In this document: in pieces, positions 1 to 64,000 of the stretch
Numbering within the stretch: position 1 is the first letter of the stretch
Layout: every line of letters starts with the position of its first letter
Notes under the pieces: generated by a model
The model's input: the letters and a program-made list of their open reading frames with translations, nothing else
What the model was told of the DNA's origin: nothing
Databases searched by the model: none
Made by a program: the position numbers and the translations under genes
Assembly (NCBI GenBank): GCA_964556485.1
Contig: CAZKVV010000004.1
Coordinates: forward strand, 57,618 to 121,617
DNA: 64,000 nt
Direction: 5' to 3'
From: an uncultured Pseudomonadales bacterium
GTDB lineage: Bacteria > Patescibacteriota > Microgenomatia > UBA1400 > PJMF01

Positions 1-53
1 TTAGGCTCAACGGCTTTGATTTGGTGCATGGCGATATATTATACGCGGTCTTT

Positions 54-668
54 CTAAATCCGCACGCAGAAAGCGGCGGTAAATACTTGGTGTCCTTGCT
101 GAGAAAGGGGGGCTATGCAACTGTGCAGTGTTGACCCAGTTGTCACCACGTCATCAAGGAGTAACACTGTTGTTTCTGGGGAAATTTTGCTCTGGTGAAC
201 ATACCTAAATAAATCTGGATTGTTTTTTCTTGCTAGCTTTGACGTATTGGCTGCTTGATGTTCGGTATGTTGCTTTTTTGCAAGTAGCTCAACAAGAGGC
301 ACTTGCAACTGAGTTGCAACACACCCCGCTACTTTGCGCATATGGTCAAAGCCGCGCTCATGGATTCTTTGGCTATGTGATGGGACCCAGGTGACCACAT
401 CAACTTTGGGGAGATTGATGTGATTGTACATAAGCGTACCGATGAGTGATGACAGTGCCCAGTAACCACTATATTTATATCGATGCATCAAGTGTTGTGA
501 TGCGGGGTTAAAGCGGCACACGGCTTGGAGGGGCAAGTCGGGATAATAAATGGCAGGCTCTGTCCCCGTTAAAAAATCGATGTAGTCAAAGCATCGGTAA
601 CACAGCTGTGAGCCTATTTTGCCACACAGTACGCAACTGTGGGGGATAAGTATATCCAACAATGACAT
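54..668 (-). CDS. comFC: ComF-family phosphoribosyltransferase (competence protein ComFC-like)
   Basis: N-terminal double CxxC zinc-finger (CVLCGK...CYRC) and C-terminal PRTase motif LLLDDVVTTGSTL. Confidence 0.7.
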   Translation of the reverse strand: MSLLDILIPHSCVLCGKIGSQLCYRCFDYIDFLTGTEPAIYYPDLPLQAVCRFNPASQHLMHRYKYSGYWALSSLIGTLMYNHINLPKVDVVTWVPSHSQRIHERGFDHMRKVAGCVATQLQVPLVELLAKKQHTEHQAANTSKLARKNNPDLFRYVHQSKISPETTVLLLDDVVTTGSTLHSCIAPLSQQGHQVFTAAFCVRI

Positions 669-708
669 ACCAAAAGCCTACAACAGGTTTCTTACACCAA
701 CCGTAACC

Positions 709-2355
709 TTATGGAGTGTCTTGCAGAAGTGACTGAGCAGTTTTTCGTAGTGCAGCCACGGACTCATTACCTGGAACCAACGCTTCAAGCTGTTGTAGAT
801 ATGTTTCAGCTAAGTCTTGATTTTTTTGTTGAGCGTACAAGAGTATCAGCGGTTGGTAGGCATACATAAAGTGAGGATCGATTTCTAAAGCCGCGGTGTA
901 TTCGACTAAAGCTTCAGTAATTTGACCTTGGGCAACATATGCCTGTGCAAGGTTGTAGTGAGTTTGTGGGTAGGTGTCAGTGATGGAAAGCGATTTTTTA
1001 TACTCTTCAACAGCTTTTTGTGTTTGACCTTTATCTGCGTATGACATTGCAAGGTTGTTACGCAGCCTGGCAGTCTCTGAGTGTGAAAGTGTGTAGGAAT
1101 AAAATCGAATAGCATTTCCCCAAAGGTAGTTTTGTCGAAGGGTAAGTAGTACATATATTGAAAAAAGAATGGCGAGAATTGGGGTTTTCAATTTTAAAAT
1201 AATTATTGTGAGATTTTTTGGCAAAAGCTGAAACATACCATAGCAACAGATCAGTACTCCAACCAGCGGGGTGTATAACCAATGTTCATAAAACATGCCA
1301 TTTACTGGTAGTACTCCAGATACAGGACCAAGCAGGGCAAAAAACCAGTAGGTTCCGAACCAAATCCAGATTGCTTGTTTTTTTTGTAGCTCTTTTAAAC
1401 CAAGTAGAAAAAGTACCGCTATACCAACCGTCGAAGCTATGACTGCAGGATGAAGTGCGGTGGTAATGACAGAGATGGATCTTTCCATATGCAGTGGGAA
1501 TGGAACTAAGATGAGTTTTAGATACAGCCAGAGGCTTGCTGCAAAGGTGAAAATTCTCACCAATACGCTGTCTCCATATTCAGAACCCGCGTAGTAGTTA
1601 ATAAATGGACCTAGGTTAACAAAGTAGTGTCGCAGTAAAAAGTAGGCACCAACACTCAGAGCTATAAGTGAAATGGTGGCAAATTGATAACGGGTATTTT
1701 TTGACGTGGCTTTTGATTTGGTATGAATCTTCTGAAGCAGTAGTACAGCAGGGAAGAGCAGCAAACCACCCAGCGCAATTTCTTTTGCTAGGACTGCACA
1801 AATAAAGGTAGATACGGTTCCAAGCAGCAGCTGCCACTTTTGTACAGTGAAGCTAATGTTATACAAAGCGAGAGTACTTTTTTTAGTTCTTAGAAGTAGA
1901 GAAAACAGAAAAAGGCTGGTAAAAAGCCAAAAAGCATACTGTGAATCTCCACGTGAATTTGCATACACAACAGACTCGGTTTGGAGTGGATGAGCAATAA
2001 ATACTGCAGCGATAGTGAGCGCATATTTTTTACGAATGCCAATTTCAGTCAAAAACAGGAATAGCAAAACTGCAGCGAAAGCATGGAGTAGTGTATTGGT
2101 CAGGTGAAAGCCAATCGGGTTGTTCCCCCAAATTTGATAGTCGAACGCAAAACTAAGAGTGGTAAGCGGGCGGTAATATTGGCTTATCTCACCCGCGCCA
2201 GCAATGGTGTTTTGAGTAACGATATTTTTGACGTCAAAAGCTTTGACGTAGGTGTTGTTATAAATAAATTGTTCATCATCCCAGAAAAGATCATTATTGA
2301 ATGACGGCAGATAAAGAAAAAAAGCAAATCCGAGAAGTAACAAACAATAACGCAT
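709..2355 (-). CDS. Polytopic membrane protein with C-terminal TPR repeats (PMT/GT39- or O-antigen-ligase-like N-terminal membrane domain)
   Basis: About 400 aa with multiple hydrophobic helices followed by TPR-like repeats (AYVAQGQITEALVEY, AYQPLILLYAQQ). Overlapping small ORFs in other frames are judged spurious. Confidence 0.5.
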   Translation of the reverse strand: MRYCLLLLGFAFFLYLPSFNNDLFWDDEQFIYNNTYVKAFDVKNIVTQNTIAGAGEISQYYRPLTTLSFAFDYQIWGNNPIGFHLTNTLLHAFAAVLLFLFLTEIGIRKKYALTIAAVFIAHPLQTESVVYANSRGDSQYAFWLFTSLFLFSLLLRTKKSTLALYNISFTVQKWQLLLGTVSTFICAVLAKEIALGGLLLFPAVLLLQKIHTKSKATSKNTRYQFATISLIALSVGAYFLLRHYFVNLGPFINYYAGSEYGDSVLVRIFTFAASLWLYLKLILVPFPLHMERSISVITTALHPAVIASTVGIAVLFLLGLKELQKKQAIWIWFGTYWFFALLGPVSGVLPVNGMFYEHWLYTPLVGVLICCYGMFQLLPKNLTIIILKLKTPILAILFSIYVLLTLRQNYLWGNAIRFYSYTLSHSETARLRNNLAMSYADKGQTQKAVEEYKKSLSITDTYPQTHYNLAQAYVAQGQITEALVEYTAALEIDPHFMYAYQPLILLYAQQKNQDLAETYLQQLEALVPGNESVAALRKTAQSLLQDTP

Positions 2356-2404
2356 GCTACTAGCATACCAGTTTGTTTGCCCAAAATTGAAATTGTATTG
2401 TGGT

Positions 2405-2442
2405 AAAAAAAAGAGCTACAAGTTTTTTTGAACTTGTAGCTC
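2405..2442 (-). terminator. Intrinsic terminator of cassette 1 (GAGCTACAAGTT ... AACTTGTAGCTC plus U-tract on minus strand)
   Basis: Perfect 12-bp inverted repeat followed by an A8 run on the plus strand (U-tract on the minus transcript), immediately after the stop of the 2449-2778 gene. Confidence 0.7.
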
Positions 2443-2448
2443 GAAATT

Positions 2449-2778
2449 TTATTCTGTTTTGTCAGTTGTATCCGTTTTTTTGGTCATTATTATGACCGAA
2501 AGTCGAATTATGTACATGACGTATATCATCAAGCACACAACTGCGACAAATACAAAATACAAACCAAATAAAACAAGCAAACCTCCAACTCCAAGGAGAT
2601 AATAGCAGTCCTTGATGTTTTGTTTTGCTTTCTCATTTCTGCTGTTGGGTGTGCTTTTAATTTCATTCACCCAGATGATTAAATCTACCACTCCTGTTAG
2701 CAGGAATGGAAAGCTGAAGAGTGTGAAAAAAAAGTGTAACGCTTCCATCCACTCTGGTCCAAAAAATAAAGGTATCAT
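2449..2778 (-). CDS. Small membrane protein, paralog 1 of 3 (MIPLFFGPEW family, ~110 aa)
   Basis: Start placed at internal MIPLFFGPEW, which aligns with the starts of paralogs 2 and 3 and sits 8 nt after an AAGGAG RBS. The upstream part of the 170-aa track ORF is the conserved leader, not coding. Hydrophobic core and conserved C-terminus IIRLSVIIMTKKTD..KTE. Confidence 0.6.
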   Translation of the reverse strand: MIPLFFGPEWMEALHFFFTLFSFPFLLTGVVDLIIWVNEIKSTPNSRNEKAKQNIKDCYYLLGVGGLLVLFGLYFVFVAVVCLMIYVMYIIRLSVIIMTKKTDTTDKTE

Positions 2779-2930
2779 TTTTTTCGCTCCTTGCGATTTT
2801 TTGATGAGTTCGACTGACTGACAGAGAATTATGCAAAACACTATCACAACCCTGCTTGAGGGTGGATACTGTTTAGCTTGTTCTCTGCAAGAGATATTAA
2901 GGTGCGGTGTTTGTTGTCTTCCAAACCCAA
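2779..2930 (-). promoter_or_regulatory. Conserved ~150-nt transcribed leader of cassette 1 (candidate cis-regulatory RNA)
   Basis: Near-identical to the leader of cassette 2 (core ACACCGCACCUUAAUAUCUCUUGCAGAGAACAAGCUAAACAGUAUCCACCCU-loop-AGGGUUGUGAUAGUG). The loop sequence differs between copies while the CCCU/AGGG stem is kept. Confidence 0.4.
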
Positions 2931-2932
2931 TA

Positions 2933-2961
2933 ATTATACCATAAAAGACCATATTTTGCAA
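2933..2961 (-). promoter_or_regulatory. Sigma70-like promoter of cassette 1 (TTGCAA-17-TATAAT on minus strand)
   Basis: Minus-strand sequence TTGCAAaatatggtcttttatggTATAAT with a 17-nt spacer. Confidence 0.6.
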
Positions 2962-3005
2962 GTTATAGGACTAAAAATTAATGCTTCGTGCGGTTGGTTG
3001 CGTTA

Positions 3006-3074
3006 TAAAAAAACGAGCTACAAGTTTTATGATGCTTAGGGGTTGAAAACCCATCAGCATGCTACTTGTAGCTC
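3006..3074 (-). terminator. Intrinsic terminator of cassette 2 (same GAGCTACAAGT stem, larger loop)
   Basis: CGAGCTACAAGT...ACTTGTAGCTC inverted repeat with an A7 run on the plus strand, immediately after the stop of the 3080-3397 gene. Confidence 0.65.
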
Positions 3075-3079
3075 TAATT

Positions 3080-3397
3080 TTATTCTGTCTTGTCAAAGTC
3101 GCTTTTGTCAGTCATTATGATGACCGACAATCTGATGATGTACGCAAAATAAATCGATGCGCACAAAAAACCTATAAAGATCACATAGATTCCAAACAGC
3201 GACATCAACATTCCAGCTACCATGTAGCCAAAAAATGTATTTATGTTTTCTTTCACCTCTTTACTGGGACGATGTTTATATTCATCTACCCATACTTTCA
3301 ATCCAACTAGTCCTACAATTAAGGGAACTAGTCCCGAAATTGTTATTCCATAGCTAACTGCATGCAACCATTCTGATCCAAAAATATAAGGAATCAT
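3080..3397 (-). CDS. Small membrane protein, paralog 2 of 3 (MIPYIFGSEW..., 105 aa)
   Basis: ORF with a conserved N-terminus and C-terminus (IIRLSVIIMTDKSDFDKTE) shared with paralog 1. RBS GGAGAG upstream. Confidence 0.65.
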   Translation of the reverse strand: MIPYIFGSEWLHAVSYGITISGLVPLIVGLVGLKVWVDEYKHRPSKEVKENINTFFGYMVAGMLMSLFGIYVIFIGFLCASIYFAYIIRLSVIIMTDKSDFDKTE

Positions 3398-3581
3398 TTT
3401 TCACTCTCCTCGAGTTGATTTTTTGACTTACAAAATTGACAGAGAATTGTGCTAAACACTATAACAATCCCTACATTAGGGTGGATACTGTTTAGCTTGT
3501 TCTCTGCAAGAGATATTAAGGTGCGGTGTTGGGAAGTTCCAGTCTCTTTTCAGAGGTTCTAGTTGTGTTCCAAACCTGGTA

Positions 3582-3610
3582 ATTATACCATAAAAGACCA
3601 CATTTTGCAA
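3582..3610 (-). promoter_or_regulatory. Sigma70-like promoter of cassette 2 (TTGCAA-17-TATAAT)
   Basis: Minus-strand TTGCAAaatgtggtcttttatggTATAAT, nearly identical to the cassette 1 promoter. Confidence 0.6.
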
Positions 3611-3654
3611 GTTATAGGACTAAAATACATTCTTCATGCGGTTGGATCTGTTCT

Positions 3655-3693
3655 AGAAAAAAAAGAGCTACAAGTATCATAATACTTGTAGCT
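3655..3693 (-). terminator. Intrinsic terminator of cassette 3
   Basis: GAGCTACAAGTAT-cat-AATACTTGTAGCTC inverted repeat preceded by an A10 run on the plus strand (U-tract on the minus transcript). Confidence 0.65.
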
Positions 3694-3714
3694 CGAAATG
3701 TTACACTTTGCCAA

Positions 3715-3990
3715 TCAGGATCGTACCTTCTTCACTAGAAGGTATCCTAGAAAAAATAAGATAGCAATAGGAATTATATAGATTCCTAAAAAGCATATTG
3801 CCAGACCCAGACAAATGAAAAACAGACCTTCTGAAATATGCTTATTCGCCGCAAGACTGTCTGTTTTTAGTTTTGGTAGCCATACTAGCAGTCTCCCAAT
3901 ACCAAACACTCCAGCAACTATTAGTCCTATTGTAGAAATAAAATTGTGGAATGGCTCAAGCCATTCCGGTCCAAAAAATAATGGAATCAT
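3715..3990 (-). CDS. Small membrane protein, paralog 3 of 3 (MIPLFFGPEWLEPF..., 91 aa)
   Basis: Shares the MIPLFFGPEW N-terminus with the other two paralogs and is hydrophobic. RBS AAAGGAG 7 nt upstream. Confidence 0.6.
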   Translation of the reverse strand: MIPLFFGPEWLEPFHNFISTIGLIVAGVFGIGRLLVWLPKLKTDSLAANKHISEGLFFICLGLAICFLGIYIIPIAILFFLGYLLVKKVRS

Positions 3991-4092
3991 TTTTCACGCT
4001 CCTTTAATTTTTTTTGATTGACAGTGAATTAATGTGCTTTGTTTAGAAGTTACTATTTTGTAAAAGGGAGTAGTTGTCTTCCAAACATGCCG

Positions 4093-4121
4093 ATTGTACC
4101 ATGAAAGACCACTTTTTGTGA
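4093..4121 (-). promoter_or_regulatory. Weaker sigma70-like promoter of cassette 3 (TCACAA-17-TACAAT)
   Basis: Minus-strand TCACAAaaagtggtctttcatggTACAAT. The leader is shorter and diverged from cassettes 1 and 2. Confidence 0.4.
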
Positions 4122-4146
4122 GTTATAGGATTAAATAATAAAGTTG

Positions 4147-4219
4147 TGGTCGCTACAGGACTCGAACCTGTGACAACCGCAATGTGAATGCGGTGCTCTA
4201 CCAACTGAGCTAAGCGACC
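4147..4219 (-). tRNA. tRNA-Val (anticodon CAC)
   Basis: Minus-strand sequence GGUCGCUUAGCUCAGUUGGUAGAGCACCGCAUUCACAUUGCGGUUGUCACAGGUUCGAGUCCUGUAGCGACCA folds as a cloverleaf. Anticodon loop UUCACAU. CCA is not encoded. Confidence 0.85.
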
Positions 4220-4220
4220 A

Positions 4221-5291
4221 TTAGAGGAGATTATACTCCTTCAATACCATTTCTACATCTGCAGCAGAGTTTGCAGTAAACAATTTTGCTCTCACTTCTT
4301 TTGCAGCATCAAAGCCCCTGCAGTACCAGCCCAAATGTTTACGCATTGGCATAAACGAGTATCTTTCCCAGTTGCCGTACGTTTGTTCAAACAGTTGGCT
4401 ATGTTCGACTGCGATCTGAAAGAGTGTAGGTGAATCACTTGGCTTAGTAGTACAAAAGATGAATGGATTGCCAAAACTTGCTCTTCCAATCAGTACACCG
4501 TCAAGTTGGTACATGTCGATTTTATTTTTAGCATCTTCTAAACTTGCAATGTCACCATTCCCCAGAAGTTTGATTTTTGAGTTTTTGACAACCTGTGCGG
4601 CGATCCCGATTTGATCCCAGCTTGCAAAACCAGAGTACTGTTGTTTGAGAGTTCTGCCATGGAGGGCAATTGCCGCAGGTTCAAGCTCAAGCAAAGTTGG
4701 TATCCATTCTTCAATAACTGGTTTGTCATATCCAATTCGAGTTTTAATTGAAACAGGTATGCTTTTTTCGGCCTGGTGTTCTGCAGGAAGCAACGCATGT
4801 CTTTTTTCAATTTCACGCACAATTTTGGGACTAATATCACTGCAGTCCTTTGTTCTTTTGCCATTTGCATAATCCTCAACGCCAGCTTTGACCGCGATAA
4901 CGATTTGGCATGCAAGATCGGGGTTTTTAATCAGCGCAGCACCCGCACCAGAGCTAGCAACTGTTTTGGCAGGACAGCCCATGTTGATATCGATGCCATC
5001 AAATCCGAGTTCACAGAGCAGCGTTGCCGCTTGTCTGAAGTACAGTGGTGTGGTGCCATAAATTTGGGCAATTATTTTTCGTTGTGACTCATCATATAAA
5101 AAGTCTGTGAGGAGTTTTTCTGCGCCATGGCACAGGCCTTCAACATTTGTAAATTCAGTATAGATCAGATCTGGATTGCCGTATTTTTTTTGAATATGTC
5201 TGTATGGATGATCTGTTACACCATCCATTGGAGAAAGTCCGATGATTGGAGCAGAAAATGATTGCCAGAGTTGTTGTTCACTTTTAGTCAC
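4221..5291 (-). CDS. dus: tRNA-dihydrouridine synthase (Dus family)
   Basis: Motifs SPMDGVTD, FDGIDINMGCP and KTRIG are typical of the Dus FMN-binding TIM barrel. Located 1 nt from tRNA-Val. Confidence 0.85.
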   Translation of the reverse strand: MTKSEQQLWQSFSAPIIGLSPMDGVTDHPYRHIQKKYGNPDLIYTEFTNVEGLCHGAEKLLTDFLYDESQRKIIAQIYGTTPLYFRQAATLLCELGFDGIDINMGCPAKTVASSGAGAALIKNPDLACQIVIAVKAGVEDYANGKRTKDCSDISPKIVREIEKRHALLPAEHQAEKSIPVSIKTRIGYDKPVIEEWIPTLLELEPAAIALHGRTLKQQYSGFASWDQIGIAAQVVKNSKIKLLGNGDIASLEDAKNKIDMYQLDGVLIGRASFGNPFIFCTTKPSDSPTLFQIAVEHSQLFEQTYGNWERYSFMPMRKHLGWYCRGFDAAKEVRAKLFTANSAADVEMVLKEYNLL

Positions 5292-6985
5292 GAGGTATTA
5301 TACCCTGACAAGTAAACCCAGGTGTCATCTGTAATAGTTGCTCTTCTTTTTTCCAAAATGGTTTTAAACTGTTGAAGTATCGCGACCGCTTGAGATTGCG
5401 TAGTTTGTGCCATGGTGAGCATTCTGAGTAGTTCATAACGAGTAAAGGGAGAGGAGATGTATCCAAGTTGGTAGAGCGTTGTGACCTCACGGGTGAGTGT
5501 TGCAAATGAAATTATTTTCCGTATGTCAGAAGTGTTTGATTTTGAATAGGTAATTTCAAATAACTGTGGCTGAGTGCCAAACATGCCAGTCAAGTTTTCA
5601 ATCTGTACGCTTCCATCTTGAGTGTAGAAATAGACAGTAACGTTGTAGGGTGACAACGGTTGGCCACTCAACTCAAGGACGTATTCACCACTTTCTGGTT
5701 TTGCAAATTCGTATGTTACCACCTTTGGTTTTGGTTGTTTCGTTTCCAGACTTTGGAAGTCCTCAGTTTCAGTCACAAGTGGCAGCAGGTCATTTTGTTT
5801 TTTGAGTGTTATAGATGTGTCCGTATTTGTTGCAAAAAGCAGGTAGCTTAAATCGGTAAAACTGGGGGTGAAGGTTCTTAGTGAAAGTGGTGCGTCAAGA
5901 TGCTCGCTTAGTTTGGTGTAGGAATACCCTGGGTCATTAATATAAATGTCTGTTTGTTCATCAGTATTGCTTGACATGCCAGTTGCAACCACAAAATGAC
6001 TGGGAATGTGCACTATGGTAGGTTGCTGGGCATTGAGTTGCTCAGTGAGGGTAGTGGTGATGTTTTGCAGCACACGTTTGAACTCAAGTTTAGGGCTGCC
6101 AAACTGTTCACTCAGCTCGCGGCTGAGTCTGGTAGCAGCAAGCCAATTTACGTTTCCATCTGGAATATAGCCATCTGGTTGGGAGAGTAACCAGTTGTTG
6201 AATGTTGCTGGAGTGATGGGCGTGCCATCAGCAAAATGTGTCAGGCCGTAGTACTGAAAAAGCATGGTCAGTGAGGTAAGCGCACATCCCCATCGACCAA
6301 TGGTGGGTGGCTCCGTCAAGCTCCACGCGGTCGCTAAGTCATACTCATTCTCAGACCACTGTGGATCGGTCTGTTTAATGAGCGGTACTGCAAGATTTGA
6401 GGTGGTTTCTATGGTTTCAACCAGCACATTATCAATGGCAATTTTTGTTGGCACCACACTGCCTGTTCCAGCTTTAATACCGACTTTGCCATAGTTGTTG
6501 TTGAAGGTGGGGTCAATCTGAGTAAAAAAGTGTTGATCATTGATGCTCAGTGAAATGGTTGCTCCCTGAAGCGTGATTTCAATATGGTGCGTATTTCCAT
6601 TAGGAATGCTCACCCCATGCCGCACTGACCAAGGCACTGTACCGTTTTGTACTCTCACCAACTCAACGTTTCCTCCAGCAAAGTGCAGTTCATACCAATT
6701 ATTCAGGTTCTCAAAGTGAAAAGAAATGTTCTTATCAATCCCGGCTAAGCCGGTGAAGTCGAGAGAGTAGCGAATGTCTTGCCAGTTTTCATTCCAGTAG
6801 GCATCTTTTGGTATCAATTCAGTAACAGTAAATGGAGTAAGGACTTCGGCGACTGCTGTTCCATCTTGTATAGTCCAGTAGCTGCCATCATCTCTGGTTG
6901 CTTCCCACTTGGTGAAGTCTTGAGAAAAATCGTCAAAGAAAACAGTAGCTGCAACTGCTGGTCGAGTAGAACCGAGCAAAAGCAT
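5288..6985 (-). CDS. Secreted protein with C39-like (papain-fold, PF13529-type) peptidase domain and N-terminal beta-rich, lectin-like domain
   Basis: Motif RWGCALTSLTMLFQYYG matches the C39_2 catalytic-Cys region CGPTSLAMVLxYYG. N-terminal hydrophobic signal-like segment. Start set at ATG 6985 (MLLLGS...) to avoid overlap with the divergent methyltransferase. An upstream alternative start is possible. Confidence 0.5.
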   Translation of the reverse strand: MLLLGSTRPAVAATVFFDDFSQDFTKWEATRDDGSYWTIQDGTAVAEVLTPFTVTELIPKDAYWNENWQDIRYSLDFTGLAGIDKNISFHFENLNNWYELHFAGGNVELVRVQNGTVPWSVRHGVSIPNGNTHHIEITLQGATISLSINDQHFFTQIDPTFNNNYGKVGIKAGTGSVVPTKIAIDNVLVETIETTSNLAVPLIKQTDPQWSENEYDLATAWSLTEPPTIGRWGCALTSLTMLFQYYGLTHFADGTPITPATFNNWLLSQPDGYIPDGNVNWLAATRLSRELSEQFGSPKLEFKRVLQNITTTLTEQLNAQQPTIVHIPSHFVVATGMSSNTDEQTDIYINDPGYSYTKLSEHLDAPLSLRTFTPSFTDLSYLLFATNTDTSITLKKQNDLLPLVTETEDFQSLETKQPKPKVVTYEFAKPESGEYVLELSGQPLSPYNVTVYFYTQDGSVQIENLTGMFGTQPQLFEITYSKSNTSDIRKIISFATLTREVTTLYQLGYISSPFTRYELLRMLTMAQTTQSQAVAILQQFKTILEKRRATITDDTWVYLSGYNTS

Positions 6986-7060
6986 ACCAATGAGCGAAAT
7001 GCTGGTAATCAGTTTGATAATCAGTTTTTGACTGCAACTGTAGTAAAATGCACTCGAGAT

Positions 7061-7792
7061 ATGAATACACTTGAATCGTTTTATAATCGTTATCACGCCA
7101 AAAATGCCTTCTTTTTTAAAACTATTGATGCTTCTAACTGCACCTACTTTTATATTCTGCAACTCTTACAACAAGCTGACGCACTCACTGGTGCAACAGT
7201 ACTCGATTTGGGCTGTGGAGTTGGCGCAGTTTCGTTTTTTATGGCTCAACATGGTGCAAAGGCCGTAATTGGTCTTGATGTATCAAGTAGAGCCATTGGT
7301 ATTGCCCAGGCGGCACAGCAACAAGTTCAGCAACCAAACTTGATCTTTAAGTGTGGCGAGCTGGTTACAAAGATGCATGGTTTTGACACCATTTTTTGTA
7401 GTGAAGTTATTGAACATGTGAAAGATGATGCCCATTTTTTAGATGTCATACACTCAAATTTGAAAGTGGGCGGCACACTCATTTTAACGACACCTTCAAA
7501 AGAAAATGTACTTTTTAAACTGGGATTTTATCGCTCTTTTGATTCAGAAGTTGGCCATTATCGACGCTACACTAAAGAATCATTGCAGCAATTACTCAAA
7601 GCACACGGTTTTGATGTCAAGAGTATTCGAGCTGTTGAAGGTCCATTGCGTAATATTCTCTACACCACAAAACTAGGTTTCCTGATTCGATTTATTAGAG
7701 GTCCTCTGGTCCCTGTATTTCATTTTTTTGACAGCATTTCTGCACAACTTTTTGGCGCCAGTGACATTCAAGTCATTGCAAAAAAAATATGA
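7061..7792 (+). CDS. Class I SAM-dependent methyltransferase
   Basis: Motif I VLDLGCGVGAVS and post-I GGTLILTTP. Start set at the internal ATG (MNTLESF...). The 5' part of the track ORF overlaps the convergent gene and is judged non-coding. Confidence 0.7.
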   Translation: MNTLESFYNRYHAKNAFFFKTIDASNCTYFYILQLLQQADALTGATVLDLGCGVGAVSFFMAQHGAKAVIGLDVSSRAIGIAQAAQQQVQQPNLIFKCGELVTKMHGFDTIFCSEVIEHVKDDAHFLDVIHSNLKVGGTLILTTPSKENVLFKLGFYRSFDSEVGHYRRYTKESLQQLLKAHGFDVKSIRAVEGPLRNILYTTKLGFLIRFIRGPLVPVFHFFDSISAQLFGASDIQVIAKKI

Positions 7793-8799
7793 ACATACTC
7801 CATGTGTGCAAACGCTTTGCACCAAGTATCGGTGGGGTTGAAACGCACGTTTTAGAGGTTGCGCGCGAGCAAGTTGCTCGAGGTTTCACGGTGACTGTTC
7901 TCACGCAAGCAACAGCTGCTTCACAAAAACAAACTGAAATCATTGATGGCATTACCGTCATACGGATTCCTGTTAAAACTGCTGAAGAAAAAAAAGCTGT
8001 GTGGAAGGCGATTGGCACACATAGCAACTTGTTTAAAGCAGCCAATGTTATTCAAGTACATGACGTATTTTGGTGGTTGTTGCCGTACTACTTACTAATT
8101 ATTGGTAAGTGTTACACCACTTTTCATGGGTGGGAAACAGAGTATCCAATTCCTATTTCAGCAAAGTTGCAGAGATATGTGTATGCCCATTTGTCAAAAA
8201 AAACGGTGCATATTGGCAGTTGGATTCAAAAGTACTATTGGGACAAACCATCAGTGGTGATGTATGGCGGAACAACTATCCCAAAAAAAGTGCCAGTACA
8301 TACCGGTAAACTAAAAAAAGCTGTCTTTTTAGGTAGACTTTCTCACGATAATGATATCGAGAACTATGTGTTTTTAGCTAACATTCTCAAAGAAGAATTT
8401 TCTGGATTTTCAATACAATGGATTGGTGATGGTGAGTGCAAAAAAATGTGTTCAGAAGTTGGTGTGGTAACTGGTTTTGTTTCAAATCCTACTGACTACA
8501 TTGCAAAAGCAGATGTTGTTTTTGCAGCTTCATATTTGTCAATTTTGCAAGCGCAAGCATATGGCAAACCAGTGGTGAGTCTCTACAGTAACCCTCTCAA
8601 GTATGAGTATTTGCAGTCACTTCCCACACGAGTGTCTTTGATTTGTAGAGATCAAGCGGTCGATGCCTATGCAGAGTTGTCAATTTTATTTGAATATCCA
8701 GAGCGTGTTTTGCAAATTAGTGAAACCGCAGCAAGACTCACTAAAGACTATAGTTGGCAAAAAATAGTAGATGTGTACCAATCACTATGGCAAAAGTAA
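7789..8799 (+). CDS. Glycosyltransferase family 4-like
   Basis: N-terminus MNILHVCKRFAPSIGGVETHV is typical of the GT4 N-domain. ATGA overlap with the upstream gene. Confidence 0.65.
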   Translation: MNILHVCKRFAPSIGGVETHVLEVAREQVARGFTVTVLTQATAASQKQTEIIDGITVIRIPVKTAEEKKAVWKAIGTHSNLFKAANVIQVHDVFWWLLPYYLLIIGKCYTTFHGWETEYPIPISAKLQRYVYAHLSKKTVHIGSWIQKYYWDKPSVVMYGGTTIPKKVPVHTGKLKKAVFLGRLSHDNDIENYVFLANILKEEFSGFSIQWIGDGECKKMCSEVGVVTGFVSNPTDYIAKADVVFAASYLSILQAQAYGKPVVSLYSNPLKYEYLQSLPTRVSLICRDQAVDAYAELSILFEYPERVLQISETAARLTKDYSWQKIVDVYQSLWQK

Positions 8800-10430
8800 A
8801 AAAACTAAAGCTTAATTTGGGATGTGGCCTTGATCATAAAAAAGGTTGGATAAATATTGATGCTGTTGCAGCGGTTGCTCCAGATCTTATCCATAATTTA
8901 CACCAGCCACTACCATTTCCAGATGCTGCAGCTGATGAACTTTTGGCGCAGGATATTTTGGAGCATTTTACTAAAGAAGATGGTCGCACGGTTGTAGCAG
9001 AACTATCTCGGGTGTTATGTGAGGGAGGAACTGCCCGATTTAGAGTACCAAATATTGATGCCATTATTTCTCAGTTTGAGACTGATCCGGAAGTGCGCAA
9101 TGAATTTTTGTATGGCACTACCAAAGATACTGGTGAATTTGGGGCACATAAAGTTGGATTTTCAAAAGCATCTTTTTTTGAGTTGTGTCTAAGTGCCAAT
9201 TTAGTACCTACATCATTTAGCACCGTTGATACTAACATGGAGATTGTGTGTACCAAACAACAGACAATTTCCAAAAAAATGAGCCTCCTATTTTTTATTC
9301 ATACCTTTGGCATGGGAGGTGCAGAACAATTTATGTTAGATCTTTGTGTTGCACTCAAAAACAGAGGACATCACTGCACTATTGCAACTAACCATGTTCC
9401 TTTTTTAGAAATGTGTAAAAGAAACAAGGTGGAAGTGCTACCACAAAACATTTCAATTGATGTGATTGGGGATTGGAAAGGAGTGGTTAAATCTTTTGCT
9501 TTAGCACCTTTTGCAGCTGTCGAGTACTTCCGTTTGATACAAAAAGTAAAACCAACAGTTGTTATTGCTGTAGGATTTTCTGACAAATTCTTCGCAAGCT
9601 TTTTTGCATGGGTGCAACAGCTTCCGCTCGTGTGGATTGAATTTGGTCCACTGGATGCTGTGTTTTCAAAGTTTTTACGACTGCCTAAAGTACTCTATTT
9701 TTTGGTGAAGTGGATGCCACACAAAGTTGTGGTGCCATCACAAAATTCACTTAATAAACTAACCACAGGCGCACGAATTTCACTTGCTAAGTTGGAGCGA
9801 GTTGCCTGTGGAACAACTATTCCTAAAACCACAGTGGTACCAAATGCAAAAAAAGTGCTCCTTTGCGTTTCTCGTTTTGCTAAAGGTAAAGGGCAAGAAG
9901 TATTGCTCAAAGCATATGCATTAAAAAAGACGCAACTTGCGGGATATCAGCTGGTATTTGTAGGTGAAGGGGAAACGCTGGAGCAGTGCAAACAATTAGC
10001 AATGGAGCTGGGTATTACTGAAAAAACAGTATTTAAAGGTTGGGTGAAAGATAGCAAAAAAGAAATAGCAGCAGCAACAATTTGTGTGTTTCCTTCAGCA
10101 TGGGAACTAGAGGGTTTTGGACTTGTTACAATTGAAGCAATGGCACATGCTAAACCAGTCATAGCGTTTGCAACGGGACCGACCCCAGAGATTGTTCAAC
10201 AGGGAGTGACAGGGTTGTTGGTTACTAAAATTTCAGCACAAGCATTAGCAGACGCGTTACTACAACTTTCTCAAGATGCTGAAGGCAGAAAAAAAATGGG
10301 TATTGCTGCAAAAAAGAGAGCTTTGGATCTGTTCAGTATTGAGAATTCTGCAAAAGAATATGAACAAGTATTTGTGCGCGGGATAGCTCGCAGCTTGGCG
10401 GAAAAGAGTAGTGCAAAGATGAGCAAGTAA
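8787..10430 (+). CDS. Fusion protein: N-terminal class I methyltransferase domain plus C-terminal GT1/GT4 glycosyltransferase
   Basis: N-terminal LNLGCGLDHKKGWINID (Methyltransf_11-like). C-terminal FGMGGAEQF...EGFGLVTIEAMAHAKPVIA (GT1 EX7E region). Confidence 0.7.
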   Translation: MAKVKKLKLNLGCGLDHKKGWINIDAVAAVAPDLIHNLHQPLPFPDAAADELLAQDILEHFTKEDGRTVVAELSRVLCEGGTARFRVPNIDAIISQFETDPEVRNEFLYGTTKDTGEFGAHKVGFSKASFFELCLSANLVPTSFSTVDTNMEIVCTKQQTISKKMSLLFFIHTFGMGGAEQFMLDLCVALKNRGHHCTIATNHVPFLEMCKRNKVEVLPQNISIDVIGDWKGVVKSFALAPFAAVEYFRLIQKVKPTVVIAVGFSDKFFASFFAWVQQLPLVWIEFGPLDAVFSKFLRLPKVLYFLVKWMPHKVVVPSQNSLNKLTTGARISLAKLERVACGTTIPKTTVVPNAKKVLLCVSRFAKGKGQEVLLKAYALKKTQLAGYQLVFVGEGETLEQCKQLAMELGITEKTVFKGWVKDSKKEIAAATICVFPSAWELEGFGLVTIEAMAHAKPVIAFATGPTPEIVQQGVTGLLVTKISAQALADALLQLSQDAEGRKKMGIAAKKRALDLFSIENSAKEYEQVFVRGIARSLAEKSSAKMSK

Positions 10431-10431
10431 C

Positions 10432-11370
10432 ATGCCAAAAGTTTCACTTATTATTACAGTATTCAACGAAGAGCATTCAATTGAAGAACTTTTAAAAAGT
10501 ATTTCTGAGCAGACGCGATTGCCAAATGAAACCATTATTGTGGACGGTGGTTCATCTGATGATACGCTGTCATTACTCAAAAAAGCCAAAAAAAAGTTTC
10601 CTACCATTGGTCTTAAACACTATCTACATCCATCTAATAGAAGTGCTGGCAGAAATTTTGCCATTCAAAAAGCTCAACACGATTGGATTGCAGTCACCGA
10701 CGCGGGATGTGTTCTCGAACCTACTTGGTTACAAGAATTACTTAAAAAGCATTTGCAAACTAAGGCAGTCGTTGTTGCTGGATACTATCGGGCAGAGTCG
10801 AAGTCAGCATTTGAAGAAGCCGTTGCCCCCTACGTGTTAGTAATGCCTGATGCAGTTGATCCAGAACATTTTTTGCCGGCAACACGATCGGTGCTGTTTC
10901 ATAAACAAACCGTTTTAGACGTTGGCGGATTTGATGAATCATTAGCTGTAAGTGAAGATTATGCGTTGGCACAGAAACTGTTCCACAGTGGTGCTCAGAT
11001 GGTTTTCACAAAGGAAGCGGTAGTAATATGGCGACCAAGATCATCTCTTGCTGATTTTTTTATCATGGTTGTTAGTATGTCTCGAGGAGATGTTGTTGCG
11101 GGAGTGTTGAGAAAAAAAGCAGTATTAGTTTTAACTCGCTACGCACTCGGTGTTTTTTGGCTTGTCATAATTGCTCATTATTCAGCGTTGTTAGCAAGTT
11201 GCGCAGCATTGTTGGTAGTGGCAGCATATGTGATTTGGGCTGTGCTGAAAAACAAAAAATATGCACCACGAGGTTTCTATTATTTGCCCGTATTGCAAAT
11301 GACCGCTGACCTTGGTGTTATGGTGGGATTAGTGCAAGGGTTTTTGAAACGATTGCAAAAATCTAGGTAA
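10432..11370 (+). CDS. Glycosyltransferase family 2 with C-terminal TM helices
   Basis: SLIITVFNEE...IIVDGGSSDDT and AVTDAGCV (DxD-like) motifs. Hydrophobic C-terminus. Confidence 0.75.
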   Translation: MPKVSLIITVFNEEHSIEELLKSISEQTRLPNETIIVDGGSSDDTLSLLKKAKKKFPTIGLKHYLHPSNRSAGRNFAIQKAQHDWIAVTDAGCVLEPTWLQELLKKHLQTKAVVVAGYYRAESKSAFEEAVAPYVLVMPDAVDPEHFLPATRSVLFHKQTVLDVGGFDESLAVSEDYALAQKLFHSGAQMVFTKEAVVIWRPRSSLADFFIMVVSMSRGDVVAGVLRKKAVLVLTRYALGVFWLVIIAHYSALLASCAALLVVAAYVIWAVLKNKKYAPRGFYYLPVLQMTADLGVMVGLVQGFLKRLQKSR

Positions 11371-12241
11371 AGACTTCACCTGGCCAGCCGGGGGAAATGT
11401 AGAGCTGATTAGCAGGTGTGAGTACAAGGTATTCACAATCTAAGCTGGTTTTGTAGTACTCTTGATATTTTTCTGGCTGTGTGAGCATAAGCAGAGCTGT
11501 CATGCCATCAGCTTCCATTGCCGTATTAGCAACCGCAACTGCTCCAACAACCGTTGCTTGCGGTTTTTTCTCCGACAAATTAATGAGGTGATGCCAGTCT
11601 TTCCATGAGCGTTTAAAGACATCAGATGCAGCAAAGCCTTGATTGACGAGACCGACTGTTCCTAGTGCGGTATCAGTTTTGCCCGGATACTCAATAGCAA
11701 TGCGCCAGGGTTCTCCACTAGCCTTAGTGGTAGCGAACATATCTCCACCGCCATCAACAAGATGGAAGGGGTACTGGTGAGTTAATAAAAGGGCAGATAC
11801 TTGATCTATCCAAAATCCTTTAGCAAATCCGCCTAAGTCAAAAACAAGTGGCCCGGTAATCGTTAGCTTTGTGCCGGAGAGGTGCCATTGTGGAAGTTGC
11901 CAAGATGCAATCTGTGCTTCATTTTGATTGAAGCTATAGCCCGAATCATAGCCAGCATGTTCGAGTAGTGATCCAACTGCTGGATCAAAAAGACCATCAC
12001 TTTTTATTTTCAAATTTTGGGCAAATTGGAGTAATGTCGCGAACTCTGGTGAAATACCATAGGTGCCAGATTGGGCGTTTCGCCACTGTGACACTTCACT
12101 ATCTGCAATAAAGCGTGAAAATCGTTTCTCAAACGCGGCCGTTTTCGCACTAATATCTTGCACGCAGGCATCAGACACGCTCGCTGAATCCACACTCAAA
12201 TGCCAAATAGTTCCCATCGCTGAAAATGCATGCGTCCACAT
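11363..12241 (-). CDS. apbE: FAD:protein FMN transferase (ApbE family)
   Basis: N-terminal AMGTIWHLSV, central GFAKGFWIDQV and C-terminal MEADGMTTALM-like motifs of ApbE. No obvious signal peptide. Confidence 0.8.
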   Translation of the reverse strand: MWTHAFSAMGTIWHLSVDSASVSDACVQDISAKTAAFEKRFSRFIADSEVSQWRNAQSGTYGISPEFATLLQFAQNLKIKSDGLFDPAVGSLLEHAGYDSGYSFNQNEAQIASWQLPQWHLSGTKLTITGPLVFDLGGFAKGFWIDQVSALLLTHQYPFHLVDGGGDMFATTKASGEPWRIAIEYPGKTDTALGTVGLVNQGFAASDVFKRSWKDWHHLINLSEKKPQATVVGAVAVANTAMEADGMTALLMLTQPEKYQEYYKTSLDCEYLVLTPANQLYISPGWPGEVFT

Positions 12242-12249
12242 GCAGCTGA

Positions 12250-12696
12250 TTATAGCTGATTTTGCAACTCTGGCAGGACAGCATTAAATGCGCCAGTTGT
12301 TAGTGAAGAACCACCAACTCTATCAACATTAGTGAGATCGGCAAGCTTTTTACCAACTACCGCAGTTGGTAATTCGGCAGCAAAACTTTCTTGTCTTGTT
12401 ATTGAAATAGGAGCTTTGCCCAGGACCTCAGTTTGAGCCTCTGTGATTATGCCTTCATTATCGACCATTAGAATAAAGCTCACCTCTTCTTCACCAGCAG
12501 GTGATTCGTAACTGGTGGTAGTACGAACCTCAGTAGTTATGTCTTCAGAAGGTTGTGATTCTTGCATGATTGTTTCCTCGGGTACTTCTGTAGGTTGAGT
12601 AGTTGGAGTAGCGGTTGGGGTTGTTGAAGTACAAGCACTGACTAGTAATGAAAATGCGAAGACTGTGGTTATGGGAAGAAAGGTGGTTTTAGGCAT
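12250..12696 (-). CDS. Lipoprotein with C-terminal FMN-binding (FMN_bind) domain, likely ApbE substrate
   Basis: Lipobox LLVSAC after an N-terminal hydrophobic segment, then a P/T-rich linker and a ~90-aa domain ending VDRVGGSSLTTGAF that resembles the flavinylation motif D-x-V-S-G-A-T-x-T-S. Eight nt upstream of apbE. Confidence 0.6.
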   Translation of the reverse strand: MPKTTFLPITTVFAFSLLVSACTSTTPTATPTTQPTEVPEETIMQESQPSEDITTEVRTTTSYESPAGEEEVSFILMVDNEGIITEAQTEVLGKAPISITRQESFAAELPTAVVGKKLADLTNVDRVGGSSLTTGAFNAVLPELQNQL

Positions 12697-12792
12697 GCAG
12701 GGATTTCCAAGTTTATTAGTACAAATTTTATATTCTGATGATGGTAACATGCTGATCGTTGTGAGGCTACCACAACATATGGGTTAAAAACA

Positions 12793-13770
12793 TCAATTAG
12801 TCATTTTTTTGCGCATCAGTAAAAGTGTCAGCAGCACTGTGAGTGTCCAGACAAATCCAATACCAAAAAGGTGAAGTGGTTCGAGTTGCTTTTGGTGGAA
12901 CGCAGAAATAATTCTCAGAAATAAAGTGTGCGAAAGATATAGTACAAAAGAATTTTTACCTATAAATGAGAGTAGTGGTAGTTGGGGAATATTTTTGGTG
13001 AAAAAAAACAAACAGGCTGGAATAGTGAAAAAGAGCAAATCAAAGCGAGTAAACTTGAGGGCGTAAAGTGGATCAATGCCATCAATAGTTCGCACCCAAG
13101 CAATGATGGTAACTGCTACAAGTGCAAGTACTGACCATTTGGGCAAGTGCAAAGCTACTTTTTTCGAAATCTCATTACTACTCAGCCAAATTCCCAGAGC
13201 AAAATATCCAATCCAAGATGTGAGGATGGTGTATTCAAAACCATCAGTAAACGTTTGCTGCTTAAAATAATAAAAAGTGAGTAGTTGGATTGCGAAAATT
13301 CCCCACACCGCAAGAGGTTTTTTTCTAATGAACATATACATTAGGGGAAAAAGGAGATACAGCTGCAAAATGATGGGCACAAAATATAAATGATAATCTC
13401 CATGACCTAAAAAAAATTGCTCCCAAAGTGGTGGAGGCCATCCTGCATAGGTCCACTGCGGAGTGTGCCAATTAATCAGAATGGTAATAGAGGTCCACAA
13501 TACATAGGCAGGGATCAAAGCTATAAATCGAGCGAAGAGAAACGGTAAAATGTTTGTTTTTTTTGATTCAAAACTTTTGCTTAACCCATATCCAGAAACC
13601 ATTAAGAAAAGAGGAACGGAAATTCTGCTCGCTTGATCAAGAAAGAATACCACCAAATTAAATGGTCGATCGGTATAGATGCCTTTGACTGTGGCTAGTG
13701 TGTGAATTAGTAGCACACAGACGATTGCTATTCCCCTGAGTTGCTGGGTATGCTTTTTGGTAAGTGTCAT
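12793..13770 (-). CDS. Acyltransferase family 3 membrane protein (OafA/YrhL-like)
   Basis: N-terminal RGIAIVCVLLIHT..., about 10 TM helices, typical of acyltransferase_3. Confidence 0.7.
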   Translation of the reverse strand: MTLTKKHTQQLRGIAIVCVLLIHTLATVKGIYTDRPFNLVVFFLDQASRISVPLFLMVSGYGLSKSFESKKTNILPFLFARFIALIPAYVLWTSITILINWHTPQWTYAGWPPPLWEQFFLGHGDYHLYFVPIILQLYLLFPLMYMFIRKKPLAVWGIFAIQLLTFYYFKQQTFTDGFEYTILTSWIGYFALGIWLSSNEISKKVALHLPKWSVLALVAVTIIAWVRTIDGIDPLYALKFTRFDLLFFTIPACLFFFTKNIPQLPLLSFIGKNSFVLYLSHTLFLRIISAFHQKQLEPLHLFGIGFVWTLTVLLTLLLMRKKMTN

Positions 13771-13829
13771 GCGGTAATCAAAAAAGTTTATAGTGTGATT
13801 TAGGAATTGTACCCTATACTGTCTTTACT

Positions 13830-14291
13830 ATGGCAGATTCAAAAATACCGTTTACTAAAGCAGCATATGAAGCAATGCAGGAGCATGTTGTAAAGTTGCA
13901 GACCGAACTTGGAGAGGTGCTTGTTCGCCTTAAGGATGCCCGCGAGATGGGTGATTTATCCGAAAATGGTGCGTATAAATATGCAAAGTTTGAGTTGGGA
14001 AATATTCGTAGAGAGTTGCGCAGATTAGGTTATTTGATCAATAACGGTGAAGTGGTAGTACCTGCCTCTGGCGAAATTGTTCAATTTGGTAGTACGGTGA
14101 TTGTTGTGTCTGCAGATGGTGTCACAAAGGAGTTTCAATTGGTTTCTAAACATGAAACAAATCCTGCTGTGGGTAAAATTTCACTGGCAAGTCCCATTGG
14201 CACTGTACTCTCGGGAAAAAAGGCGGGTGACACTGTAACTGTTGAAACTCCGAGAGGTCAACAAAAATATCTCATTGAGGAGGTGCGCTAG
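13830..14291 (+). CDS. greA: Transcription elongation factor GreA
   Basis: GDLSENGAYKYAKFELGNIRRELRRL coiled-coil and C-terminal FKBP-like domain. 153 aa. Confidence 0.9.
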   Translation: MADSKIPFTKAAYEAMQEHVVKLQTELGEVLVRLKDAREMGDLSENGAYKYAKFELGNIRRELRRLGYLINNGEVVVPASGEIVQFGSTVIVVSADGVTKEFQLVSKHETNPAVGKISLASPIGTVLSGKKAGDTVTVETPRGQQKYLIEEVR

Positions 14292-15645
14292 CTTTTTGCT
14301 TTTGCTTCTGAATTTCAATGTATTCTCGCTCAAGTTGCCTAATGTTAGTTGCTGCCAATCTGACATAACACTGTATATCTAACAAAATTTCCTTCCTAGT
14401 AAGAAAATTTGACGGATAATCTGGGCAACAAATAAGCGAAATTTCTGTGAGGTAATCTGATAGTAAATAGGCCATTGAATCTTTGCAGTGTTCGACTTGC
14501 GTTGAATAATCAGCCGAGTTAACAACATACGGTTTCTCTGCAAGTTCGAAATCATACTGCTTTAATGAATAATCTCTGTCTTTTCCATAAAAATAGCATG
14601 TCAATATACCTGTAAATTGTGGATTATCCTTAATTGTTGCAAGTACGCCACGATAATCTAAAAGTAGGAGATTATATAAAAAATGTTGTAAAGTATTAAA
14701 CTCAGCAATAGTCACTAATTGACGTTGCTCAATTTTTTGCAAGCAATTCTCCAGTTCTTCAGCATCTATTTTAGTTGCATAATCAAGTAATTGTGGATTC
14801 TGCTTGCATTCAGCAGTCCAAATTTTAGCAGCTAGTCGAATTTCACTGGCAACCAACCTTTTTGTAACGACATCTTCTTCTGCATTAAAGTCAGCATATA
14901 TTTGTAAGCGTTTATAATCATTTCTTCTGATTGTCCCACCTGTTCTAAAAAGGCACACAGGAACGTCGCCATTTTGCACAACTTGCGCAACAGCTGTGTG
15001 CAAGATGTTTGCTGTTTCAGAGTCAACACTGCCCCAATAGGTATCAATGAAAGTATGCAAAGCATCTATGTCGAATTCTAAGTATGCAAATGATAATGCT
15101 GCATAACATCCGTGATTGATGAGTTGCTTCGAACATTCGATATCTCTAATAGCCTCCTTTTTACCAAAAAGGCCATGAGGTGTGTTGAAACTAAGTTTAA
15201 GATCTTGAACTATTCCACTTTTGTTTTGAGATATGGGATATCGCGCCCCACTAATGAGTCCGCCTTTGCTAGTGATGCTAGTTGAAAAAAGTTTTCCATT
15301 CACGAGAAAATCAACTAATGCATTTGGGAGCGCTCTACCATGGGTGCCGGCAGTTAAAATTCTCTTGATTTCACCGGTCAGGGACAAATTTGACTTAGTG
15401 TTCAGTTCTGTGGAAACCGACAATCTCACAAGCTCTAAAAATTTTTCTGGCGTGAGTTGATCTTGCAATTCTTGAGGCAGAAGTGCCATTGCCTCATGAT
15501 CTATGTGTATTGTAGTAAATAATCCTTTAGGAGCTTCCACTACATCCACGACGATGTTTTTATGCGAATCAATCATGCTAGTAGGAGGGAATTTTGCTTG
15601 GCGAGTGCTTTCTGGTGGTAATTTGAGTGGGTATTCATCTCTCAT
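14272..15645 (-). CDS. Hypothetical 457-aa cytoplasmic protein (no recognised domain)
   Basis: Long uninterrupted ORF with typical codon usage. Its 3' end overlaps the greA 3' end by 20 nt. Confidence 0.5.
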   Translation of the reverse strand: MRDEYPLKLPPESTRQAKFPPTSMIDSHKNIVVDVVEAPKGLFTTIHIDHEAMALLPQELQDQLTPEKFLELVRLSVSTELNTKSNLSLTGEIKRILTAGTHGRALPNALVDFLVNGKLFSTSITSKGGLISGARYPISQNKSGIVQDLKLSFNTPHGLFGKKEAIRDIECSKQLINHGCYAALSFAYLEFDIDALHTFIDTYWGSVDSETANILHTAVAQVVQNGDVPVCLFRTGGTIRRNDYKRLQIYADFNAEEDVVTKRLVASEIRLAAKIWTAECKQNPQLLDYATKIDAEELENCLQKIEQRQLVTIAEFNTLQHFLYNLLLLDYRGVLATIKDNPQFTGILTCYFYGKDRDYSLKQYDFELAEKPYVVNSADYSTQVEHCKDSMAYLLSDYLTEISLICCPDYPSNFLTRKEILLDIQCYVRLAATNIRQLEREYIEIQKQKQKASAPPQ

Positions 15646-15931
15646 TCTAGACAGTATAGAGATGAATGATGACTAGAGCAAGATTGGTAATATTTCACTA
15701 TCATGCTTAAAAAATACCGTCTACTTAGAATTATCCACACCTGCTACTAGTTGATTTGCGTAAGGTGGATAAGACTCTTTGGTTTTATAAGAACATATTT
15801 CTATTTTCTACATGTCATTTTGACAGCGGGAGCATGTGTGGTAGTATTTTTGGCGACCATCACTTCAATAGGTTGGAAAAGAAGTTAGTAGTTCAATTAG
15901 TGTTCCACTGCGACCAATTTTAGCAACTAAG

Positions 15932-15960
15932 TTGCAAAATTTGTATTTTCCCACTATAAT
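15932..15960 (+). promoter_or_regulatory. Sigma70-like promoter upstream of znuA (TTGCAA-17-TATAAT) overlapped by a GCAACT-a-AGTTGC palindrome
   Basis: TTGCAAaatttgtattttcccacTATAAT. The 6-1-6 palindrome at 15923-15935 overlaps the -35. Confidence 0.45.
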
Positions 15961-15968
15961 TGATCTTT

Positions 15969-16901
15969 ATGAAAAAGCACATACATACATTTCTTTTTGT
16001 TTGTAGTATTTTGATTGGATTGTTTATTGCAGTTTTTGCTTTCAAACAAAATAACCCAGTTAATGAATCGAATACTAAACAACAATTATTAGTCAGTATT
16101 CTCCCACAAAAGCAAATTGTTGAAAGAATTGTAGGGGATACTAATTATGCGGTTGACGTGTTAATTCCACCAGGATTTAGTCCAGAAACATACGATCCTA
16201 CCACACAAGAAATGCAAAAAGTTTCACAGGCAAAGATGTATTTTAGAATCGGAAAAATTCCCTTTGAAATGGTGCATATTAAAAAGCTAATTGAGGTTAA
16301 TCCAAATATGATAGTTGTTGATACTTCAATTAATAACACATTCAGAAATTTAGAAGAACACACCCATGGTGTTGAAGATTTGCACGAGGGTGAAGAGATT
16401 CATACTGAAGAAGCGGAGATTGATCCTCACACTTGGCTTTCTCCTAAAATGGTCAAAGAGCAGGCAGAAGTAATATATACTGAATTAGTAAAAAAGTATC
16501 CAGAACATGCAGATACTTTTTCAGCAAATTTTGCACAATTGCAAAAAGATTTAGATACCTTAGATCAGGAATTATCTCTCGCTTTTGCTCATATCGAAGG
16601 GAAAACTATGTTGGTGTACCACCCCGCATTTGGCTATTTGGCTAGAGATTATAATTTTAATCAAGAGCACATTCAAATCGAAGGAAAAGATCCATCTATA
16701 GCTGATCTTCGTGATATTTTAACAGAAGCAAAAAATGATGGTGTCCGGGTAATTTTTGTGCAAAAGCAGTTTAGTAAAGATAGCGCTCAGGCAATTGCGG
16801 ACCATATTAATGGAGTGGTTGTTGAGGTAGATCCACTTGATCCAGATTATTTTACTAATATGAGAACAATTGCTCACATAATTAGCGATAATTTAAAGTA
16901 G
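15969..16901 (+). CDS. znuA: Metal (zinc) ABC transporter substrate-binding protein ZnuA/TroA family
   Basis: Signal peptide, cluster 9 SBP fold, His/Glu-rich loop EEHTHGVEDLHEGEEIHTEE. The track ORF uses a TTG at 15960; ATG 15969 is preferred. Confidence 0.8.
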   Translation: MKKHIHTFLFVCSILIGLFIAVFAFKQNNPVNESNTKQQLLVSILPQKQIVERIVGDTNYAVDVLIPPGFSPETYDPTTQEMQKVSQAKMYFRIGKIPFEMVHIKKLIEVNPNMIVVDTSINNTFRNLEEHTHGVEDLHEGEEIHTEEAEIDPHTWLSPKMVKEQAEVIYTELVKKYPEHADTFSANFAQLQKDLDTLDQELSLAFAHIEGKTMLVYHPAFGYLARDYNFNQEHIQIEGKDPSIADLRDILTEAKNDGVRVIFVQKQFSKDSAQAIADHINGVVVEVDPLDPDYFTNMRTIAHIISDNLK

Positions 16902-16904
16902 TTC

Positions 16905-17684
16905 ATGACTGAAAAAAAACAAGACAACATTGTTTTAGAAATCGTACATTTGGATTATTCTTATCCGGGTGTTACTGAGCCAACTTTATATAATATTAGT
17001 TTTTCTTTACTTTCACACACTATTAATATGATTATTGGACCGAACGGCTCTGGCAAATCAACTTTGATAAAAGTACTATTAGGAATTTATCCAAGTAATG
17101 CAGAAATCAATTTTTATAAAAATCAAAAAAAAATTTCTGTGAGTGAGGCGCATATAGGTTATGTGCCTCAAAAAAGAAGCATTGATCTAAGTATTCCAGT
17201 TACCGTCAACGAGTTTTTGTCACTGACTCAAAAAAGTTGTAAAAGATGTGCGAGCAAAAGCAAATCGGAAATCAATGATGTGTTAGCGAAGGTGAATGCA
17301 CTTGAATATCGATATAAAAAATTAGGAGAATTGTCTGGGGGGCAACTTCAGCGCATTATTTTGGCCAGAGCTTTGCTGAACAATCCAAAAATATTAATTT
17401 TAGATGAACCTGAAGCAGGAATTGACATTCAAGGTGAAAGATTTTTTTATGAAGTGTTGGAAAAATTAGTTAAAAATGAAGGCTTGACTGCATTGATAGC
17501 AACCCATGAAATGGGTGTTGTTAGCAAATATGCAGATCAAGTTTTATGTTTGAACAAAACTCTGATTTGTGCGGGCTCAGCTCAAGCGACGCTAACAAAC
17601 GAAACATTTAAAAAACTGTACGGAGTAGATACAGTGCAATATCACCACGCACACGCAGGAACACATCATGAACACACTCATTGA
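16905..17684 (+). CDS. znuC: Metal ABC transporter ATP-binding protein ZnuC with His-rich C-terminal tail
   Basis: Walker A GPNGSGKST, signature LSGGQLQR, Walker B ILILDEP. C-terminus HHAHAGTHHEHTH. Confidence 0.85.
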   Translation: MTEKKQDNIVLEIVHLDYSYPGVTEPTLYNISFSLLSHTINMIIGPNGSGKSTLIKVLLGIYPSNAEINFYKNQKKISVSEAHIGYVPQKRSIDLSIPVTVNEFLSLTQKSCKRCASKSKSEINDVLAKVNALEYRYKKLGELSGGQLQRIILARALLNNPKILILDEPEAGIDIQGERFFYEVLEKLVKNEGLTALIATHEMGVVSKYADQVLCLNKTLICAGSAQATLTNETFKKLYGVDTVQYHHAHAGTHHEHTH

Positions 17685-18489
17685 GCTTTTTTCGCTGGCT
17701 TTTATTCAGAGAGCTCTAATTGCCGGAGTGATTCTTGCCATCTTGGCTGGGATAGTGGGAGTAATGACATTGATTAGAAAGACAGCTTTCTATGGTGATG
17801 CAATTGCTCATTCTTCGCTAGCCGGAATTGCCATTGGACTTGCATTAGGTGTCTATCCCTTGCTAACCGCTCTTGTTTATTCGACTATTGTGGCACTTTT
17901 TCTTCCGAGTGTACGCAAAATTTTCTCTCTTTCATTTGATAATGTTTTAGGCATACTTTTGCCATTTTCGATGGGATTGGGAATTCTCATTTTTTCCTTA
18001 CTTCCGGGATATCAGCCTCAAATGATGAGTTTTTTATTTGGCAATATTTTAACTATTCAGCTCCAGGAATTATATCTAATAGTAGGCATATTCTTCATCA
18101 CTACTGCAATTTTTTACAAATTACTTCCACAACTATTGATGACATCTCTTGACGAAGAGTACGCAACCTTGCTTGGCTTGAATACCAAGTGGCTGCAAAG
18201 ACTTTATGAGGTGATGTTGACAATAATTATTGTAGCCGGAGTCAAGCTACTTGGAGTGGTGTTGATTAACGCACTTTTAATTATTCCCGCAAGTGCGGCT
18301 AAAAATCTTTCCTCGTCTTTAAGGCAATGGTTGATTATTAGTCCAATTATTAGTGTCATTTGTATTTTGGGTGGAATAATTGCTTCAGTATTCTTCGATA
18401 CTCCTCCAGGAGCTACTATTGCAGTTTTTGCCGGAGTGATTTTTATAATTTCGCAACTGTATATCAAACTCAAGCAAGCGCATAGCTAG
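17668..18489 (+). CDS. znuB: Metal ABC transporter permease ZnuB
   Basis: Polytopic ABC-3 family permease. Overlaps the znuC end. Confidence 0.85.
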   Translation: MNTLIELFSLAFIQRALIAGVILAILAGIVGVMTLIRKTAFYGDAIAHSSLAGIAIGLALGVYPLLTALVYSTIVALFLPSVRKIFSLSFDNVLGILLPFSMGLGILIFSLLPGYQPQMMSFLFGNILTIQLQELYLIVGIFFITTAIFYKLLPQLLMTSLDEEYATLLGLNTKWLQRLYEVMLTIIIVAGVKLLGVVLINALLIIPASAAKNLSSSLRQWLIISPIISVICILGGIIASVFFDTPPGATIAVFAGVIFIISQLYIKLKQAHS

Positions 18490-18839
18490 CATTTCCGCAT
18501 GTTTCTTCAGTATCATTAGCTTATTGATATCAGGCATTCATTAGTGTGTTTTTCTTTCGTTTTTGATCTTTTTTGTAGTTTTCCTTACAGCACTTTTTAG
18601 CACTATTTCTCAGGTAAATTCTGTAGAAGGAGAAGTTACTTATACTGGCACAAATACAAATTTGATTGGAGATGATAGTTCAGCCAGTCCTTATTACCAA
18701 GGGTTTACATTCAACTATTTTGGAACAGATTACACTCAAGTATTAATGGGACACTCAATTTTTGTTCTGCTTCTTCTGCATGCTCTAATGCCGCCTAAAA
18801 TGGTAGTGGAGCTAATACATCAATTTATCTTCTCTTTTC

Positions 18840-19661
18840 TTAATTTTCCTCATCATCAACGTAGGTAATTTTTTTTGGATCACCGCTCAAAATGTTTAAA
18901 ATACGTCTTTCTATGGTTGGCAAGAAAGCTATCATATCAAATGATTCAGGCCTAATTAATTGACGTTCCGGATGTAATTCTCCAGAACTCGAAAATCGCT
19001 GTGAAATAAAAATGCTAGCGTACCTACCGGGTAAAGACAGCATCTCTTGACTTGTATCAACCCTCTTTGCGAGCATTTCATTTGTATGCATGAAGTGCAG
19101 CGCAACTGATCCAATTCGAAGTTCTTGTATAAGCAAGGAGGCTGCGCTTGGATAATCATAATCTTTGTTTTGCTCTCTGAGATCTCTGATGTGAATTCCG
19201 CCTTTATTGCAATGATTGGATCCGCCAATGAAGATACCGACAGAGCCAGGATTTTTTTTCATAACCATTTTTATATTATTTGCTATTGCAACGTCTCTTT
19301 CTGGATAGAGTCCAGGATCACCAACTATAGGTATATTTGCAGTATCTACAGCATGATATGGAATTCCATGTTCTAGACAGTACCTTACCACGTAATCATA
19401 ATGCTTCATTATGGTTGTATCACTAGCTTCAAGAAAAATCACAGGATTTCTATCAACTAAAGTCAGAACAGATTCAATAATTAGTTTAGAGTACTTCTTT
19501 GCGTCTATATCAAAGTGATTACCTTCGCCCAACATAATCACATCTGATGATCTTACAAGAGTGCCAAGTTGTTGATTCAAGGGAGCCAACTCATTTCTCA
19601 TTTGTGCAACTTGCTCCTGTTTGGCATTCTCGAAGCTTATGTTTAAAAAATCTTTTGTCAT
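18840..19661 (-). CDS. ChaN/Tiki/TraB-superfamily (PF04187-like) protein, possibly heme/iron-related
   Basis: N-terminal VIMLGEGNHFD resembles the conserved ChaN LGExH motif. Otherwise weak. Confidence 0.4.
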   Translation of the reverse strand: MTKDFLNISFENAKQEQVAQMRNELAPLNQQLGTLVRSSDVIMLGEGNHFDIDAKKYSKLIIESVLTLVDRNPVIFLEASDTTIMKHYDYVVRYCLEHGIPYHAVDTANIPIVGDPGLYPERDVAIANNIKMVMKKNPGSVGIFIGGSNHCNKGGIHIRDLREQNKDYDYPSAASLLIQELRIGSVALHFMHTNEMLAKRVDTSQEMLSLPGRYASIFISQRFSSSGELHPERQLIRPESFDMIAFLPTIERRILNILSGDPKKITYVDDEEN

Positions 19662-19796
19662 ACTTTTAAATAATATATATTATTCTTTACACCTGGCACC
19701 ATATTTTTTAATTGTCTTTGTAGTTCGAATCCTCGATGCGGGGAGAGCGTGGGACGAAATTGGAACTTTGTTAATCTAGTGATAGTATAGACTTTA

Positions 19797-20528
19797 ATGA
19801 ACTTATTTGAATCTGTCTTCACACGCCTAAAGCCCAAAGAACAACTTCCTTCAAAAGAGGCTTTTGCAAGTGTTAGAGAGAAATATGTCAAGAATCGCTC
19901 GCAGCACTACTATCAACTTTTAACAAAGGATGAAGATTTTATTACATTTCTAGAGTGGAAAACTGATTCAAGCTTTGCAGAAGTTGCTGAACAAGTTCGG
20001 GAACTCTCAAACTATTTAGCTCATTTTGAGTTAGGTATAACTTTAGTCCATAAAAAAATGGCTACTAAGTTTTCGAGTAGTGACATTGTTTTGTCTGCCG
20101 ACACTATAGCCGTTGATCATGATGCTTTTATGTATGCATCTAAAGATGCAGAAGTTGAAAAAAGATACCAAGGTAAGTACTTGTGTCAATTAAAGAAGGC
20201 ATTTGATTTAGCTTTTTCCCCGGAATCACTCGATAAAGTTAGGAATCATTGGGGCGTACCTGCAATTAGAACAGAAGATCTTTTTTTACTTATTGGTGTA
20301 GAAGAAGCTGCTCATAAACAGTACGATCAAAAAAGTAACAAAAATGCTCAAATATCTGAAGTTGACTCTCCTGATGAGTACCACATAACAGACATTGAGT
20401 TTAGAGCGCTTCTTTGGAAATTAAACATAGTGCTAAGATATTTTCCAGAATATGTTGATGCGTTTAAGAAATTCTTTTCAGAGAAAAAGAAGCAGCGGGC
20501 GGCACGTGGGGGAGTTGTTGGGAAATGA
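19797..20528 (+). CDS. Hypothetical protein (243 aa)
   Basis: Clean ORF followed by a bidirectional terminator. No recognised motif. Confidence 0.5.
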   Translation: MNLFESVFTRLKPKEQLPSKEAFASVREKYVKNRSQHYYQLLTKDEDFITFLEWKTDSSFAEVAEQVRELSNYLAHFELGITLVHKKMATKFSSSDIVLSADTIAVDHDAFMYASKDAEVEKRYQGKYLCQLKKAFDLAFSPESLDKVRNHWGVPAIRTEDLFLLIGVEEAAHKQYDQKSNKNAQISEVDSPDEYHITDIEFRALLWKLNIVLRYFPEYVDAFKKFFSEKKKQRAARGGVVGK

Positions 20529-20666
20529 TTTTTCTGCTAAGCAAGGGGGATTCGGGACTCGCTACTATTTGTAACTACTGGGTGAAGCTCTCATGCACTA
20601 AGCAGGAAGTTTGCAGGCTTCACTTCTTGTTGGTGCGAACTATTTTCCGCATTTTGCCACTTCGTC

Positions 20667-20699
20667 ATAAAAAAATACCCAAGTTGGGTATTTTTTTTG
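20667..20699. terminator. Bidirectional intrinsic terminator (AAAAAAATACCCAAGTTGGGTATTTTTTTT)
   Basis: Perfect TACCCAA/TTGGGTA hairpin flanked by A7 and T8 runs, between the 19797-20528 gene (+) and tRNA-Ser (-). Confidence 0.6.
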
Positions 20700-20782
20700 C
20701 GGAGAGCGAGGGATTCGAACCCACGGGCCCCGAAGGGCGCGGTTTTCAAGACCGATGCGATTGACCACTCTGCCAGCTCTCC
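20700..20782 (-). tRNA. tRNA-Ser (anticodon UGA), class II with long variable arm
   Basis: Minus-strand GGAGAGCUGGCAGAGUGG...CGGUCUUGAAAACCGC...GCCCUUCGGGGC...GGGUUCGAAUCCCUCGCUCUCCG. Anticodon loop CUUGAAA. One U-U mismatch in the T stem. Confidence 0.8.
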
Positions 20783-20839
20783 ACGTGACAAGGGGTACAT
20801 TATAACCTTCCTTGTCTACTTTTTCGAGTCTCTTTTATA

Positions 20840-21595
20840 GTGTACACTTTACATATGGATAGTAATTCTCAACCAACATCACTGTTCGCAAACTCACCGG
20901 GTGTTGTGGTGTCAAATAATCCTGGTGGTGTACTGCCGATTCAACCTGCCCAACCTATACAATCACCTGCGCAAACACAACCAACCCAACAGATCCGAGA
21001 ATCGCAAGTTGTCCAACCAAGCCAGTCACTTCCCACAAACATCAGCGCGGATGAAGATGACTTGAACAACTATGAATATCAATCTATTTTTCCAGATTAT
21101 ATGAGACCAACACAAGAAGAATTAATTTTTGAGTGGCGCGCGGACAGCAGACCATTTAAAAAGCATAAGCGTAATTTTTATACTACTGGGACTGTAATTG
21201 TAGTGCTCATTTCTCTTATTCTTTTCTTCTCAGGTCAATTTTTACCTATCGCAGTGGTCATCGCAGTAACCTTTCTTGCTTACGTGTTAACCTCGATACC
21301 ACCTCAAGAAATCACTTATCAAGTTACCACGTTTGGCGTCCGTATCGAAGACAAATTGTATGAATGGGATCTGATGAACCGTTTTTGGTTTACCGAAAAA
21401 TACAGTCAAGAATTGGTGCACGTTGAAGTTGCGCAATTTCCAGAACGCCTCACACTTGTGCTAGGTGCAACCAGCAAAGATATCATTGCAGCACTTTTTT
21501 CGGAGGTGTTAATTATGCAAACGCCCGCACCAACAATCTATGAACGAGTTGCAGCTTGGTTACAAGAAAAAATCCCTCTAGATCTCGATTCATAA
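20840..21595 (+). CDS. Hypothetical membrane protein (Q/P-rich N-terminus, 2 TM helices, C-terminal PH-like region)
   Basis: ORF with a hydrophobic hairpin VIVVLISLILFF...IAVVIAVTFLAYVL. Confidence 0.5.
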   Translation: MYTLHMDSNSQPTSLFANSPGVVVSNNPGGVLPIQPAQPIQSPAQTQPTQQIRESQVVQPSQSLPTNISADEDDLNNYEYQSIFPDYMRPTQEELIFEWRADSRPFKKHKRNFYTTGTVIVVLISLILFFSGQFLPIAVVIAVTFLAYVLTSIPPQEITYQVTTFGVRIEDKLYEWDLMNRFWFTEKYSQELVHVEVAQFPERLTLVLGATSKDIIAALFSEVLIMQTPAPTIYERVAAWLQEKIPLDLDS

Positions 21596-21617
21596 ACGTC
21601 ATTTCATTTGGTATAAT
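21589..21617 (+). promoter_or_regulatory. Sigma70-like promoter for the tRNA-Arg/tRNA-Ser pair (TTCATA-17-TATAAT)
   Basis: TTCATAaacgtcatttcatttggTATAAT ends 14 nt before the tRNA-Arg 5' end. Confidence 0.5.
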
Positions 21618-21631
21618 ATGAGCTTGTTATC

Positions 21632-21705
21632 GCGTCCATAGCTCAGTTGGATAGAGCATCAGTTTGCGGAATTGAAGGTCGCAGGTTCGAGCCCTGCTGG
21701 GCGCA
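21632..21705 (+). tRNA. tRNA-Arg with anticodon GCG
   Basis: GCGUCCAUAGCUCAGUUGGAUAGAGCAUCAGUUUGCGGAAUUGAAGGUCGCAGGUUCGAGCCCUGCUGGGCGCA aligns arm-for-arm with E. coli tRNA-Arg(ACG). Anticodon loop UUGCGGA. Confidence 0.75.
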
Positions 21706-21735
21706 CAACTTTTATTGAATTTCCCACAACTTCCT

Positions 21736-21824
21736 GGAGGGATGTCGGAGCGGTTTAACGGCCAGCTCTCGAAAAGCTTGGGGGACTCTGTCCCACGGGG
21801 GTTCGAATCCCCCTCCCTCCGCCA
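21736..21824 (+). tRNA. tRNA-Ser (anticodon CGA), class II, CCA encoded
   Basis: GGAGGGAUGUCGGAGCGGUUUAACGGCCAGCUCUCGAAAAGCU...GGGGGACUCUGUCCCAC GGGGGUUCGAAUCCCCCUCCCUCCGCCA. Anticodon loop CUCGAAA. Confidence 0.85.
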
Positions 21825-22298
21825 AAATAATTTTACTATAAGTGAGTTACTTTCAAATGTTTTTTACAAAAAGAAATGTAAGCCTTATGATCATCGTTTG
21901 AGAGTACTCTCAAATCATATGAATGCTCAGAAACAAGCCGAATTTGCTGACTTCTAATCCCATCAATTAAAGCGTCTAAAGACAACTAATAAATTACAGG
22001 ATCAACAGATTCGGATGTTTTGACGCTATTAATTAGCCATTCTCTTTTATCATTTTTCAACTCGATCAAAGCTATTTGAACTATTTGTTCTAAGAGGGAT
22101 TGCCGCACTTCGTTTTTCTGAATTGCTTTTTCATTCACAACACTGCTCTCAGAAAATCAAAATAACGATACAACCTCATACTACTGTTCAAAATGTGGAT
22201 AAATTGAGAAATATGTAGATTGAAATTATCTTTGTCGTTTTCTCCTTTACATCCCATACCCCCCAGGAGTATATTGCAGATAGCAACAAGGAGCAAAA

Positions 22299-23492
22299 AT
22301 GGATACCAATTCCCTAAATCAACAAGCGGTAACACTACATAGACAACACCAAGGAAAACTTGGAACAGTCGCACTTATTCCTGTCACAAGCAAAGAAGAT
22401 TTGTCATTGGCATATACGCCAGGTGTGGCAGAACCTTGCCGAGTGATCCAGAAAAATCCAGAAGAATCGTTTGCACTTACGTCTCGTGGTAGAACAGTCG
22501 CGGTTATTTCTGATGGTTCAGCAGTTTTAGGGCTGGGAAACATAGGTGCAGAGGCAGCAATGCCAGTTATGGAGGGTAAAGCTCTCCTGATGAAAACATT
22601 TGCTGGTATTGATGCGGTTCCACTCGTGATTAACACCCAAGAACCTGAAGAAATTATTCGTTTTGTGAAAGCTGTGGCACCAAGTTTTGTGGGAATTAAC
22701 TTAGAAGATATTGCCGCGCCAAATTGTTTTCAGGTTGAAGAAGCACTGCAAGATATTGGTATAGCGGTGTTTCATGACGATCAACATGGTACAGCTATCG
22801 TTGTGACAGCTGCACTGCAAAATGCGGCCAAAGTGGTAGGTAAAAAGTTTGAGGATCTGAGCGTTGTGGTCGTAGGCGCTGGTTCGGCAGGTATTGCGAT
22901 TTCACGGATGTTACTTGGTATTGAATGTATGACTGAAGGATGTAGCCTGGTTGATGGTGCTTGTTCAGTCAAAGATGTCATATTGGTAGATAGCCAAGGA
23001 GCAATTAGCAAATATCGCTCTGGCATGAATGTCTATAAACAAGTGATGGCAGGCTTTTCAAATAAAGAAGGAAAAACTGGTGATTTAGCTGCGGTTATTG
23101 GTGGCGCAGACGTGGTAATTGGAGTGTCTCGCCCAAATACCATCACAGCCGAGATGGTGAAAAGCATGGCAAAAGATGCCATAGTGTTTGCCCTAGCTAA
23201 TCCAGATTCAGAAATTTTGCCAGAAGTTGCCAGAGCTGCAGGTGCATCTGTGGTAGCAACCGGCAGAAGTGACTATCCTAATCAAATAAACAATGTGCTT
23301 GCATTTCCAGGTGTTTTTAAAGCAGTTGTAGATGGCAGACTGCCCAGAATTACAACGGTAATGAAACAAGCAGCTGCAAAAAAACTGGCACAGTTAGTAG
23401 AAAACCCTACGGCTGATCAAGTGTTACCAATGCCATTTTCGCCAGGTATTGCAGAAGCTGTGAGCCAAGCGATTCTCGCTGTAGCTGATTAG
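22299..23492 (+). CDS. NAD(P)-dependent malic enzyme (short form, ~400 aa)
   Basis: Motifs LSLAYTPGVAEPC, VISDGSAVLGLGNIG, FHDDQHGTA and GAGSAGIA typical of malic enzymes. RBS AAGGAG. Confidence 0.85.
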   Translation: MDTNSLNQQAVTLHRQHQGKLGTVALIPVTSKEDLSLAYTPGVAEPCRVIQKNPEESFALTSRGRTVAVISDGSAVLGLGNIGAEAAMPVMEGKALLMKTFAGIDAVPLVINTQEPEEIIRFVKAVAPSFVGINLEDIAAPNCFQVEEALQDIGIAVFHDDQHGTAIVVTAALQNAAKVVGKKFEDLSVVVVGAGSAGIAISRMLLGIECMTEGCSLVDGACSVKDVILVDSQGAISKYRSGMNVYKQVMAGFSNKEGKTGDLAAVIGGADVVIGVSRPNTITAEMVKSMAKDAIVFALANPDSEILPEVARAAGASVVATGRSDYPNQINNVLAFPGVFKAVVDGRLPRITTVMKQAAAKKLAQLVENPTADQVLPMPFSPGIAEAVSQAILAVAD

Positions 23493-23507
23493 TGCTACAA
23501 TTACGGC

Positions 23508-23909
23508 ATGAAGTATTCACACCTTGCTCAATTCTTTATTTTTTTAGCATTTGGTTTTTTTGTCTCGGGATGTTCGATAAACGTCGATCCAGCGACAGGC
23601 AAATACAGCTTAGAAGTTGATTGGAGCAGTATGATGAACTCTAACAAAAAAAAGACAGATGTGTGTGAAGTTTCAAACTGTCATGGCATGGAAGTGACTT
23701 GCGGTGAACCAGTTGAAGCCTGCACCATGGAATATGCACTCGGTGATTTTTGTAGAGATTTTGCTAGTTGTCAACTTAATGATGGGTATTGCGATTTGGA
23801 AAAACAACCCAGATTTGATAGTTGTGTGTCATGTGTAACAAAATGTTTAGAACTTGATCCCATTGATGGATTTGAGTGCGAAAATGAGTGCCGCTCGCAG
23901 TTGCTCTAA
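23508..23909 (+). CDS. Cys-rich secreted lipoprotein, hypothetical
   Basis: Signal peptide with lipobox FFVSGC. 14 Cys in the ~100-aa mature part. Confidence 0.45.
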   Translation: MKYSHLAQFFIFLAFGFFVSGCSINVDPATGKYSLEVDWSSMMNSNKKKTDVCEVSNCHGMEVTCGEPVEACTMEYALGDFCRDFASCQLNDGYCDLEKQPRFDSCVSCVTKCLELDPIDGFECENECRSQLL

Positions 23910-23926
23910 GGTGCTAGAATATCCCC

Positions 23927-24502
23927 ATGATTGTTGTTTTAGCATCTCAGTCAAAACAGCGTAAAGCATTAATGGATTCTTTGGGAATCGAATATGTAGT
24001 GTCTCCCGCTGATGTTGATGAAAAGGCAATTACTCACCCAGACCCGTATGTTCGAGCCCAAATGGTCGCTGAAGCCAAAGCGCGCAAGGTGGCGCCACAG
24101 TTTCCCGATGCATGCATCATTTCTGCAGATACCTTTTTGCTCTATGGCGCTGAATGTTTAGAAAAGCCAAAAAGTAAGGTTGAGGCCAAAGAAATGTTGC
24201 AAAAAGTAGCAGGCAAAGAAGTTTTAACCATCTCCGGTGTCTGTTGTCTATTCACCAACACAGATGAGCTTTTTTCGCAAAGCATTACCACCATTTGTTT
24301 GTTTCGTGAATTAACCACAAAGCAGATTAATCACTATGTTAAACACAATTCTGTTACAGAGTGGTCTGGAGGTTTTTCGCCAGCATATCATGCTGGAGCC
24401 GCACTGATTGCAGATGTTTCAGGCTCACTTACCAGTTTTACTCACGGATTACCTATGGAGTTGGTTGCTCCACAGTTACAGAAGGCAGGATTACTCAAAT
24501 GA
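23927..24502 (+). CDS. maf: Maf-like nucleoside triphosphate pyrophosphatase
   Basis: N-terminus VVLASQSKQRKALMDSLGI matches the Maf family motif (L)ASxSPRRxxLL. Confidence 0.8.
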   Translation: MIVVLASQSKQRKALMDSLGIEYVVSPADVDEKAITHPDPYVRAQMVAEAKARKVAPQFPDACIISADTFLLYGAECLEKPKSKVEAKEMLQKVAGKEVLTISGVCCLFTNTDELFSQSITTICLFRELTTKQINHYVKHNSVTEWSGGFSPAYHAGAALIADVSGSLTSFTHGLPMELVAPQLQKAGLLK

Positions 24503-24960
24503 GCAGCCAACTCAAAAAAAGATACCCATTTGTAACAGCTGTACACTGGTTTGCATTCAATCCTCAGGGTGAAGTCTTGCTATCCAGAAGATTTCAAACG
24601 GGGTATAAAGATGGTCAGTTTTCTTTACCAGCTGGACATGTTGAAGGTGGTGAAACAGCAACTGAGGCACTCATTCGTGAAGTTCGAGAAGAAGTGGGAG
24701 TTGTTCTTTCTCCTCAAGACTTGACGTTTGCACATGTGATGCATCGAAATAATGTAACAGAACCGTTTGAGCGGATTGATTTCTTTTTCACCACTCATAA
24801 TTTTGTAGGTGAGTTTGAAAATAAAGAACCACAAAAGTGTGATTTACTTGCTTGGTACCATCCAAACAAGTTACCTGCTACTATGGTTGAGTATGTGGAA
24901 AATGCGCTGGGGCAAGTTCTTCAAAAAAAAGCGTTTAGCGAATTTCTGGAAGAAATATAG
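24499..24960 (+). CDS. NUDIX hydrolase
   Basis: Nudix box GHVEGGETATEALIREVREEVGV. ATGA overlap with the maf stop. Confidence 0.8.
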   Translation: MSSQLKKRYPFVTAVHWFAFNPQGEVLLSRRFQTGYKDGQFSLPAGHVEGGETATEALIREVREEVGVVLSPQDLTFAHVMHRNNVTEPFERIDFFFTTHNFVGEFENKEPQKCDLLAWYHPNKLPATMVEYVENALGQVLQKKAFSEFLEEI

Positions 24961-26038
24961 CTTTCTTTCTCGACTCATTTTGATATCATTTTTTCTGGGA
25001 CTAAATGTTGCGTTGGGTAAAGGATTTGTTGATCAAAATCCCATTCGCATTCCTGCACCAATCTTGAGTTTGTTGCTACGCTTTGGCATTATTCCTGGAG
25101 AGAAAATTTTATTAGATAAACTCACTAATCCCTATGCACCTGAGATTGAGTTAAAAGCGCAAGACATCATAACGGTCATTAATGCTGAACGGGTTGCGAA
25201 AGCATTACCATCGCTCACTGAAAATGTGAAATTAGCATCAGTAGCAGCACAGTTGCTCAAAGAACTGAAAGATGACGATTTTGATCTTGAAGGTGATGGT
25301 TTTTCAAGCAATCTTGAAGCAAAGATGAAATCCGTTGGTTATTCATATAGCTGGGTTCATCATAACTCGTTGGTGGGTCCTCTCTCTGCCGAGGCAGCAC
25401 TTACCGCATGGTTGTCTGACGCAAAGCAGTCAGAAGCGTTGTTAAACAAGAATTTTACGGAAATTGGCTTAGCAACAATTGTTGAAGATACTAAGGTGAT
25501 GGGTAAAGCAGGGGTGATTGTCCAGTTGTTAGCACAACCTCAAGTAGTACCAGAGTTAGCTACGCCTTCAGCTGCAGCAGGTGTGGGCAAAGTTCAGCCT
25601 AAGCCGCCTCCAAAACTTGCTGAAATTGGTGATTATGACATTTTCACTGCGCTCAATGTCTACCGTCAGTCACATGGAGTGCACCAACTTACAGAAAATA
25701 AACATCTGTGTATATATGCTGAAAAAAGAGTGCAAGACTTAGTTGCTTTTGGTTCATTAGATGGACATCAGGGATTTCAAAAAGATTTTAGTAGTAACAA
25801 TAAGCCAGTAGGTATCAAAGATTATCCTGGACAAGGCATTGGTGAGAATTTAGCTTCGCAGTACTGTTTAAATGGTACAACTGGTGATGTTATTTATGCC
25901 ACCACTCCGCAGCAACTCATCGAGTGGTGTTTTGACTCCTCCCAAAGAGGGCATCGCGAAGCGCAACTTAATTCTGAGTATAACAACGTGTGTGTGAGGC
26001 ATGGCAACAACATGTATGTGGTTATTTTTGGTGAGTAA
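24893..26038 (+). CDS. Secreted protein with two CAP (SCP/PR-1-like) domains
   Basis: Signal-like KKYSFLSRLILISFFLGLNVALG. Two repeats with CAP-like HWxxLV.../GENLA motifs (VHHNSLVG...TEIGLA and GHQGFQ...IGENLA). Start uncertain (ATG 24893 or 24902, which overlaps the NUDIX 3' end, or a downstream non-ATG). Confidence 0.55.
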   Translation: MWKMRWGKFFKKKRLANFWKKYSFLSRLILISFFLGLNVALGKGFVDQNPIRIPAPILSLLLRFGIIPGEKILLDKLTNPYAPEIELKAQDIITVINAERVAKALPSLTENVKLASVAAQLLKELKDDDFDLEGDGFSSNLEAKMKSVGYSYSWVHHNSLVGPLSAEAALTAWLSDAKQSEALLNKNFTEIGLATIVEDTKVMGKAGVIVQLLAQPQVVPELATPSAAAGVGKVQPKPPPKLAEIGDYDIFTALNVYRQSHGVHQLTENKHLCIYAEKRVQDLVAFGSLDGHQGFQKDFSSNNKPVGIKDYPGQGIGENLASQYCLNGTTGDVIYATTPQQLIEWCFDSSQRGHREAQLNSEYNNVCVRHGNNMYVVIFGE

Positions 26039-26106
26039 TCATTTTATTTCTTGCTAGTTGTGTAACAAACACTAATCTGTAACTATGGTTGTAGTTATTG
26101 AGTTTT

Positions 26107-26481
26107 TTACCAAATTGTTTGTTGCTTCATAAAGCAGGTATTAGTGGTGAGGTTGATTCCAAGCTTCTTGGCGAGTGCTTCAGATTCTTCTGATTCTGCA
26201 CCCGGTTGCATCCAAACTTCAGTAATGCCCAGTTGAGCACATTCTTTCAGTACAGTGATACCTGCAGTTGGTGGTACTACGATGATAACTAACTCTGGAA
26301 CCTGTGGAAGGTCTGCAAGAGTGCTATAGAGTTGTTTATCAGCTATCTGACCGCCTTTGGGATTGATGCCTTCTACAGAGTATCCTGCAGCAAGCAAGTC
26401 AGACATAATTCTATTGCCGTACTTTTGAGGATCAGTTGAAGCGCCAACAACAGCAATACGAGTGTTTTGAGTAAATGACAT
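26107..26481 (-). CDS. CoA-binding domain protein (YccU/YneT family)
   Basis: TRIAVVGASTDPQKYGNRIMSDLLAAGYSV...VIIVVPP is typical of a CoA-binding Rossmann fold. Confidence 0.7.
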   Translation of the reverse strand: MSFTQNTRIAVVGASTDPQKYGNRIMSDLLAAGYSVEGINPKGGQIADKQLYSTLADLPQVPELVIIVVPPTAGITVLKECAQLGITEVWMQPGAESEESEALAKKLGINLTTNTCFMKQQTIW

Positions 26482-26557
26482 ACACTTAGTGTATACCATC
26501 AGATACCAAAGAGGCCACCCATTGGGTGGCCTCTTTTCAGTTCATAACAAAAAGATG

Positions 26558-26914
26558 TTAGTTTCTGCGGTAACCGCCACGGTTATTGTCTCGGCCGCCA
26601 CCACCAAAACTTCTCTGTGGTCTGAAACCACCACTTTCTCTTGGAGCTTGTGGGCGAGCAATGTTTACTACTAAAGCACGACCATCGATTTCTCGATTGT
26701 TAAGAGCTTCAATAGCTGCATTTGCTGCTGACTCTTCAGCGAATTCTACAAAACCGAAACCTTTTGATCGGCCACTCATTTTGTCAGTGATGAGAGTCAC
26801 ACTGGTTGTTTCACCAAACTCGGCTACGAGGTTAGCGATGTCGTCTTGGGTCATTGAGAACGGTAAGTTCCCGATGTAGACTTTTTTATTATTTTGTTCT
26901 TGAGAAGGTTGCAT
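26558..26914 (-). CDS. RRM-domain RNA-binding protein with Gly/Arg-rich C-terminal tail
   Basis: RNP2 VYIGNL and RNP1 KGFGFVEF motifs. C-terminal GGGGRDNNRGGYRRN. Start at MQPSQ (RBS AAAGGG). Confidence 0.8.
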   Translation of the reverse strand: MQPSQEQNNKKVYIGNLPFSMTQDDIANLVAEFGETTSVTLITDKMSGRSKGFGFVEFAEESAANAAIEALNNREIDGRALVVNIARPQAPRESGGFRPQRSFGGGGRDNNRGGYRRN

Positions 26915-27073
26915 TGTGCCCTTTTCAACAAGTGTCGCTAGACTAAACGACAATTATTTTTATATACACTGACACGTTGCCTGAAATACTATGATCACGA
27001 GGAAAGGCCAAGTCTATGACTCTACATTATACAGCAAAGTATGCAATTTGTCAGGTCCAGTTGAGTTTTATGG

Positions 27074-28150
27074 CTACTTTTCCCCGAAAAAAGCTTTGAT
27101 TCCAGGAATGCGTACAGCAACAAAAGTGACCGCAAAAGAGATCGAGAGTGCCAGAACACTTCGCTCTAGCAAGTACTGCAGCAGTGGCTTATTTAAAAGT
27201 TCAATGGCATAGTCATATCTAAGATCGAGTATGTTTAAGACACAGACGTGAATGAGGTACATGCCAAATGCAGACTTTGCAATCTGGGAAACAGCAGTTT
27301 TTGCCAAGTCTGGTACTTTTGTAAACGTTCCAGTAACGAGCAGTGAAAATAAGCCAACAGATAACAGCACCACATTTGGGCTGAGGAATACGTCAAAGTA
27401 CGAAGTGCCACTGCCTTGCCAAAATGTACGAACTTCTTTGCCAAGCATGTCCAAACTAATGTATCCCAAGGCCAGCGTGGCAAGGTAGCCCACTCCAAAA
27501 AGAGTCACCGCTGTTTTAGGTGCAAGGGTTTTTTGAGCAAACACCCCGCCAAGTAAAAAGTACCCAGCATAGGGAATCCATAGCGTAAACGAGTTAAACA
27601 GGGTTTGACCTGGAATCACAAAATACTGAAGCCAATACATCAACACGCCAACGCACATAAATACCACTGCTGCTTTTGTAAGTGAAGATACAGACCAGCG
27701 GGAATATGCCAATCGAAACACTGGCAACAGCAAGTAGAGTCCCACCATAATTACCAAAAAATAGAGATGGAACATGTTTGAAAGAATCAGCATTTGAAGC
27801 ATCTCAGGCACAGGGTGGGGTTTACTCAAAAAGTGTCCTTCCCACAAACCATAAAAAACAAACCAAGCCAGCAGTGGAATAACGATTCTAAATATAACCC
27901 TAGAAAGTATTCTCGGAAAGGACTCTTTCTTTGGCAGTAATAAGTAGCCACTCAGCATGATAAACATCGGGATTGAGGACCGGGCAAATGCGCTGAGCGC
28001 ATTTGCAATCCACCAGGTTGTGCCACCCAAGAAATCTGGTCGACTATACACAGGATATAGCAAATGAATTCCTATAGCACCCAAAATGGCAACAAAGCGA
28101 ATTGCATCTGCAAAGAATAGTCTATTTGAAGTGGTGTCACTATCTTTCAT
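27074..28150 (-). CDS. Acyltransferase family 3 membrane protein (second copy)
   Basis: FADAIRFVAILGAIGIHLL N-terminus and multiple TM helices. Same family as 12793-13770 but diverged. Confidence 0.7.
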   Translation of the reverse strand: MKDSDTTSNRLFFADAIRFVAILGAIGIHLLYPVYSRPDFLGGTTWWIANALSAFARSSIPMFIMLSGYLLLPKKESFPRILSRVIFRIVIPLLAWFVFYGLWEGHFLSKPHPVPEMLQMLILSNMFHLYFLVIMVGLYLLLPVFRLAYSRWSVSSLTKAAVVFMCVGVLMYWLQYFVIPGQTLFNSFTLWIPYAGYFLLGGVFAQKTLAPKTAVTLFGVGYLATLALGYISLDMLGKEVRTFWQGSGTSYFDVFLSPNVVLLSVGLFSLLVTGTFTKVPDLAKTAVSQIAKSAFGMYLIHVCVLNILDLRYDYAIELLNKPLLQYLLERSVLALSISFAVTFVAVRIPGIKAFFGEK

Positions 28151-28196
28151 AATACAGATTATACATAGGAAACTGAGTAAAAATAACGCAACAATG

Positions 28197-28225
28197 TTGC
28201 TTTATTTAGCGTTCTGCGTTATGAT
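28197..28225 (+). promoter_or_regulatory. Sigma70-like promoter (TTGCTT-17-TATGAT) bracketed by an ATAACGCA...TGCGTTAT inverted repeat
   Basis: Inverted 8-mers at 28183-28190 and 28215-28222. The distal arm overlaps the -10. Confidence 0.4.
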
Positions 28226-28257
28226 ATCTAACATACTTGTTATTCAAAGGAAAATAT

Positions 28258-28551
28258 ATGTCATCACCAGACTTAATCAATGTCAATCATCATTCAGCTC
28301 ATCCCCATGTTTGTTCTGCATGTAGGAGGGGTTTAATGGGTGAACCAGGCGCACATGCCAGATTAATGGAACTTGAAGATACATTAGGATTAGAATTTGA
28401 TGGCCCTTTAGCATCTCAAGTAATTGCGCTCATCGAGCACATGACCGCAGAAGCATATAGTGAATTGCTTCAGGCAGTAGAGAAACATTCGTTAGCAGCA
28501 TTAATTCAATTGATTGCACTACAAAATGAAGATAGTCAATTAGAGGTCTAA
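28258..28551 (+). CDS. Hypothetical small protein (98 aa, helical) upstream partner of the 982-aa protein
   Basis: ATG with an AAAGGA RBS. Gene ends 8 nt before the large ORF. Contains HPHVCSACRRG. Confidence 0.45.
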   Translation: MSSPDLINVNHHSAHPHVCSACRRGLMGEPGAHARLMELEDTLGLEFDGPLASQVIALIEHMTAEAYSELLQAVEKHSLAALIQLIALQNEDSQLEV

Positions 28552-28559
28552 ACCTATTT

Positions 28560-31508
28560 ATGTTCCCTGCAGAGCGACAATTTTTTCGAAGGCACACAGA
28601 GCTTAGCAACTTGCCAAAGCGAAGTTCTATTGCTGTTGAAGAAAGAGTAGAAGTACCGCTCGCAGGATTGCAAGAAAAAAATATTTCAATCATCGATGGT
28701 GTTTATCGCGTTCCACTTCCATATGGAAAGATAACGTCATTGATGAATCAAACAGTAGAAACTGTTCATTGTCTGCTCACCTCTCCTGCATGGGTGAACG
28801 ATAACTCACATCCAAAATACCTCAGGCTTTGTGCATTTGCAAAAACAGTTGGTCGTGGAATTGATTTAGAACAGCGGAATGCAACAGTTGGTACAATACT
28901 TTATTGGGGATTACGTGAAAATCAAATACCCGCACTAAGTGAGCCGCTTTTGAGATTTTTGACGCAACCTCCTGAATACGTGGCTCAAGTTTTAAAAAAT
29001 AATCGACAGATTAGAACAGAACATGTCGATGCTGCATTTCTGACACTGCCTGATAGTGGGGAAATATTAGAGATTCCAGAAGGAGATAGTACAGACTCGG
29101 CTAGAAAAGCGCTCATAACGCTCGCTCTGCTTGCGGATGATCCTCAATCTGGACCCGAACAAGTATTGCGGTTCTTATATAATGCTTCAACAAGATCTTC
29201 TCAGTTTCGTCGTAGGAATAGTAGTAATACTGATGATTCATTTTTAGATTCGTTAGTATCGCAATCGGTTGCAGAGCATAATTTTTTATGGCAAGCTACA
29301 TCAAAAGCTAGTCAAATAAAAGAAAAAATGCGGGTTTTTGAAACGCATGACGCAATTGCAAGCAGCATTGGTTCATTAATAACAGTAATTGCTGAGGAAG
29401 CTTCAAACACTCATGCCCCCTCTTCCGAGATACTGGAAAGTACGCGGTTGCAAAATAAAATCCTCAATCAACAGTACTATCATATTTCTAAAAAAAAACC
29501 AAATTTAGTGACAAAACAAGAAGTACTCACAGGTGAAAAAAGTGCTTCTCCAGAAGACAAAAAAAGATTTACAAGAGAGGAATTAAGTAGGGCCTTGCAA
29601 AACTATTTAACAATTCAAAGAGCTCAAATGACTTTGGAAGGAGCGACTTCCGAACAATATTTGCATGCATTATTACAGTTTCAAAGAGGAATATTTAAGC
29701 TAGATGAAATTAATACATATAAAAGAGATGTCAAGTTGGCAATGCAGAAAGAAGTATCTGAATTGAGTCATCAGGAGGTCGCGCTTATTCTTTCAATGGA
29801 AATGGAAATACTGTCTAGACCGATTGGTACCACTCAATTGTTTCGTCAACCATTGTTAGAACAACAAGTACTGGAAGTTGCTGAAAAAATACATGAATAT
29901 GGCTTGTACTTTATTAATTCAAAATTGAGTGATGTACACAACCCAATGAACTTGCATATGTCAAATGGTCAGCTTTGCCTTACTCATACTCCAGCGCAAC
30001 TGGTGATGTTGAGTAATTTAGCAAGTCGAGCGCAAAACATGACTTCAATACTGCAAACAGCTACACCTAGAGCTCGTATTAATTTTTCAATGCCTTTAGA
30101 TTTTGGAACATCATTAATTGCTAGGAGCGTTCTGTCCATTGGATCTAGCTCTGCGGCAGGTATAGAGTTGATGAGTAATGCATCTGCAAAGCAAAAATCA
30201 ACTAAATCGAAGCTCAAATTGACGCAAGAATCTCGAATAATAAAGAAGATGGCAAAAGAAAGACCACTTACATTATTGACTGGTACAAAAAGGCAAGATG
30301 CTGCGCATCCATCAAAAAAAATCGAGAGGAAAAATAAAAAAAATATACAAACACAAGGTATCGAAAAATCAAAAAAATCTGATGTAGTTGCCGTTAAAAA
30401 AAATACGCCTACAAAACCGAAGCTTCATTTGTATTATGGACCGGCCAAAGAGGTCCATAATATCCAAATTATAAGAAAACGGCGAATAAAAAATGAAGTT
30501 GCAGCTAAAGTCGATAAAATTAAAATTCCTGCTAAAAAAATATTTAAAAAAAGTATGGTGCTCCCAAGAGCAGTTAATAAACAGAATAGAGAAACCAACA
30601 CTAATGGCTTTATTGCATTGCCTTTGGTTGATGTGGTGAATAGCATTCAACAAACAAAAAAAACGAAATCATTTTCTATAAAAAAACATACTGTTTTTAA
30701 AAGTAAAAGGAAATTGCTTGAAAATCATCAAGTTTTGGCAATAAATAGAAATGAAGGTATTCAACTTAAAAAAAGTATGGCTCAATCGATAGTAGCGATT
30801 GGAGTTGAAAAAATCAGACCTGCAGTACGCTTAGCTACAAAGGTAGTACTTAATGCATCTAGAAGAATGCAAAAAGTTTCTTTACAGCAGACAAGTAAAA
30901 AATCTGAGTTGGTTCAACTGCAAAACGACATTGAAAACACATTCACAAAAACAGTACGTGAAAAAAAGCACTTGCAAAAAATTAGACAGGTTAATGTAAG
31001 TAGGGTGATGGAAAAAAAGAATAAAAGATTATCTGATGTCGATACAATCACAACTTCTTCAGAAAATGAGTTTTATCAAAATACGGTTGTTGAAAAGAGT
31101 GAAAAAGATGAAATTGCAATGGTAGATGGCTTGGGTGTCAAAAAAAATGTTGGTGTAAAGAAGGACGCAATTGTCCATACAAAAGTTGATGTATCGTTTG
31201 CTGAAAATCTAGCTTTGGAGGACAGTTCGAGTGTTAATTCAACAATTGAGATTAATGCAAAAATAAATGCTGTCAATCAAGTTGAAGATATTTCTAGATT
31301 GTCTACAAAAAGTTATAAACACGTAAAAAAATCAGCTAAATCAGTTGCATTACTAGTTAACACTAGGGCATCAAATACTATGATTACTTTGCCAACACAT
31401 GCAATTGTTGATGTTAGTGATTCTTTTAATACAGCTCGTGAAGTAAAAATGTGGATTCAGGAGGCGATTGCATATCCAAGGCTTATAGAACGATACTATG
31501 CAACGTAA
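28560..31508 (+). CDS. Hypothetical 982-aa protein with Lys-rich basic C-terminal half, no recognised domain
   Basis: Single uninterrupted ORF. The C-terminal ~450 aa has extreme K/R content (KKIERKNKKNIQTQGIEKSKKSD...). No TM or signal peptide. Confidence 0.55.
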   Translation: MFPAERQFFRRHTELSNLPKRSSIAVEERVEVPLAGLQEKNISIIDGVYRVPLPYGKITSLMNQTVETVHCLLTSPAWVNDNSHPKYLRLCAFAKTVGRGIDLEQRNATVGTILYWGLRENQIPALSEPLLRFLTQPPEYVAQVLKNNRQIRTEHVDAAFLTLPDSGEILEIPEGDSTDSARKALITLALLADDPQSGPEQVLRFLYNASTRSSQFRRRNSSNTDDSFLDSLVSQSVAEHNFLWQATSKASQIKEKMRVFETHDAIASSIGSLITVIAEEASNTHAPSSEILESTRLQNKILNQQYYHISKKKPNLVTKQEVLTGEKSASPEDKKRFTREELSRALQNYLTIQRAQMTLEGATSEQYLHALLQFQRGIFKLDEINTYKRDVKLAMQKEVSELSHQEVALILSMEMEILSRPIGTTQLFRQPLLEQQVLEVAEKIHEYGLYFINSKLSDVHNPMNLHMSNGQLCLTHTPAQLVMLSNLASRAQNMTSILQTATPRARINFSMPLDFGTSLIARSVLSIGSSSAAGIELMSNASAKQKSTKSKLKLTQESRIIKKMAKERPLTLLTGTKRQDAAHPSKKIERKNKKNIQTQGIEKSKKSDVVAVKKNTPTKPKLHLYYGPAKEVHNIQIIRKRRIKNEVAAKVDKIKIPAKKIFKKSMVLPRAVNKQNRETNTNGFIALPLVDVVNSIQQTKKTKSFSIKKHTVFKSKRKLLENHQVLAINRNEGIQLKKSMAQSIVAIGVEKIRPAVRLATKVVLNASRRMQKVSLQQTSKKSELVQLQNDIENTFTKTVREKKHLQKIRQVNVSRVMEKKNKRLSDVDTITTSSENEFYQNTVVEKSEKDEIAMVDGLGVKKNVGVKKDAIVHTKVDVSFAENLALEDSSSVNSTIEINAKINAVNQVEDISRLSTKSYKHVKKSAKSVALLVNTRASNTMITLPTHAIVDVSDSFNTAREVKMWIQEAIAYPRLIERYYAT

Positions 31509-31762
31509 AAAACTTCGAGTTATTGTCAGGCCATGGCAACCGAGAAATGTGCCTTATGCGATAAATCAATCACTTCTTAAGATGTTCATTCAGACTCATG
31601 TATCGTTTTTTGATGAAGTTATTTATTTAGGATGGGTTAGAAGATTGGAAAAGAGTAAGAGAGTGGTGAAGTTTATGGTTGCAACCGGGCCAACTAGATT
31701 GATTGCAAAAAAAAGATTTAAGGAAGATAGTCCTAAAGTAGGTGAATTATGGGAAATATATC

Positions 31763-33745
31763 CTAGTATACAATCACCCCTCCAGGGCTCACTTGATCCT
31801 GAATGATCATTTCCACAATTGGATTTTCTAGTTTTTCTTGAATAACTCGTTGCAAGCCTCGAGCTCCATACTTTGGATCATAAGCAGACTCTGCTAAAAA
31901 TTGTATTGTTTCAGGTTTCACTTCAAGTGTTATGCCGCGGGCATAAAGTTCGATTGCAAGCTTGCGAATTTGTAATTCTGCTATTCCAATTAGTGACTCT
32001 ACATCTAGGGCTTTAAATACTACGACATCATCAAAACGATTTAAGAACTCTATTCTGAAATAATCTTGCATTATTTCTTTGATTTCTTTTTCAATTTCAT
32101 ACTGTTGCTTTCCTTCTTCTATCAAGTCTAATATATCTTCTATACCTGCATTTGATGTAGCAATGATCATGGTATTGCGAAAATCTACCAACTTTCCTCT
32201 TCCATCCGTGAGCCTGCCGTCATCTAGAATTTGCAAAAAAACATCGAATACTTTTGGGTGTGCTTTTTCGATTTCATCAAGTAAAACTAGCGAGTAGGGT
32301 TTATTTTTTACAGGATTAGTAAGTTGTCCACCCTCTTCAAACCCTACATATCCTGGAGGTGCGCCAATGAGTCTTTGCACAGTATGTGGTTCAGAATATT
32401 CAGACATATCAATTCTAATCATATTTTCTTCATCACCAAAAATCTCATGTGCTAATACTTTTGCAAGTTCGGTTTTTCCAACTCCAGATGGACCTACTAA
32501 TAGAAATGAACCGATAGGCTTGTTCATTTTATTCAAACCTAAACGAGAGCGCTGAATGCTCCTTGCGATTTTGGTGATAGCATGGTTTTGTCCTTTTACT
32601 CTTTGTGAAATACGTTCGTCTAATTGCGAGAGGTCTTTTTTATCATAATCGGTTAAAGATGCGATTGGTATGTTTGCTTTTTGAGATACGACGACGCGCA
32701 CTAATTCAGGAGTAACTTCTGTTTCATTTTGATTTTTTGTAAAATGAGCAACTTCTTCCATGAGACTAATTCCTTTAGCAGGAAATGAAAGTTCGCTGAT
32801 GTGTTGTCTTGTTAACTTAATTATTTCTTCAAGTGAGTTGTCTGCGTACACAACTTGCGTTTGATTTGCAATGCGTTCTTGATGTACTGACAAAATTGCT
32901 CTAAGTTCGTTTTGGTCTGGCTCACTTAGTATTGAGACGTCAAATTTGGATATCATTCCCGGTTGTTCTGCTGCAAATTTTCGATAAGATGTTTCACTTG
33001 AGGTGGCAATGACTTGCGTTTTGTCAATTAAAAAACTAATTTGAGCAGTAGAAAATGAGAACAGTTCATCAAGGAAAAATAAACTCTTTCCCTCAGAAGA
33101 AGAAAGAATATTGAGCACTTGATCTTCAAGAGTGTCAGACCCTGGGAACAGTTGAAAGGTTTGTCGTGAGCCCGCAAGCCGCATCACAGTTTTAGCAAGT
33201 GCTGTTTTTCCAACACCAGCAGGCCCAATAATGAGTACGTTGTTTCTTTCACTCAAGTGCAGTACACGAAGAGCGTTGTTAATTTCTTGTTTTCTACCAA
33301 TAAAATCTACATCACTAGCGAAATCATGTAGTTTGTGCAAATTCTTCCTAAGTAATTCTTTAAGGACATTTGAATAATGTGAATCGAGTTTTTCTTGCTC
33401 TAATATTTTAAGGGCGGCTAAGAATACAACATGCTCGTCTGTATCAGGGCAAGATAATACTCTTCGTTGGATAGCGCATTCGTGTAAAAAGTCTTGATGA
33501 TATTTTTTTTCTTTTGTTAATCCAAATTGAAAGTGATTTTTTGGTTGATTTTGTTCGGAAATGATTCTTTCTAACTTTTCGGAAAGAGAATCAGTGGAAA
33601 AAAGAGATTGTAGAGTTGGGCTTGCGCTCAATGATTCCTGTGCAAAATGAGCAGCGAACTGCGCTTTTGATTGCCCAATCTCAAGTGTGGTATCTGAAAG
33701 TGAGTGAAAATAGTCCATAGTAAGTGAATAAATTATTATACGCAA
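31763..33745 (-). CDS. Clp/Hsp100-family AAA+ ATPase (ClpC/ClpA-like, two AAA modules, lacks canonical N-domain and ClpB middle domain)
   Basis: D1 Walker A GPAGVGKT and Walker B FFLDELF. D2 Walker A GPSGVGKT, Walker B LVLLDEIEKAH, sensor ATSN and the C-terminal GARGLQRVIQ motif. Confidence 0.8.
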   Translation of the reverse strand: MRIIIYSLTMDYFHSLSDTTLEIGQSKAQFAAHFAQESLSASPTLQSLFSTDSLSEKLERIISEQNQPKNHFQFGLTKEKKYHQDFLHECAIQRRVLSCPDTDEHVVFLAALKILEQEKLDSHYSNVLKELLRKNLHKLHDFASDVDFIGRKQEINNALRVLHLSERNNVLIIGPAGVGKTALAKTVMRLAGSRQTFQLFPGSDTLEDQVLNILSSSEGKSLFFLDELFSFSTAQISFLIDKTQVIATSSETSYRKFAAEQPGMISKFDVSILSEPDQNELRAILSVHQERIANQTQVVYADNSLEEIIKLTRQHISELSFPAKGISLMEEVAHFTKNQNETEVTPELVRVVVSQKANIPIASLTDYDKKDLSQLDERISQRVKGQNHAITKIARSIQRSRLGLNKMNKPIGSFLLVGPSGVGKTELAKVLAHEIFGDEENMIRIDMSEYSEPHTVQRLIGAPPGYVGFEEGGQLTNPVKNKPYSLVLLDEIEKAHPKVFDVFLQILDDGRLTDGRGKLVDFRNTMIIATSNAGIEDILDLIEEGKQQYEIEKEIKEIMQDYFRIEFLNRFDDVVVFKALDVESLIGIAELQIRKLAIELYARGITLEVKPETIQFLAESAYDPKYGARGLQRVIQEKLENPIVEMIIQDQVSPGGVIVY

Positions 33746-33789
33746 CTTAGTTGCATTTCACAAGTGACAGTATTGCAGTTTGGGAGAAG

Positions 33790-34107
33790 TTACCTAAAAA
33801 TAATAAAATTCTCTAATAGAGAAGCAATTAGGATTGAAGTGAGTAGAAAAGTGGTTGCTTGAACGATTGAGACAACTTTAGGGTAAAGCTCTTTTTCCGG
33901 CAGAATAAGCAGATGAGTTATTTTGGCTACATTTTGAAATAACAGAAAAGTAGTTATTCCAATTAGAACGCTAAGTGCTATTACGAACTCAATTTTTGTC
34001 GAAAATCCCCTCATAGAAATGAGATGTCCCGCAAGTGTGACTAATCTGAAAAACAAGTAAATGTGTAAGCCTGAAAAGCTAAAAAAATAAAGATCCCTAG
34101 TTTTCAT
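33790..34107 (-). CDS. Hypothetical small membrane protein
   Basis: Three hydrophobic helices. Weak call. Confidence 0.35.
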   Translation of the reverse strand: MKTRDLYFFSFSGLHIYLFFRLVTLAGHLISMRGFSTKIEFVIALSVLIGITTFLLFQNVAKITHLLILPEKELYPKVVSIVQATTFLLTSILIASLLENFIIFR

Positions 34108-34293
34108 AGCTTCTGTTTTTTCTTAATTTTAGTTTGTATCCAAACGGATGTACTCCCAACACTAGCAATAATTGAAAAAGAAATTAATTGAATGAATTGG
34201 GGAATATTTTGAATACATACCCCACCCGAATTACAAATTGGGATACGAATGGCTGAGCAAACTGCACACATAGGTAGTATTGTACTACTTATT

Positions 34294-35490
34294 TTATCCA
34301 GATAAAACTTTCTTTAAATAAGATGTGTATTGTTTTTTTACAATTAAAGATATTTGTTGTTGTTGAATATGGGTGATATGCGTACCAAGTGGCAGATAGA
34401 TAATTTTTTGATTATCACTCCACTTTGATTCATTTAACTCTAAACGCAGTAACAGTCCAGAGGATCTAATGTCTGATACAATTTTTTCAGCTCTATGCTT
34501 TGGAAGTAGAAGTGGCCAGCCTCGGAGTTCGCCGCGGTCACTTGAGGGATAGAGTGGTTGAACCAATGGAAAGGCTTTTTCATAGTACAGAACTTGTGCA
34601 GTTTTGACTTTTTTGATTGCCTCAAAGTTTGTTTTCATATATGCAGCAAAAAAAGGCTTCCAGCCTGCAGCAGGTTTTTTTGCATCGCCAATGAGATGGT
34701 ACCCCTGCAACATTGACCATTCAGCAGATCTTGCAAAACAAATTGACAGCTTTGGAGTTGAAGAGAAAAAATGCGACAGTTTCCACAGTATGAGCATTAT
34801 CAGCCACAAGGCTGTTGCTTCAATAGCGTAGGGAAGCGATTGCCAGATACTGGGAGCTTTCCAAATCAGACTTTGCTTTGATCCATACAACACACTGCCT
34901 TGCAGCGGCACTACTTTACGTAAACTCGAGAGTAAAAAATGGTTAGTGTGGAGAAATCGCACTTGGCGGGGTTCAACAATTCGATGCACGCAGTCTTCTA
35001 TCAGTATTGTTTCCGGTGAGAAATCTGGTAACCAGGATGTGCTTTGTTCAAATAGAGAGTTCGTTATACCAACCGCATGTAAAATAACCACAACTTGGGG
35101 TTGATACTTTGTAAGAGCAGATTTAAAAACTTTTACTGGGGTTTGTAGGTCAGCAGATACCGAGTACCAAGCAATATTGTATCCATGATCTTTGATATTT
35201 CCTTCAACATCACCACAAAAAAAAGTTGGCACCAGTACGGTGCTACCAAAAGGAACTTTTTTCTTTTCAAGAATGTCCCACAATGCATCTTCCCAGGAGA
35301 GGTAAAAAAGTGAGGTAGCGTTGTTTGGAAATGGTTGCGGTGCACTTTTATTTGAGACTTTGGGTAGAAAAATGGGTTGAACAGATAACATAGTTTTTTG
35401 ATCTCGAACTGCTATTGTACCAAAGACTTGACAACAATTTGGCAGTCGTTGTATTATTCTGCCAATTGTGCATTTTAGTACTAAGCACAA
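34294..35490 (-). CDS. Hypothetical protein (~360-398 aa)
   Basis: Long ORF, start uncertain (MCLV... or internal MLSVQP). No recognised motif. Confidence 0.45.
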   Translation of the reverse strand: MCLVLKCTIGRIIQRLPNCCQVFGTIAVRDQKTMLSVQPIFLPKVSNKSAPQPFPNNATSLFYLSWEDALWDILEKKKVPFGSTVLVPTFFCGDVEGNIKDHGYNIAWYSVSADLQTPVKVFKSALTKYQPQVVVILHAVGITNSLFEQSTSWLPDFSPETILIEDCVHRIVEPRQVRFLHTNHFLLSSLRKVVPLQGSVLYGSKQSLIWKAPSIWQSLPYAIEATALWLIMLILWKLSHFFSSTPKLSICFARSAEWSMLQGYHLIGDAKKPAAGWKPFFAAYMKTNFEAIKKVKTAQVLYYEKAFPLVQPLYPSSDRGELRGWPLLLPKHRAEKIVSDIRSSGLLLRLELNESKWSDNQKIIYLPLGTHITHIQQQQISLIVKKQYTSYLKKVLSG

Positions 35491-35526
35491 CAGTAAAAAG
35501 TACCTATATAGAAAGGAATAAGTGGT

Positions 35527-35946
35527 ATGTCAAATATTGTTCCACTTCGATCGATGCTTAATACATTTGGACGTTTGCCAAACTTTTGGGATGACGAAGA
35601 TCTCTCGCTTTTTTCAGGTCCTGTAGGTCGAGATGTCGATGTGTTTGAAACTGAAAATCAAGTGACGGTTAAAGCTAATGTTGCAGGTGTAGACACAAAA
35701 GATATTGATGTGACTTTTGAAAAGGGTGTGCTGTGGATTCAAGCCAAATCAGAAGTTCAAGAAGAAGATAAGAAGAACAAGTATTACGCTAAATCCTCTT
35801 GGAACTACTCATACAAGGTTGCAGTTCCCGGTTTCATCGATCATAGTAAAGAACCAGAAGTGTCGCTGACCAATGGAGTCTTAACTGCAACGTTTAGCAA
35901 GTCGGAGGCTTCAAAACCCAAAAAACTTACGGTAAAACAAAAGTAG
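35527..35946 (+). CDS. Hsp20/alpha-crystallin small heat-shock protein
   Basis: Alpha-crystallin domain DVFETENQVTVKANVAGV...GVLTATF. 139 aa. Confidence 0.85.
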   Translation: MSNIVPLRSMLNTFGRLPNFWDDEDLSLFSGPVGRDVDVFETENQVTVKANVAGVDTKDIDVTFEKGVLWIQAKSEVQEEDKKNKYYAKSSWNYSYKVAVPGFIDHSKEPEVSLTNGVLTATFSKSEASKPKKLTVKQK

Positions 35947-35972
35947 AATCATAACAAAAAAGGAGCTGAGGT

Positions 35973-37166
35973 ATGTCATCACCTTTTTCTAGAGGTCTAT
36001 TCTTAGGTTTAGGTATTACAGCTATTGTGCTGGGCAGCTTTTTTGCCGGCGCTTGGGCAGATAGAGTATTTGTGGTCACACCTGTTGATTATTTTGCTGC
36101 TAGATCTCAAAAAATGGGTGATGACACTCAATCCCCTTTACTTGGTCAACCTGCATCAGAGCAATCGGTGGTGGGAATTGCCGAGTCTGCTTCAAAATCA
36201 GTAGTAACTGTGGCTGTTAAACGAAAATTACCGGTATATTCGTCTGGCAACTCGCTTTTTGGGTTACAACAATTCTTTGGTTTTCAAGTTCCACAGCAAG
36301 TGCCTGATTCATTTAAAGAATCCCAAGAAGATATTGGAACTGGTTTTGTGGTGGATTCAGCAGGACTAGTGATTACCAATAAACATGTAGTTGGAGCAGT
36401 GGGTGAAACGTACTTAGTTATTGATAATGATAATAAAGAGTATGAAGTAACCAAAATATATCGCGATCCCATTAACGATTTGGCTATTTTGCAGATAGAA
36501 GCGCAACTGCCTCCACTTGGATTAGGAGATTCAGATACGCTCAAAGTTGGAGAAGGTGTCGTAGCAATTGGGACTGCGTTGGGAGAGTTTAGACACACGG
36601 TTACAACTGGAGTGGTATCAGGACTTGGTCGTGGTATTACTGCTGGTGATGGGTATGGTTTTGAAACGGAGTCGCTTGAAAATGTGATCCAAACAGATGC
36701 TGCAATTAACCCGGGAAATTCTGGTGGTCCGTTGATTAATTTTAAAGGTGAAGTAATTGGAGTGAATGTGGCAGTTTCTCAAGGGGCAGAAAATATTGGA
36801 TTTGCACTGCCCATTAATACAATACGAGCATCGCTCGAAAATTTTGCACAGACTGGTAGTTTTGAAAGAGCATTCCTTGGTGTGAAATATCAAGTTATTA
36901 CTAAGGAGTCAGCGTTGCTTAATGAGGTTCCCCATGGTGCATACGTTGTTGAAATTTCGGAGGATTCTCCAGCTGCAAAGGCAGGAATACAACAAGGGGA
37001 TATTATTACTGCTTTTGAAGGTGTAAAGCTTGAGGGTGACAATGATCTTATAGAGCAAATCGGTAAAAAACGAGTCGGGGATACTGTAACGATTGAAGTG
37101 TATAAGATTGCATTAAAAGAGAAAAAAACACTGCAAGTGTTATTGGAAGAGTCAAAAGGGAATTAA
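35973..37166 (+). CDS. htrA: HtrA/DegP-family serine protease with C-terminal PDZ domain
   Basis: Catalytic motifs TNKHVV (His), D, GNSGGPL (Ser). PDZ GAYVVEISEDSPAAKAGIQQGD. N-terminal TM anchor. Confidence 0.85.
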   Translation: MSSPFSRGLFLGLGITAIVLGSFFAGAWADRVFVVTPVDYFAARSQKMGDDTQSPLLGQPASEQSVVGIAESASKSVVTVAVKRKLPVYSSGNSLFGLQQFFGFQVPQQVPDSFKESQEDIGTGFVVDSAGLVITNKHVVGAVGETYLVIDNDNKEYEVTKIYRDPINDLAILQIEAQLPPLGLGDSDTLKVGEGVVAIGTALGEFRHTVTTGVVSGLGRGITAGDGYGFETESLENVIQTDAAINPGNSGGPLINFKGEVIGVNVAVSQGAENIGFALPINTIRASLENFAQTGSFERAFLGVKYQVITKESALLNEVPHGAYVVEISEDSPAAKAGIQQGDIITAFEGVKLEGDNDLIEQIGKKRVGDTVTIEVYKIALKEKKTLQVLLEESKGN

Positions 37167-37172
37167 ACAGAA

Positions 37173-37196
37173 AAGCGCGCTCTTTCGAGCGCGCTT
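37173..37196. terminator. GC-rich bidirectional terminator (AAGCGCGCTC-TTTC-GAGCGCGCTT)
   Basis: Perfect 10-bp stem between the convergent htrA (+) and 37224-37688 (-) genes. Confidence 0.7.
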
Positions 37197-37223
37197 CCAA
37201 TACAAACATATTATTTTTTTAAT

Positions 37224-37688
37224 TTACTTGCCAGTGACAACCAACTCCGGGTTTGGCCCGGTTACGGTTACCCATAACCTTCCAAATCGTTGATTGATGC
37301 CAGGACCTGAAGTCGAGGCATACCAAGTTCGTAATGTACAGTCGCTATTGCAAGCGACGTCAATTTCAAACATGGTTTCAACAACCTGGAATTGAGCGCC
37401 GTCCGCGCGAATGAGATCTGAACACTTGTAGACATCAACCGGTGTAGGATAACCGCCTCCTGATGTCGTCATAGAAATTGAATCTGTCGGAGATGTCCCC
37501 GCTTCACTGCACAGGAGCTCAAAAGCACCTAGATTTTGAGCTTCTTCGATCTCGTATCCGCTGAGATAATCAGAGGAACCAGCGGAATAAATATTGGCAT
37601 ACACATCCCCATTATCGGGGACTACTGTTGCTGTAACAGGCTGGGTCATCCCCATCAAAAACATAATTATAGCGATTAAAAGATCCAT
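37224..37688 (-). CDS. Hypothetical secreted protein (154 aa)
   Basis: N-terminal signal peptide MDLLIAIIMFLMGMTQPVTA. Four Cys. Confidence 0.5.
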   Translation of the reverse strand: MDLLIAIIMFLMGMTQPVTATVVPDNGDVYANIYSAGSSDYLSGYEIEEAQNLGAFELLCSEAGTSPTDSISMTTSGGGYPTPVDVYKCSDLIRADGAQFQVVETMFEIDVACNSDCTLRTWYASTSGPGINQRFGRLWVTVTGPNPELVVTGK

Positions 37689-37950
37689 TCATTCACCCCT
37701 TTTTTATTTGAAAGTTAATAAAGTAAGTCCAACATAAAAATCTTATTAATGACCTTTATGTCAGACTCACTCCTTTTGGCAAGTTGTTAATGTATGTCTA
37801 GTTTTTTGTAAGTAATGATAAGCGCAATGCTTTATTACTGTGTTGTAGCCAAGCTAGAGAAAGTCTACAACCTATATATTATAGGCTATTTATAGTCTTT
37901 TGTCAAGATTTGGCGTGCCATTTTTTATTTCGTTACCGTACAATGAAAGT

Positions 37951-39420
37951 ATGAAGCCTTCAAGATTAGTTGCCGTTTTACTTTTTTTTGCAGCAAGTTT
38001 TGTATTTCTGTATCGTTTGGATTACACATCGTTGCAGAGTTTTGATGAGGCATGGTATGCCGTTATTGCGCGTGAGGTTTCACTGAAGGCAAACATACTT
38101 GAGCTTCACTACAATGGGGTTCGCTTTACCGACCATCCACCATTACTCTTTTGGATTATGTCTATTTCGCAAGCAGTATTTAGCAACTATTTCTCTCCAG
38201 AATTTGCTGCCAGATTTCCTTCTGCTGTAATGGGAATTGCTACAGTGCTTCTTGTGTACAAAATGGGTTTGCAGCTTTCCAAAAAATGGTGGGTAGGATT
38301 AGTTGCTTCACTTTTTTTACTTACTTCACTATGGTTTTTATTACGTGCTAAATCTGGAAACTTAGATGTTCCTGTAGTCTTTTTTATGACACTGACAATG
38401 TACTTTGGTCAACAAATACAGATTTTATTGCAAGAAAAAAAACAGCATCTTGCAGTGCAACAATTACTTCCGCTTACAGTTTCTTTTAGTTTGCTTTTAA
38501 TATCAAAAGCTGTTGTTGGGCTTACTTTGATCCCTGCACTTATTGTTGTACTGTTTCCATTATTGTCACAGCTAAAAAATGAAAAAATGAGAAAAGCATT
38601 TCTGCTTTCAGCACTTACTATGGCTGTAATTGTTGCACCTTGGTATGTCTATAATGCCGTTTTAGATTCGAACTTTTTATATCATCATTTTGTTGAGATT
38701 GGTTTGAGAGGTGTTGCTGGATCATCAACTCAGCAATTTGCACTATGGCAAAATCTACTCTATCTGCGCAGCGGCATTGGTGTGTGGTATTGGCCATCAG
38801 TTTTTGGAGTAATTGCTAGTACTTTTGCTATTTGTATAGTAAAAGAGTACCGGCAAAAGGTACTCCCACTATTTTTGTGGTTTCTCATTCCTGCACTATT
38901 GCTGTTATTAAATGCAAAAACACAGATATGGCATTTGCTTCCGCTTTATGTTCCATTGTTTTTAGTAACGAGTTTTACATTAACAGAAGCTATACATTTG
39001 GTAGCATCAAAACTTAAACTTCCTAAGAGATTCAGCATACTACTGCAACTTTTGTTTACCCTATGCGTGTTGCTTTTAGCTAGTAATCAAACAAGAAAAA
39101 GTTTTTCATTGTTCATGCCATCAGTTGTTTCTAAACAGCCTGAGGCGGTACTAGGTGCCCTTGCAAAAGACATTCCAGGAGAACTCTATGTTCTTACTGG
39201 TGAAGGTCCTTCTGCATCTTTTTATGCTGGCAGGAAGGTAACTCCAATTGGTATTCGTCCTAATGCTTATCAGGAAATGGTTGCAATTATGTCATCAGAT
39301 CAAACTGCATTATTCATGGTGCTGGGTGAGCATCTCAATCAGTTCGCTGTAGATGGCGTTGCTTTTGAGACAGTGCATGCTACTCCGTTGCTCACATTAG
39401 TCAGAGGAGTTTCACCTTGA
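37951..39420 (+). CDS. Glycosyltransferase family 39/83 (PMT/ArnT-like) membrane protein
   Basis: N-terminal DEAWYAVIAREV...DHPPLLFWIMSIS is typical of the GT-C ArnT/PMT fold. About 11 TM helices. Confidence 0.7.
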   Translation: MKPSRLVAVLLFFAASFVFLYRLDYTSLQSFDEAWYAVIAREVSLKANILELHYNGVRFTDHPPLLFWIMSISQAVFSNYFSPEFAARFPSAVMGIATVLLVYKMGLQLSKKWWVGLVASLFLLTSLWFLLRAKSGNLDVPVVFFMTLTMYFGQQIQILLQEKKQHLAVQQLLPLTVSFSLLLISKAVVGLTLIPALIVVLFPLLSQLKNEKMRKAFLLSALTMAVIVAPWYVYNAVLDSNFLYHHFVEIGLRGVAGSSTQQFALWQNLLYLRSGIGVWYWPSVFGVIASTFAICIVKEYRQKVLPLFLWFLIPALLLLLNAKTQIWHLLPLYVPLFLVTSFTLTEAIHLVASKLKLPKRFSILLQLLFTLCVLLLASNQTRKSFSLFMPSVVSKQPEAVLGALAKDIPGELYVLTGEGPSASFYAGRKVTPIGIRPNAYQEMVAIMSSDQTALFMVLGEHLNQFAVDGVAFETVHATPLLTLVRGVSP

Positions 39421-39437
39421 TATTTCAAAAAAATATT

Positions 39438-40355
39438 TTAGAACGACAACTGAAAAAGTTTGCCGTATGTTTCGTCATACCTATCTGGAGAATGAATATC
39501 TAAACCAGCGTTTGGGGTAAAGGTTAATTCACCAAAGTATATTTTTCCATCAACATTGTAGAGATCAACCCGTACATAGGGGAATGGGGCAGCAAGTTTT
39601 TCAACAATCGCTATCATTTGCTCGAAGTTTTTTGGCTTTGCAACAATTGCTGCTGGCGCAGGTTTTCCATCTCTACTATTCAAGTAGTTACAGGGTGCTA
39701 ACTGCCAGTCCAGTGTGTATGAACTTTTTTTAATTTCCGTACTTCTTCCAACCATAACTCTAACAAATGCAGGTTTGCCAGCAAAACAATGGAATTTGTA
39801 ATCGGTTAAACCTTCAGAATTGCCTATGTATTCTTCACAAACAATACGTGGCTGCATCTTTCTGTATTGGCGTTCAGCAAAGTGCTCATAGAATGAACTG
39901 GATAGCCAAGTTGTTAGTTTTTCTTTTTGTGCATCCCAGTCCATTTTGGCTTTATCTGCGCAAATGACATTCCAGTTTGAGCCATGGGTACACTTTAAGA
40001 CAAATGAATTGGGTAATTTATAGAGGTTAATCTCTGTTGGAGATGCGTATACACCAAGTAAAGGGATGAGATACTCTTTACCTATGGTTTTGGTGACATA
40101 CTCTCGCACTTGATACTTATCAGCAAATTGGGTGACTTGTTCCGCCTTTACTGACATCTTAAAAAGATGCATTTTTTCAGAAAATCGTGTTGGATTTTTC
40201 CAGTTTAGTTTCCTGCCAAATCGGTGAAGATACAAGGTAAATGCTTGTTTAACTAACTTAGCATGTTTGATTGTGGCTGGAATGGATGCGAGGTATAGAT
40301 ACTTTGAGTCTAAGACTACCAAGATAGAGAGGATTTGCTTTAGAATAGACATAAT
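39438..40355 (-). CDS. TupA-like ATP-grasp family protein (teichuronic-acid-biosynthesis-type)
   Basis: GRKLNWKNPTRFSEKMHLFK and FVLKCTHGSNWN motifs resemble PF14305. Start set at MSILKQ, divergent from the GT4 gene. Confidence 0.55.
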   Translation of the reverse strand: MMSILKQILSILVVLDSKYLYLASIPATIKHAKLVKQAFTLYLHRFGRKLNWKNPTRFSEKMHLFKMSVKAEQVTQFADKYQVREYVTKTIGKEYLIPLLGVYASPTEINLYKLPNSFVLKCTHGSNWNVICADKAKMDWDAQKEKLTTWLSSSFYEHFAERQYRKMQPRIVCEEYIGNSEGLTDYKFHCFAGKPAFVRVMVGRSTEIKKSSYTLDWQLAPCNYLNSRDGKPAPAAIVAKPKNFEQMIAIVEKLAAPFPYVRVDLYNVDGKIYFGELTFTPNAGLDIHSPDRYDETYGKLFQLSF

Positions 40356-41538
40356 GAGTAACAGGAATCCAAAAGTCCTTTTCTTTTTCCACACCAATGA
40401 GCTTGGTGGTGCTGAGAAATCTGCACTCACTATTATACAAGAGTGCAGCGCAAAAGGGTTTAGCGTCGAAGCGGTTGTGCCAAGTAATGGTGCGCTTAAG
40501 GAAGAGTTAACAAAACTGACCACCAAAGTAAGCGTAGTTAATTATCGATGGTGGTGTTCTGTAAATAGTAACGTCACTTGGTATCGGTATTGGGAAATGC
40601 TTTTTTCATTTTGGAATATTTTGTTATTTTGGATTACCAATCTCCGTAGCCGTCCAGATGTTGTTGTGACAAATACACTCACGATTCCATGGGGAATTGT
40701 GTATAGCAAACTAGCAGGCAGACCTCATATTCAGTTAATTAGAGAGTTTGGGTCGCTTGATTTTGGTTTCCATTTTATTTTAGGGTATACGCTATCAATG
40801 CATATTTTGGGCGCATGTTCTCACTATGTTTTCACAAACTCATTGACCATGAGTGAATTCTATAAATCATATATTGATGCACAAAAACTTGATTACATGT
40901 ATCCTACTATTTTTAAAAGTTGCGTGAGCAAAGCTAGAATTGGTAGAAACTATTTTAGGTCGAAAAAATCTTTGAAATTATTGGTGTTAGGAACAATTAT
41001 CGAAGCAAAAGGACAACTTGAAGCAGTGCGAGCATTAACTCACTTAGCTAAGCTAGGGTATACAGATATTGAATTGATTCTCGCCGGAAAAAGAAATTCA
41101 GAAGAGTATTCACACCAAATTCTTGCTGAAAGTGTTAGTAATCTGGATGCATTGCGAAACATTACCATATTGGAACACTTGGTCAATCCATTCAAGTTAC
41201 TCCGCGAAGCTGACGTGGTATTAATTTGTTCAAAAAATGAGGCATTTGGCAGGATTGCAGCTGAAGCTATGCTTTTTAATAAAGCAATTATTGCCAGCGA
41301 TTCTGGTGCCAATCGTGAGATTCTCGCAGATGGCAGGTGTGGTTTGCTCTATATTCCTGGTGATACTGAAGACTTGGCAGCAAAAATCAAAGCACTGCAT
41401 GATGATAGAAATGCACTACAACAACTTGGGGAAAAAGCATTCGACAACTACGTTCAAAAATTACAACCAAAAATGAACGCAAAGCCGCTTATATCTAGTG
41501 TGATGCAACTTGCTAATGCTCAATTTAGTGCTAATTAA
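40354..41538 (+). CDS. Glycosyltransferase family 4 (GT1 fold)
   Basis: N-terminal KVLFFFHTNELGGAEKSA. C-terminal EAFGRIAAEAMLFNKAIIASDSGANREIL (EX7E). Confidence 0.7.
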   Translation: MSNRNPKVLFFFHTNELGGAEKSALTIIQECSAKGFSVEAVVPSNGALKEELTKLTTKVSVVNYRWWCSVNSNVTWYRYWEMLFSFWNILLFWITNLRSRPDVVVTNTLTIPWGIVYSKLAGRPHIQLIREFGSLDFGFHFILGYTLSMHILGACSHYVFTNSLTMSEFYKSYIDAQKLDYMYPTIFKSCVSKARIGRNYFRSKKSLKLLVLGTIIEAKGQLEAVRALTHLAKLGYTDIELILAGKRNSEEYSHQILAESVSNLDALRNITILEHLVNPFKLLREADVVLICSKNEAFGRIAAEAMLFNKAIIASDSGANREILADGRCGLLYIPGDTEDLAAKIKALHDDRNALQQLGEKAFDNYVQKLQPKMNAKPLISSVMQLANAQFSAN

Positions 41539-42245
41539 AGCGGATGCATAGTCGCGCAGCTGTTATTGTTAAGAGAATGAGTGTTGCCGAATAGTTGCTT
41601 TGTTGCGCAGTCTTGACCAGTTTGCATCGATTGACTTTGTTGAATCCAAGGCGACTTCGACCATGCCCATAGTCCTAGTGCGAGAAATACTACGATGAAA
41701 AGCTGCAACATTGTTACTTTTTGAATAGATTCTTTTTGGCGCACTTCACATACGCCACCAGGACAATATTTTGCTTTTTTTGAGTGTAATGCGTTGTAGA
41801 GCCAGCACCCAATGCATATGCCAAAAGCTGTTTCAAAAAAGAGAAAAAAGAGGCAAACGACACACATAACGCAAGTTAACAATGTTGCTTGATTCATGAT
41901 CACAAGGGTATAAAACATAAATAGAGACATCATGAAGCCTATAGTCCAAGCAAAACGTTTTTGGGGAGCACCTGTATACTCTACTTTTTGTCGCTGAACC
42001 ATCCATCTTCCCAGTATGAGGGATGGTGAATAGCGTGGACTAAGAAAAAGTCTAATTGAAAAATCAACCAAAAAACCTGAAATAAATACTTTAATAAAAA
42101 AATAATTGCCAACTAGCCAAACATTCATAAATGCAAAGATTGCAGCTAAAAATAGTAAGCCTGCTGCCGCTCTAGCCTCTCGTTCGTTTAGGACCCTAAC
42201 TTCATATCCGGGTACTTTTTCACCAAATCCAAAAAGAGTTTTCAT
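41535..42245 (-). CDS. DUF4395-family membrane protein
   Basis: N-terminal VPGYEVRVLNEREARAAAGLLF matches the DUF4395 signature. C-terminal Cys cluster CPGGVCEV. Confidence 0.55.
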   Translation of the reverse strand: MKTLFGFGEKVPGYEVRVLNEREARAAAGLLFLAAIFAFMNVWLVGNYFFIKVFISGFLVDFSIRLFLSPRYSPSLILGRWMVQRQKVEYTGAPQKRFAWTIGFMMSLFMFYTLVIMNQATLLTCVMCVVCLFFLFFETAFGICIGCWLYNALHSKKAKYCPGGVCEVRQKESIQKVTMLQLFIVVFLALGLWAWSKSPWIQQSQSMQTGQDCATKQLFGNTHSLNNNSCATMHPL

Positions 42246-42373
42246 ATAGTTTCTCCAAGCTTCAACATATCAAAATATTACTGTATTTCGTACATCAATC
42301 ATCAGTTTATTTTTGTTGGCAAGCAAGCATCAAAAGAGCTAGCGTTCAGTTTAAAATCATGTTATGACTCATG

Positions 42374-43441
42374 CTATTTAAGTAAGCTAAAGGCCATATA
42401 AAGTACGTAGAGTATATAAAGGCCAATCAACCCAAAGCCCGCATGTCTTCCAATGGTCCATTTGCGCGTGATAAGAATAAACAGTATTGCAACTACGGTG
42501 GCAAACAGTAAGAAAACACTACTGAGTAAATTGTCTGTGCCTACTTTGACAGTTTCGCCTTTAAGACTGAGAACAATAATCCAGGGTAGTCCTAAACCAA
42601 AGAGAATATCAAAAATATTTGAACCAACGGCATTGCTTACTGCCATATCTCCACGACCTTGTTTAGCAACTACAATTGAAGAAAGAAGGTCGGGAATGGA
42701 GGTTCCAGCAGCTAGAACGGTAAGTGCAATGAGTGTTGGGTTTATATTTAGGATTGTTCCAATTCCTACGGCAGACTCTACTAAGACGTAGCTTAATCCT
42801 GCTAAACCTAATATTGATACACCAAATGTTACAAGATATAAATGTGGTTTGGTTTGTGGGTCGGGAATAATGGAGCTAAGTAGTTGTTTTGAAAGCTTGG
42901 AGAGCTTATTTTTTTTCAATCCAGTTTCAAGTACTTCAATAGCATCGGCATCTTTGTAGGGTAGAATTTTTTTCCATTGTGTGACAGCAAAAATATAGAA
43001 TCCATACATACCTAGGAAGGATAGAGATTCGCCAATTGTAATCTGTCCATCCCAGAATGAAATCAACAACAGAATGATGGTAAAAATATAGAAAAGCATA
43101 TCTCTAATAACGGGTTGCCAAGTTAACTTTGCTTGCCTAAAGGTCGCTGCCGCACCAATGATTACTAATATATTAAAAATAGCTGAACCCACAATTGTTC
43201 CCGCACCGACATCTGCGTGATCACCTGCTTTAAGCACTGCGAATAGAGCAGTGAATAATTCAGGAGCACTTGACCCAACTGCCATAAAGGTTGCCCCAGC
43301 AACATCTGAAGGGAGTTTGAGTTTTGCTGAAATAATATCCAACGAAGACACGAAGAAATCTTCACAAATTACCGCGAGTAAATAAAATGCTACTATGAGG
43401 ACGAGGATGTATATAAAAATCATGTACTTACTATAACACAA
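42374..43441 (-). CDS. Na+/Ca2+ exchanger (CaCA/YrbG family)
   Basis: Two alpha-repeats GSSAPELFTALFAV and GTSIPDLLSSIVVAKQG. About 10 TM helices. Confidence 0.8.
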   Translation of the reverse strand: MCYSKYMIFIYILVLIVAFYLLAVICEDFFVSSLDIISAKLKLPSDVAGATFMAVGSSAPELFTALFAVLKAGDHADVGAGTIVGSAIFNILVIIGAAATFRQAKLTWQPVIRDMLFYIFTIILLLISFWDGQITIGESLSFLGMYGFYIFAVTQWKKILPYKDADAIEVLETGLKKNKLSKLSKQLLSSIIPDPQTKPHLYLVTFGVSILGLAGLSYVLVESAVGIGTILNINPTLIALTVLAAGTSIPDLLSSIVVAKQGRGDMAVSNAVGSNIFDILFGLGLPWIIVLSLKGETVKVGTDNLLSSVFLLFATVVAILFILITRKWTIGRHAGFGLIGLYILYVLYMAFSLLK

Positions 43442-44177
43442 AAGACACTTCTTGTTTCCTCTCAGTCAGTAAAGATTTTGCTATTTGCTTACCAATGGTT
43501 GTCACAAAGTAGTCATCAAGGTCTACTTCAAGGCTTTCAAGATATGTTTGTGGAGAAATATTTTTTCTTACGGTATCTTGCCAAAAATTAAGGTGAGTAA
43601 ATGACCACAAATGATCAAGATCAGCAAGCAGCTGCACTTCTATTGGCATGGTATGTTGAATACCAGCAACTTCACTAGGTTTGTCATGAAATCGTATGGC
43701 TTTGCAGATAAGATCGATTTCAGGTTGTGATAATCCCAACGCTGACTGTTTTTCTGTAAGTATGGTCCTTGCTCTTTTTTCACCTAACACAGCATGTTTT
43801 TCTTTTGGTCCCATGGCTTTTTCGGTGAGGACAAGACCTGTTACGCCCAAACTAGCTGCTATTTCTTCTTGTGACATTTCACTCCATCCAGAGTCATGCA
43901 ACATCAGTGCATAGGCAAGTACGTTTCGATTTACCGTATTTCCTGCTGATTCTGCTTTATGAATAAACTCATCAAGATACTGCATACAAAATGCAGTATG
44001 AACATCAGTGGTTCGGGCAGACAAAAAAGGGAGTATTTCGGTGTAAAAATTTCTAAATTCTGCAGGAACAAAATCGAGATACTTTTCTTCCCAAGGAATA
44101 TAGAATAGGAAATGAAGATCTTCAGGTTTAAGGGTGGAATTTTCAGGTAGTTTAAGTTGAAAGTCTTGTATTAGCAT
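43431..44177 (-). CDS. HD-domain phosphohydrolase
   Basis: LMLHDSGW H..HD motif and downstream His/Asp. Confidence 0.6.
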   Translation of the reverse strand: MLIQDFQLKLPENSTLKPEDLHFLFYIPWEEKYLDFVPAEFRNFYTEILPFLSARTTDVHTAFCMQYLDEFIHKAESAGNTVNRNVLAYALMLHDSGWSEMSQEEIAASLGVTGLVLTEKAMGPKEKHAVLGEKRARTILTEKQSALGLSQPEIDLICKAIRFHDKPSEVAGIQHTMPIEVQLLADLDHLWSFTHLNFWQDTVRKNISPQTYLESLEVDLDDYFVTTIGKQIAKSLLTERKQEVSFVL

Positions 44178-44207
44178 CGGATTGTGTGAAGTAAATATTT
44201 TTTAAGA

Positions 44208-45677
44208 TTAAAATGAAAATAAGTAAACAATCCACTCAGAGTCTTCAATGTACCAAGTTTGTAATAACTTTTCATATCTAAATCGTTCCATTTCTGGCGA
44301 AATATCGTTTCTTAAATTTTCTTCTGTCTGAGTAGAAACAACAAACAAATAGTTATTTGTGAAGTACTCATACTTACTTTTTAGTTGAACGCCCTTTATT
44401 TCTAACAGGCTTCTATATTTCCATCCATACCTATTTGGATCGGGACTACCAAGCACTGCAATATTTGCTCCTGAAATATTATTTTGGGTTACTTCGTGGT
44501 ACAGAATGTTGGTGATAGCATCAGCTGTTCTAATATTTGGTTGCCACATAGCTGGCATATATTTTTGGGTAGTGATTTGCGGAACAATACTCAACAATGA
44601 TCCATTTATGAGAATAAAAGTCGAGACAAGCACGATGTTAACTTTTATAATTTTTCTTGGTAAGTAAAGGTAGATAACAAAGAAAACTAATCCCGGTAAA
44701 AAGTAGTGGGTGTATGCATCTTTAATAAAAGTTACACCAAGTATTTGTAGGAACCATACGATGATAAACAACAAATGTTTTTTTGACTTCTTAAAGTCAA
44801 AGAGCATGAGTGCGAGTAAGTAGATAGCCAAAAGGGCTCCAGAAAAAGAAGGACCTGCGTAGTGACGGACGACGGTGTAAAAGTTATGAAAGAAATCAAA
44901 AATAAACGTCACAAGATTGCGATTAACATTGTTTTGTTGATACATCATCAAACGGCTAAAAAATAATCCAGGTGGATGGGTGAGATCAAATGCGATGAAG
45001 GGAAGTATTGCAAAAGCAAATCCTGGAACTAACCAAAGATACGTTTTGAAGTCTCTAGATTTGTATTTTTGTAGCAAGGTAAGAAATATAAATGCAGCAG
45101 TGGCAATAAAACTCAAATAATGATGATGTATTGATAAGCCTAAAAATAATCCAGATAAAAACAGGGTGAGTTTTGTTTTTCGCTGAAAGAAAAGCAGTCC
45201 TAAGGCAATCCAAATCAGCACCAGGTGTGGATTCCAAGCCCAGCGACTTGTTTCAATCAAAGGAAACCAAATTGCAGCAACCAGAGCAGCACCAAGCCAT
45301 GCTTTTTTATTTATTTTGGTGATGAGTACCACCAAGAACACAGCTGAGAGTAAGCCATAGACTGCAGCACCATATGTTGTTGAGACTGTACTAAACTTCC
45401 CAAGAACCGCAAAGGGCAGCAACATGTAGTACGTGAGTGAACTATATACTTTGTCACCTTCTTCGGAAATAGGACCGATTAAGGAAATTCTTTTTTCAGT
45501 ATAAAAAAGTTGTATTTGCCTTAAATCGTAGGCCTGATCCCAAAAAAAGGTTGCAGTAGTTTTAAGTGCATAAAATCGTGTGAAAATTGCCAAGCTAAGT
45601 ATGATGATTACTAACCAAAATTCAAACTTGGTGAGGATTTTTTTAACGTTTATTTTTTGCATCTTTTTACAAGTCAA
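44208..45677 (-). CDS. GT39/ArnT-like polytopic membrane glycosyltransferase (third copy in window)
   Basis: N-terminal FWDQAYDL and multi-TM architecture similar to the GT-C family. Confidence 0.5.
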   Translation of the reverse strand: MTCKKMQKINVKKILTKFEFWLVIIILSLAIFTRFYALKTTATFFWDQAYDLRQIQLFYTEKRISLIGPISEEGDKVYSSLTYYMLLPFAVLGKFSTVSTTYGAAVYGLLSAVFLVVLITKINKKAWLGAALVAAIWFPLIETSRWAWNPHLVLIWIALGLLFFQRKTKLTLFLSGLFLGLSIHHHYLSFIATAAFIFLTLLQKYKSRDFKTYLWLVPGFAFAILPFIAFDLTHPPGLFFSRLMMYQQNNVNRNLVTFIFDFFHNFYTVVRHYAGPSFSGALLAIYLLALMLFDFKKSKKHLLFIIVWFLQILGVTFIKDAYTHYFLPGLVFFVIYLYLPRKIIKVNIVLVSTFILINGSLLSIVPQITTQKYMPAMWQPNIRTADAITNILYHEVTQNNISGANIAVLGSPDPNRYGWKYRSLLEIKGVQLKSKYEYFTNNYLFVVSTQTEENLRNDISPEMERFRYEKLLQTWYIEDSEWIVYLFSF

Positions 45678-45831
45678 ATGTTAGACCAGCCACTTCAATC
45701 AATTTGAGATATTCAGTTAGATACGAAAATCCTAATATCTGCGCATGATTTGACATGCGTCTTGTTCCTACCCGCATTCTACTAGTATTGATTGCGCAAG
45801 ACTAGCTGAAAATTCCCCAATATTTTTATGA

Positions 45832-47019
45832 GTGCTATTTGAGTACAATAAGCTTGTGCCAATAGATATGCCAATACCCATCCCACCTGAAGATGAATTA
45901 CTTTATCGTTATTGGGATTTTTTTGGAAATAAGCCTATTGACCCAAGTAAAGAGGCTCAAAAAATTACTGTTGAGTTCTCTTTACAAGAAAAAGTGCTCT
46001 TAAAAGCACTGATTGCATATTTTGAAAACAGAGAAGAAAGAAAATCTGCTTTGAGTATAGTCATAGGGTATGATTTAGATTCTCAAGAGAGGACTCGTAC
46101 CCACGATGTTTCTAATGTGACTAATGAGAAAATTAATGAAATAGTTACTCATCATAAACAGAATCCAACTGAAGCAGCTCTTTTTTTAAGACAAGCTTTA
46201 ACAACTATTTTTAATGATCCCATGATTTCTTCCACTACAAAAAAAACAGATCGCTTAACTCGTTATTTGCAGTCCAGTTTAACCTTGCAAGTTAAGTTGG
46301 ATAGATTAAGCTTTTTGCCCAGTGACAAAGTGATAAACAAAGTGCCAAGCTATGTACCTGATGGTTTAAGTGATATGGGTGGGGATCCTACTATTAATCC
46401 ATCTGAAAGAGAACGGGAAAAAATCCGAGTTGATAAAGCTAAGATATTTTCTAAATACTCAGCTCAGCTTACTAAGCTTTATTTGGAAATCTCAAACTCT
46501 AAGTTGGATCCGGATGACTTGAAAATTCAAGGCTACATTGCTGAAAGAGTTTCTCATATGGTTTATGAAGCATTACCGTATGACCGACAGTGCAGAGCTG
46601 GAATTGAAGGTGCATTCTTAGGCAGATCAATAGGTGTTGATGATATCCATGATAAAAAAATGGCAGTATGTAGACATCATGCCCTTGAAACCCAAGTGTT
46701 GCTTCAGGCTATGGGAATTCAAGCTCAGCTCTTTAAATGTAATGTGCAATTTGGAAATGGTCGATTTGGAGGTCATGCTGCAAATTTGGTAGAACTAGAT
46801 GGTGAATGGTTTATTTTAGATACAACCAATCCTGAAGCGATTGATCGTAGTGCAAAAGTGTATTTGAAAAAAATAGATGGCGTTACACAAAATCCTTATA
46901 GCGATGGCGAGGAACACACCTATGTAATGGATCAAAACTCAGATGCGCAGAGAACATACGTGTTGAGGGATAAAATGTATTACAGAGTTCGTGATAATAA
47001 AAATAATAGATTAAATTAA
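45832..47019 (+). CDS. Hypothetical protein with C-terminal transglutaminase-like (Cys-His-Asp) domain
   Basis: MAVCRHHALETQVLLQAMGI (Cys), GGHAANLVELDGEWFILDTT (His/Asp). GTG start at 45832 or ATG at 45868. Confidence 0.5.
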   Translation: MLFEYNKLVPIDMPIPIPPEDELLYRYWDFFGNKPIDPSKEAQKITVEFSLQEKVLLKALIAYFENREERKSALSIVIGYDLDSQERTRTHDVSNVTNEKINEIVTHHKQNPTEAALFLRQALTTIFNDPMISSTTKKTDRLTRYLQSSLTLQVKLDRLSFLPSDKVINKVPSYVPDGLSDMGGDPTINPSEREREKIRVDKAKIFSKYSAQLTKLYLEISNSKLDPDDLKIQGYIAERVSHMVYEALPYDRQCRAGIEGAFLGRSIGVDDIHDKKMAVCRHHALETQVLLQAMGIQAQLFKCNVQFGNGRFGGHAANLVELDGEWFILDTTNPEAIDRSAKVYLKKIDGVTQNPYSDGEEHTYVMDQNSDAQRTYVLRDKMYYRVRDNKNNRLN

Positions 47020-47020
47020 C

Positions 47021-47239
47021 ATGAGAAATTTTCAAACCGGTATCTATCAACACTACAAAGGCAACAAGTATATAGTGCTTGGTGTTGCAAAACATAGTGA
47101 AACTCTTGAAGAGTTAGTGGTATATGTGACTTTATATGAAAATGAAGAGAGTAGCATTTGGGTTCGACCCTTAGCAATGTTTACTGAGAATGTGGTTGTT
47201 GATGGGAATAGTGTGCCAAGGTTTAAAAAGGTTGACTAA
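47021..47239 (+). CDS. DUF1653-family small protein
   Basis: GIYQHYKGNKYIVLGVAKHSETLEELVVY...WVRPLAMF matches the DUF1653 consensus. Confidence 0.7.
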   Translation: MRNFQTGIYQHYKGNKYIVLGVAKHSETLEELVVYVTLYENEESSIWVRPLAMFTENVVVDGNSVPRFKKVD

Positions 47240-47242
47240 TAT

Positions 47243-47626
47243 ATGACAGGTTATCTACAAAACATCGAAGAAATTACACTGAAAAATGAGGCTTTCCGCC
47301 AGGTCTTATTCACCAGTCAACATGCGCAACTGGTAGTTATGTCACTAAAACCAAATGAAGAAATTGGCACTGAAACTCACGAAATTGTTGATCAATTTTT
47401 TAGAATTGAATCTGGTGAGGGCAAAGTCATTATGAATGGTGAGGTTCAGCTAATTAAAGACGGTGATGCGATAGTAGTGCCTGCTGGCATTCAGCATAAT
47501 GTCATTAATACTTCTTCAGAAAATCCACTTAAACTGTATACCGTTTATTCACCTCCTCACCACAAAGATGGAACGGTTCATGCGACAAAAGCTGAGGCAG
47601 AGTCTGACACAGCGGATCACATTTAA
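47243..47626 (+). CDS. Cupin-domain protein
   Basis: Two-motif cupin pattern GTETHEIVDQFFRIESG ... DGDAIVVPAGIQHNVIN. Confidence 0.7.
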   Translation: MTGYLQNIEEITLKNEAFRQVLFTSQHAQLVVMSLKPNEEIGTETHEIVDQFFRIESGEGKVIMNGEVQLIKDGDAIVVPAGIQHNVINTSSENPLKLYTVYSPPHHKDGTVHATKAEAESDTADHI

Positions 47627-47857
47627 AGGTTTTTCACCTATTTATCTTTTGATGCGATGGCAGTTTCTTGCGCCCATATAGCTCATGAATGCTAGAGCTA
47701 CGCCAGTAATGAGTAGTCCTAACGGTTGAGACATCATTTCCATGAAAGGTGTATCTTGCTTAAAAACTAAGTGAAATACAACTGAAAGAGGGAACATCCA
47801 CCACAGCCATGCTTTCCAAGAAGTCTGTGTAATATCCATTCTTACACCGTACACCCA

Positions 47858-48223
47858 TTAGGTATTCTTTTTATGGCCAATGAGCAAAGGTAATCCGAAT
47901 GTTAGTCCGTAATAAAAATATACAGCTGGTTTGTAATAACCAACTGGATTCAATAGTTTTACGATAAAGAAGTAGTCAAGTACGACCGCCATTACTGTCC
48001 ACACGATTGCTATAAGTAAGTATTGTTTTAGTTGATACTTTGTAACTTTTTTTAGTAAAACGTAGCTAGTAAGTGCAGTACCAATTGGAGCAATAATCCA
48101 GCCGATCATTGATGGTGGGACTATGAAGAATAAAATGAAACTTACCACATAGCCAAAAAGCCATAAAATAAAACCCCATATAAAAGCATCCTTTAACAGG
48201 GTTTTTTTGTTTCCTTGCATCAA
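47858..48223 (-). CDS. Hypothetical 4-TM membrane protein
   Basis: Hydrophobic ORF. The neighbouring 70-aa ORF 47642-47854 is also hydrophobic and weakly supported. Confidence 0.45.
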   Translation of the reverse strand: MMQGNKKTLLKDAFIWGFILWLFGYVVSFILFFIVPPSMIGWIIAPIGTALTSYVLLKKVTKYQLKQYLLIAIVWTVMAVVLDYFFIVKLLNPVGYYKPAVYFYYGLTFGLPLLIGHKKNT

Positions 48224-48421
48224 AAATAACTATATGATTTTTTAGTGTAGTTGTCTACATTGTGACGGTAAGCAATTAGTGCTGTTCATTAATATATCTT
48301 AGCAGGCGCCTACTCTGATGAACAAAATTTTGAATTTTTGCAAAGCTTATCAGACTATTTAAATTAAGAATAATTAAGTGTATTATTTATACAGCCTGTA
48401 TAAAATATTGCGAGGAAAAAT

Positions 48422-48823
48422 ATGTTTAGTGATGAAAGAAGAATTGAATTTAGAGCTTTAGACCGAAAAGTTTCGAATGCAGCAGATGTAGATGTCATCC
48501 ACCCTAATGAACAAATGACTAAGCGAAAAGAAGGGATAGCAGCACTTTTTAAAAAAGTTGATGATTTTGAAGCCACAGGACATCATGATATTGCCGCGGA
48601 ATTGAGATCTCAGGTTGAGGTTATCAAAAGCATAATTCAAGATCCAAGTATTTCTATATCTGAAAAACCTGAAGCAAAACTTGCTCTTGCAACTGTTCAA
48701 ATTAATTTGCTAACTCAAACACTGTACGATATTTGTAAATCACTTACTGACGGTATAAATACCAAGCAAGAATTGCGTTATGCTCTGATGAGCTTTGGCA
48801 CCTTTGTCGCTTCGTTAATGTGA
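48422..48823 (+). CDS. Hypothetical protein (133 aa)
   Basis: ATG with an AGGAAAAA RBS. Preceded by the TATACAGcCTGTATA palindrome. Confidence 0.45.
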   Translation: MFSDERRIEFRALDRKVSNAADVDVIHPNEQMTKRKEGIAALFKKVDDFEATGHHDIAAELRSQVEVIKSIIQDPSISISEKPEAKLALATVQINLLTQTLYDICKSLTDGINTKQELRYALMSFGTFVASLM

Positions 48824-48840
48824 TGATGTTTGTTGTATCA

Positions 48841-49482
48841 TTACATTTCATGGTATGGATACGTTATTGGAGAAATCAAAAATGAGATATTGCTTGTGTG
48901 TTCAGAGACATTGTCAACAAAACTGGTAACACAACCAGTGGGTAAATGTAGTTGTCCGGCAGCTACCACTTTTTTACATTGTAATTGCTCTAATCTATTT
49001 GCAATATCTTCGTAAGTAAGACCAGCATCTGGATTTGGACTCGTTTGTGTTGTTGGATACCAAAGTATTGTTCCAGAAAAACCTAAAGCCCTAAGCAAGT
49101 CAAAGCTTTTCTTTTGATATCTTTTCTCTTCACCCACAAGCAATACAGGTACTGCTTTGAGCATATTTTTAAGACGTGAGAAATACCCCATTGAGTTAAT
49201 ACGACTTCTAGATTGTTCAGGTATAAGCAATCGCTGGTTACCTTTGGGCAACTCATAGCCAAATCCTGTTTCTTGTTGTTGAAATGTGTTGATAAGCTCA
49301 TCGATCCCTAATGTATTTAGGTTTTCATCCTTAATTTGCATGTAGAACGGGTGAATAAGTGCAAGCAGAATTCCTGATTTACTTGCAATTTCTGCTTGTA
49401 ATTGAGGTACTGCTGCTTCGAATGTCTGAATATCATTCAAAGAAATTTCAGTTTGAATATGTGGCCGTAACTTTTCGTTCAT
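48841..49482 (-). CDS. Hypothetical protein (213 aa), last gene of the large minus-strand operon
   Basis: ORF 17 nt downstream of the ABC exporter gene. No recognised motif. Confidence 0.45.
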   Translation of the reverse strand: MNEKLRPHIQTEISLNDIQTFEAAVPQLQAEIASKSGILLALIHPFYMQIKDENLNTLGIDELINTFQQQETGFGYELPKGNQRLLIPEQSRSRINSMGYFSRLKNMLKAVPVLLVGEEKRYQKKSFDLLRALGFSGTILWYPTTQTSPNPDAGLTYEDIANRLEQLQCKKVVAAGQLHLPTGCVTSFVDNVSEHTSNISFLISPITYPYHEM

Positions 49483-49499
49483 ACACTGCTAGTTTTGTT

Positions 49500-51389
49500 C
49501 TATGCTACTAGATCCCATTCTCTGAGTTTCTCAACATCTCCAGATTGAATTTTGAATAAACTAGCGTATAAATCGTCTCGCTTCATTAACTCTGCGTGAG
49601 TGCCTTGCTCAAGAATTTTTTGTTCTTTGAAAACAATAATATTATCAGCTCTTTGTATTGTTGAAAGCCTATGGGCAATAATAATTGCTGTCCGGTTGGA
49701 GAGCAATTTCTTTAATGCTTGCTGAATATACATTTCAGATTCTGAGTCTAAGGCGCTGGTAGCTTCATCTAAAATAATTATTTTAGGATCGCGAAGAACC
49801 GTGCGAGCTAGTGACAATCGCTGTCTTTGGCCGCCAGATAACTTTACACCGCGCTCACCAATAATGGTTTTCAATCCTTCGGGGAGTTGAGAAATAAACT
49901 CATCTGCATGTGCTACTTTGCAGGCATCCAACATTTCTGCTTCAGTAGCAGTAGGTTTTGCATATCGTAAATTTTCTTCAATTGTTTCGGCAAATAAATT
50001 TGAATCTTGGCTTACTAATCCTAAATGCAAACGCAAATCATGTTGCTTCATTTCTCTAATATCCACGCCATCAAGCATAATTGAACCTTCTGATACATCG
50101 AAAAATCTCATGATTAAACTGGCAATGGTAGATTTGCCAACTCCGGATGGACCAACTAAAGCAGTAGTTTTATTTGGTTCAATAGTAAATGAAATGTCAT
50201 CGAAAACTTTGAGATTTTCAATCCTAGATGGTTTAACTTCCCGTCCTTTATTAATTTCAGAGTCAAACTCAACAATTTGTTGTGGTTCATAAATAAAGGA
50301 AACATTTTTGAACTCAATTTTGCCTTCAACAGTTTTCAAAGTTACTGGCTTACTGGGGTCAGTAACACGAGGTTGGATGGAAATAATTTTCATGAAATCT
50401 TTAGCACCAATTTGTGCACGTTTAATTTCCCAAAAAATCCAGTTAATTTGCCAGAGTGGTCCACGAATGAGCTGAATTAGTCCGACAAGTAATATCAATG
50501 TTCCCACTGTAATATCTCCCAGCCATGTTAAATACACGATGTATGCGTACATGCTCCAACTGAAAGCTTCTAAAATTAGGTCAGCGCTCACAGCTTTAAA
50601 ACTGTTCCACTGCATTTGGGTACGTAGCGCTAAGTATTCTTTGAAAAAAGCAATGAATTTTTTACGTTCAAAATCTTCCGAACGAAAGGCTTTTATAAGC
50701 TGCATTGAACTAATGACTTCAAAGAAGTGACTATATTGTTCATCGTATAGTTTGTATTCTTGTCTTTCTAAGACCTCATCTTTCTTAAAACGCCAACGAC
50801 TAATGAGGGCGTAAGGAATAAAAGCTATAACAGTTAAAATGGCAACTCTCCATTCATGAAAAACCACAATGCTAAAAGCAACTACGGCAGTGGTAATACT
50901 TGGCAAAGAGTGAATTCCAAAATTACTGACTATTCCAGAGAGTCTGTTTACACCTCTGTCTAACTTGCTCATAACTTTGCCACTTGGCTGGTCATGAAAA
51001 AAATCGAGTGAGAGTCTCATTAAGTGATCAAAACCAATTTGTTTGAGATGCGATTCGAGTTTAACCGAAAATATGTTTGTTATAAAAAAGGAAGTCGCGT
51101 TGAGAATACTTTGAATGATTTTAACCGTAAGTAGGATAAGTAAGGTTGTAAAAATACTTGACCATGCAATACTCGCTTCTTTTTCCACTAAGATGTCGGT
51201 AATTTCTTTTGTAATAAATGGTTCGACCTGATTCAATCCTGCCATAACCACAATTAAAAGTGTTATTGTCAGTAACATTTTCCAATATGGTTTTGCAAAT
51301 GACATTGCACTAAGAAACATAGTTGTGATTTCCGCTATACAATTCCAAATAATGCTTGGAGTTATACCTACACTATACACTTGCTTCAC
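49500..51389 (-). CDS. ABC transporter, fused permease/ATPase (type I exporter, MsbA/bacteriocin-exporter-like, no C39 domain)
   Basis: Six TM helices plus NBD. Walker A GPSGVGKST, signature LSGGQRQRLSLAR, Walker B IIILDEATSALD. Confidence 0.85.
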   Translation of the reverse strand: MKQVYSVGITPSIIWNCIAEITTMFLSAMSFAKPYWKMLLTITLLIVVMAGLNQVEPFITKEITDILVEKEASIAWSSIFTTLLILLTVKIIQSILNATSFFITNIFSVKLESHLKQIGFDHLMRLSLDFFHDQPSGKVMSKLDRGVNRLSGIVSNFGIHSLPSITTAVVAFSIVVFHEWRVAILTVIAFIPYALISRWRFKKDEVLERQEYKLYDEQYSHFFEVISSMQLIKAFRSEDFERKKFIAFFKEYLALRTQMQWNSFKAVSADLILEAFSWSMYAYIVYLTWLGDITVGTLILLVGLIQLIRGPLWQINWIFWEIKRAQIGAKDFMKIISIQPRVTDPSKPVTLKTVEGKIEFKNVSFIYEPQQIVEFDSEINKGREVKPSRIENLKVFDDISFTIEPNKTTALVGPSGVGKSTIASLIMRFFDVSEGSIMLDGVDIREMKQHDLRLHLGLVSQDSNLFAETIEENLRYAKPTATEAEMLDACKVAHADEFISQLPEGLKTIIGERGVKLSGGQRQRLSLARTVLRDPKIIILDEATSALDSESEMYIQQALKKLLSNRTAIIIAHRLSTIQRADNIIVFKEQKILEQGTHAELMKRDDLYASLFKIQSGDVEKLREWDLVA

Positions 51390-53047
51390 CGCAAATCACA
51401 AAACATTTTATTTTTGAATGCTTCGTTTCTATCCCCCCAATATTTCTCGATAAAGTTGCGGAATTCTTTATCTTCTGAGTGTGAGAGACTATGCACTCTA
51501 AGGTTGCTTAATTCATTTAGTATAACAGGCAGCTGGGACGATAATCTCAGTCCAATATGTGATAAAACTATGCTCAATCGATATATTTCTTCTCTATTTC
51601 TAGATTCATAAGTATCAAGAACTAGATTTGTTTTGGCAGATAACAAGGTATGTAGTTGTTTTAAGTATTCAATCATATCTTTTTGCATTCTCGTTAGGGT
51701 TAATCTTTCAAGCCTTGCGAATTTTTCCTCAATTTCCAAGCATTTTTGTTGCAATTGTTCTTTAGCTAGGGCAACAAATTCGCCCAACTGATGGTTTGGA
51801 ATATCTAGGCTGCAAAAGTGAGCTAGGGTTTCTTCAAAATATTGAATTCCAAGCGCATCTCTAGAAATACCCACTAAAATTTCATCTAATCGATTCGTTC
51901 GTTCTTCATCATTCCATTCCGAGTCATCACCATAGATCTCACCAGAATTTGTCATAATAGGCTGCATAAAAATGATTTTATGATCAAGAAATCGTCGTAT
52001 TTCATTTCTACTTTCGTTTTTATCACTTTTAATTTTTAAGTACATCCATATTGAATCGAACATAAACAATCGACCATCTTGGATGGGCAATTCAAAATTT
52101 CCTGTTCGATTTATTGGTGTTGCTGCTACCATTGAAACTGAGCGAGAATTATCTGGTGAGAGAACAACCCCATCTAAACAAGCGGGTGAACCAATATCTT
52201 CCATTGCATCTTGTCGTTCTAAATTCTTTCCTACAAGCTGAAGACCTTTGCCACTTTTTGCATCTTTCGGTTTCACATCAATCATCTGTTTCATGAGAAA
52301 GTTAACATGATTTTTTGATAATCCACGTTCATATAATTTTTTTTCAATCAGCGCTAAACACACTTCTGCTCTTTGTGCATTGTGCCCACTAATGCTGAGG
52401 TTTATTTTGGTTGGACAAGAATAAGTTTCAATCGAAATGTCAACAATTCTTAGTGCCAAATCCACAAATACATCTTGAGAGCCAGTCGGTAAAGATGTAT
52501 TAATTGTTCTAGTCATCACGGGGCATTTGACTAATAGAAGTTGGTATACATCCAATGCAGTTTTCTCACCATCTCGATAATCTAAAAAATCGGTGTTGAA
52601 ATACGGATAGACTTTGTAAGGAGCATTGTCTTGAATTTGTTGTCCATATTTTGTAAAGAATGCTTGCATGGAATTAAAACTAAATGTATGAGTGATTCCC
52701 CTCGGTTTTTCGCCTAAGAAGCAATAACTACAACCGCCATTACATCCTCTGGTAAATTCAATTGCAACAATATTTTTTAAGATAAATTCTTTTGTTGAGT
52801 CGTCAAAATTTTCAAATGTTTTCAGTAGATCAATATGTTTTACGCGCTCTGCATTAGCACTGTGTTCTGGCTGTAAAAACCACATCTGTTCTAATGCAAC
52901 TCTAGCTTCATTTCGGACACCTTCGTCAAAACTTCCCGACATTGCCAGTAGATCTTGTTTACCAGCCTTTGGACTCACGCCCCACTCCATCATCATGAGG
53001 AATTCTGTTGCTAGTTGGGGGTTTACCTCACTGAGATCATTACACAT
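51386..53047 (-). CDS. Radical SAM enzyme (553 aa, non-SPASM), function unknown
   Basis: CxxxCxxC cluster motif in AIEFTRGCNGGCSYCFLG. 4-nt overlap with the ABC exporter gene. Confidence 0.7.
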   Translation of the reverse strand: MCNDLSEVNPQLATEFLMMMEWGVSPKAGKQDLLAMSGSFDEGVRNEARVALEQMWFLQPEHSANAERVKHIDLLKTFENFDDSTKEFILKNIVAIEFTRGCNGGCSYCFLGEKPRGITHTFSFNSMQAFFTKYGQQIQDNAPYKVYPYFNTDFLDYRDGEKTALDVYQLLLVKCPVMTRTINTSLPTGSQDVFVDLALRIVDISIETYSCPTKINLSISGHNAQRAEVCLALIEKKLYERGLSKNHVNFLMKQMIDVKPKDAKSGKGLQLVGKNLERQDAMEDIGSPACLDGVVLSPDNSRSVSMVAATPINRTGNFELPIQDGRLFMFDSIWMYLKIKSDKNESRNEIRRFLDHKIIFMQPIMTNSGEIYGDDSEWNDEERTNRLDEILVGISRDALGIQYFEETLAHFCSLDIPNHQLGEFVALAKEQLQQKCLEIEEKFARLERLTLTRMQKDMIEYLKQLHTLLSAKTNLVLDTYESRNREEIYRLSIVLSHIGLRLSSQLPVILNELSNLRVHSLSHSEDKEFRNFIEKYWGDRNEAFKNKMFCDLR

Positions 53048-53049
53048 TT

Positions 53050-53247
53050 TTATGCATCCCTCTTGATCATGCGCAGCTCAATCTCAGCCATTTTTTTTAT
53101 AGCATTCACCATTTGCCTAACGTATTCTTCTTGATTTGGGCAAAGCTTTTCTGTCTTCTGTTTAGGTTTGTAAGTTTGATTCATATAGTGTGATATCACA
53201 CTCTGATTTTTTTGAGAAAAATCGGAGTCATTTTTAGTTGTCCACAA
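53050..53247 (-). CDS. Small ORF (65 aa) translationally coupled to the radical SAM gene, possible precursor or accessory peptide
   Basis: TTG start 9 nt after a GAAGG. Its stop lies 2 nt before the rSAM ATG and the rSAM RBS AGAGGGA sits inside its 3' end. C-terminal amphipathic helix. Confidence 0.35.
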   Translation of the reverse strand: MWTTKNDSDFSQKNQSVISHYMNQTYKPKQKTEKLCPNQEEYVRQMVNAIKKMAEIELRMIKRDA

Positions 53248-53268
53248 CGTGTTGTTGCCTTCAGCTTA

Positions 53269-56200
53269 TTAAGCAGCATCAATCAATTGTTCAACCCTCT
53301 GTCGTTGTTCATATTCGCCGATTTTTGGCAAAACAACTAGCTTCACGGCATTTTTAACACTTTTTTGATCAAACTCCTCTAAGTCGAAGATGATTTCTTC
53401 GGTTTCACGCTGAGTGAATACAAACTCTACGATGTCGTTTGATTCATTTCGTTGATAAGCGCGGTAAGCTTGACGTACTTTGTTTGCAATTCTTACTAAG
53501 AGGTCTAAGGCACTAATGGCTTGTAACCGCTCTGGCGTAGCGAATATATCTCCGCCATTAACCGCATCACCATTAACCGCATGGTTCCACAACTTCGTAA
53601 ACTCCTCCTTATTGAGTGTTCTCAAATCCTCAGCTCGTTGAGCAAGAATGAAGGCTTCGTCAGGACGTTTTCTGACCTTTGTGAATCCTTCAGTTGATTT
53701 GCCACTTGGGACTGTTTGAGTTTCAACATTAACTCGCTCGTACTCTCCATTAACTTTTTCAATCACGTTGTAAGGTTGGTAATCTACTTCTATCACTCTG
53801 GCACGGCTCTTAAACTCTTGTGCCAATGGCTGAGTACCAATATAGTTTTCTGGATTCATGGTGCCAATGAGCAAATTATCTGGATGTACTTCAATCTTTT
53901 GTCCGATGCCATTGGTGTTAAGCTCAACATAATCAGGGTCTTCACCTTGAGTGAAGTACAACGTGCGGCGGTAGTCAAAAACCGAGTTTAACATTTTAGT
54001 TACTTCTGCAGGCATGGCGTTAATTTCAATCAAGTTGATAATTACACCAGGTTTAGAGAGAGCTTCAGCAAACTTAGCGGGTACGCGATAAGTGCCTTTC
54101 TTGGGATCGAATCTGAACTCTGAAGTAAGATCCTCGGGGTCCATTGTTTTGCGACAGGGAATATTAACTACTTCGTAATTTGTTAAGGCTCCAAATGCGT
54201 CAATATTAAAGTCTTTGCCCACACCAGCGTCACCTTGCATGATTAGCAATCCTCTTGGAGTTCTCACTCGGTTCAGTTGTTTATCCAAACCCAACTGTGC
54301 TCGCAAGTTACGCGCCATATTACCGAGTACTTCTAAAGTGTATTCGGTCATCCTAAGTTCGCGACTAAGTGGAGGAACTTCACGTTTGGGATTAAAGTGC
54401 GTTTCCGCACGAGCTTTAGCTTTTTGATAACGAGGATCACTGTCGTCGACCCTCATATTCATGTAGACACCACTGCGCCAAATCCCAGCATTCTGACTCT
54501 CGAAAGCTAGTTCACCTTTATACTCAGCTCTTTGGTCGGCAGTAAGTTTTGAGAAGTCAATTTTCTTACCATCTGTACCCCAAACGATGGGCGTTACCCA
54601 TCCTGGAGAGAAGAGTATCTGGCGATCCCTGAATGTTGGGAATGCTTCACCAGCTAGTACTCTAACTTTCTCGCGCTCTATTGTTTTAGTCGCTTCTTTT
54701 TCTTGTTCGAACCGCTGAACTCTTTCCCGAAGGAGAGAAAGATACTGTTGATCATAATCAGCACGGCGACTCTCAGGAAGATGATTGATCAACTGTCTAA
54801 CACGTTCAGAGCGTGGATGGTTAAATGCCCATGCTTCAAGATTAATTCTACCCTCAGTCTCACCCAAGACCGCATCAATATCTTCCTGAAGTTCGCGTAA
54901 AGCCTCGGCTATCTCTCGAACAACTTCCTCAACTCTTGCTTCTTGTTCTCTTTTTCTTTCATCTGTTTTTGTCTGAATCTCTGAGCGTTTCTTCTGGCGG
55001 ATCTCACCCCAAGCAACTCTCAAGCGTCGTCTTTCTTTAGCATCGGTAACGAGATTTAATCTAGAGTTAAACCGTTCGACGACAGGATCTTTCTCCAACT
55101 CACTTAATTCGTTGATGCTCAGCGCTGGTTGAATAGCGGCTTCCATTTCCGACAACATCCCTTCCAAAGAAGTGACGAGTTGGCCTTGGAACTCCTTCTG
55201 TAATTCAACAATTCTTTCGGAGGAATGCTCAAGGCTTGTTTGAACTTTATTTCTCAAATCACCTTCTAGCACCTGCAGGTTTGCTGACTGCCGCATTTGA
55301 CGAACTTCTTCAAGCCTTTGCGCTACAGCAATGCTTTGTTCTATGGTTGTTGCCAGGCGGACACGTTGTTCCAAATCCTCAACAGCTTCCACTAAGACCT
55401 TTGCCTTAAACTCGTTTCTTCTTCTTTCAAAAGCTTGTTGCACTGTGGCAAAAGCTTCTGGGTACTGCTGATAGGGGTCTTTTTTTCTTAAAACTGAGAG
55501 CTTTGCCTCTAGTTTAAGCAGAGCTTGTTCATCGGTTGCTGACTGAACTAATGGTAAAAATTCTCCCTCTAATTTAACCTTCAGAGCTTCCTTAATATCG
55601 TCATTACTGACTGTTTTTTCTTGTTTTCTCTGTAGTGCAGTTACCTTTTCTTCGAGATCATTCGCAACAATATTATCTATGTCTAATTGTTCGATCTCTG
55701 AAAGTAGTGCCTTCATCTTCTGTCGTTGCTCTTCTAACATTCGCGACATTTGCTCGGGATCAAACTGAGCAAAGTTGGTGGTAATAATTCTTAGTTGGTT
55801 GTTGTCGTCAACAAAGTAGAGATTGCCAGCCTTATCTGCGCCAACATTACTTTTAATTCCTGCAAATGCGTAGTGTTTAGTCCGAGATTTCTTATCGAAA
55901 ATAGTTAGCTGATTATCACCATGCTTAACAATAAGAAAATTGCCTCGAGGATCCATAATTACTTGTTGGATATTGTCTACATCGAGCAAATCAATTGTTT
56001 CCGAATTAAGAAAACCGCTTTCCATGCCAGTTAGTGAAAACTTATGAAGTTTTCCATTCTCCGTAAAATAAACAGTATCACCATCTGAAGGATCGAGCAC
56101 AGGGCGAGGATCAGACAATGCTCTAATTTGTCGCTCAAAGCCACTTTCATTTTTGTTATAGATTCGGGTTATTGTCTGACCATCAGACACTGCATAAATA

Positions 56201-56895
56201 CCTGTTTTATTCTTAAATAGTGGCAAAACTTCGCTTGGAGATTTTTTCCAGTTTTTTAGGTCAGGTCCATCGACAGCCAGTGCAACCGCCTCACCCATAA
56301 TTTCGAGTGTGACAATATTACCATCCACCGACATTACTGTTGTTGGTCTTTTAATTAACTGCTCGTCACTAACCATACCGATATGATGATCTTTTAAATC
56401 TGAGGGTGATAAAAACCACGAATCAACAGTTTTTTTTTGACTCAAACTAGTCTGTTGAAGTATCTTAACTGCAAGTTTCTGAATTTCTTCTCTATCCTTT
56501 GACGCATCTAGCCCGGGAACAAATTGGGCAATTATTTTATTAAGATTCACTCCGCCAAATTGTTTAACAAAAGCCTCTGTTCCGATAAAATTTCTGTCGC
56601 TTGTTTTTAATGCTACTAAAGCTAATTGAATAATTTTTCGGCATGTAAAGCTTGTCCTGATGTTTGGAAAAATTTCTTCCAAACTCTTCATCTGACCCTG
56701 TGGAGAAATAACGACTATGTGAGAGCTAGTACTTTTTGAAGCAAAAACCCATCCATTTTCAAGAACAGCCACCGATGATAAGTCTGTGTTTGTTTCTGAT
56801 GCTGATGTCTTGAAATAATCTGGAGAATGAAGGATGGTCTGTGGTGCAGGAACTTTTGTTTCATGCAAATTTTTGTTAAATTCTGTCATATTCAT
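53269..56895 (-). CDS. Giant protein: beta-propeller-like N-terminal region, ~500-aa coiled coil, C-terminal dynein-related AAA_5 (MoxR-like) ATPase domain with degenerate Walker motifs
   Basis: LLIMQGDAGVGKD (Walker A with Lys-Asp), VIINLIEINAMPAEVTKMLNSVFDYRRTLYF (AAA_5 llDEiNla...r region with IE for DE), LLIGTMNPENY...SRARVIEV (sensor1/Arg). Long heptad-like E/R/K/Q-rich stretch at aa ~370-800. Confidence 0.65.
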   Translation of the reverse strand: MNMTEFNKNLHETKVPAPQTILHSPDYFKTSASETNTDLSSVAVLENGWVFASKSTSSHIVVISPQGQMKSLEEIFPNIRTSFTCRKIIQLALVALKTSDRNFIGTEAFVKQFGGVNLNKIIAQFVPGLDASKDREEIQKLAVKILQQTSLSQKKTVDSWFLSPSDLKDHHIGMVSDEQLIKRPTTVMSVDGNIVTLEIMGEAVALAVDGPDLKNWKKSPSEVLPLFKNKTGIYAVSDGQTITRIYNKNESGFERQIRALSDPRPVLDPSDGDTVYFTENGKLHKFSLTGMESGFLNSETIDLLDVDNIQQVIMDPRGNFLIVKHGDNQLTIFDKKSRTKHYAFAGIKSNVGADKAGNLYFVDDNNQLRIITTNFAQFDPEQMSRMLEEQRQKMKALLSEIEQLDIDNIVANDLEEKVTALQRKQEKTVSNDDIKEALKVKLEGEFLPLVQSATDEQALLKLEAKLSVLRKKDPYQQYPEAFATVQQAFERRRNEFKAKVLVEAVEDLEQRVRLATTIEQSIAVAQRLEEVRQMRQSANLQVLEGDLRNKVQTSLEHSSERIVELQKEFQGQLVTSLEGMLSEMEAAIQPALSINELSELEKDPVVERFNSRLNLVTDAKERRRLRVAWGEIRQKKRSEIQTKTDERKREQEARVEEVVREIAEALRELQEDIDAVLGETEGRINLEAWAFNHPRSERVRQLINHLPESRRADYDQQYLSLLRERVQRFEQEKEATKTIEREKVRVLAGEAFPTFRDRQILFSPGWVTPIVWGTDGKKIDFSKLTADQRAEYKGELAFESQNAGIWRSGVYMNMRVDDSDPRYQKAKARAETHFNPKREVPPLSRELRMTEYTLEVLGNMARNLRAQLGLDKQLNRVRTPRGLLIMQGDAGVGKDFNIDAFGALTNYEVVNIPCRKTMDPEDLTSEFRFDPKKGTYRVPAKFAEALSKPGVIINLIEINAMPAEVTKMLNSVFDYRRTLYFTQGEDPDYVELNTNGIGQKIEVHPDNLLIGTMNPENYIGTQPLAQEFKSRARVIEVDYQPYNVIEKVNGEYERVNVETQTVPSGKSTEGFTKVRKRPDEAFILAQRAEDLRTLNKEEFTKLWNHAVNGDAVNGGDIFATPERLQAISALDLLVRIANKVRQAYRAYQRNESNDIVEFVFTQRETEEIIFDLEEFDQKSVKNAVKLVVLPKIGEYEQRQRVEQLIDAA

Positions 56896-56919
56896 TCACA
56901 TTATTAACTATTACTTTTT

Positions 56920-59235
56920 TTATTGGCCCTGCCTAAGTCTTTGACCTATTCTTCTCAAAATTGGCGTCATCACTCTCCTGGTTTCTATCGTCAGTTGACC
57001 CATGTTTTCGGGAATTATTACTCTATCTTCCCCAAAATATGTGTCTAAGCCAGCTTTTATTCGTTGCTTTTCATCCCGACTATTGGATAGACCAAAAGCG
57101 AAAAGCTCAAATACCTTTTTGATCTCGTCGATTTTTTCTACTAACGGTTGGCCGGTCAAACCACTGTTTGGTTCACCGTCTGTAAGAAACATAATAACAC
57201 CCTGTGAACCAGGAAATCTACGTCTTGAAGCGAGCAATTGTTCGTAGGCACTCACTACACCAGCTTCGTAGTTGGTACTACCATGCAATGATTTCGTTTG
57301 AGCAATGAGTTTGGCCTTAATTCGTTGTTCAGGAGAGGAGAATGGTTGATTAGGGTTTTTAAGCACTGATGAATTAGAACCCATAGTAATGATTCCAGAT
57401 GGAATGTTGTACTTCTCACACAACATCATCCACAAAATAAGATCTTTTAAAGATTCGTCTAACTTAGCGCCATGCATGCTGCCCGTAATATCGATAACAA
57501 ACCAAATGAATGTTTCAATTTTTTGCGATAATTCAATATCCTTTCTTGTATTAAAGCGACTGTCTCCAACGGGGAATTTACGAGCTGCCTGACGAGCGTC
57601 AGGTCTACCCGAATAGAAATAACCTTGCTGAGTCATGATCCACTCACGAGGGAATGCTTTCATCACTTGCTGATCCATCGATCTGAAATCAGCCATCATT
57701 TCGCGTTCCAACTCCTTGTATCGATCGTAGTTACCCTCTTCATCTTCTCTAAAACCAGCCTCTCTCATTTCGCGAAGTTTTCGTTCTTTTTGCTCGCGAG
57801 CTTTTTGTTTGGCTTCCTGTTTTTGTTGCTCAGCTTGTTGTTGTTGTATGTCGTGTTGTTCACGCTGTTGCTCTTCTTTCTCAAACTCTTCCAATTCCTT
57901 CTGGGCTTTTTCCACTTCTTTTTGATCAGCTGTTTGAATCTTTGGCTTGAATTCACCAGTTTCTTCATCTTGCTCCATCTGTATCATCTGTGGTGCTTCT
58001 TTATTAAGCTTTTCACTTTGTTTTTGATCGGTTTGTTTGCGAGCATCTTCTTCAAGTTTTTCTAATGCTTGAGGATTAAGATTTTTCAAAAAAAACTCCA
58101 GTTGCTCGCGTGTTTCAGTAGAGAGTTCATTCAAATCCATCTCACACTCACTTGTTTCTGGATTTTCTCCTTGGCTTCCCGGTCGTTGCTCATCAGGTTG
58201 AGCGCTAGATTGCCCCTCTGACTGTTGAGAACTTTGCAAGCCGCTTTGTCGTCCGGATTGTGATTGTTTAGATTGGCTAGAGCTTTGGCTTCCTTGCTGC
58301 ATTTCCTGTTTGATCTTTTGTTTCAAATCTTCAGGAAGTTGAGGTTGTCCGCTGCCACCCCGTCCATCTTGACCCTCATTGCCTTGCCGACCCTCCATGG
58401 CTTGTTGAGCCATATTCCTTTTTACTTGATCCTCAACTTCTTCCTTCTCGAGGTCTCTTACTTGCGGCCAAATCTCTTCAGAAAATGTGTGGAAATTTTC
58501 CAGTGCAGACTTACTGGCGTAAAAACGATCAAGTGCTGGTCGCACTTTATCCATAACTGCTTGTACTCGCTCGTCTATACTAGGCAAGTCTTGGCCTGTT
58601 AACCAGTAATTGATAGCGTTAACACCAAACTGACGTGGTAGGGGATCATGAGGAATCTGGGTGGCAATTTCCTTAAGTTTACGCAAGTACCCACGTTTTA
58701 GATCTTCAAGCGCCGCTTGGGATTCTCCGGCAGACATGGCGTTAACCCAACCATCTTCGGGACCATTAAGCAGCGATCCATAGGTCGATGGTAGGAATCC
58801 TTGTTCCTTAGCCAATCTCATCCCTTGAAAAAAGAATTTGAAATCTGAGTGAGCAGCGTGGGCAGCCTCGTGTCTTGTTTTCCTGGTAATTTCTATCTCA
58901 GGATCACGGTATAAATCGTTCTTTCTAAAAGTGATGAGATTGGGAACTAAAGCCTGAGGAGGCAGGTGATCTAGATTGTCAATTTTACCACAAATATATG
59001 CATCAACAGCTTGAGCGTATTCTGGGTCAATACCACAAGTCCATGGTCCTTCGCCATCTAGTGCCGCAATCTTAAGGTCATAACGACCACTGAAAACCCT
59101 TGAAAGCCATGAAATCTGTTTCATTACCCTTCGAATTTCTTCCGGCGATCGCCTTTCATCATCTAATAGTTTGTTTTCAGATATAGATGAAGGGCTAATA
59201 GCCTCACCCGGCATACGGGAGATTTTTTCAGACAT
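56920..59235 (-). CDS. vWA (MIDAS) domain protein with N-terminal HExxH zincin-like domain and central Q/E/K-rich coiled-coil linker (DUF2201-like architecture)
   Basis: HEAAHAAH near aa 110. About 250 aa of low-complexity QQ/EE/K repeats. C-terminal FVIDITGSM (DxTxS MIDAS) ... FLTDGEPN vWA fold. Confidence 0.7.
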   Translation of the reverse strand: MSEKISRMPGEAISPSSISENKLLDDERRSPEEIRRVMKQISWLSRVFSGRYDLKIAALDGEGPWTCGIDPEYAQAVDAYICGKIDNLDHLPPQALVPNLITFRKNDLYRDPEIEITRKTRHEAAHAAHSDFKFFFQGMRLAKEQGFLPSTYGSLLNGPEDGWVNAMSAGESQAALEDLKRGYLRKLKEIATQIPHDPLPRQFGVNAINYWLTGQDLPSIDERVQAVMDKVRPALDRFYASKSALENFHTFSEEIWPQVRDLEKEEVEDQVKRNMAQQAMEGRQGNEGQDGRGGSGQPQLPEDLKQKIKQEMQQGSQSSSQSKQSQSGRQSGLQSSQQSEGQSSAQPDEQRPGSQGENPETSECEMDLNELSTETREQLEFFLKNLNPQALEKLEEDARKQTDQKQSEKLNKEAPQMIQMEQDEETGEFKPKIQTADQKEVEKAQKELEEFEKEEQQREQHDIQQQQAEQQKQEAKQKAREQKERKLREMREAGFREDEEGNYDRYKELEREMMADFRSMDQQVMKAFPREWIMTQQGYFYSGRPDARQAARKFPVGDSRFNTRKDIELSQKIETFIWFVIDITGSMHGAKLDESLKDLILWMMLCEKYNIPSGIITMGSNSSVLKNPNQPFSSPEQRIKAKLIAQTKSLHGSTNYEAGVVSAYEQLLASRRRFPGSQGVIMFLTDGEPNSGLTGQPLVEKIDEIKKVFELFAFGLSNSRDEKQRIKAGLDTYFGEDRVIIPENMGQLTIETRRVMTPILRRIGQRLRQGQ

Positions 59236-59462
59236 GTTTTTATAGTATCAAAGTATGGGTGAAACTTACACGAATAGATCAAACGCGATTTTTTTAATAA
59301 GCCCATTACAGGTCTGTTAAATTGAAAATGTTTAAAATGAGGAAATTTAGCAAGCCCTGCCAACCCATTTGGCGGTATTAGACGGGTCTGTTAGAACTTT
59401 TCAACTGTTGCGGAGCACCCGGGTCTGGAACCTTTTTATCCTAATACTGAACTATGTAAGCT

Positions 59463-59657
59463 CTAGTCGTTTTCCAGCCATGGACCCTCTTTAATGATGT
59501 TCCTAAGAATTTTCATTTGTTGAACTGATAGTTTTAGTAACTCACCTAAATCTTTTTTGAAATCTTCATTAATAGCTATTTCTTGAAGAGATTCATATTT
59601 TTGAGCCAATCTAGATTCAGCTGCTAATGCTTCAGCGATGTCTGCAATGTTTGCCAT
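59463..59657 (-). CDS. Small helical protein (64 aa), hypothetical
   Basis: ATG ORF MANIADIAEALAAESRLAQKYESLQEIAINEDFKKDLGELLKLSVQQMKILRNIIKEGPWLEND. RBS AAAGGAG 6 nt upstream. Flanked by TCTGTTAGAAC direct repeats. Confidence 0.4.
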   Translation of the reverse strand: MANIADIAEALAAESRLAQKYESLQEIAINEDFKKDLGELLKLSVQQMKILRNIIKEGPWLEND

Positions 59658-59862
59658 AACAAGCTCCTTTCATATGTTAATCTAATTATAGATCACTGTA
59701 GTTTGGATCATCGGATGCGGAGACTAAGGAACTCTGTTAGAACCTGGTTTAAGTCCTCAGATCTAGACGGATTTTACATATACTCGCCATCCTTTGCATA
59801 GATTCAAGTTTATTTTAACTGGTTAGTCTTAATATTGGACACTTCGCACACGGGTTTGTGGA

Positions 59863-62800
59863 CTAAATCAGATAAAATGTGTGTACTGTCTTGGAACTTG
59901 AAATCTGGAATGAATGACTGATTCTTGCTTCAGGTTTATAAAATCTTAAGGCTAAATACTTATCAACTCCCTCGCCAACTCGATTTGTTAATGGATGCCA
60001 ACTGTCTTGTTCAGGAATCATCACCTGAGAGATTCCATTGTCTGCTGCGATCTGCATAACCATATCAACCATCTGATCGCATAAAACTGCAGTATTTGTC
60101 GAAGAAATAATACTAGAAGATGGATTGAAGCCTCTGAAAATCAAAGTTGGTTGATTATCAACGGTTGTTTGATATCCTTGAATATTCCCTACAACAATAC
60201 CTTGATTATTGACTAAATTAACATGAAAATGATCTGGTCGGTGATATAACTCTATATCATGAGCCGTACACACTCCTGCAGTAGTCTTCGCAAAATATGA
60301 GGCTGCGTTTTTTGTAACATATCCAGTTAATATTAAGGTTGGGTCAACCTCTTGCCCCGCTTTATCTCTAAGTACAACTTTTCCTAATTCTGTTTCTACA
60401 CGCTTCCTCAGTCCTTTTGATCCAGAAAACATTGTTCTTTCAGTCATGAATGCTAAAAGTTTGGCTAAGTGCTGGCGTTTTTCAACAACGGACTTATTTT
60501 CGCGTAAACCAGAAATAATTGATGCAAAAGAGGCTTTTTCCTCTTCTCTCATTATCCTTGATCCACCAATATTTTTCTCCAAAGTTGCAAGTTTTTTCTC
60601 AGTCAACATACTGAGCAAACGGTCAGACACCATTGGATTTTCATCTAAAAACTTTGCGACTGCTTCACCTGCATTATCTTTATAATAAACCCCAAATAGT
60701 TCTTTAGCTTTTGATAAAAGGTTATTTTTATCAGCAACTTGAGAAGTGTCTCCAGTCATTTTTTCTGTATATTGATCAATTTTATCTCCGAGCGATACAC
60801 GCAAGCATGCAATCACTTCTTGTAGAGAGGATGTAAATAAATCCTCAGTTTTGGTTGCACCTGCCTCGGTTAATAATCGAGTCCAGCCTTTTAAAGCCAT
60901 CGCAGTATCACCACCAGAGGCAATGTAATCAGACGTTTGTTCGTTTCTAAATATGACTTTAACTAAATTAACAACTCCTTCGTCAACTGGTTTGTCCGCA
61001 CTTCTTAATTCAGCTACTTTTTCTTTTGAAGCAATGCTTCCTCGATATCCACTCTCTCGAAAATGCATTCCACTAATATCATCACAATGATCACCAACTC
61101 TAGCTAGCTCTAACCTAACAGAATTAACATCTGTACTTGGAAATGTTAAGCAAATCATTTCAGCCATGAAGTCTATGCCACTACTTCCACTCGTTAAATC
61201 CATAAGTGGCACATTCCTATGAACATTTTTACGGAATGCTTTTACCCTATCCCTGTGATTTTCCCTAGAAAGCTCATCTGCTTCTAATATGTAACCCCTA
61301 ACTAATGATGGTGTGATATTTCTAAACTCTTCCATTGCTTCCAAAAGACGCTCTGTGTATAAGGGGTTAGTCATGATTCTAGCAACATCTTCGCCTGAAA
61401 TTGTCTGAAACGTTGTTACACAGCTATTAAAACTAGTGGGTTTGGTGTTTAGCATCCTTTTAAAGAATCTGGCGTACCCATCTTGTTCTAGGTTAGCTTG
61501 TAACCAATCTAATGACGACTTCGTTGTATAAAAAACATTTTGACTATTCAAGCCAATTGTCGCCCCCAATTGATGTAAGTAAGCTGGCCGAACTTGAGAC
61601 AAAATTTGATTGGTTTGAGGATTTTGTACTAAACTCCTAAATCGGTCGAAATCTGTTAATTTCCAGCCTGCGGACATCATGTGAGCCGACAAAACTCCGT
61701 TTTGCTCCCAATATGAGGCTCTATCTGGAATTAAAGCATCATATTTAGGATCGTTTGATTGGTCATGAAATCTTGCCAATGTTTGGATATATTCGACTGA
61801 TAATTCAAACCCATACGCAACTGCAAATGGCGCTATAAATGAATTACTCAGATTCCCGTTTTCAGCTAAGTCTTGTGATAGTGCATCATACACGTCATTA
61901 AAATGACGCGCACACATGTCTTTATCATTTTGTATTCCAATTATTAAACTTGCTCTAATTTCGCGTTTTTCAGCATTGTTGAATGTGGAAGCATCAAGAT
62001 TGTAGTCGGCGAGAAAACTTTGTGGCTGTTCTTTGGCAATTAGTCCCACTAAAGCAGATGTGGCTTTATGATCATCGACAAGAGTATTAAATATTTCTTT
62101 TTTGCCTATTAGTACTTTTTTAAGATATCCTTTCGCTCCCTTCCAATATCTCCAGTATTTCTGTGTTTCTTCTGGCATTTGTTCTAATGCCTGCTCAGTG
62201 ACCAAAGAGGCAAGAGTGTCTAACTCAACAGTCTGGCTTGTGGACAATTCTGTCAATAAATGTTCAGACGCCGATCCATTTACGACATACGTATTAATTT
62301 CTTCTCTTCTTTCTAGTATGAATCCATGCAACTCGTCCTCGTCATGTTGTCGCCAAAAATCCCAAAAGACCTTTCCTTCAGCCGTCATTCCTGCCAACGC
62401 TTCGTCGGAAATTAATGATGTAATTAATCTGTCGCCGACCCGCAATCTGTCTGATACTAAATTCTCTAATAATAGCTCCGTCGCCACACCATTAACAACC
62501 AATAAATCAAAATTCGATCTTTGCTTGATTAGATAATCATGCAAAACGTCAGCATCATGTTTCTTCCAGAAGCCCCAAAATTTTTCCCCTTCATCGCCCA
62601 TGGATTCCAAAGCGTCCTTTGTGATCATCCATGTCGCTTCTCTGAATATATTTTCTTTATTTCTATTACGAATAGTGTCACGACCAGATGATTCGTCTGC
62701 ACCTGAAATTAATTCATCGAGCCATTTTTGGGTTGGCACACCTTTTTCATTGACATAAGAGTCTATGTTGAAATCAGCTTCTCCCCGATGCCTAGTTAAT

Positions 62801-64000
62801 AATTCTATATAAGCATTAATCCCCGATGTTTTTGCTTTATTTCGACCATAATGTAGCTGAGGATTTGCATAAGAATCTGCCTGATGGTCAATGAGTAAAA
62901 ATAGCCTTTGACCGTAACTCTCATTACTGGCTAACTCGCATAAAAACCCCAAGGAAACTTTTCGATTGCCTCGGTTGTCTTCCATTTGAACACTAAATTC
63001 GGCGTCTTGATTTAGTTGATGAGCAAATTGCCACACGCATTGTCTACCAGTATCTTTGAGTCCAAAATACTCTCTAAGATCATTTGCCGATATTACGTTT
63101 TGACAATATAAACTTGGGATTTCAACTCCAACTCGTTTCAGTTCTGAAACCAATCTTTGCCTATCATCGTCGTTAACACCTGATAAAGTTTTAAATATTT
63201 CAACCGTCTGGCTGTTAAACGTTGCAAGAGGATTATTTAGTTCTTCCCTCAGTCTCAATATTTCATCATTAGGAATGGTTGCGAGTATTTTTAGTGTTAA
63301 TAAATCAGAGTTTGAGCGCACACAAAAACCGTCTGATGTTAATAATTTTTGTCTTTGAGCAATTATCTCGCGCTTTTTATATATACTAAGCCATTCATCT
63401 GGATTACGAAGAATAGTATCCCACTGTTCGCCTTGATTATTATTGTTTTGAAGTACGATACTAACAAACGCTCTATCTAGTCCCATCTGTCTTACTTCTG
63501 GTCTCAATAGTGTTTGTACTCTACCTTTCATTTCTTCAATAGTTATTTTTTCCTGGCCTATAACAGTTATCACATTCAACTTTGATGATTTTAAGTCATC
63601 AGATATCTCAGACAATGGTTTGAACACTTCCCGTACTTCTTCCAAAGAGAAATCCTTTAAAGAATCACCAATATCCTGCCATAAGTAATATCTGCTTAGC
63701 GCCCCATCTCCGCCGTCTTGATCCCTCGTCAAAGTTGTGCCTGTTAATTGCGTTATTAATAAAGATTTTTCTAATCTATCTGGATCAGATTTCCTAACAT
63801 AGTCTTTAAAATCGTATCCATCCGCACTCAAAGGCATTTTCCGACCGTATTTAGCTAGAACTCTAGCATTTTGTCTTAATGAGTCGTTTGCGCAAACAGC
63901 TTTAAAGCTAGCTTGATGATTTTCTACAAAAACTTTCGGGTTTGCGGAATCTGTAGTGCTGCGATCATTAAAATGAAATCCCCAACTTACATCAAACCCG
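59863..64000 (-). CDS. Giant hypothetical protein (over 1324 aa) with three internal ~65-aa repeats. Reading frame stays open to the window edge, so it is possibly N-terminally truncated here
   Basis: First ATG at 63837, but the frame has no stop from 63838 to 64000. Repeats contain (F/Y)WxFWK ... VVNGxAxELL motifs. No TM or signal peptide. Confidence 0.6.
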   Translation of the reverse strand, partial: GFDVSWGFHFNDRSTTDSANPKVFVENHQASFKAVCANDSLRQNARVLAKYGRKMPLSADGYDFKDYVRKSDPDRLEKSLLITQLTGTTLTRDQDGGDGALSRYYLWQDIGDSLKDFSLEEVREVFKPLSEISDDLKSSKLNVITVIGQEKITIEEMKGRVQTLLRPEVRQMGLDRAFVSIVLQNNNNQGEQWDTILRNPDEWLSIYKKREIIAQRQKLLTSDGFCVRSNSDLLTLKILATIPNDEILRLREELNNPLATFNSQTVEIFKTLSGVNDDDRQRLVSELKRVGVEIPSLYCQNVISANDLREYFGLKDTGRQCVWQFAHQLNQDAEFSVQMEDNRGNRKVSLGFLCELASNESYGQRLFLLIDHQADSYANPQLHYGRNKAKTSGINAYIELLTRHRGEADFNIDSYVNEKGVPTQKWLDELISGADESSGRDTIRNRNKENIFREATWMITKDALESMGDEGEKFWGFWKKHDADVLHDYLIKQRSNFDLLVVNGVATELLLENLVSDRLRVGDRLITSLISDEALAGMTAEGKVFWDFWRQHDEDELHGFILERREEINTYVVNGSASEHLLTELSTSQTVELDTLASLVTEQALEQMPEETQKYWRYWKGAKGYLKKVLIGKKEIFNTLVDDHKATSALVGLIAKEQPQSFLADYNLDASTFNNAEKREIRASLIIGIQNDKDMCARHFNDVYDALSQDLAENGNLSNSFIAPFAVAYGFELSVEYIQTLARFHDQSNDPKYDALIPDRASYWEQNGVLSAHMMSAGWKLTDFDRFRSLVQNPQTNQILSQVRPAYLHQLGATIGLNSQNVFYTTKSSLDWLQANLEQDGYARFFKRMLNTKPTSFNSCVTTFQTISGEDVARIMTNPLYTERLLEAMEEFRNITPSLVRGYILEADELSRENHRDRVKAFRKNVHRNVPLMDLTSGSSGIDFMAEMICLTFPSTDVNSVRLELARVGDHCDDISGMHFRESGYRGSIASKEKVAELRSADKPVDEGVVNLVKVIFRNEQTSDYIASGGDTAMALKGWTRLLTEAGATKTEDLFTSSLQEVIACLRVSLGDKIDQYTEKMTGDTSQVADKNNLLSKAKELFGVYYKDNAGEAVAKFLDENPMVSDRLLSMLTEKKLATLEKNIGGSRIMREEEKASFASIISGLRENKSVVEKRQHLAKLLAFMTERTMFSGSKGLRKRVETELGKVVLRDKAGQEVDPTLILTGYVTKNAASYFAKTTAGVCTAHDIELYHRPDHFHVNLVNNQGIVVGNIQGYQTTVDNQPTLIFRGFNPSSSIISSTNTAVLCDQMVDMVMQIAADNGISQVMIPEQDSWHPLTNRVGEGVDKYLALRFYKPEARISHSFQISSSKTVHTFYLI

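Follow-up and report, generated by a model that had tools for sequence, protein, structure and literature searches.

Three small-gene units lie head-to-tail in tandem on the minus strand at positions 2405-4145 of the window, by which we mean the whole 64,000-nucleotide stretch of DNA analysed, and their non-coding parts resemble one another more closely than do their coding parts. The question raised by this locus is whether the promoters, leaders and terminators have stayed alike because the units were copied recently, or because these parts have a function of their own. Each unit is complete in itself, with a promoter, a leader, a Shine-Dalgarno (SD) sequence, an open reading frame and a terminator; these promoters, and likewise the transcript ends and folds given below, are sequence predictions. 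The features, named from the tRNA side as units A, B and C, are:

2405-4145, minus strand: whole array (units A, B and C), between tRNA-Val and a PMT/TPR glycosyltransferase gene
4146-4219, minus strand: tRNA-Val (anticodon CAC); unit A begins at most 20 nt from the tRNA 3' end
3651-4145, minus strand: unit A, 495 nt
4093-4129, minus strand: putative promoter of unit A; CCTATAA box at 4123-4129, -35 CTCACA at 4117-4122, TG-extended -10 TACAAT at 4093-4098
3991-4086, minus strand: leader of unit A; GCACAUUAA box within 4029-4040, without a 5'-UTR hairpin
4014-4027, minus strand: 5' element of the predicted long-range pairing of unit A (UCACUGUCAAUCAA); p=0.002 against shuffles
3715-3990, minus strand: ORF A, 91 aa; diverges most among the three copies and has a shorter C-terminus
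3703-3718, minus strand: 3' element of the long-range pairing of unit A (CUGAUUGGCAAAGUGU), overlapping the stop codon
3657-3694, minus strand: predicted terminator of unit A; 13-bp stem GAGCUACAAGUAU, then U8
3011-3650, minus strand: unit B, 640 nt
3582-3618, minus strand: putative promoter of unit B; CCTATAA box, -35 TTGCAA at 3605-3610, TG-extended -10 TATAAT at 3582-3587
3425-3528, minus strand: 5'-UTR motif of unit B; GCACCUUAA box and long hairpin (proper 3439-3508), covariance model score 89.8 bits
3423-3446, minus strand: 5' pairing partner of unit B, immediately 3' of the hairpin
3080-3397, minus strand: ORF B, 105 aa; AF2 model with pLDDT 84
3087-3110, minus strand: 3' pairing partner of unit B, within the last codons (...DFDKTE); p=0.008
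3007-3074, minus strand: predicted terminator of unit B; basal stem GAGCUACAAGU as in the other units, plus an extra inner hairpin
2396-3010, minus strand: unit C, 615 nt
2933-2969, minus strand: putative promoter of unit C; CCTATAA box, -35 TTGCAA at 2956-2961, TG-extended -10 TATAAT at 2933-2938
2807-2909, minus strand: 5'-UTR motif of unit C; GCACCUUAA box and long hairpin (proper 2821-2889), covariance model score 82.6 bits
2812-2826, minus strand: 5' pairing partner of unit C
2449-2778, minus strand: ORF C, 109 aa; ATG at 2778, SD AAGGAG
2452-2467, minus strand: 3' pairing partner of unit C (AACUGACAAAACAGAA), in the last codons; p=0.004
2405-2442, minus strand: predicted terminator of unit C; stem GAGCUACAAGUU, then U8

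A preliminary description of this DNA had placed three self-contained cassettes head-to-tail on the minus strand beside tRNA-Val, and its layout was borne out: the array lies directly downstream of tRNA-Val(CAC), and promoter, leader, SD, ORF and terminator are present in each unit. The promoter given there for its units 1 and 2 (our B and C), TTGCAA-17-TATAAT, was recovered with a TG extension, and that of unit A, CTCACA-18-TACAAT, is predicted to be weaker. The proposed N-terminus MIP(L/Y)(F/I)FG(P/S)EW was seen in all three ORFs. The proposed common C-terminus, IIRLSVIIMT(K/D)K..D.KTE, holds for units B and C and fails for unit A, which ends in ...YLLVKKVRS. The common terminator stem GAGCTACAAGT was also found as described, its six occurrences making up three hairpins; it has no exact copy elsewhere in the 64 kb, and at one mismatch it gave 7 matches against 1.05 expected. 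Terminator-like sites numbered 9 against 1.7 expected. The branched terminator of unit B resembles those of the homologues described below, and of the hairpin the leader of unit A has kept just one strand of basal stem P1, the 3' one (UUCACUGU). In a scan of the 64-kb window, promoter and leader motifs were confined to the array locus. In a public protein set, ORF C is represented by a 167-aa form starting at a TTG at 2961, inside the promoter.

Alignment of the units showed promoter, leader, ORF ends and terminator all conserved across A, B and C, and the homology extends over the whole length of the units, flanks included, as in a paralogue array arising by tandem segmental duplication. Tandem Repeats Finder did not detect the array, because its period exceeds 500 nt and the copies have diverged. 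An expanded repeat created during assembly is implausible: nothing favours it except the repeated structure as such, and the units are unequal in length, their aligned coding parts mismatch at about 34% of positions, and the exact repeats they share are at most 70 nt long, the longest near-identical runs being about 60-70 nt.

The array is flanked by dus, tRNA-Val, the PMT glycosyltransferase gene and comF. Three relatives (L001, L009 and L011) have the order dus-tRNA-Val-PMT/TPR-comF with no array between tRNA-Val and the PMT/TPR gene, the gap between the two being 24 nt in L001. As the closest relatives found have the glycosyltransferase gene directly after tRNA-Val, the array is a lineage-specific insertion. 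A tRNA-integrated element was considered and rejected, since the 64-kb window contains no second, att-like copy of the tRNA 3' end. An integron gene cassette was likewise rejected, each unit having a strong promoter of its own and the annotated neighbourhood containing no integrase.

The duplication itself is not recent. The three proteins share 28-46% identity, with 48 of 105 residues (46%) identical between B and C, and for this pair synonymous differences are saturated (pS 0.72, dS approximately 2.4), with dN 0.46 and dN/dS approximately 0.2. Synonymous saturation and the low dN/dS therefore indicate an old duplication and proteins under purifying rather than diversifying selection. The three copies are an old, diverged tandem triplication of one monocistronic gene. 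Against this background the non-coding parts of B and C stand out, the promoters being identical at 43 of 45 positions, the leader cores 95-100% and the flanks 89-96% identical, and the few differences between the leaders cluster in the apical loop of the hairpin, where 4 of 5 loop bases have changed. The preliminary description had ascribed this conservation to recent duplication or gene conversion in a diversifying family of immunity, holin-like or stress peptides. The gap between flank and protein identity speaks for that view, as does a holin-family match below threshold (18.6 bits, cut-off 28.4). It is nevertheless very unlikely and already largely refuted: synonymous sites are saturated, selection is purifying, the differences in the conserved leader pile up in the hairpin loop, no lysin, phage or bacteriocin context exists, and the same flanking elements are conserved around distant homologues, where the gene is single-copy and conversion between copies is therefore impossible. 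There is a small chance that gene conversion acted on the 5' part of units B and C only. Retention of the non-coding elements around homologues of 22-31% protein identity, together with the loop-clustered differences, points instead to constraint on RNA structure.

The proteins had been described as small membrane proteins, and the modelling supports this. Two hydrophobic blocks are followed by a charged C-terminal tail, and the AF2 model (pLDDT 84) has helices at 10-42, 46-68 and 70-96 with a kink at an invariant Gly; the product is thus modelled as a helical-hairpin membrane protein of about 100 aa. No match above threshold was obtained for the array proteins in Pfam, NCBIfam, PADLOC or PHROGs, and Foldseek against the PDB returned generic helical hairpins and designed coiled coils only. 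A holin was rejected: the best match, Phage_holin_3_6 (18.6 bits as above), was obtained for one copy only, there is no lysis-cassette or phage context among the neighbours named above, and no lysis or bacteriocin genes occur in the annotated neighbourhood. The search for relatives in other genomes suggested in the preliminary description proved productive. A word-indexed protein search found the window's own three proteins only, and few matches with an enlarged profile, but a full HMMER search yielded 10 further proteins of about 100 aa (96-109 aa) as full-length matches. All three array ORFs match the family HMM, and in a set of 1.8 billion representative proteins the family accounts for only about 13 clusters. 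The 10 homologues outside the window are each single-copy, lie on unrelated contigs of metagenomic genomes, show 22-31% protein identity and have varied contexts; the cassette L081 adjoins Fic, MazE and PIN genes. The family is rare and undescribed, and occurs in Patescibacteria-type metagenomic genomes. Phage genomes and viral contigs contained neither a protein homologue nor the leader motif, and a peptide-pattern scan of JGI metagenome contigs gave no match. The leader DNA pattern gave 3 matches in the JGI contigs; these have neither covariance-model nor protein support and are most likely due to chance.

Around the distant homologues the same elements recur: the GCACNUUAA box, a long 5'-UTR hairpin, a pairing of 5' with 3' regions and a sequence-conserved terminator stem. 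Of 12 distinct cassettes, 9 carry the hairpin; it is missing from L084, L089 and unit A. RNAalifold predicted 19 pairs, 10 of which show compensatory changes, although the alignment holds 9 sequences and their kinship inflates covariation statistics. In this alignment 94.7% of cells were paired, compared with 81% in shuffles (0 of 500 shuffles as high) and 37-53% when the partner columns were slid. Across 603 kb the covariance model had no matches except upstream of genes of the family, scoring 62-90 bits on the sense and 20-31 bits on the antisense strand. In units B and C the basal stem P1 reads GCAGAGAAC/UUCUCUGU, most homologues having GCAGAGAGC/ACUCUCUGU instead; the upper stems covary, an internal loop of 2 nt opposite A(C)CAA is conserved, and the apical part ranges from about 10 to about 45 nt, being nearly missing in L094 and L082. 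Conservation lies mostly in the paired basal stem, not in junctions or loops. A known riboswitch or leader family was rejected, as no Rfam 15 covariance model matched: a permissive search (E<=1) of the locus and 4 homologue loci gave no leader family, with only tRNAs reaching threshold, and only tRNAs were found in the whole window at the gathering threshold. At E<=0.01, the window region and homologue loci gave tRNAs and one sub-threshold match to the complementary strand of a tRNA; the remaining sub-threshold matches were weak and chance-like. From the comparative evidence, the hairpin is a previously undescribed conserved RNA element, not in Rfam.

The segment just 3' of the hairpin is complementary to (A)ACAGA and its flanks, a box that shortly precedes the terminator, whose stem GAGNUACAAG is conserved in sequence. 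Tested on short segments, RNAduplex with long segments being too noisy, this complementarity exceeded that of shuffles in 8 of 10 cassettes, units A, B and C among them; L082 and L090 showed no significant complementarity. With the conserved core removed, cognate pairs still outscored non-cognate ones (permutation p=1e-4). Full-length minimum free energy folds of unit A, unit C and L094 contain the pairing beside an intact basal stem. Because a single pyrimidine strand is matched by the 3' box as well as by the basal stem's 5' strand, alternative folds are possible. Translation-initiation regions showed no significant local structure (z approximately 0). In unit C, GCACCUU is able to pair with AAGGAGC, and SD pairing was inconsistent among the full-length folds of the cassettes. 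No antisense sigma-70-type promoter was conserved in position across the 12 cassettes or the three units.

The reading we favour, at a probability of roughly 60%, is that each unit is autonomous and that folding of its mRNA governs expression, with type I toxin mRNAs as the closest parallel; the non-coding parts would then owe their conservation to the function that hairpin and 5'-3' pairing have within the mRNA. The transcript would start after the canonical extended -10 promoter and run through the GCACNUUAA box, hairpin, 5' pairing segment, 3' box and terminator stem. The full-length mRNA would close on itself by 5'-3' pairing, and its folding would set translation, stability or both. Type I toxin mRNAs such as hok and aapA1 are silenced in this manner; the product here would then be a membrane-active protein that the cell has to make in tightly limited amounts, and it may be harmful when over-made. 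More tentatively, these cassettes of Patescibacteria may form a new class of membrane-toxin-like genes silenced at the RNA level. The product would be a two-helix protein of about 100 aa, and an undescribed 5'-UTR hairpin would lock the mRNA, rivalling the 3' box in pairing with a single pyrimidine strand (mRNA circularisation); control would be equivalent to that of hok and aapA1, though for a far larger product and perhaps without any antisense partner.

It is unlikely that the array is a true type I toxin-antitoxin locus in triplicate, in which a folding-silenced membrane toxin is paired with a small antisense or trans-encoded RNA antitoxin missed by simple promoter scans. Tandem repeats, hydrophobic product, 5' stem-loop, 5'-3' pairing (significant in the 8 cassettes above) and strong terminator together match the criteria for such loci (PMC8594479), and the sporadic distribution and accessory contexts (the tRNA in the window; Fic, MazE and PIN in L081) would fit as well. 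The proteins, however, have 91, 105 and 109 aa, roughly double the maximum for a class whose toxins measure 20-60 aa (PMC8594479), no consistent anti-SD pairing was seen across members, and an antisense promoter is conserved in no register among the 12 cassettes, nor among the three units.

We consider it quite unlikely that the leader is a sensor (riboswitch, RNA thermometer or protein-binding leader) of a benign small membrane protein, for example a transporter subunit or stress-adaptation protein, with the 5'-3' pairing merely stabilising the mRNA. A covarying structured 5'-UTR specific to one protein family and a conserved internal loop would be expected of a sensor, but Rfam holds no match, conservation is in the basal stem, the apical part varies and is nearly missing in two cassettes, neither a terminator-type nor an SD-occluding expression platform is evident, and unit A either functions without the hairpin or has lost regulation. 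A role at the DNA level is highly improbable, whether as inverted repeats bounding a segment that can flip (phase variation) or as recombination sites of a mobile cassette. Inverted repeats of 13-17 bp do flank SD and ORF in most members, cassette context differs between genomes, and the window's array is an insertion beside a tRNA; yet no recombinase gene lies near any member, the tRNA end is not duplicated, several pairs are G-U, and the repeats lie in an RNA-organised unit, next to a hairpin whose covariance-model score is much greater in the sense than in the antisense direction.

A paralogue array alone would be ordinary; what is new here is an undescribed protein family with an undescribed, covarying mRNA architecture. 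RNA-motif databases gain a new family, for which a covariance model (R1) exists, and paralogues whose non-coding parts are more conserved than their coding parts may flag function at the RNA level rather than recent duplication. Almost nothing is known of post-transcriptional control in the host phylum, and the literature searched describes no type I system there. If the new class is real, it would be the first such RNA-silenced system in the candidate phyla radiation, amplified here to three copies.

Among known systems, Rfam cis-regulatory leaders and riboswitches share with the array a conserved, covarying 5'-UTR structure tied to one gene family, whereas here conservation is in one stem, tied to a partner at the mRNA 3' end. 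Class II holins and other small two-helix membrane proteins are alike in length (about 100 aa), in their two hydrophobic segments and in the charged C-terminal tail; the array differs in lacking an endolysin or phage context and any Pfam, PHROG or phage-genome match at threshold. Tandemly repeated type I loci include ldrA/B/C with the rdl antisense RNAs (the long direct repeats of E. coli K-12), ibs/sib and zorO/orzO. Like the array, they consist of self-contained, intergenic, head-to-tail units of about 0.5 kb, each with promoter, leader, small hydrophobic ORF and terminator; the E. coli copies hardly differ from one another and specify peptides of 35 aa together with antisense RNAs. The array is made of ancient copies (28-46% protein identity) and shows no sign of an antisense RNA.

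Tandem repeats have served as a search criterion for type I loci, whose mRNAs combine SD/anti-SD pairing, 5' stem-loops, terminators and 5'-3' long-distance interactions with tandem repetition (PMC8594479). Known type I toxins have 20-60 aa and mRNAs of 150-400 nt (PMC8594479), compared with 430-590 nt predicted here; hok/Sok of plasmid R1 and aapA1/IsoA1 of Helicobacter pylori encode a single helix, while the array proteins (91-109 aa) have two hydrophobic blocks, and the array differs further in having no detectable antisense RNA gene, conserved SD/anti-SD helix or sequence similarity to them. The hok and aapA1 mRNAs and those predicted for the array are alike in being monocistronic, with a hydrophobic product and a strong promoter of their own, and in having a long 5'-UTR structured by stem-loops, a 5' region that pairs with the 3' end just before the terminator, and possible competing folds (PMC8594479, PMC6733600). 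If folding gates expression here as well, the hok/aapA1 principle would reach far larger membrane proteins, and ultrasmall bacteria.

The array lies on the minus strand directly downstream of tRNA-Val(CAC) and comprises three head-to-tail units (A, B and C), each with a gene for a small membrane protein, which bears out the arrangement given in the preliminary description. The features mapped were:

2396-4145, minus strand, three-unit head-to-tail array
4146-4219, tRNA-Val(CAC), adjoining the array
3651-4145, minus strand, unit A
3715-3990, minus strand, ORF A, 91 aa
3011-3650, minus strand, unit B
3080-3397, minus strand, ORF B, 105 aa
3007-3074, minus strand, unit B terminator with an extra inner hairpin, GGGUUUUCAACCCC
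2396-3010, minus strand, unit C
2449-2778, minus strand, ORF C, 109 aa
4123-4129, 3612-3618 and 2963-2969, minus strand, CCTATAA box immediately 5' of the -35 hexamer in units A, B and C

In all three units a leader and an SD sequence (AAGGAG/GAGGAG) precede the ORF, and the unit closes with a terminator hairpin built on the stem GAGCUACAAGU and trailed by a U-run, which confirms the shared stem reported earlier. A promoter had also been proposed for each unit; those of B and C are TTGCAA-17-TATAAT as described, with a TG extension, whereas that of unit A (CTCACA-18-TACAAT) is weaker. The promoter, leader and terminator motifs have no other occurrence in the 64-kb window, and the build of each unit shows the layout of an autonomous monocistronic transcription unit. 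Unequal unit lengths and divergence at about one third of the aligned coding positions speak against mis-assembly, which appears implausible; an assembly artefact is considered very unlikely. The unit B terminator resembles the branched terminators of four homologue loci in other genomes (L081, L085, L086 and L091), while those of units A and C are simple hairpins. The CCTATAA box also occurs in these four loci with one to two differences (ACTATAA, CCTATAA, CCTATAT), 14-25 nt upstream of the -10 hexamer, and could be an operator or UP-like element.

Unit C is annotated publicly as a 167-aa protein (P0002; 2449-2961, minus strand) that begins at a TTG at 2961, inside the -35 hexamer of the unit C promoter; the true start is almost certainly the ATG at 2778, 9 nt past the SD sequence AAGGAG, giving 109 aa. 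The unit C leader has no in-frame stop (compare the 167-aa annotated form). The A/B and B/C spacers (3622-3661 and 2974-3013, plus-strand coordinates) have CCAACCGCAYGAAG...TTTTAGTCC in common, a block similar to ACCGCACCTTAAT of the leader. It is missing between tRNA-Val and unit A and after unit C; the duplicated unit therefore spanned this spacer through the terminator.

Upstream, the tRNA is flanked by dus (dihydrouridine synthase); downstream, the array is followed by a gene for a PMT-type glycosyltransferase with TPR repeats and then by comF. The closest relatives of the Dus protein (52-63% identity) were from MAGs of Patescibacteria/Woesebacteria type that retain dus-tRNA-Val. Over the set of L001-L012 and many of L013-L080, the pair dus then tRNA-Val(CAC) is kept in nine of the ten closest loci in which tRNAs were sought. 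In one relative, L001, the order is dus, tRNA-Val, PMT/TPR, comF, with 24 nt separating the tRNA from the PMT gene; in L009 and L011 these genes recur in a slightly different order. A scan with the family HMM found a family member encoded in none of the 80 Dus-relative loci, and the 1.75-kb array is for this reason a lineage-specific insertion 3' of the tRNA. Its far border is not marked by a duplicate of the tRNA 3' end.

Several further observations concern this neighbourhood. Ahead of the PMT/TPR gene (2355-2400, minus strand), TTTCAA-N16-TGGTATGCT ends 6 nt before the ATG, and a leaderless or nearly leaderless mRNA is suggested; in L001, the 24 nt past tRNA-Val leave no space for a promoter. 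A 624-aa protein with Peptidase_C39_2 and LamG/3-keto-disaccharide-hydrolase-like domains is encoded immediately upstream of dus (5288-7162, minus strand); its identity as an ABC-transporter-type bacteriocin peptidase was rejected, and no link between it and the cassettes was found. A tRNA trio (Ser-UGA, Arg-GCG, Ser-CGA) lies at 20699-21824. No tmRNA was found in the window; in relatives L001, L004 and L006 one lies 1-2.5 kb or less from tRNA-Val. Several TPA MAG records of Patescibacteria type bear the evidently wrong labels 'uncultured Pseudomonadales' or 'Gammaproteobacteria'.

The family proteins had no above-threshold match in Pfam, NCBIfam, PADLOC or PHROG, and among 5.8 billion proteins a word-indexed search retrieved nothing beyond the three window proteins. 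Ten more proteins of 96-109 aa, matched over their full length (E 1e-10 to 9e-4), came from exhaustive profile searching of 1.84 billion representatives with HMMER; they share 22-31% of residues with copy B. The family is small, and its clusters at 50% identity number about 13. Its motifs are N-terminal MIPWIFGxE, LWVPxY, an invariant Gly in FG(L/I/M)Y and, towards the C-terminus, WKS(V/I)xI(M/L). By hydropathy, blocks of about 25-30 and about 45 hydrophobic residues with a K/R-rich loop between them would allow two or three membrane spans. The AlphaFold model of copy B (pLDDT 84) is a helical hairpin (helices 10-42, 46-68 and 70-96) kinked at the invariant Gly; Foldseek against the PDB was uninformative. 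In other genomes the gene is single-copy, with neighbours differing from genome to genome:

L081, 1225-2541, Fic, MazE and PIN toxin-antitoxin genes alongside the homologue
L084, 1-961, homologue directly after a Band_7/SPFH gene
L087, 2310-2354, convergent tRNA at the contig end, about 230 nt from the homologue
L089, photolyase gene
L082, L086 and L090, small unknown ORFs

These contexts are of accessory type, and no common partner gene was found across L081, L084 and L087.

Proteins B and C are identical at 48/105 positions, and A matches B or C at 27-28/88. Synonymous sites between B and C are saturated (proportion of differences 0.72), dN stands at 0.46, and of the 48 identical residues 20 are encoded by differing codons; this makes the duplication old and, with dN/dS at about 0.2, places the proteins under purifying selection. 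Conservation of the non-coding parts far exceeds that of synonymous sites: the promoters of B and C match at 43/45 positions, and a 62-nt and a 34-nt leader stretch are 95% and 88% identical. Within the conserved leader, B and C diverge chiefly in a 5-nt hairpin loop (AAUGU vs CAAGC) whose stems are identical, a pattern that points to constraint on the leader and not to a recent conversion tract. The non-coding elements of the window are also carried in the flanks of the single-copy homologues, despite their low protein identity to copy B. Recent duplication or gene conversion in a diversifying family, as first proposed, is contradicted by this conservation, by the synonymous saturation and by the dN/dS ratio.

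The conserved 5'-UTR elements are a GCAC box, GCACNUUAA, and, downstream of it, a hairpin whose basal stem, P1, is (A)GCAGAGAGC...(A)ACUCUCUGU, conserved in sequence in most homologues and present as GCAGAGAAC...UUCUCUGU in units B and C. P1 is topped by an asymmetric internal loop, with 2 nt facing A(C)CAA, and by upper stems of differing sequence. For an alignment of nine hairpins (units B and C, L081, L082, L085, L086, L090, L091 and L094), RNAalifold predicted 19 pairs, of which 10 show compensatory double changes. Paired cells amounted to 94.7%, against 81% in column shuffles (0/500 reached 94.7%), and fell to 37-53% when partners were slid by 1-3 columns. R1, the covariance model of this motif, matched solely upstream of family genes in 603 kb (window and loci), with 62-90 bits on the sense strand vs 20-31 bits on the antisense strand; Rfam 15 has no family resembling it. 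The hairpin is missing in unit A, L084 and L089, unit A retaining only the 3' strand of P1. The best within-mRNA complement of the GCACNUUAA box is at ORF codons 18-27 (+52 to +82) in L081, L086, L091 and unit C (-9.7 to -11.8 kcal/mol). This is a possible second long-range contact, or may reflect chance or shared ancestry (Gly-Ala codons giving GGUGC).

A stretch of 15-20 nt beginning inside the P1 3' strand is complementary to a box just upstream of the terminator, for example UCUGUUAUUCGGUUU with GAACCGGAUAACAGA in L085. The pairing was significant against shuffles in eight of ten cassettes (A, p=0.002; B, 0.008; C, 0.004) and non-significant in L082 and L090. Its partners covary: UGUCAAUCA/UGAUUGGCA in A, UGUCAA/UUGACA in B and GUCAGU/ACUGAC in C. 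Without the conserved core UCUGU/ACAGA, cognate partners averaged -7.4 vs -4.1 kcal/mol for non-cognate ones (permutation p=1e-4). Full-length MFE folds contain the long-range helix beside an intact P1 in units A and C and L094. In units B and C the 3' box falls within the last codons, and the conserved ...DKTE* is explained by it at the nucleotide level; the C-terminal motif described earlier holds for these two units but not for unit A. In 8/12 cassettes the sequence of the terminator stem, GAGNUACAAG/CUUGUANCUC, is kept while its middle positions covary; the stem sequence conserved across the family is ACAAG/CUUGU.

For the mRNA of each unit, the prediction is a covarying 5' hairpin specific to the family together with a long-range 5'-3' helix. 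The P1 5' strand (GCAGAGAG) and the 3' box ((A)ACAGA...) both match one pyrimidine strand, CUCUCUGUU, so that alternative folds are possible. The full-length mRNA is probably closed on itself through 5'-3' pairing, and its folding probably governs translation and/or stability. All functional statements on the cassettes are computational; we put the probability that mRNA folding controls their expression at roughly 0.6. A ligand-, temperature- or protein-sensing leader is possible, but it is a stem that is conserved, the length of the apical part varies freely and an expression platform is not apparent. Inverted repeats acting at the DNA level, in an inverton or mobile cassette, would covary as well; against them, no recombinase lies near any member, and the model of the neighbouring hairpin strongly favours the sense strand.

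By itself the array is ordinary. Pfam, NCBIfam, PHROGs, PADLOC and Rfam 15 contain no description of the protein family or of the RNA architecture. The cassettes match the combination of features that T1TAdb gives for type I toxin mRNAs (PMC8594479): a hydrophobic product, a 5' stem-loop, a 5'-3' long-distance interaction and a strong terminator. Two further features shared with type I toxin loci are repetition in tandem and a sporadic occurrence in accessory contexts; the hok and aapA1 mRNAs behave in this manner (PMC6733600, PMC5416894). Unlike type I toxins, however, the cassette proteins are about twice the maximal size of the class, and the mRNAs are longer; the 12 distinct cassettes have no conserved antisense promoter, and SD occlusion is not demonstrable in the predicted folds. 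The 12 best matches of a full-text literature search held no link between type I toxins and Patescibacteria. A true toxin or toxin-antitoxin function is rather unlikely. On account of these differences the cassettes are likened to type I toxin mRNAs, as probably working in a similar way, and are not assigned to the class; the known kind to which they relate is that of structured, self-pairing mRNAs for small membrane proteins.

Follow-up and report, generated by a model that had tools for sequence, protein, structure and literature searches.

The 15-kb run of eight co-oriented genes at the end of the window (the whole 64,000-nt stretch of DNA analysed here) is probably a mosaic in which three or more independent units lie side by side, one of them a self-contained two-gene vWA/AAA_5 module that would act as an ATP-regulated protease or remodeller. 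A sequence-only reading had joined all eight genes in one operon, coupling giant vWA and MoxR-type proteins to a radical SAM enzyme and an ABC exporter. Because only the vWA/AAA_5 pair and a separate small-peptide/radical-SAM-like (rSAM-like) pair stay together in relatives, this 15-kb 'super-operon' looks like a local juxtaposition. The genome that carries it resembles a candidate-phyla-radiation (CPR) bacterium of Patescibacteria, Shapirobacteria-like type. The units we propose are (i) unit A, the vWA/HExxH gene and the AAA_5 gene, which would form a self-contained conserved system; (ii) unit B, a small peptide gene and a putative divergent rSAM-like enzyme, followed in the window genome only by the exporter and a 213-aa ORF; and (iii) unit C, which would comprise a giant repeat-containing orphan ORF and a 64-aa ORF. 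All eight minus-strand ORFs were reproduced by ORF scan and translation:

59863..64000, minus strand: giant ORF, 5′-truncated by the window edge, without a stop codon as far as 63999; ≥1378 aa fall within the window
62014..62646, minus strand: a tandem array of three ~70-aa repeats within the giant ORF (aa 452–662), each with a [FY]WxFW-type motif
59887..60369, minus strand: C-terminal domain of the giant ORF (aa ~1211–1371), from tblastn against plasmids
59463..59657, minus strand: 64-aa ORF, from the ORF scan
56920..59235, minus strand: 771-aa vWA partner protein, from the ORF scan and Pfam VWA
53269..56895, minus strand: 1208-aa AAA_5 ATPase, from the ORF scan and Pfam AAA_5
53050..53247, minus strand: small ORF with a TTG start, 65 aa; or 53050..53184 from an in-frame ATG, 44 aa
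53187..53202, no strand assigned: perfect 16-nt palindrome AGTGTGATATCACACT, shortly before the small-ORF ATG and preceded by an A/T-rich hairpin at 53200–53228
51386..53047, minus strand: 553-aa radical-SAM-like enzyme, with the CNGGCSYC motif
49500..51389, minus strand: 629-aa ABC exporter, from Pfam ABC_membrane and ABC_tran
48841..49482, minus strand: 213-aa ORF, from the ORF map

The pairing of a MoxR-class ATPase with a vWA protein, which the sequence-only reading had recognized, proves to be a strictly conserved feature. The 18 informative loci, 14 of them complete and 4 truncated at an edge, come from metagenomes and a single Candidatus Shapirobacteria (CPR) MAG, and a vWA homologue lies directly upstream of a full-length AAA_5 homologue in every one of them, mostly with an intergenic spacing of about 9–31 nt. 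Beyond the pair, no third gene is conserved across the loci; the only neighbours that cluster are antisense shadow ORFs. The flanks are unrelated and often housekeeping in character, including queuosine genes, SHMT, a purF-like gene, a tRNA synthetase and L33. The family is rare and patchy, with 310 matches at E ≤ 1e-3 among 1.84 billion representatives, ~50 of them full length, and the pair was not found on viral contigs.

The remainder of the run does not travel with the pair. The giant ORF, the 64-aa ORF, the small ORF and the 213-aa ORF have no phmmer matches among all ORFs of 96 related loci; the rSAM-like protein is matched only in the loci L012–L016, and in none of the 96 is the ABC exporter syntenic with the pair or with the rSAM-like gene. 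Examination of gene order in relatives, the check that the operon proposal itself had named, thus finds the genes non-syntenic, and the proposed coupling of the pair to the rSAM-like gene, exporter, giant ORF and small ORFs is unsupported from both sides: the pair stands alone in 18 of 18 loci, and the two other contexts of the rSAM-like gene lack vWA, AAA_5 and ABC exporter genes.

Could all eight genes nonetheless constitute one system, a MoxR/vWA machine joined to a RiPP-like rSAM enzyme and ABC export as a new NTP-dependent conflict system? The genes are co-oriented with short junctions: 24 nt separate the vWA and AAA_5 genes, 21 nt (TTG start) or 84 nt (ATG start) separate the AAA_5 gene from the small ORF, the rSAM-like and exporter genes overlap by 4 nt and 17 nt separate the exporter gene from the 213-aa ORF, the last gene of the run, past which a convergent plus-strand ORF ends at 48823. 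The window sequence and RNA folding gave neither a terminator nor a promoter of significance between the units, and the lack of a significant terminator also favors a single system, as does the conserved small peptide gene preceding the rSAM-like gene. In published FtsH-type MoxR-vWA ternary systems, moreover, a stand-alone radical SAM enzyme is sometimes present, with a predicted role in modifying a peptide effector (PMC7159879).

Against this stand gaps of 205 nt between the giant ORF and the 64-aa ORF and of 227 nt between the 64-aa ORF and the vWA gene, and the palindrome-bearing spacer before the small ORF. Neither an FtsH-like nor any other third component is present among the window ORFs or the loci. 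An rSAM-like gene, small peptide, ABC exporter, giant ORF or 213-aa ORF occurs in 0/18 pair loci, and a vWA or AAA_5 gene in 0/2 independent rSAM-like contexts. We therefore consider a single system very unlikely. Conflict systems usually differ in their accessory genes, which counts against dividing the run into modules, and the synteny of the rSAM-like gene is judged on two independent outside contexts only. All eight genes could be co-transcribed in the window genome. The palindrome AGTGTGATATCACACT is unique in the window, but 30/100 shuffles give a match with ≤3 mismatches, and RNA folding of the spacer gives z = −1.46; a role as operator or as module boundary is conceivable, but the significance is weak.

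The domain assignments for the pair hold. In the 771-aa protein, an HExxH…ED domain (aa ~30–270) is followed by an acidic, helical, Q/E/S-rich linker of ~290 aa (aa ~271–560) and a vWA domain (aa ~561–771), an order kept in all homologues. The vWA domain matches Pfam VWA (2e-7), resembles that of NorD and carries a MIDAS motif (DxSxS…T…D) that is intact in 12/12 sequences. The HExxH sequence is HEAAH (window positions 58858–58872), and H122, E123, H126 and E160 of the HExxH…ED signature are invariant in all 17 N-terminal domains compared. In gluzincins the catalytic signature consists of HExxH and, further downstream, a Glu that serves as third zinc ligand. The predicted structure places a β-sheet before the motif-bearing helix, and the 17 domains give sub-threshold gluzincin matches (Peptidase_M48 in 7/17, best 0.02; M1, 0.004), although structural searches with this domain isolated no match. 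On these features the N-terminal domain is a putative gluzincin-type, metallopeptidase-like domain.

The 1208-aa protein likewise has the parts first ascribed to it, namely a propeller-like N-terminal region, a coiled-coil-like stalk and a MoxR-class AAA_5 domain. A hypervariable N-terminus (aa 1–250) precedes the last blades of a β-propeller (aa ~251–385), within which residues 261–369 match the designed 'Pizza' β-propeller in a phmmer search of the PDB (E 4.8e-7). The helical, coiled-coil-like stalk of ~375 aa (aa ~386–760) is 61% E/K/Q/R/L/A, and the C-terminal half contains a single AAA_5 module (aa ~871–1050) and then a helical domain. Pfam AAA_5 is matched by the window protein at 2e-13 (2.1e-13) and by 10/10 family members (best 8e-26), and the family profile finds CbbQ (1e-12), Midasin AAA3 (6e-12) and NorQ (3e-5) in the PDB. 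Both partners, at 771 and 1208 aa, are several-fold larger than usual, as had been claimed.

The nucleotide-binding site is unusual. Across the family, Walker A reads GK[DN] rather than GK[ST], and the canonical GxxGxGK[ST] and hhhhDE patterns are not matched; the window protein has GDAGVGKD as Walker A and NLIEIN as Walker B, and its clade lacks the Walker B Asp (GKD with NLIEIN). Catalysis may be altered because of the GK[DN] motif and the missing Asp of the clade, but ATPase activity is possible, because the Lys, Glu, sensor-1 Asn and Arg (K894, E957, N1014 and R1031) are invariant in the family alignment.

One relative with 87% identity in the zincin domain has 47% in the N-terminus of the AAA_5 protein, and in the others this N-terminus falls to 11–21% identity. 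Judged by these alignments, the N-terminal/propeller region is fast-evolving relative to the conserved ATPase, zincin and MIDAS domains. Such a pattern is also what recommends a different function for the pair, that of a two-protein conflict or threat-sensing system in which the propeller senses, the AAA_5 ring transduces and the vWA-linked peptidase acts, which would make it a binary counterpart to the MoxR-vWA ternary systems and to Esr-type propeller-MoxR-vWA pathways. The patchy, rare distribution and the varying genomic neighbourhoods fit this proposal, and propeller-sensor/MoxR/vWA logic has precedent (PMC7159879, PMC13622651). We nevertheless find it unlikely: PADLOC matches none of the window ORFs, the effector is undiversified, with the same zincin domain everywhere, a third component is absent, the pair sits beside housekeeping genes, not in defence islands, and viral contigs do not carry the pair.

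Those same housekeeping flanks are compatible with the pair being an assembly chaperone of the NorQD, CbbQO or RavA-ViaA type, which would insert a metal or remodel an enzyme complex, its HExxH…E motif binding or delivering metal without cleavage. The AAA_5 module is indeed closest to CbbQ and also matches NorQ, the vWA domain is NorD-like, and maturation is the usual role of MoxR/VWA couples (PMC9976466, PMC13036017). However, no locus has a conserved client gene beside the pair, and a hypervariable N-terminus would be unusual for one fixed client. In addition, the gluzincin signature is complete (HExxH and downstream E), and the weak matches fall in peptidase families (M48 and M1). We regard a housekeeping chaperone as improbable on this balance.

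The two genes are thus best described as a MoxR-class/vWA couple of an uncharacterised, rare variety, as its sequences indicate, and most likely, by analogy with better-studied couples, they encode an ATP-driven remodeller controlling a metallopeptidase. NorD attaches to the NorQ hexamer, one NorD per hexamer, by a VWA finger lodged in the pore, and the hexamer remodels the NorD linker (PMC9976466, PMC13036017). By analogy with NorQ–NorD, CbbQ–CbbO and Midasin, the AAA_5 ATPases would (i) form a ring and dock the vWA/MIDAS domain of the partner; (ii) ATP hydrolysis would then pull or twist the linker of the vWA partner; and (iii) the peptidase domain would be switched, or positioned on a target picked by the variable propeller end. 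The outcome would be a split protease/remodeller under ATP control, serving either protein maturation or a conflict or sensing role. A more specific and rather doubtful version, offered tentatively, is a hitherto undescribed class of split ATP-dependent protease or sensor in ultra-small, CPR-type bacteria, in which a MoxR ring, bearing its fast-evolving propeller antenna on a long stalk, would grip the MIDAS domain of its partner and mechanically switch the gluzincin peptidase of that partner on a chosen target, a two-protein equivalent of sensor-MoxR-vWA-effector systems with a relocated Mg-binding acidic residue (GKD in place of the Walker B Asp).

MoxR/vWA couples are widespread, and their mechanism is understood for few: NorQD, CbbQO, RavA-ViaA and Midasin. 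The present pair would separate three conserved parts, a target-selecting variable propeller on a stalk, an AAA_5 motor and a putative catalytic zincin output, and could be a tractable model of how MIDAS–AAA_5 coupling controls an enzyme. CPR-like bacteria, with their reduced genomes, keep few such large genes. Correcting the 'super-operon' reading of the run, attractive but unsupported, has a value of its own.

Unit B is the second association that persists. The rSAM-like gene and its upstream small ORF are retained in two other independent contexts (L012–L016), and the small-ORF stop falls between 2 nt before and 11 nt after the rSAM-like start in all three lineages (window, L012 and L016); the 2-nt spacing reported earlier for the window was reproduced. 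Alignment of the three lineages reveals a conserved C-terminal helix, …Y[VI]xQ[MI]xx[AS][ILM]xx[MI][AL][ER][IL]EL[RQ]M. The small ORF is translationally coupled to the rSAM-like gene and is a candidate precursor or partner peptide. It is absent from the public protein collection, so that the micro-ORF/rSAM-like pair is conserved yet overlooked by annotation pipelines.

The radical SAM call stands in part. CNGGCSYC occupies aa 102–109 of the 553-aa protein (window positions 52721–52744), and its CX3CX2C cysteines (C102, C106 and C109) are invariant in 5/5 homologues, in the form CNGGCxYC. The profiles, by contrast, remain sub-threshold: Pfam Radical_SAM (PF04055) reaches 15.3 bits where the cut-off is 29.5, and TIGR04517 rSAM_PoyD is matched by 5/5 members (best E 7e-5) at 21.9 bits against a cut-off of 325. 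Seven of the 10 families weakly matched are rSAM families; apart from TIGR04517, nearly all the weak matches are to rSAM peptide maturases. Both ends of the protein are helical, the N-terminal one as an extension and the C-terminal one as a domain of ~170 aa. AF2 models the protein poorly (pLDDT 59), around an alternating β/α core, and Foldseek returned nothing below E 0.1 (best 0.16), the weak matches including TIM-barrel enzymes and one rSAM protein (OxsB); a PDB profile search with the family gave zero matches. The radical SAM assignment is thus weak but plausible, and we infer that the small ORF and this gene may form a RiPP-like peptide-modifying pair, separate from the vWA/AAA_5 module.

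The ABC exporter identity of the 629-aa ORF is firm, with Pfam ABC_membrane (1.9e-31) and ABC_tran (2.7e-32) in one chain. It is a half-size, six-TM-type, MsbA/HlyB-like exporter with TM-like windows, and its NCBIfam MsbA-like match (4e-114) lies below equivalog cut-offs; Pfam found no C39 peptidase domain at its N-terminus. The exporter and the 213-aa ORF, the latter unmatched in Pfam, NCBIfam and PADLOC, are absent beside the rSAM-like gene in L012–L016.

In unit C, the 64-aa ORF has an AAGGAG Shine-Dalgarno sequence 7 nt upstream, and its protein is exactly present in a public collection. The internal repeats of the giant ORF noted earlier are confirmed, their pairwise Smith–Waterman scores being 67–142 versus 22–24 ± 4.5 for shuffles (z = 9.7–26.5). 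The visible part is unmatched in Pfam, NCBIfam, PADLOC and PDB sequences and has no TM-like segment. Its C-terminal domain distantly resembles the C-terminal part of a hypothetical 1092-aa protein encoded on Ralstonia and Burkholderia plasmids (tblastn, 25% identity, E 1e-5, 7 records; pairwise BLASTP, E 5e-14); the match sits at the C-terminal end of the CP076121 CDS 35007–38285. In Pfam this domain has only a sub-threshold Scabin-like match (E 0.019).

How does the pair compare with known systems? Its architecture, a gluzincin-like domain–acidic linker–MIDAS protein and a hypervariable N-terminus/β-propeller–coiled coil–AAA_5 protein, is by its domain order an uncharacterised variant. As in NorQ/NorD and CbbQ/CbbO, a single-module AAA_5 ATPase is encoded next to a vWA protein whose MIDAS is intact, and NorD also has a long linker N-terminal to its vWA domain (PMC13036017). 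The window ATPase is ~4 times larger than NorQ or CbbQ, however, with a hypervariable N-terminus, a β-propeller, a ~375-aa stalk and GK[DN] instead of GK[ST]; the vWA partner has an extra HExxH…ED domain; the vWA gene comes first; and the conserved client genes (nor, cbb) are absent. Midasin (Rea1/MDN1) also combines AAA_5 modules (best AAA3, 47 bits) with an acidic linker and then a C-terminal MIDAS, but carries six AAA modules and the MIDAS in one 5000-aa chain, whereas in the window a single module and the MIDAS are divided between two proteins. Midasin owes its high total score to the sum of several modules and per module is no closer than CbbQ, and it lacks a peptidase domain.

The ternary conflict systems (VMAP, iSTAND, FtsH, β-propeller; Kaur, Burroughs, Iyer & Aravind 2020, PMC7159879) resemble the pair in their MoxR ATPase/vWA core, propeller, coiled coil and variable, presumably sensing region. 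The specific likeness to vWA-MoxR-VMAP systems, suggested from the sequence, breaks down at the defining third component (PMC7159879), which is absent from all loci: such domains are missing from the window ORFs, and the vWA domain forms the C-terminal end of its protein. The extra domain of the window vWA protein is N-terminal, invariant and zincin-like, whereas the ternary systems carry a variable effector at the C-terminus; the propeller belongs to the ATPase rather than to the vWA protein; and the pair occurs in CPR-like genomes, the ternary systems in multicellular bacteria. An rSAM enzyme and peptide are found in some FtsH-type ternary systems (PMC7159879); the rSAM-like and peptide genes of the window run are non-syntenic with the pair in relatives.

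Proteins with DUF2201_N and DUF2201 (PF13203/PF09967), which we take to be a putative metallopeptidase and a vWA-like domain encoded beside MoxR ATPases, share with the window protein an N-terminal HExxH, a C-terminal vWA and an adjoining MoxR-class ATPase gene. The window protein is about twice as long, with its ~290-aa acidic/helical linker, and the DUF2201 relationship once suggested for it is not borne out: neither profile is matched at E ≤ 1 by 11 full-length proteins or at E ≤ 10 by the 17 N-terminal domains. FtsH-type AAA+ zinc proteases, a functional analogy only, also unite an AAA+ ATPase with an HExxH zinc peptidase, but belong to a different AAA+ clade and form one membrane-anchored chain, whereas the window has two soluble proteins presumably joined via the MIDAS.

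For unit B the closest parallel is with PoyD-like/SPASM RiPP maturases. The window enzyme shares their CX3CX2C motif, and its best weak matches are rSAM peptide maturases; a small, conserved, coupled ORF lies upstream and, in the window genome, an ABC exporter downstream. It differs in that all profile matches are far below family cut-offs and no SPASM/twitch Cys cluster or RRE is recognisable; no core is obvious in the window peptide, a charged amphipathic helix, and the exporter, devoid of a C39 peptidase domain, does not accompany the peptide/rSAM-like pair in its other contexts.

The ORF map and its translations bear out the eight co-oriented minus-strand ORFs that the sequence-only reading placed at 48841–64000: a giant ORF, a 64-aa ORF, genes for a 771-aa vWA protein and a 1208-aa AAA_5 protein (together, the pair), a small ORF, and genes for a 553-aa radical-SAM-like (rSAM-like) protein, a 629-aa ABC exporter and a 213-aa protein. 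The co-oriented run stops at 48823 because a convergent plus-strand ORF ends there. Its junctions, all on the minus strand, are as follows:

Giant ORF to 64-aa ORF: spacing of 205 nt
64-aa ORF to vWA gene: spacing of 227 nt
vWA gene to AAA_5 gene: spacing of 24 nt
AAA_5 gene to the first in-frame ATG of the small ORF: spacing of 84 nt
Small ORF stop to rSAM-like start: spacing of 2 nt
rSAM-like gene and ABC exporter gene: overlap of 4 nt
ABC exporter gene to 213-aa ORF: spacing of 17 nt

The run had been proposed to be one operon of at least 15 kb coupling a vWA/MoxR system to radical SAM modification and ABC export. The MoxR/vWA identity of the pair stands, but synteny across related loci does not bear out its functional coupling to the rSAM-like and ABC genes. 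The run is a mosaic of the giant ORF, the 64-aa ORF, the vWA–AAA_5 pair and a small peptide–rSAM-like unit, the last accompanied here by the ABC and 213-aa genes. A search for an intrinsic terminator or structured RNA from the AAA_5 gene to the small ORF gave no significant result (fold z = −1.46), and promoter-like and terminator-like counts between the units are not clearly above those of shuffled sequences. The units may therefore be co-transcribed in the source genome, but a conserved functional coupling between them is not supported. A perfect 16-nt palindrome, AGTGTGATATCACACT, occurs once in the window, at 53187–53202, ending 2 nt upstream of the small ORF's ATG (53184), and is a candidate operator.

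At 90% identity, every window protein is a singleton in the protein collection, and all come from one NCBI contig. A word-indexed search with the AAA_5 protein returned only itself, and an exhaustive HMMER search was used instead; this found only 310 proteins (E ≤ 1e-3) among 1.84 billion representatives, ∼50 of them full length (1050–1230 aa). Related loci were drawn from contigs encoding homologues and from GTDB and metagenome scans. The GTDB scan found only a Candidatus Shapirobacteria MAG, the source of one of the vWA homologues, which are 47–74% identical to the window protein. When all ORFs were searched with HMMs, a vWA homologue was found directly upstream of the AAA_5 homologue in 18 of 18 loci (14 complete and 4 edge-truncated) that contain a full-length AAA_5 homologue with sufficient sequence upstream of it. 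Neighbour clustering revealed no third conserved gene, the only clusters being antisense shadow ORFs within the pair genes; a 65-aa ORF that follows the AAA_5 gene in one related locus (L006) was rejected for this role, as its sequence is unrelated. The flanks of the pair vary by locus and include queuosine biosynthesis genes, SHMT, amidophosphoribosyltransferase, a tRNA synthetase and ribosomal protein L33. Among 3828 ORFs of 96 loci, phmmer found no match to the giant, 64-aa, small or 213-aa ORFs and no syntenic ABC exporter.

The small ORF and the rSAM-like gene have a separate history of conservation. Homologues of the rSAM-like protein (53–62% identity) occur in two independent contexts, (i) DUF8201, a 49-aa ORF, the rSAM-like gene and Exo_endo_phos and (ii) GLF, a small ORF and the rSAM-like gene; vWA, AAA_5 and ABC exporter genes are absent from both. 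In each, the end of the small ORF is at most a few bases from the start of the rSAM-like gene, and the three small ORFs have a C-terminal amphipathic motif in common (…MAEIELRM…, …ILRLELQM… and …MAELELRM…). Because junction and motif are kept outside the window, the ORF previously read as 65 aa is real and constitutes, together with the rSAM-like gene, a separate conserved pair. It is most likely 44 aa long, starting at the ATG at 53184:

53050–53184, minus strand: conserved micro-ORF upstream of the rSAM-like gene
9862–10011 of related locus L012: relative of the micro-ORF
5058–5282 of related locus L016: relative of the micro-ORF

The micro-ORF is called as a 49-aa gene in L012–L015. An exact look-up of its TTG-started 65-aa form, and of that form only, found it absent from the protein collection, and annotation would probably miss the micro-ORF.

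For the 553-aa protein, the proposed radical SAM Cys motif holds, with C102, C106 and C109 invariant in five homologues, but profile support is weaker than the earlier reading implied: the Pfam Radical_SAM score of 15.3 bits is below the cut-off of 29.5 and comes from a match to the Cys motif only. All five homologues match TIGR04517 (PoyD-type RiPP epimerase) below threshold, and the remaining sub-threshold matches of the family are nearly all to rSAM peptide maturases. The AF2 model, of low confidence (pLDDT 59), has an alternating β/α core and gave no significant Foldseek match; a PDB profile search with the family found nothing. The protein is probably a divergent radical SAM enzyme. Its neighbour is an ABC exporter as proposed (Pfam ABC_membrane and ABC_tran), although the exporter is not conserved alongside the maturase. 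The close packing of the last four genes, and their possible co-expression in the source genome, make a RiPP-like modify-and-export cassette plausible there.

In the pair itself, the vWA domain of the 771-aa protein is confirmed by Pfam (VWA, 2e-7), and all 12 sequences compared have an intact MIDAS. The HExxH motif noted earlier belongs to a conserved signature: H122, E123, H126, E160 and D161 are invariant across 17 homologues with identities down to ∼23%, and at the sequence level constitute an HExxH…E(D) gluzincin-type signature. The N-terminal domain weakly matches Peptidase_M48 (7/17) and Peptidase_M1. The suggested relation to the DUF2201 family found no support, as neither the DUF2201_N nor the DUF2201 profile matched.

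The 1208-aa protein has a single AAA_5 ATPase module (Pfam, 2.1e-13), and its predicted propeller-like N-terminal segment is likewise upheld, residues 261–369 matching the designed 'Pizza' propeller of the PDB (E = 4.8e-7). A stalk of ∼375 aa is rich in E/K/Q/R/L/A. The family keeps DPxGNF and LR..TNF motifs (family alignment A2), and its profile matches CbbQ (1e-12), Midasin and NorQ. A closest relationship to Midasin (E = 3.6e-29) was rejected, because that very low E-value sums several modules; per module, the best Midasin match (47 bits) is equivalent to CbbQ (49.8 bits). Over the N-terminal 250 residues, sequence change is much more rapid than in all other parts. In the closest relative, with an 87% identical zincin domain, this stretch is 47% identical; elsewhere it is 11–21% identical versus 40–67% for the ATPase module. 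This divergence suggests that the N-terminus, carried on the stalk, serves for specificity or sensing. The same C-terminal module occurs in two shorter subfamilies (loci L034–L061, e.g. L054 8510–11338, and L064–L066 and L071). Proteins of ∼935–942 aa have no detected nearby vWA gene of the type in the vWA family alignment (A1); those of ∼550–590 aa have a 650–720-aa vWA/HExxH homologue upstream, sometimes with another gene between. These subfamilies suggest a simpler ancestral pair, to which the stalk and propeller were added or from which they were lost.

The nucleotide-binding motifs of the AAA_5 gene are located as follows:

54210–54233, minus strand: Walker A, aa 888–895
54016–54039, minus strand: Walker B region, aa 953–960

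GK[ST] is never seen as the family's Walker A (alignment A2 and homologues P0021–P0170). The Walker B Asp (hhhhDEIN) is retained in 64 sequences with GKN; in 10 of the 11 sequences with GKD, its place is taken by I, V or G, and P0044 (GKD, LFNEIN in alignment A2) has the same pattern with N. These counts leave out 17 sequences excluded by eye (pre-Glu Y in 16, F in 1), which were misassigned when the regex matched an upstream [YF]E[FV][DN] motif. GKD sequences without the Asp belong to at least three sequence groups. The apparent covariation, counted per sequence irrespective of kinship, may reflect a relocated Mg-binding acidic residue.

The giant ORF does stay open as far as the window edge, since no stop occurs up to base 63999, and at least 1378 aa are visible. 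Its internal repeats, also noted earlier, are three tandem copies of ∼70 aa (z = 10–26 versus shuffles):

62014–62646, minus strand: tandem repeats of the giant ORF
59887–60369, minus strand: C-terminal ∼160 aa of the giant ORF, 25% identical to a plasmid protein C-terminus

The plasmid counterpart is the C-terminus of a 1092-aa hypothetical protein of Ralstonia solanacearum and Burkholderia plasmids (L099, CP076121.1 35007–38285), whose gene adjoins UvrD-helicase and AAA ATPase genes; common motifs include A..FAK..A..CT, P[ST]L[IV].R..NP and IA..NG…P..D..H.L[ST]N. The sole profile hint for this region is a sub-threshold Scabin-like (ADP-ribosyltransferase) match. It may be an enzymatic or toxin-like end domain common to large proteins. 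The giant ORF, both small ORFs and the 213-aa ORF have no match in Pfam, NCBIfam or PADLOC. A viral origin was rejected, as viral contigs gave two weak AAA-only matches and none for the rSAM-like family, and the giant ORF has no phage match. In the whole window, Rfam matched only four tRNA genes, all outside the run:

4147–4219: tRNA gene
20700–20782: tRNA gene
21632–21705: tRNA gene
21736–21821: tRNA gene

Other window genes encode glycosyltransferases (GT4, PMT), a Na/Ca exchanger, a DUF4395 protein, a cupin and a transglutaminase-like protein, a content in keeping with a small-genome uncultured bacterium.

CbbQ–CbbO and Midasin are cases similar to NorQ–NorD. In the latter, a hexameric ring binds one vWA partner via a finger in its pore and remodels the partner's linker (PMC9976466, PMC13036017). 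By analogy, the AAA_5 module would probably form a ring that engages the MIDAS/vWA domain of its partner. This ring would probably pull the ∼290-aa acidic/helical linker of the vWA protein, a movement that would control the N-terminal gluzincin-like domain. The output of the pair would be either maturation/quality control or conflict signalling. Conflict signalling would suit a rare, patchy family with a diversifying end, but PADLOC defence models return nothing for the pair and its neighbours are housekeeping genes.

The literature searched contains no description of this architecture. The pair represents a conserved, uncharacterised MoxR/vWA family of unusual architecture in CPR-like bacteria, and the unannotated micro-ORF/rSAM-like pair and the curious Walker-motif covariation add to the interest of the locus. 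By its AAA_5 domain, MIDAS and conserved adjacency, the vWA–AAA_5 pair fits the definition of MoxR-class/vWA couples. The proposed likeness to VMAP ternary systems was not sustained, as the pair has neither a third component nor C-terminal variable effectors, and it is no member of the VMAP, iSTAND, FtsH or β-propeller ternary systems (Kaur et al. 2020). In those systems the β-propeller is placed in the vWA protein, whereas in the pair it is carried by the ATPase.

What the first reader, a model, noticed from the sequence alone, without database searches (positions are those of the whole stretch)
49500..53247. RiPP-like module: a 65-aa ORF translationally coupled to a non-SPASM radical SAM enzyme, followed by an overlapping ABC exporter
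The small-ORF stop lies 2 nt upstream of the rSAM ATG, and the rSAM Shine-Dalgarno sits inside the small ORF. The rSAM and ABC genes overlap by 4 nt. A small peptide gene followed by an rSAM maturase and an exporter is typical of ribosomally synthesised peptide modification loci. However, the candidate peptide has a single Cys and no GG leader, and the exporter lacks a C39 protease. It may therefore be an accessory or recognition protein instead of a substrate, or a new peptide class.
Basis: inference. Interest (0 to 1): 0.65.

Follow-up and report, generated by a model that had tools for sequence, protein, structure and literature searches.

The report
Unannotated helical peptide paired with radical-SAM enzyme
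A tiny unannotated gene and the unusual iron-sulfur "radical SAM" enzyme gene that follows it form a conserved two-gene unit in a few uncultured ultra-small microbes, probably a new peptide-modifying system, while the adjacent exporter gene is only a chance neighbour in this genome.

Summary
On the minus strand, a 65-aa ORF (53050-53247) stops 2 nt before a 553-aa CX3CX2C protein (51386-53047). That protein abuts a C39-less ABC exporter (49500-51389).

The small ORF is real and conserved. A 34-74-aa ORF lies within -26 to +5 nt of the enzyme's start in about 26 of 38 related lineages. dN/dS is 0.09-0.32. The shared feature is one amphipathic helix with a single invariant Glu. Searching from the peptide side leads back to the same enzyme family.

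The enzyme belongs to a rare, uncurated radical-SAM family (223 clusters among 1.8 billion), annotated as "hypothetical protein". It has one Fe-S motif and one further near-invariant Cys, and no SPASM or twitch domain. Its only curated neighbour is the PoyD peptide-epimerase family, far below that family's cut-off. No solved structure matches the predicted fold.

The ABC exporter, the AAA/VWA genes and every other window neighbour are absent from all 51 related loci. The unit is therefore peptide plus enzyme, not peptide-enzyme-exporter.

My best reading is a new rSAM peptide-modification pair with the peptide as substrate (about 0.45). The main rival is that the peptide is a non-substrate subunit (about 0.3). 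The chemistry is unknown.

The parts
53050..53247 (-). Small ORF of 65 aa (TTG start; alternative ATG at codon 22). It is lysine/glutamate-rich, has one Cys, and is not called as a gene in the public protein collection searched.
   Evidence: Homologous ORFs lie in the same position in about 26 lineages. dN/dS is 0.09-0.32. Neither form is in the public protein collection.
53062..53124 (-). The conserved part of the peptide: an amphipathic helix (residues 42-62, YVRQMVNAIKKMAEIELRMIK). It contains the only invariant residue of the peptide family, Glu57 (codon 53077-53079).
   Evidence: In the alignment A5 of 20 peptides from different lineages, E57 is the sole invariant column. The main-clade consensus is I..LL..L[YF]x[KR]E[DEN][EN][YF]F.
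53057..53064 (-). Shine-Dalgarno sequence (AAGAGGGA) of the rSAM gene. It lies inside codons 62-64 of the small ORF, and a 2-nt gap separates the stop from the ATG.
   Evidence: Read directly from the sequence. In relatives, the distance from the peptide stop to the enzyme start is always between -26 and +5 nt.
51386..53047 (-). A 553-aa divergent radical-SAM enzyme with three predicted domains: an N-terminal helical domain (about residues 1-92), a beta/alpha core (about 93-330) and a C-terminal all-helical domain (about 343-553).
   Evidence: The CX3CX2C motif is invariant in 51 of 51 relatives. Pfam Radical_SAM is hit by 33 of 51 relatives, best E-value 1.6e-8, but the window protein itself scores only 15.3 bits against a cut-off of 29.5. 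The AF2 model has pLDDT 91 and pTM 0.89.
52721..52744 (-). [quoted passage not shown]
52178..52180 (-). The codon of Cys290 in the [ST]PAC.DG loop. It is the only other Cys conserved across the family (45 of 51 once one misaligned row is counted). It is a candidate catalytic thiol.
   Evidence: One tandem paralogue in L024 lacks it.
49500..51389 (-). MsbA/HlyB-type half-size ABC exporter with no C39 peptidase domain. It is adjacent here and possibly co-transcribed, but it is not a conserved partner of the cassette.
   Evidence: tblastn finds no homologue in any related locus. The start is ambiguous: GTG at 51389 or ATG at 51320.

Best explanation
The functional unit is a translationally coupled two-gene cassette.

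Gene 1 encodes a 34-74-aa basic peptide. Its only conserved element is an amphipathic helix of about 20 residues with one invariant glutamate.

Gene 2 encodes a radical-SAM enzyme of about 550 aa with a single [4Fe-4S] cluster. It carries one extra near-invariant cysteine and is flanked by two helical domains.

I propose that the peptide is the enzyme's dedicated substrate (inferred). The helix would dock on the enzyme. The 5'-deoxyadenosyl radical would abstract a hydrogen from a peptide residue in or next to the helix. The substrate radical would then be resolved without an auxiliary cluster, most simply by hydrogen return from Cys290, as in proteusin-type epimerases. That would yield a stereo-inverted or otherwise singly modified peptide.

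The product is probably not a classical secreted bacteriocin, because no protease or exporter travels with the cassette. In this genome the neighbouring ABC exporter may have been recruited, or it may be unrelated.

Shown: the conserved pairing, the coupling, selection on the peptide, the rSAM motif, and the absence of SPASM.

Inferred: that the peptide is the substrate, the site of modification, and the chemistry.
For: 1. Pairing. A homologous small ORF sits directly upstream of the enzyme gene in about 26 of 38 non-redundant lineages, with enzyme identity down to about 23%. The junction is always between -26 and +5 nt.
2. A search starting from the peptide returns a new peptide variant. In all 3 places shown for it, a gene follows 4 nt downstream. 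The 560-aa product in L049 is a family member, 30% identical to the window enzyme, E 1e-41. A 560-aa gene follows in L051 and a 353-aa one in L050, neither compared.
3. The peptide is under purifying selection, with dN/dS 0.09-0.32 and synonymous sites near saturation. It has one invariant Glu in 20 of 20 sequences.
4. In L024 the peptide and enzyme were duplicated together. The two peptides are 81% identical and the two enzymes 56%.
5. CX3CX2C is invariant, and 33 of 51 relatives hit Pfam Radical_SAM.
6. The only curated family that recurs is the RiPP epimerase family PoyD. It is hit by 24 of 51 members, and it is the sole hit for 5 of 10 outgroup proteins, up to 2.3e-15.
7. Like proteusin epimerases, the family has one cluster and one conserved Cys. 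The review PMC8326336 (read) describes PoyD as having only the rSAM cluster and a single strictly conserved Cys372 as H-atom donor.
8. Cys counts are as low as 4 per protein, which excludes auxiliary clusters.
Against: - There is no direct evidence of modification.
- The peptide lacks a leader/core organisation, a cleavage motif and a conserved modifiable residue other than Glu. The window clade has even lost the aromatic residues that are conserved elsewhere.
- Tight 1:1 translational coupling and one peptide gene per enzyme gene are more typical of subunits than of RiPP precursors.
- 6 of 51 enzymes, including one L024 paralogue with a nearly identical peptide, lack Cys290.
- The similarity to PoyD covers only the cluster-binding half of the core and is far below that family's cut-off (21.9 and 56.5 bits against 325).
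- No RRE-type peptide-binding domain was detected by sequence.
- About 12 distant homologues have no upstream peptide.
Confidence: 0.45

Rival explanations
1. The small protein is not a substrate. It is an obligatory accessory subunit of the radical-SAM enzyme, for example a helix that completes the C-terminal helical bundle, or a basic adaptor that tethers the enzyme to RNA, the ribosome or another protein. The enzyme then modifies a different, unlinked target.
For: - Start/stop overlap conserved across the family implies 1:1 synthesis.
- Only a docking-type amphipathic helix is conserved, and its one invariant Glu could pair with the invariant Arg396 or Arg226 of the enzyme.
- The N-terminal parts are lysine-rich.
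- There is one peptide gene per enzyme gene, and the L024 paralogue peptides are more conserved than their enzymes.
- No protease or exporter is conserved.
- 18 of 51 members give weak hits to MiaB/RimO-type methylthiotransferases.
- L011 and L021 place the cassette among aminoacyl-tRNA synthetase genes.
Against: - The distribution is patchy and rare: 223 clusters among 1.84 billion representatives and 6 hits in 185,579 species genomes. That fits an accessory function better than housekeeping modification of a universal target.
- No fused peptide-enzyme form exists among 150 representatives.
- The MiaB/RimO hits are weak and confined to the core.
- Known small ORFs next to rSAM enzymes are overwhelmingly substrates (general knowledge of rSAM RiPP systems, not tested here).
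Confidence: 0.3
2. The cassette is a conflict or addiction module of the accessory genome, either toxin-antitoxin-like or anti-phage. The radical-SAM enzyme would be the effector and the small helical protein its inhibitor or sensor.
For: - The cassette sits in variable contexts next to HepT/MNT pairs, Fic, AbiEii, RHH, GIY-YIG and T4SS-type genes in L021, L022 and L049.
- The two-gene overlapping architecture and the patchy phylogenetic distribution, including a MAG labelled Micrarchaeota, fit this idea.
Against: - No PADLOC model matches the enzyme.
- There are no relatives in phage, plasmid or IMG/VR collections.
- TA and Abi genes are abundant throughout CPR genomes, so proximity is weak evidence.
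- Other loci, such as L001, L007 and L023, show no such neighbours.
Confidence: 0.12
3. The full first-reader model: a secreted RiPP locus in which the peptide is matured by the rSAM and exported by the overlapping ABC transporter.
For: - The genes lie on the same strand.
- The overlap is 4 nt if the GTG start is used, and no terminator-like site lies between the genes.
- The exporter is of the MsbA/HlyB type, which can carry peptides.
Against: - The ABC gene is absent from all 51 related loci, including the closest ones at 62% and 53% enzyme identity, where the downstream gene is an Exo_endo_phos protein or a convergent gene.
- The ABC start is ambiguous.
- There is no C39 domain, no GG motif and no other protease.
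Confidence: 0.08
4. The small ORF is a chance ORF, or merely a regulatory upstream ORF whose product has no function.
For: - It is not annotated in the source record or collection.
- It has a TTG start.
- A 16-nt palindrome and a hairpin lie inside its 5' part.
Against: - dN/dS is 0.09-0.32.
- The Glu and the helix pattern are conserved across lineages whose DNA is saturated with changes.
- A profile built from the peptides finds copies that were not used to build it, in L024, L033 and L008.
- The leader RNA is no more structured than shuffled sequence, z = -0.35.
Confidence: 0.03

Closest known systems
Proteusin-type radical-SAM peptide epimerases (PoyD/OspD/AvpD; NCBIfam TIGR04517)
   Same: This is the only curated family that recurs in searches with family members and with their outgroups. 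The cluster motif sits about 100 residues from the N-terminus. Both have a single [4Fe-4S] motif, no SPASM domain, one conserved extra Cys and a substantial C-terminal non-catalytic domain. The PoyD features are taken from PMC8326336.
   Different: - Scores are 21.9 bits for the window protein and at most 56.5 bits for outgroups, against a cut-off of 325.
- The alignment covers only the first half of the core.
- The C-terminal domain here is predicted to be all-helical, not an RRE.
- The partner peptide is a 34-74-aa K/E-rich helix, not a long NHLP/Nif11-leader proteusin precursor.
- 6 of 51 members lack the Cys.
SPASM/twitch radical-SAM RiPP maturases (AlbA, SkfB, CteB, PqqE, MftC, StrB, triceptide 3-CyFEs)
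   Same: A small peptide gene lies directly upstream of an rSAM gene. The core motifs resemble the GGEP / TNG / ISxDG pattern (here DSDPFDY, ST.IP.GS and S.xxHN.QR; a comparison from memory). PqqA and MftA are likewise short precursors encoded immediately upstream of their maturase genes (from memory).
   Different: - There is no SPASM or twitch Cys motif, and only 4 Cys are conserved.
- No RRE/PqqD-like domain or gene is present.
- The peptide has no conserved Cys, Tyr or Trp across the family, and the invariant residue is a Glu.
MiaB/RimO/MtaB methylthiotransferases (TIGR00089)
   Same: Weak core hits for 18 of 51 members, best E-value 3.8e-7.
   Different: There is no UPF0004 N-terminal cluster domain (no second Cys triad) and no TRAM domain. 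The hits are limited to the rSAM core.
Peptidase-containing ABC transporters (PCAT, bacteriocin exporters)
   Same: The window's ABC protein has the same TMD-NBD half-transporter architecture and gives sub-threshold hits to bacteriocin/NHLP exporters.
   Different: There is no C39 domain. The best matches are to MsbA-type models, and all are below their cut-offs. The gene is not conserved with the cassette.

Membership tests
Radical SAM superfamily (PF04055) | CX3CX2C motif for the SAM-binding [4Fe-4S] cluster | tested here: met
   CNGGCSYC lies at residues 102-109. The three Cys are invariant in 51 of 51 relatives.
Radical SAM superfamily (PF04055) | Score at or above the Pfam gathering threshold (29.5 bits) | tested here: not met
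   The window protein scores 15.3 bits (E 0.024), matching only profile positions 1-20. However, 33 of 51 family members hit at E<0.01, best 1.6e-8, so the link to the superfamily is transitive.
Radical SAM superfamily (PF04055) | Partial (beta/alpha)6 TIM-barrel core | tested here: inconclusive
SPASM/twitch subfamily | C-terminal Cys-rich motif binding one or two auxiliary [4Fe-4S] clusters | tested here: not met
   Only C102, C106, C109 and C290 are conserved. Eight of 51 members have just 4 Cys in total. There is no SPASM family hit above threshold.
PoyD-type RiPP epimerases (TIGR04517) | Score at or above the curated cut-off (325 bits) over the whole profile | tested here: not met
   The score is 21.9 bits, with residues 74-179 aligned to profile positions 100-206 of 446. 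The best E-value within the family is 6.3e-8.
PoyD-type RiPP epimerases (TIGR04517) | Single rSAM cluster plus one strictly conserved Cys acting as H-atom donor | tested here: inconclusive
   The single cluster and one near-invariant Cys (45 of 51) are present. Whether that Cys is positionally homologous to PoyD Cys372 could not be tested, and its role is not testable in silico.
PoyD-type RiPP epimerases (TIGR04517) | Proteusin precursor with an NHLP/Nif11-type leader | tested here: not met
   The partner peptides are 34-74 aa and match no Pfam or NCBIfam family consistently.
RiPP biosynthetic locus (general) | Precursor peptide gene co-conserved with the modifying enzyme | tested here: met
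   About 26 of 38 lineages show the pairing, and the reciprocal peptide-first search leads to the same enzyme family.
RiPP biosynthetic locus (general) | Leader (or follower) recognition region plus a core that carries the modified residues | tested here: inconclusive
   A conserved helix could act as the recognition element. No distinct variable core or cleavage motif is visible.
RiPP biosynthetic locus (general) | Post-translational modification of the peptide demonstrated | not testable with these tools
   This needs expression and mass spectrometry.
RiPP biosynthetic locus (general) | Conserved protease and/or exporter | tested here: not met
   No window neighbour, the ABC protein included, has a homologue in the 51 related loci.
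Peptidase-containing ABC transporter (PCAT) | N-terminal C39 peptidase domain | tested here: not met
   Pfam finds only ABC_membrane (residues 40-312) and ABC_tran (397-545).

The most novel reading that the evidence does not exclude
This is a previously unrecognised class of radical-SAM system confined to ultra-small episymbiotic prokaryotes (CPR bacteria, possibly DPANN archaea). A SPASM-less, RRE-less enzyme with a fold not represented in the PDB acts on, or strictly requires, a 40-60-residue single-helix peptide through an invariant glutamate. That would mean either new chemistry on a helix-embedded residue or the first rSAM enzyme with a mini-protein cofactor subunit.
Probability: 0.4. 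Interest if true: 0.72.

Novelty: new variant of a known kind. Interest (0 to 1): 0.55.

Why it matters
If the peptide is a substrate, this is a new rSAM-RiPP-like family from lineages with almost no characterised natural products. The enzyme's architecture has no auxiliary cluster, no RRE and new flanking domains, which would widen what is thought sufficient for peptide radical chemistry.

If the peptide is a subunit, it would be an unusual case of an rSAM enzyme that depends on a mini-protein.

Either way, the result shows that an unannotated 65-codon ORF is a real gene. It also corrects the locus boundaries: the exporter and the AAA/VWA genes should not be used to infer function. The cassette is small enough (about 1.9 kb) to test directly by heterologous expression.

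Tried and rejected
1. Word-indexed homologue search with the enzyme found only 5 proteins. Repeating it with the 51-sequence profile returned the same 5, so that search was wasted.
2. The first pattern scans of genome and metagenome collections with the 5-sequence alignment found nothing. The 51-sequence alignment had no usable conserved stretch. An 11-sequence alignment worked.
3. AF2 with 5 sequences gave a poor model, pLDDT 59. It was replaced by the 51-sequence run.
5. PDB sequence searches with the single protein and with the profile found nothing relevant.
6. PADLOC found no defence model for the enzyme or for the AAA, VWA or 1324-aa proteins.
7. There are no relatives in IMG/VR, INPHARED phages or PLSDB plasmids.
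8. I considered an RNA element in the leader. The fold is not better than shuffles and there is no Rfam hit.
9. I considered transglutaminase-like neighbours as possible leader proteases, since they appear in the window, L001 and L011. The window's protein has no homologue in any related locus, so I dropped the idea.
10. I considered a third conserved gene, the 121-aa protein duplicated with the cassette in L024. It is not found elsewhere.
11. I looked for natural peptide-enzyme fusions and found none.
12. Literature searches for rSAM, CPR and RiPP terms found no description of this family.


Full report
**1. Observation**

All the genes in the flagged stretch lie on the minus strand. In reading order they are:
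- a 1324-aa ORF (59863-63837)
- a 771-aa VWA protein (56920-59235)
- a 1208-aa AAA_5 protein (53269-56895)
- the 65-aa ORF (53050-53247, TTG start)
- a 553-aa protein with C-N-G-G-C-S-Y-C at residues 102-109 (51386-53047)
- a 629-aa ABC exporter (49500-51389)
- a 213-aa ORF (48841-49482)

The small ORF's TAA (53052-53050) is separated from the next ATG (53047) by 2 nt. The AAGAGGGA Shine-Dalgarno of the enzyme gene lies inside the small ORF (53064-53057).

The ABC protein has ABC_membrane and ABC_tran domains only, with no C39 domain. Its 4-nt overlap with the enzyme gene (GTGA) depends on a GTG start. That start is the one on record. The first ATG, 69 nt downstream, fits MsbA-type profiles equally well.

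**2. The enzyme**

The window protein hits no Pfam family at E<=0.01. At relaxed thresholds it gives only a 15-bit Radical_SAM match over the cluster loop and a 21.9-bit match to the PoyD epimerase family, whose cut-off is 325.

Word-indexed search found four relatives at 53-62% identity. A full HMMER scan of 1.84 billion representatives with their profile found 223 clusters at E<=1e-3 and 50 at E<=1e-30. Most are 500-650 aa and align over most of their length.

In a 51-sequence alignment the invariant residues are C102, C106, C109, D153, T184, G316 and R396. The motifs GCNG.C.[FY]C, DSDPFDY, ST.IP.GS, HN.QR and [ST]PAC.DG are strongly conserved.

Thirty-three of the 51 reach Pfam Radical_SAM (best E-value 1.6e-8). 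Twenty-four give weak PoyD hits and 18 give weak MiaB/RimO hits. None reaches a curated cut-off. Outgroup proteins from the tail of the profile search have PoyD as their only NCBIfam hit, up to 2.3e-15 and still only 56 bits.

Only one Cys outside the cluster motif is conserved: C290, in 45 of 51 once one misaligned row is counted. Some members have four Cys in total. An auxiliary SPASM or twitch cluster is therefore excluded.

AlphaFold2 with the 51-sequence alignment gives a confident model (pLDDT 91, pTM 0.89). It has an N-terminal helical domain, an alternating beta/alpha core and a C-terminal all-helical domain of about 200 residues.

Foldseek finds no PDB chain below E 0.1. In BFVD it finds only weak matches, several of them to radical-SAM proteins. 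The few members that carry a name in public sources are called 'hypothetical protein', one of them from Candidatus Woesebacteria.

**3. The small ORF**

I recovered DNA around relatives from 51 loci. Wherever the enzyme is a full-length relative, a 34-74-aa ORF sits immediately upstream on the same strand. Its stop lies between -26 and +5 nt from the enzyme's start. That holds for about 26 non-redundant lineages. About 12 lineages lack the ORF, and most of those are the most distant relatives, whose match covers only the core.

Twenty such peptides align on a single amphipathic helix with exactly one invariant residue, Glu57 in window numbering.
- The main clade reads I..LL..L[YF]x[KR]E[DEN][EN][YF]F.
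- The window clade is a divergent branch (KMAEIELRMIKRDA) that has lost the aromatic residues.

N-terminal parts vary in length and are K/Q/T/N-rich. C-terminal tails are short and often dual-coded with the enzyme's start.

dN/dS between orthologues or paralogues is 0.09-0.32, with synonymous sites near saturation. A profile built from the peptides detects copies that were not used to build it (L024 second copy, L033, L008) and finds only one copy in the window.

A search starting from the peptides returned a new variant (P0168). A gene follows 4 nt downstream in all three contigs shown. The 560-aa product in L049 is 30% identical to the window enzyme, E 1e-41; the 560-aa product in L051 and the 353-aa one in L050 were not compared.

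The peptides match no Pfam or NCBIfam family. They are never fused to the enzyme among the 150 listed representative proteins. The window's copy is not a called gene in the public collection.

**4. What does not belong**

tblastn with the window's ABC, AAA_5, VWA, 1324-aa, 213-aa, transglutaminase-like and other neighbouring proteins finds nothing in any related locus.

Downstream genes differ by clade:
- an Exo_endo_phos protein in the 53% clade (L001-L006)
- a convergent gene in the 62% clade (L007, L009)
- other genes elsewhere

Contexts range from aminoacyl-tRNA synthetase clusters (L011, L021) to TA/Abi-rich stretches (L021, L049) and a T4SS-type region (L022). There are no relatives in phage, plasmid or IMG/VR collections and no PADLOC match for the enzyme.

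The conserved unit is therefore the peptide-enzyme pair alone.

**5. Mechanism**

Shown:
- a translationally coupled pair
- protein-level selection on a single-helix peptide with an invariant Glu
- a single-cluster rSAM enzyme with one additional conserved Cys and two helical accessory domains

Inferred: the peptide is the enzyme's substrate and docks through its helix. The substrate radical would be resolved without an auxiliary cluster, most simply by H-atom return from Cys290.

That matches proteusin epimerases, which also have only the rSAM cluster and a single conserved catalytic Cys (PMC8326336). They are the family's only recurrent curated neighbour. This is a 'works like' proposal. Membership of the PoyD family is rejected on score, on coverage and on the type of precursor.

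Points against the proposal:
- the absence of a leader/core layout
- 1:1 coupling
- one peptide gene per enzyme gene
- paralogue peptides more conserved than their enzymes (81% against 56%)
- six members that lack the Cys

These points favour the main rival, a non-substrate mini-subunit or adaptor. A conflict-module reading is possible but weakly supported. The full peptide-maturase-exporter reading is rejected as a conserved system. A chance or purely regulatory ORF is rejected.

**6. Comparison and novelty**

The kind of system, a small peptide gene next to a radical-SAM enzyme, is well known. This enzyme family and this peptide family have no curated model, no solved structural relative and no description in the literature I could search. 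The architecture also departs from the characterised rSAM peptide maturases, with no SPASM or twitch domain and no RRE detected by sequence. I class it as a new variant of a known kind, of moderate interest. Its function is undetermined but can be tested directly.

**7. Verdict**

The peptide-rSAM pairing is real and conserved, the exporter linkage is not, and the choice between substrate and subunit remains open.
- Interest: 0.55.

Noticed in passing
window 53187-53228: A perfect 16-nt palindrome (AGTGTGATATCACACT, 53187-53202) and an adjacent 13-bp imperfect hairpin (53200-53228) lie inside the window-specific N-terminal coding part of the small ORF. They could be an operator or an RNA element. 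The region as a whole folds no better than shuffled sequence (z = -0.35).
   Followed up: partly
L024 3526-8190 (metagenome contig Ga0074195_1000004, 995 kb): A three-gene unit is tandemly duplicated: a 42-aa peptide, an rSAM of 550 or 578 aa, and a 121-aa protein. The peptides are 81% identical and the enzymes 56%. The first enzyme copy has SPVRSDG in place of SPACSDG, so it lacks the conserved Cys. The 121-aa protein occurs in no other locus.
   Followed up: yes
proteins P0033, P0042, P0044: Three representative clusters of about 915 aa fuse a class-I SAM-dependent methyltransferase domain (residues about 30-165) to the N-terminus of this rSAM family. This hints that methylation accompanies the radical step in some lineages. 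Their genomic context could not be fetched.
   Followed up: partly
window 53269-63837, minus strand: Directly upstream and co-oriented lie three genes. One is a 1324-aa protein with no Pfam hit. One is a 771-aa VWA protein with a long Q/E/S-rich acidic middle. One is a 1208-aa protein with an AAA_5 (MoxR/dynein-type) ATPase near its C-terminus, whose central sequence is rich in charged residues. Only 21 nt separate the AAA gene from the small ORF. None has a homologue in the related loci or in PADLOC.
   Followed up: partly
L021, L022, L049: In several relatives the cassette lies among toxin-antitoxin or abortive-infection type genes (HepT/MNT pairs, Fic, AbiEii, RHH, GIY-YIG) or next to a T4SS-DNA_transf gene. 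In L011 and L021 it lies within a run of aminoacyl-tRNA synthetase genes.
   Followed up: no
window 49500-51389: The start of the ABC exporter is ambiguous. The recorded GTG (51389) adds 23 residues that curated MsbA-type profiles do not cover. An ATG at 51320 would leave a 65-nt gap that contains a promoter-like match (51401-51372, minus strand), though such matches are no more frequent here than in shuffled sequence.
   Followed up: partly
window 45832-47019 (+); L001 2599-3414; L011 5400-6389: Transglutaminase-like (cysteine-protease fold) proteins occur within 2-7 kb of the cassette in three loci. The window's copy has no detectable homologue in the other loci, so this looks coincidental.
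   Followed up: yes
window 1-64000: GC content is about 39%. There are four tRNA genes (Val-CAC, Ser-TGA, Arg-GCG, Ser-CGA) and no other Rfam match. Every window protein I looked up is a singleton cluster with no name in the public collection, which fits a poorly sampled CPR-type genome. The closest named relative of the enzyme is from Candidatus Woesebacteria.
   Followed up: partly
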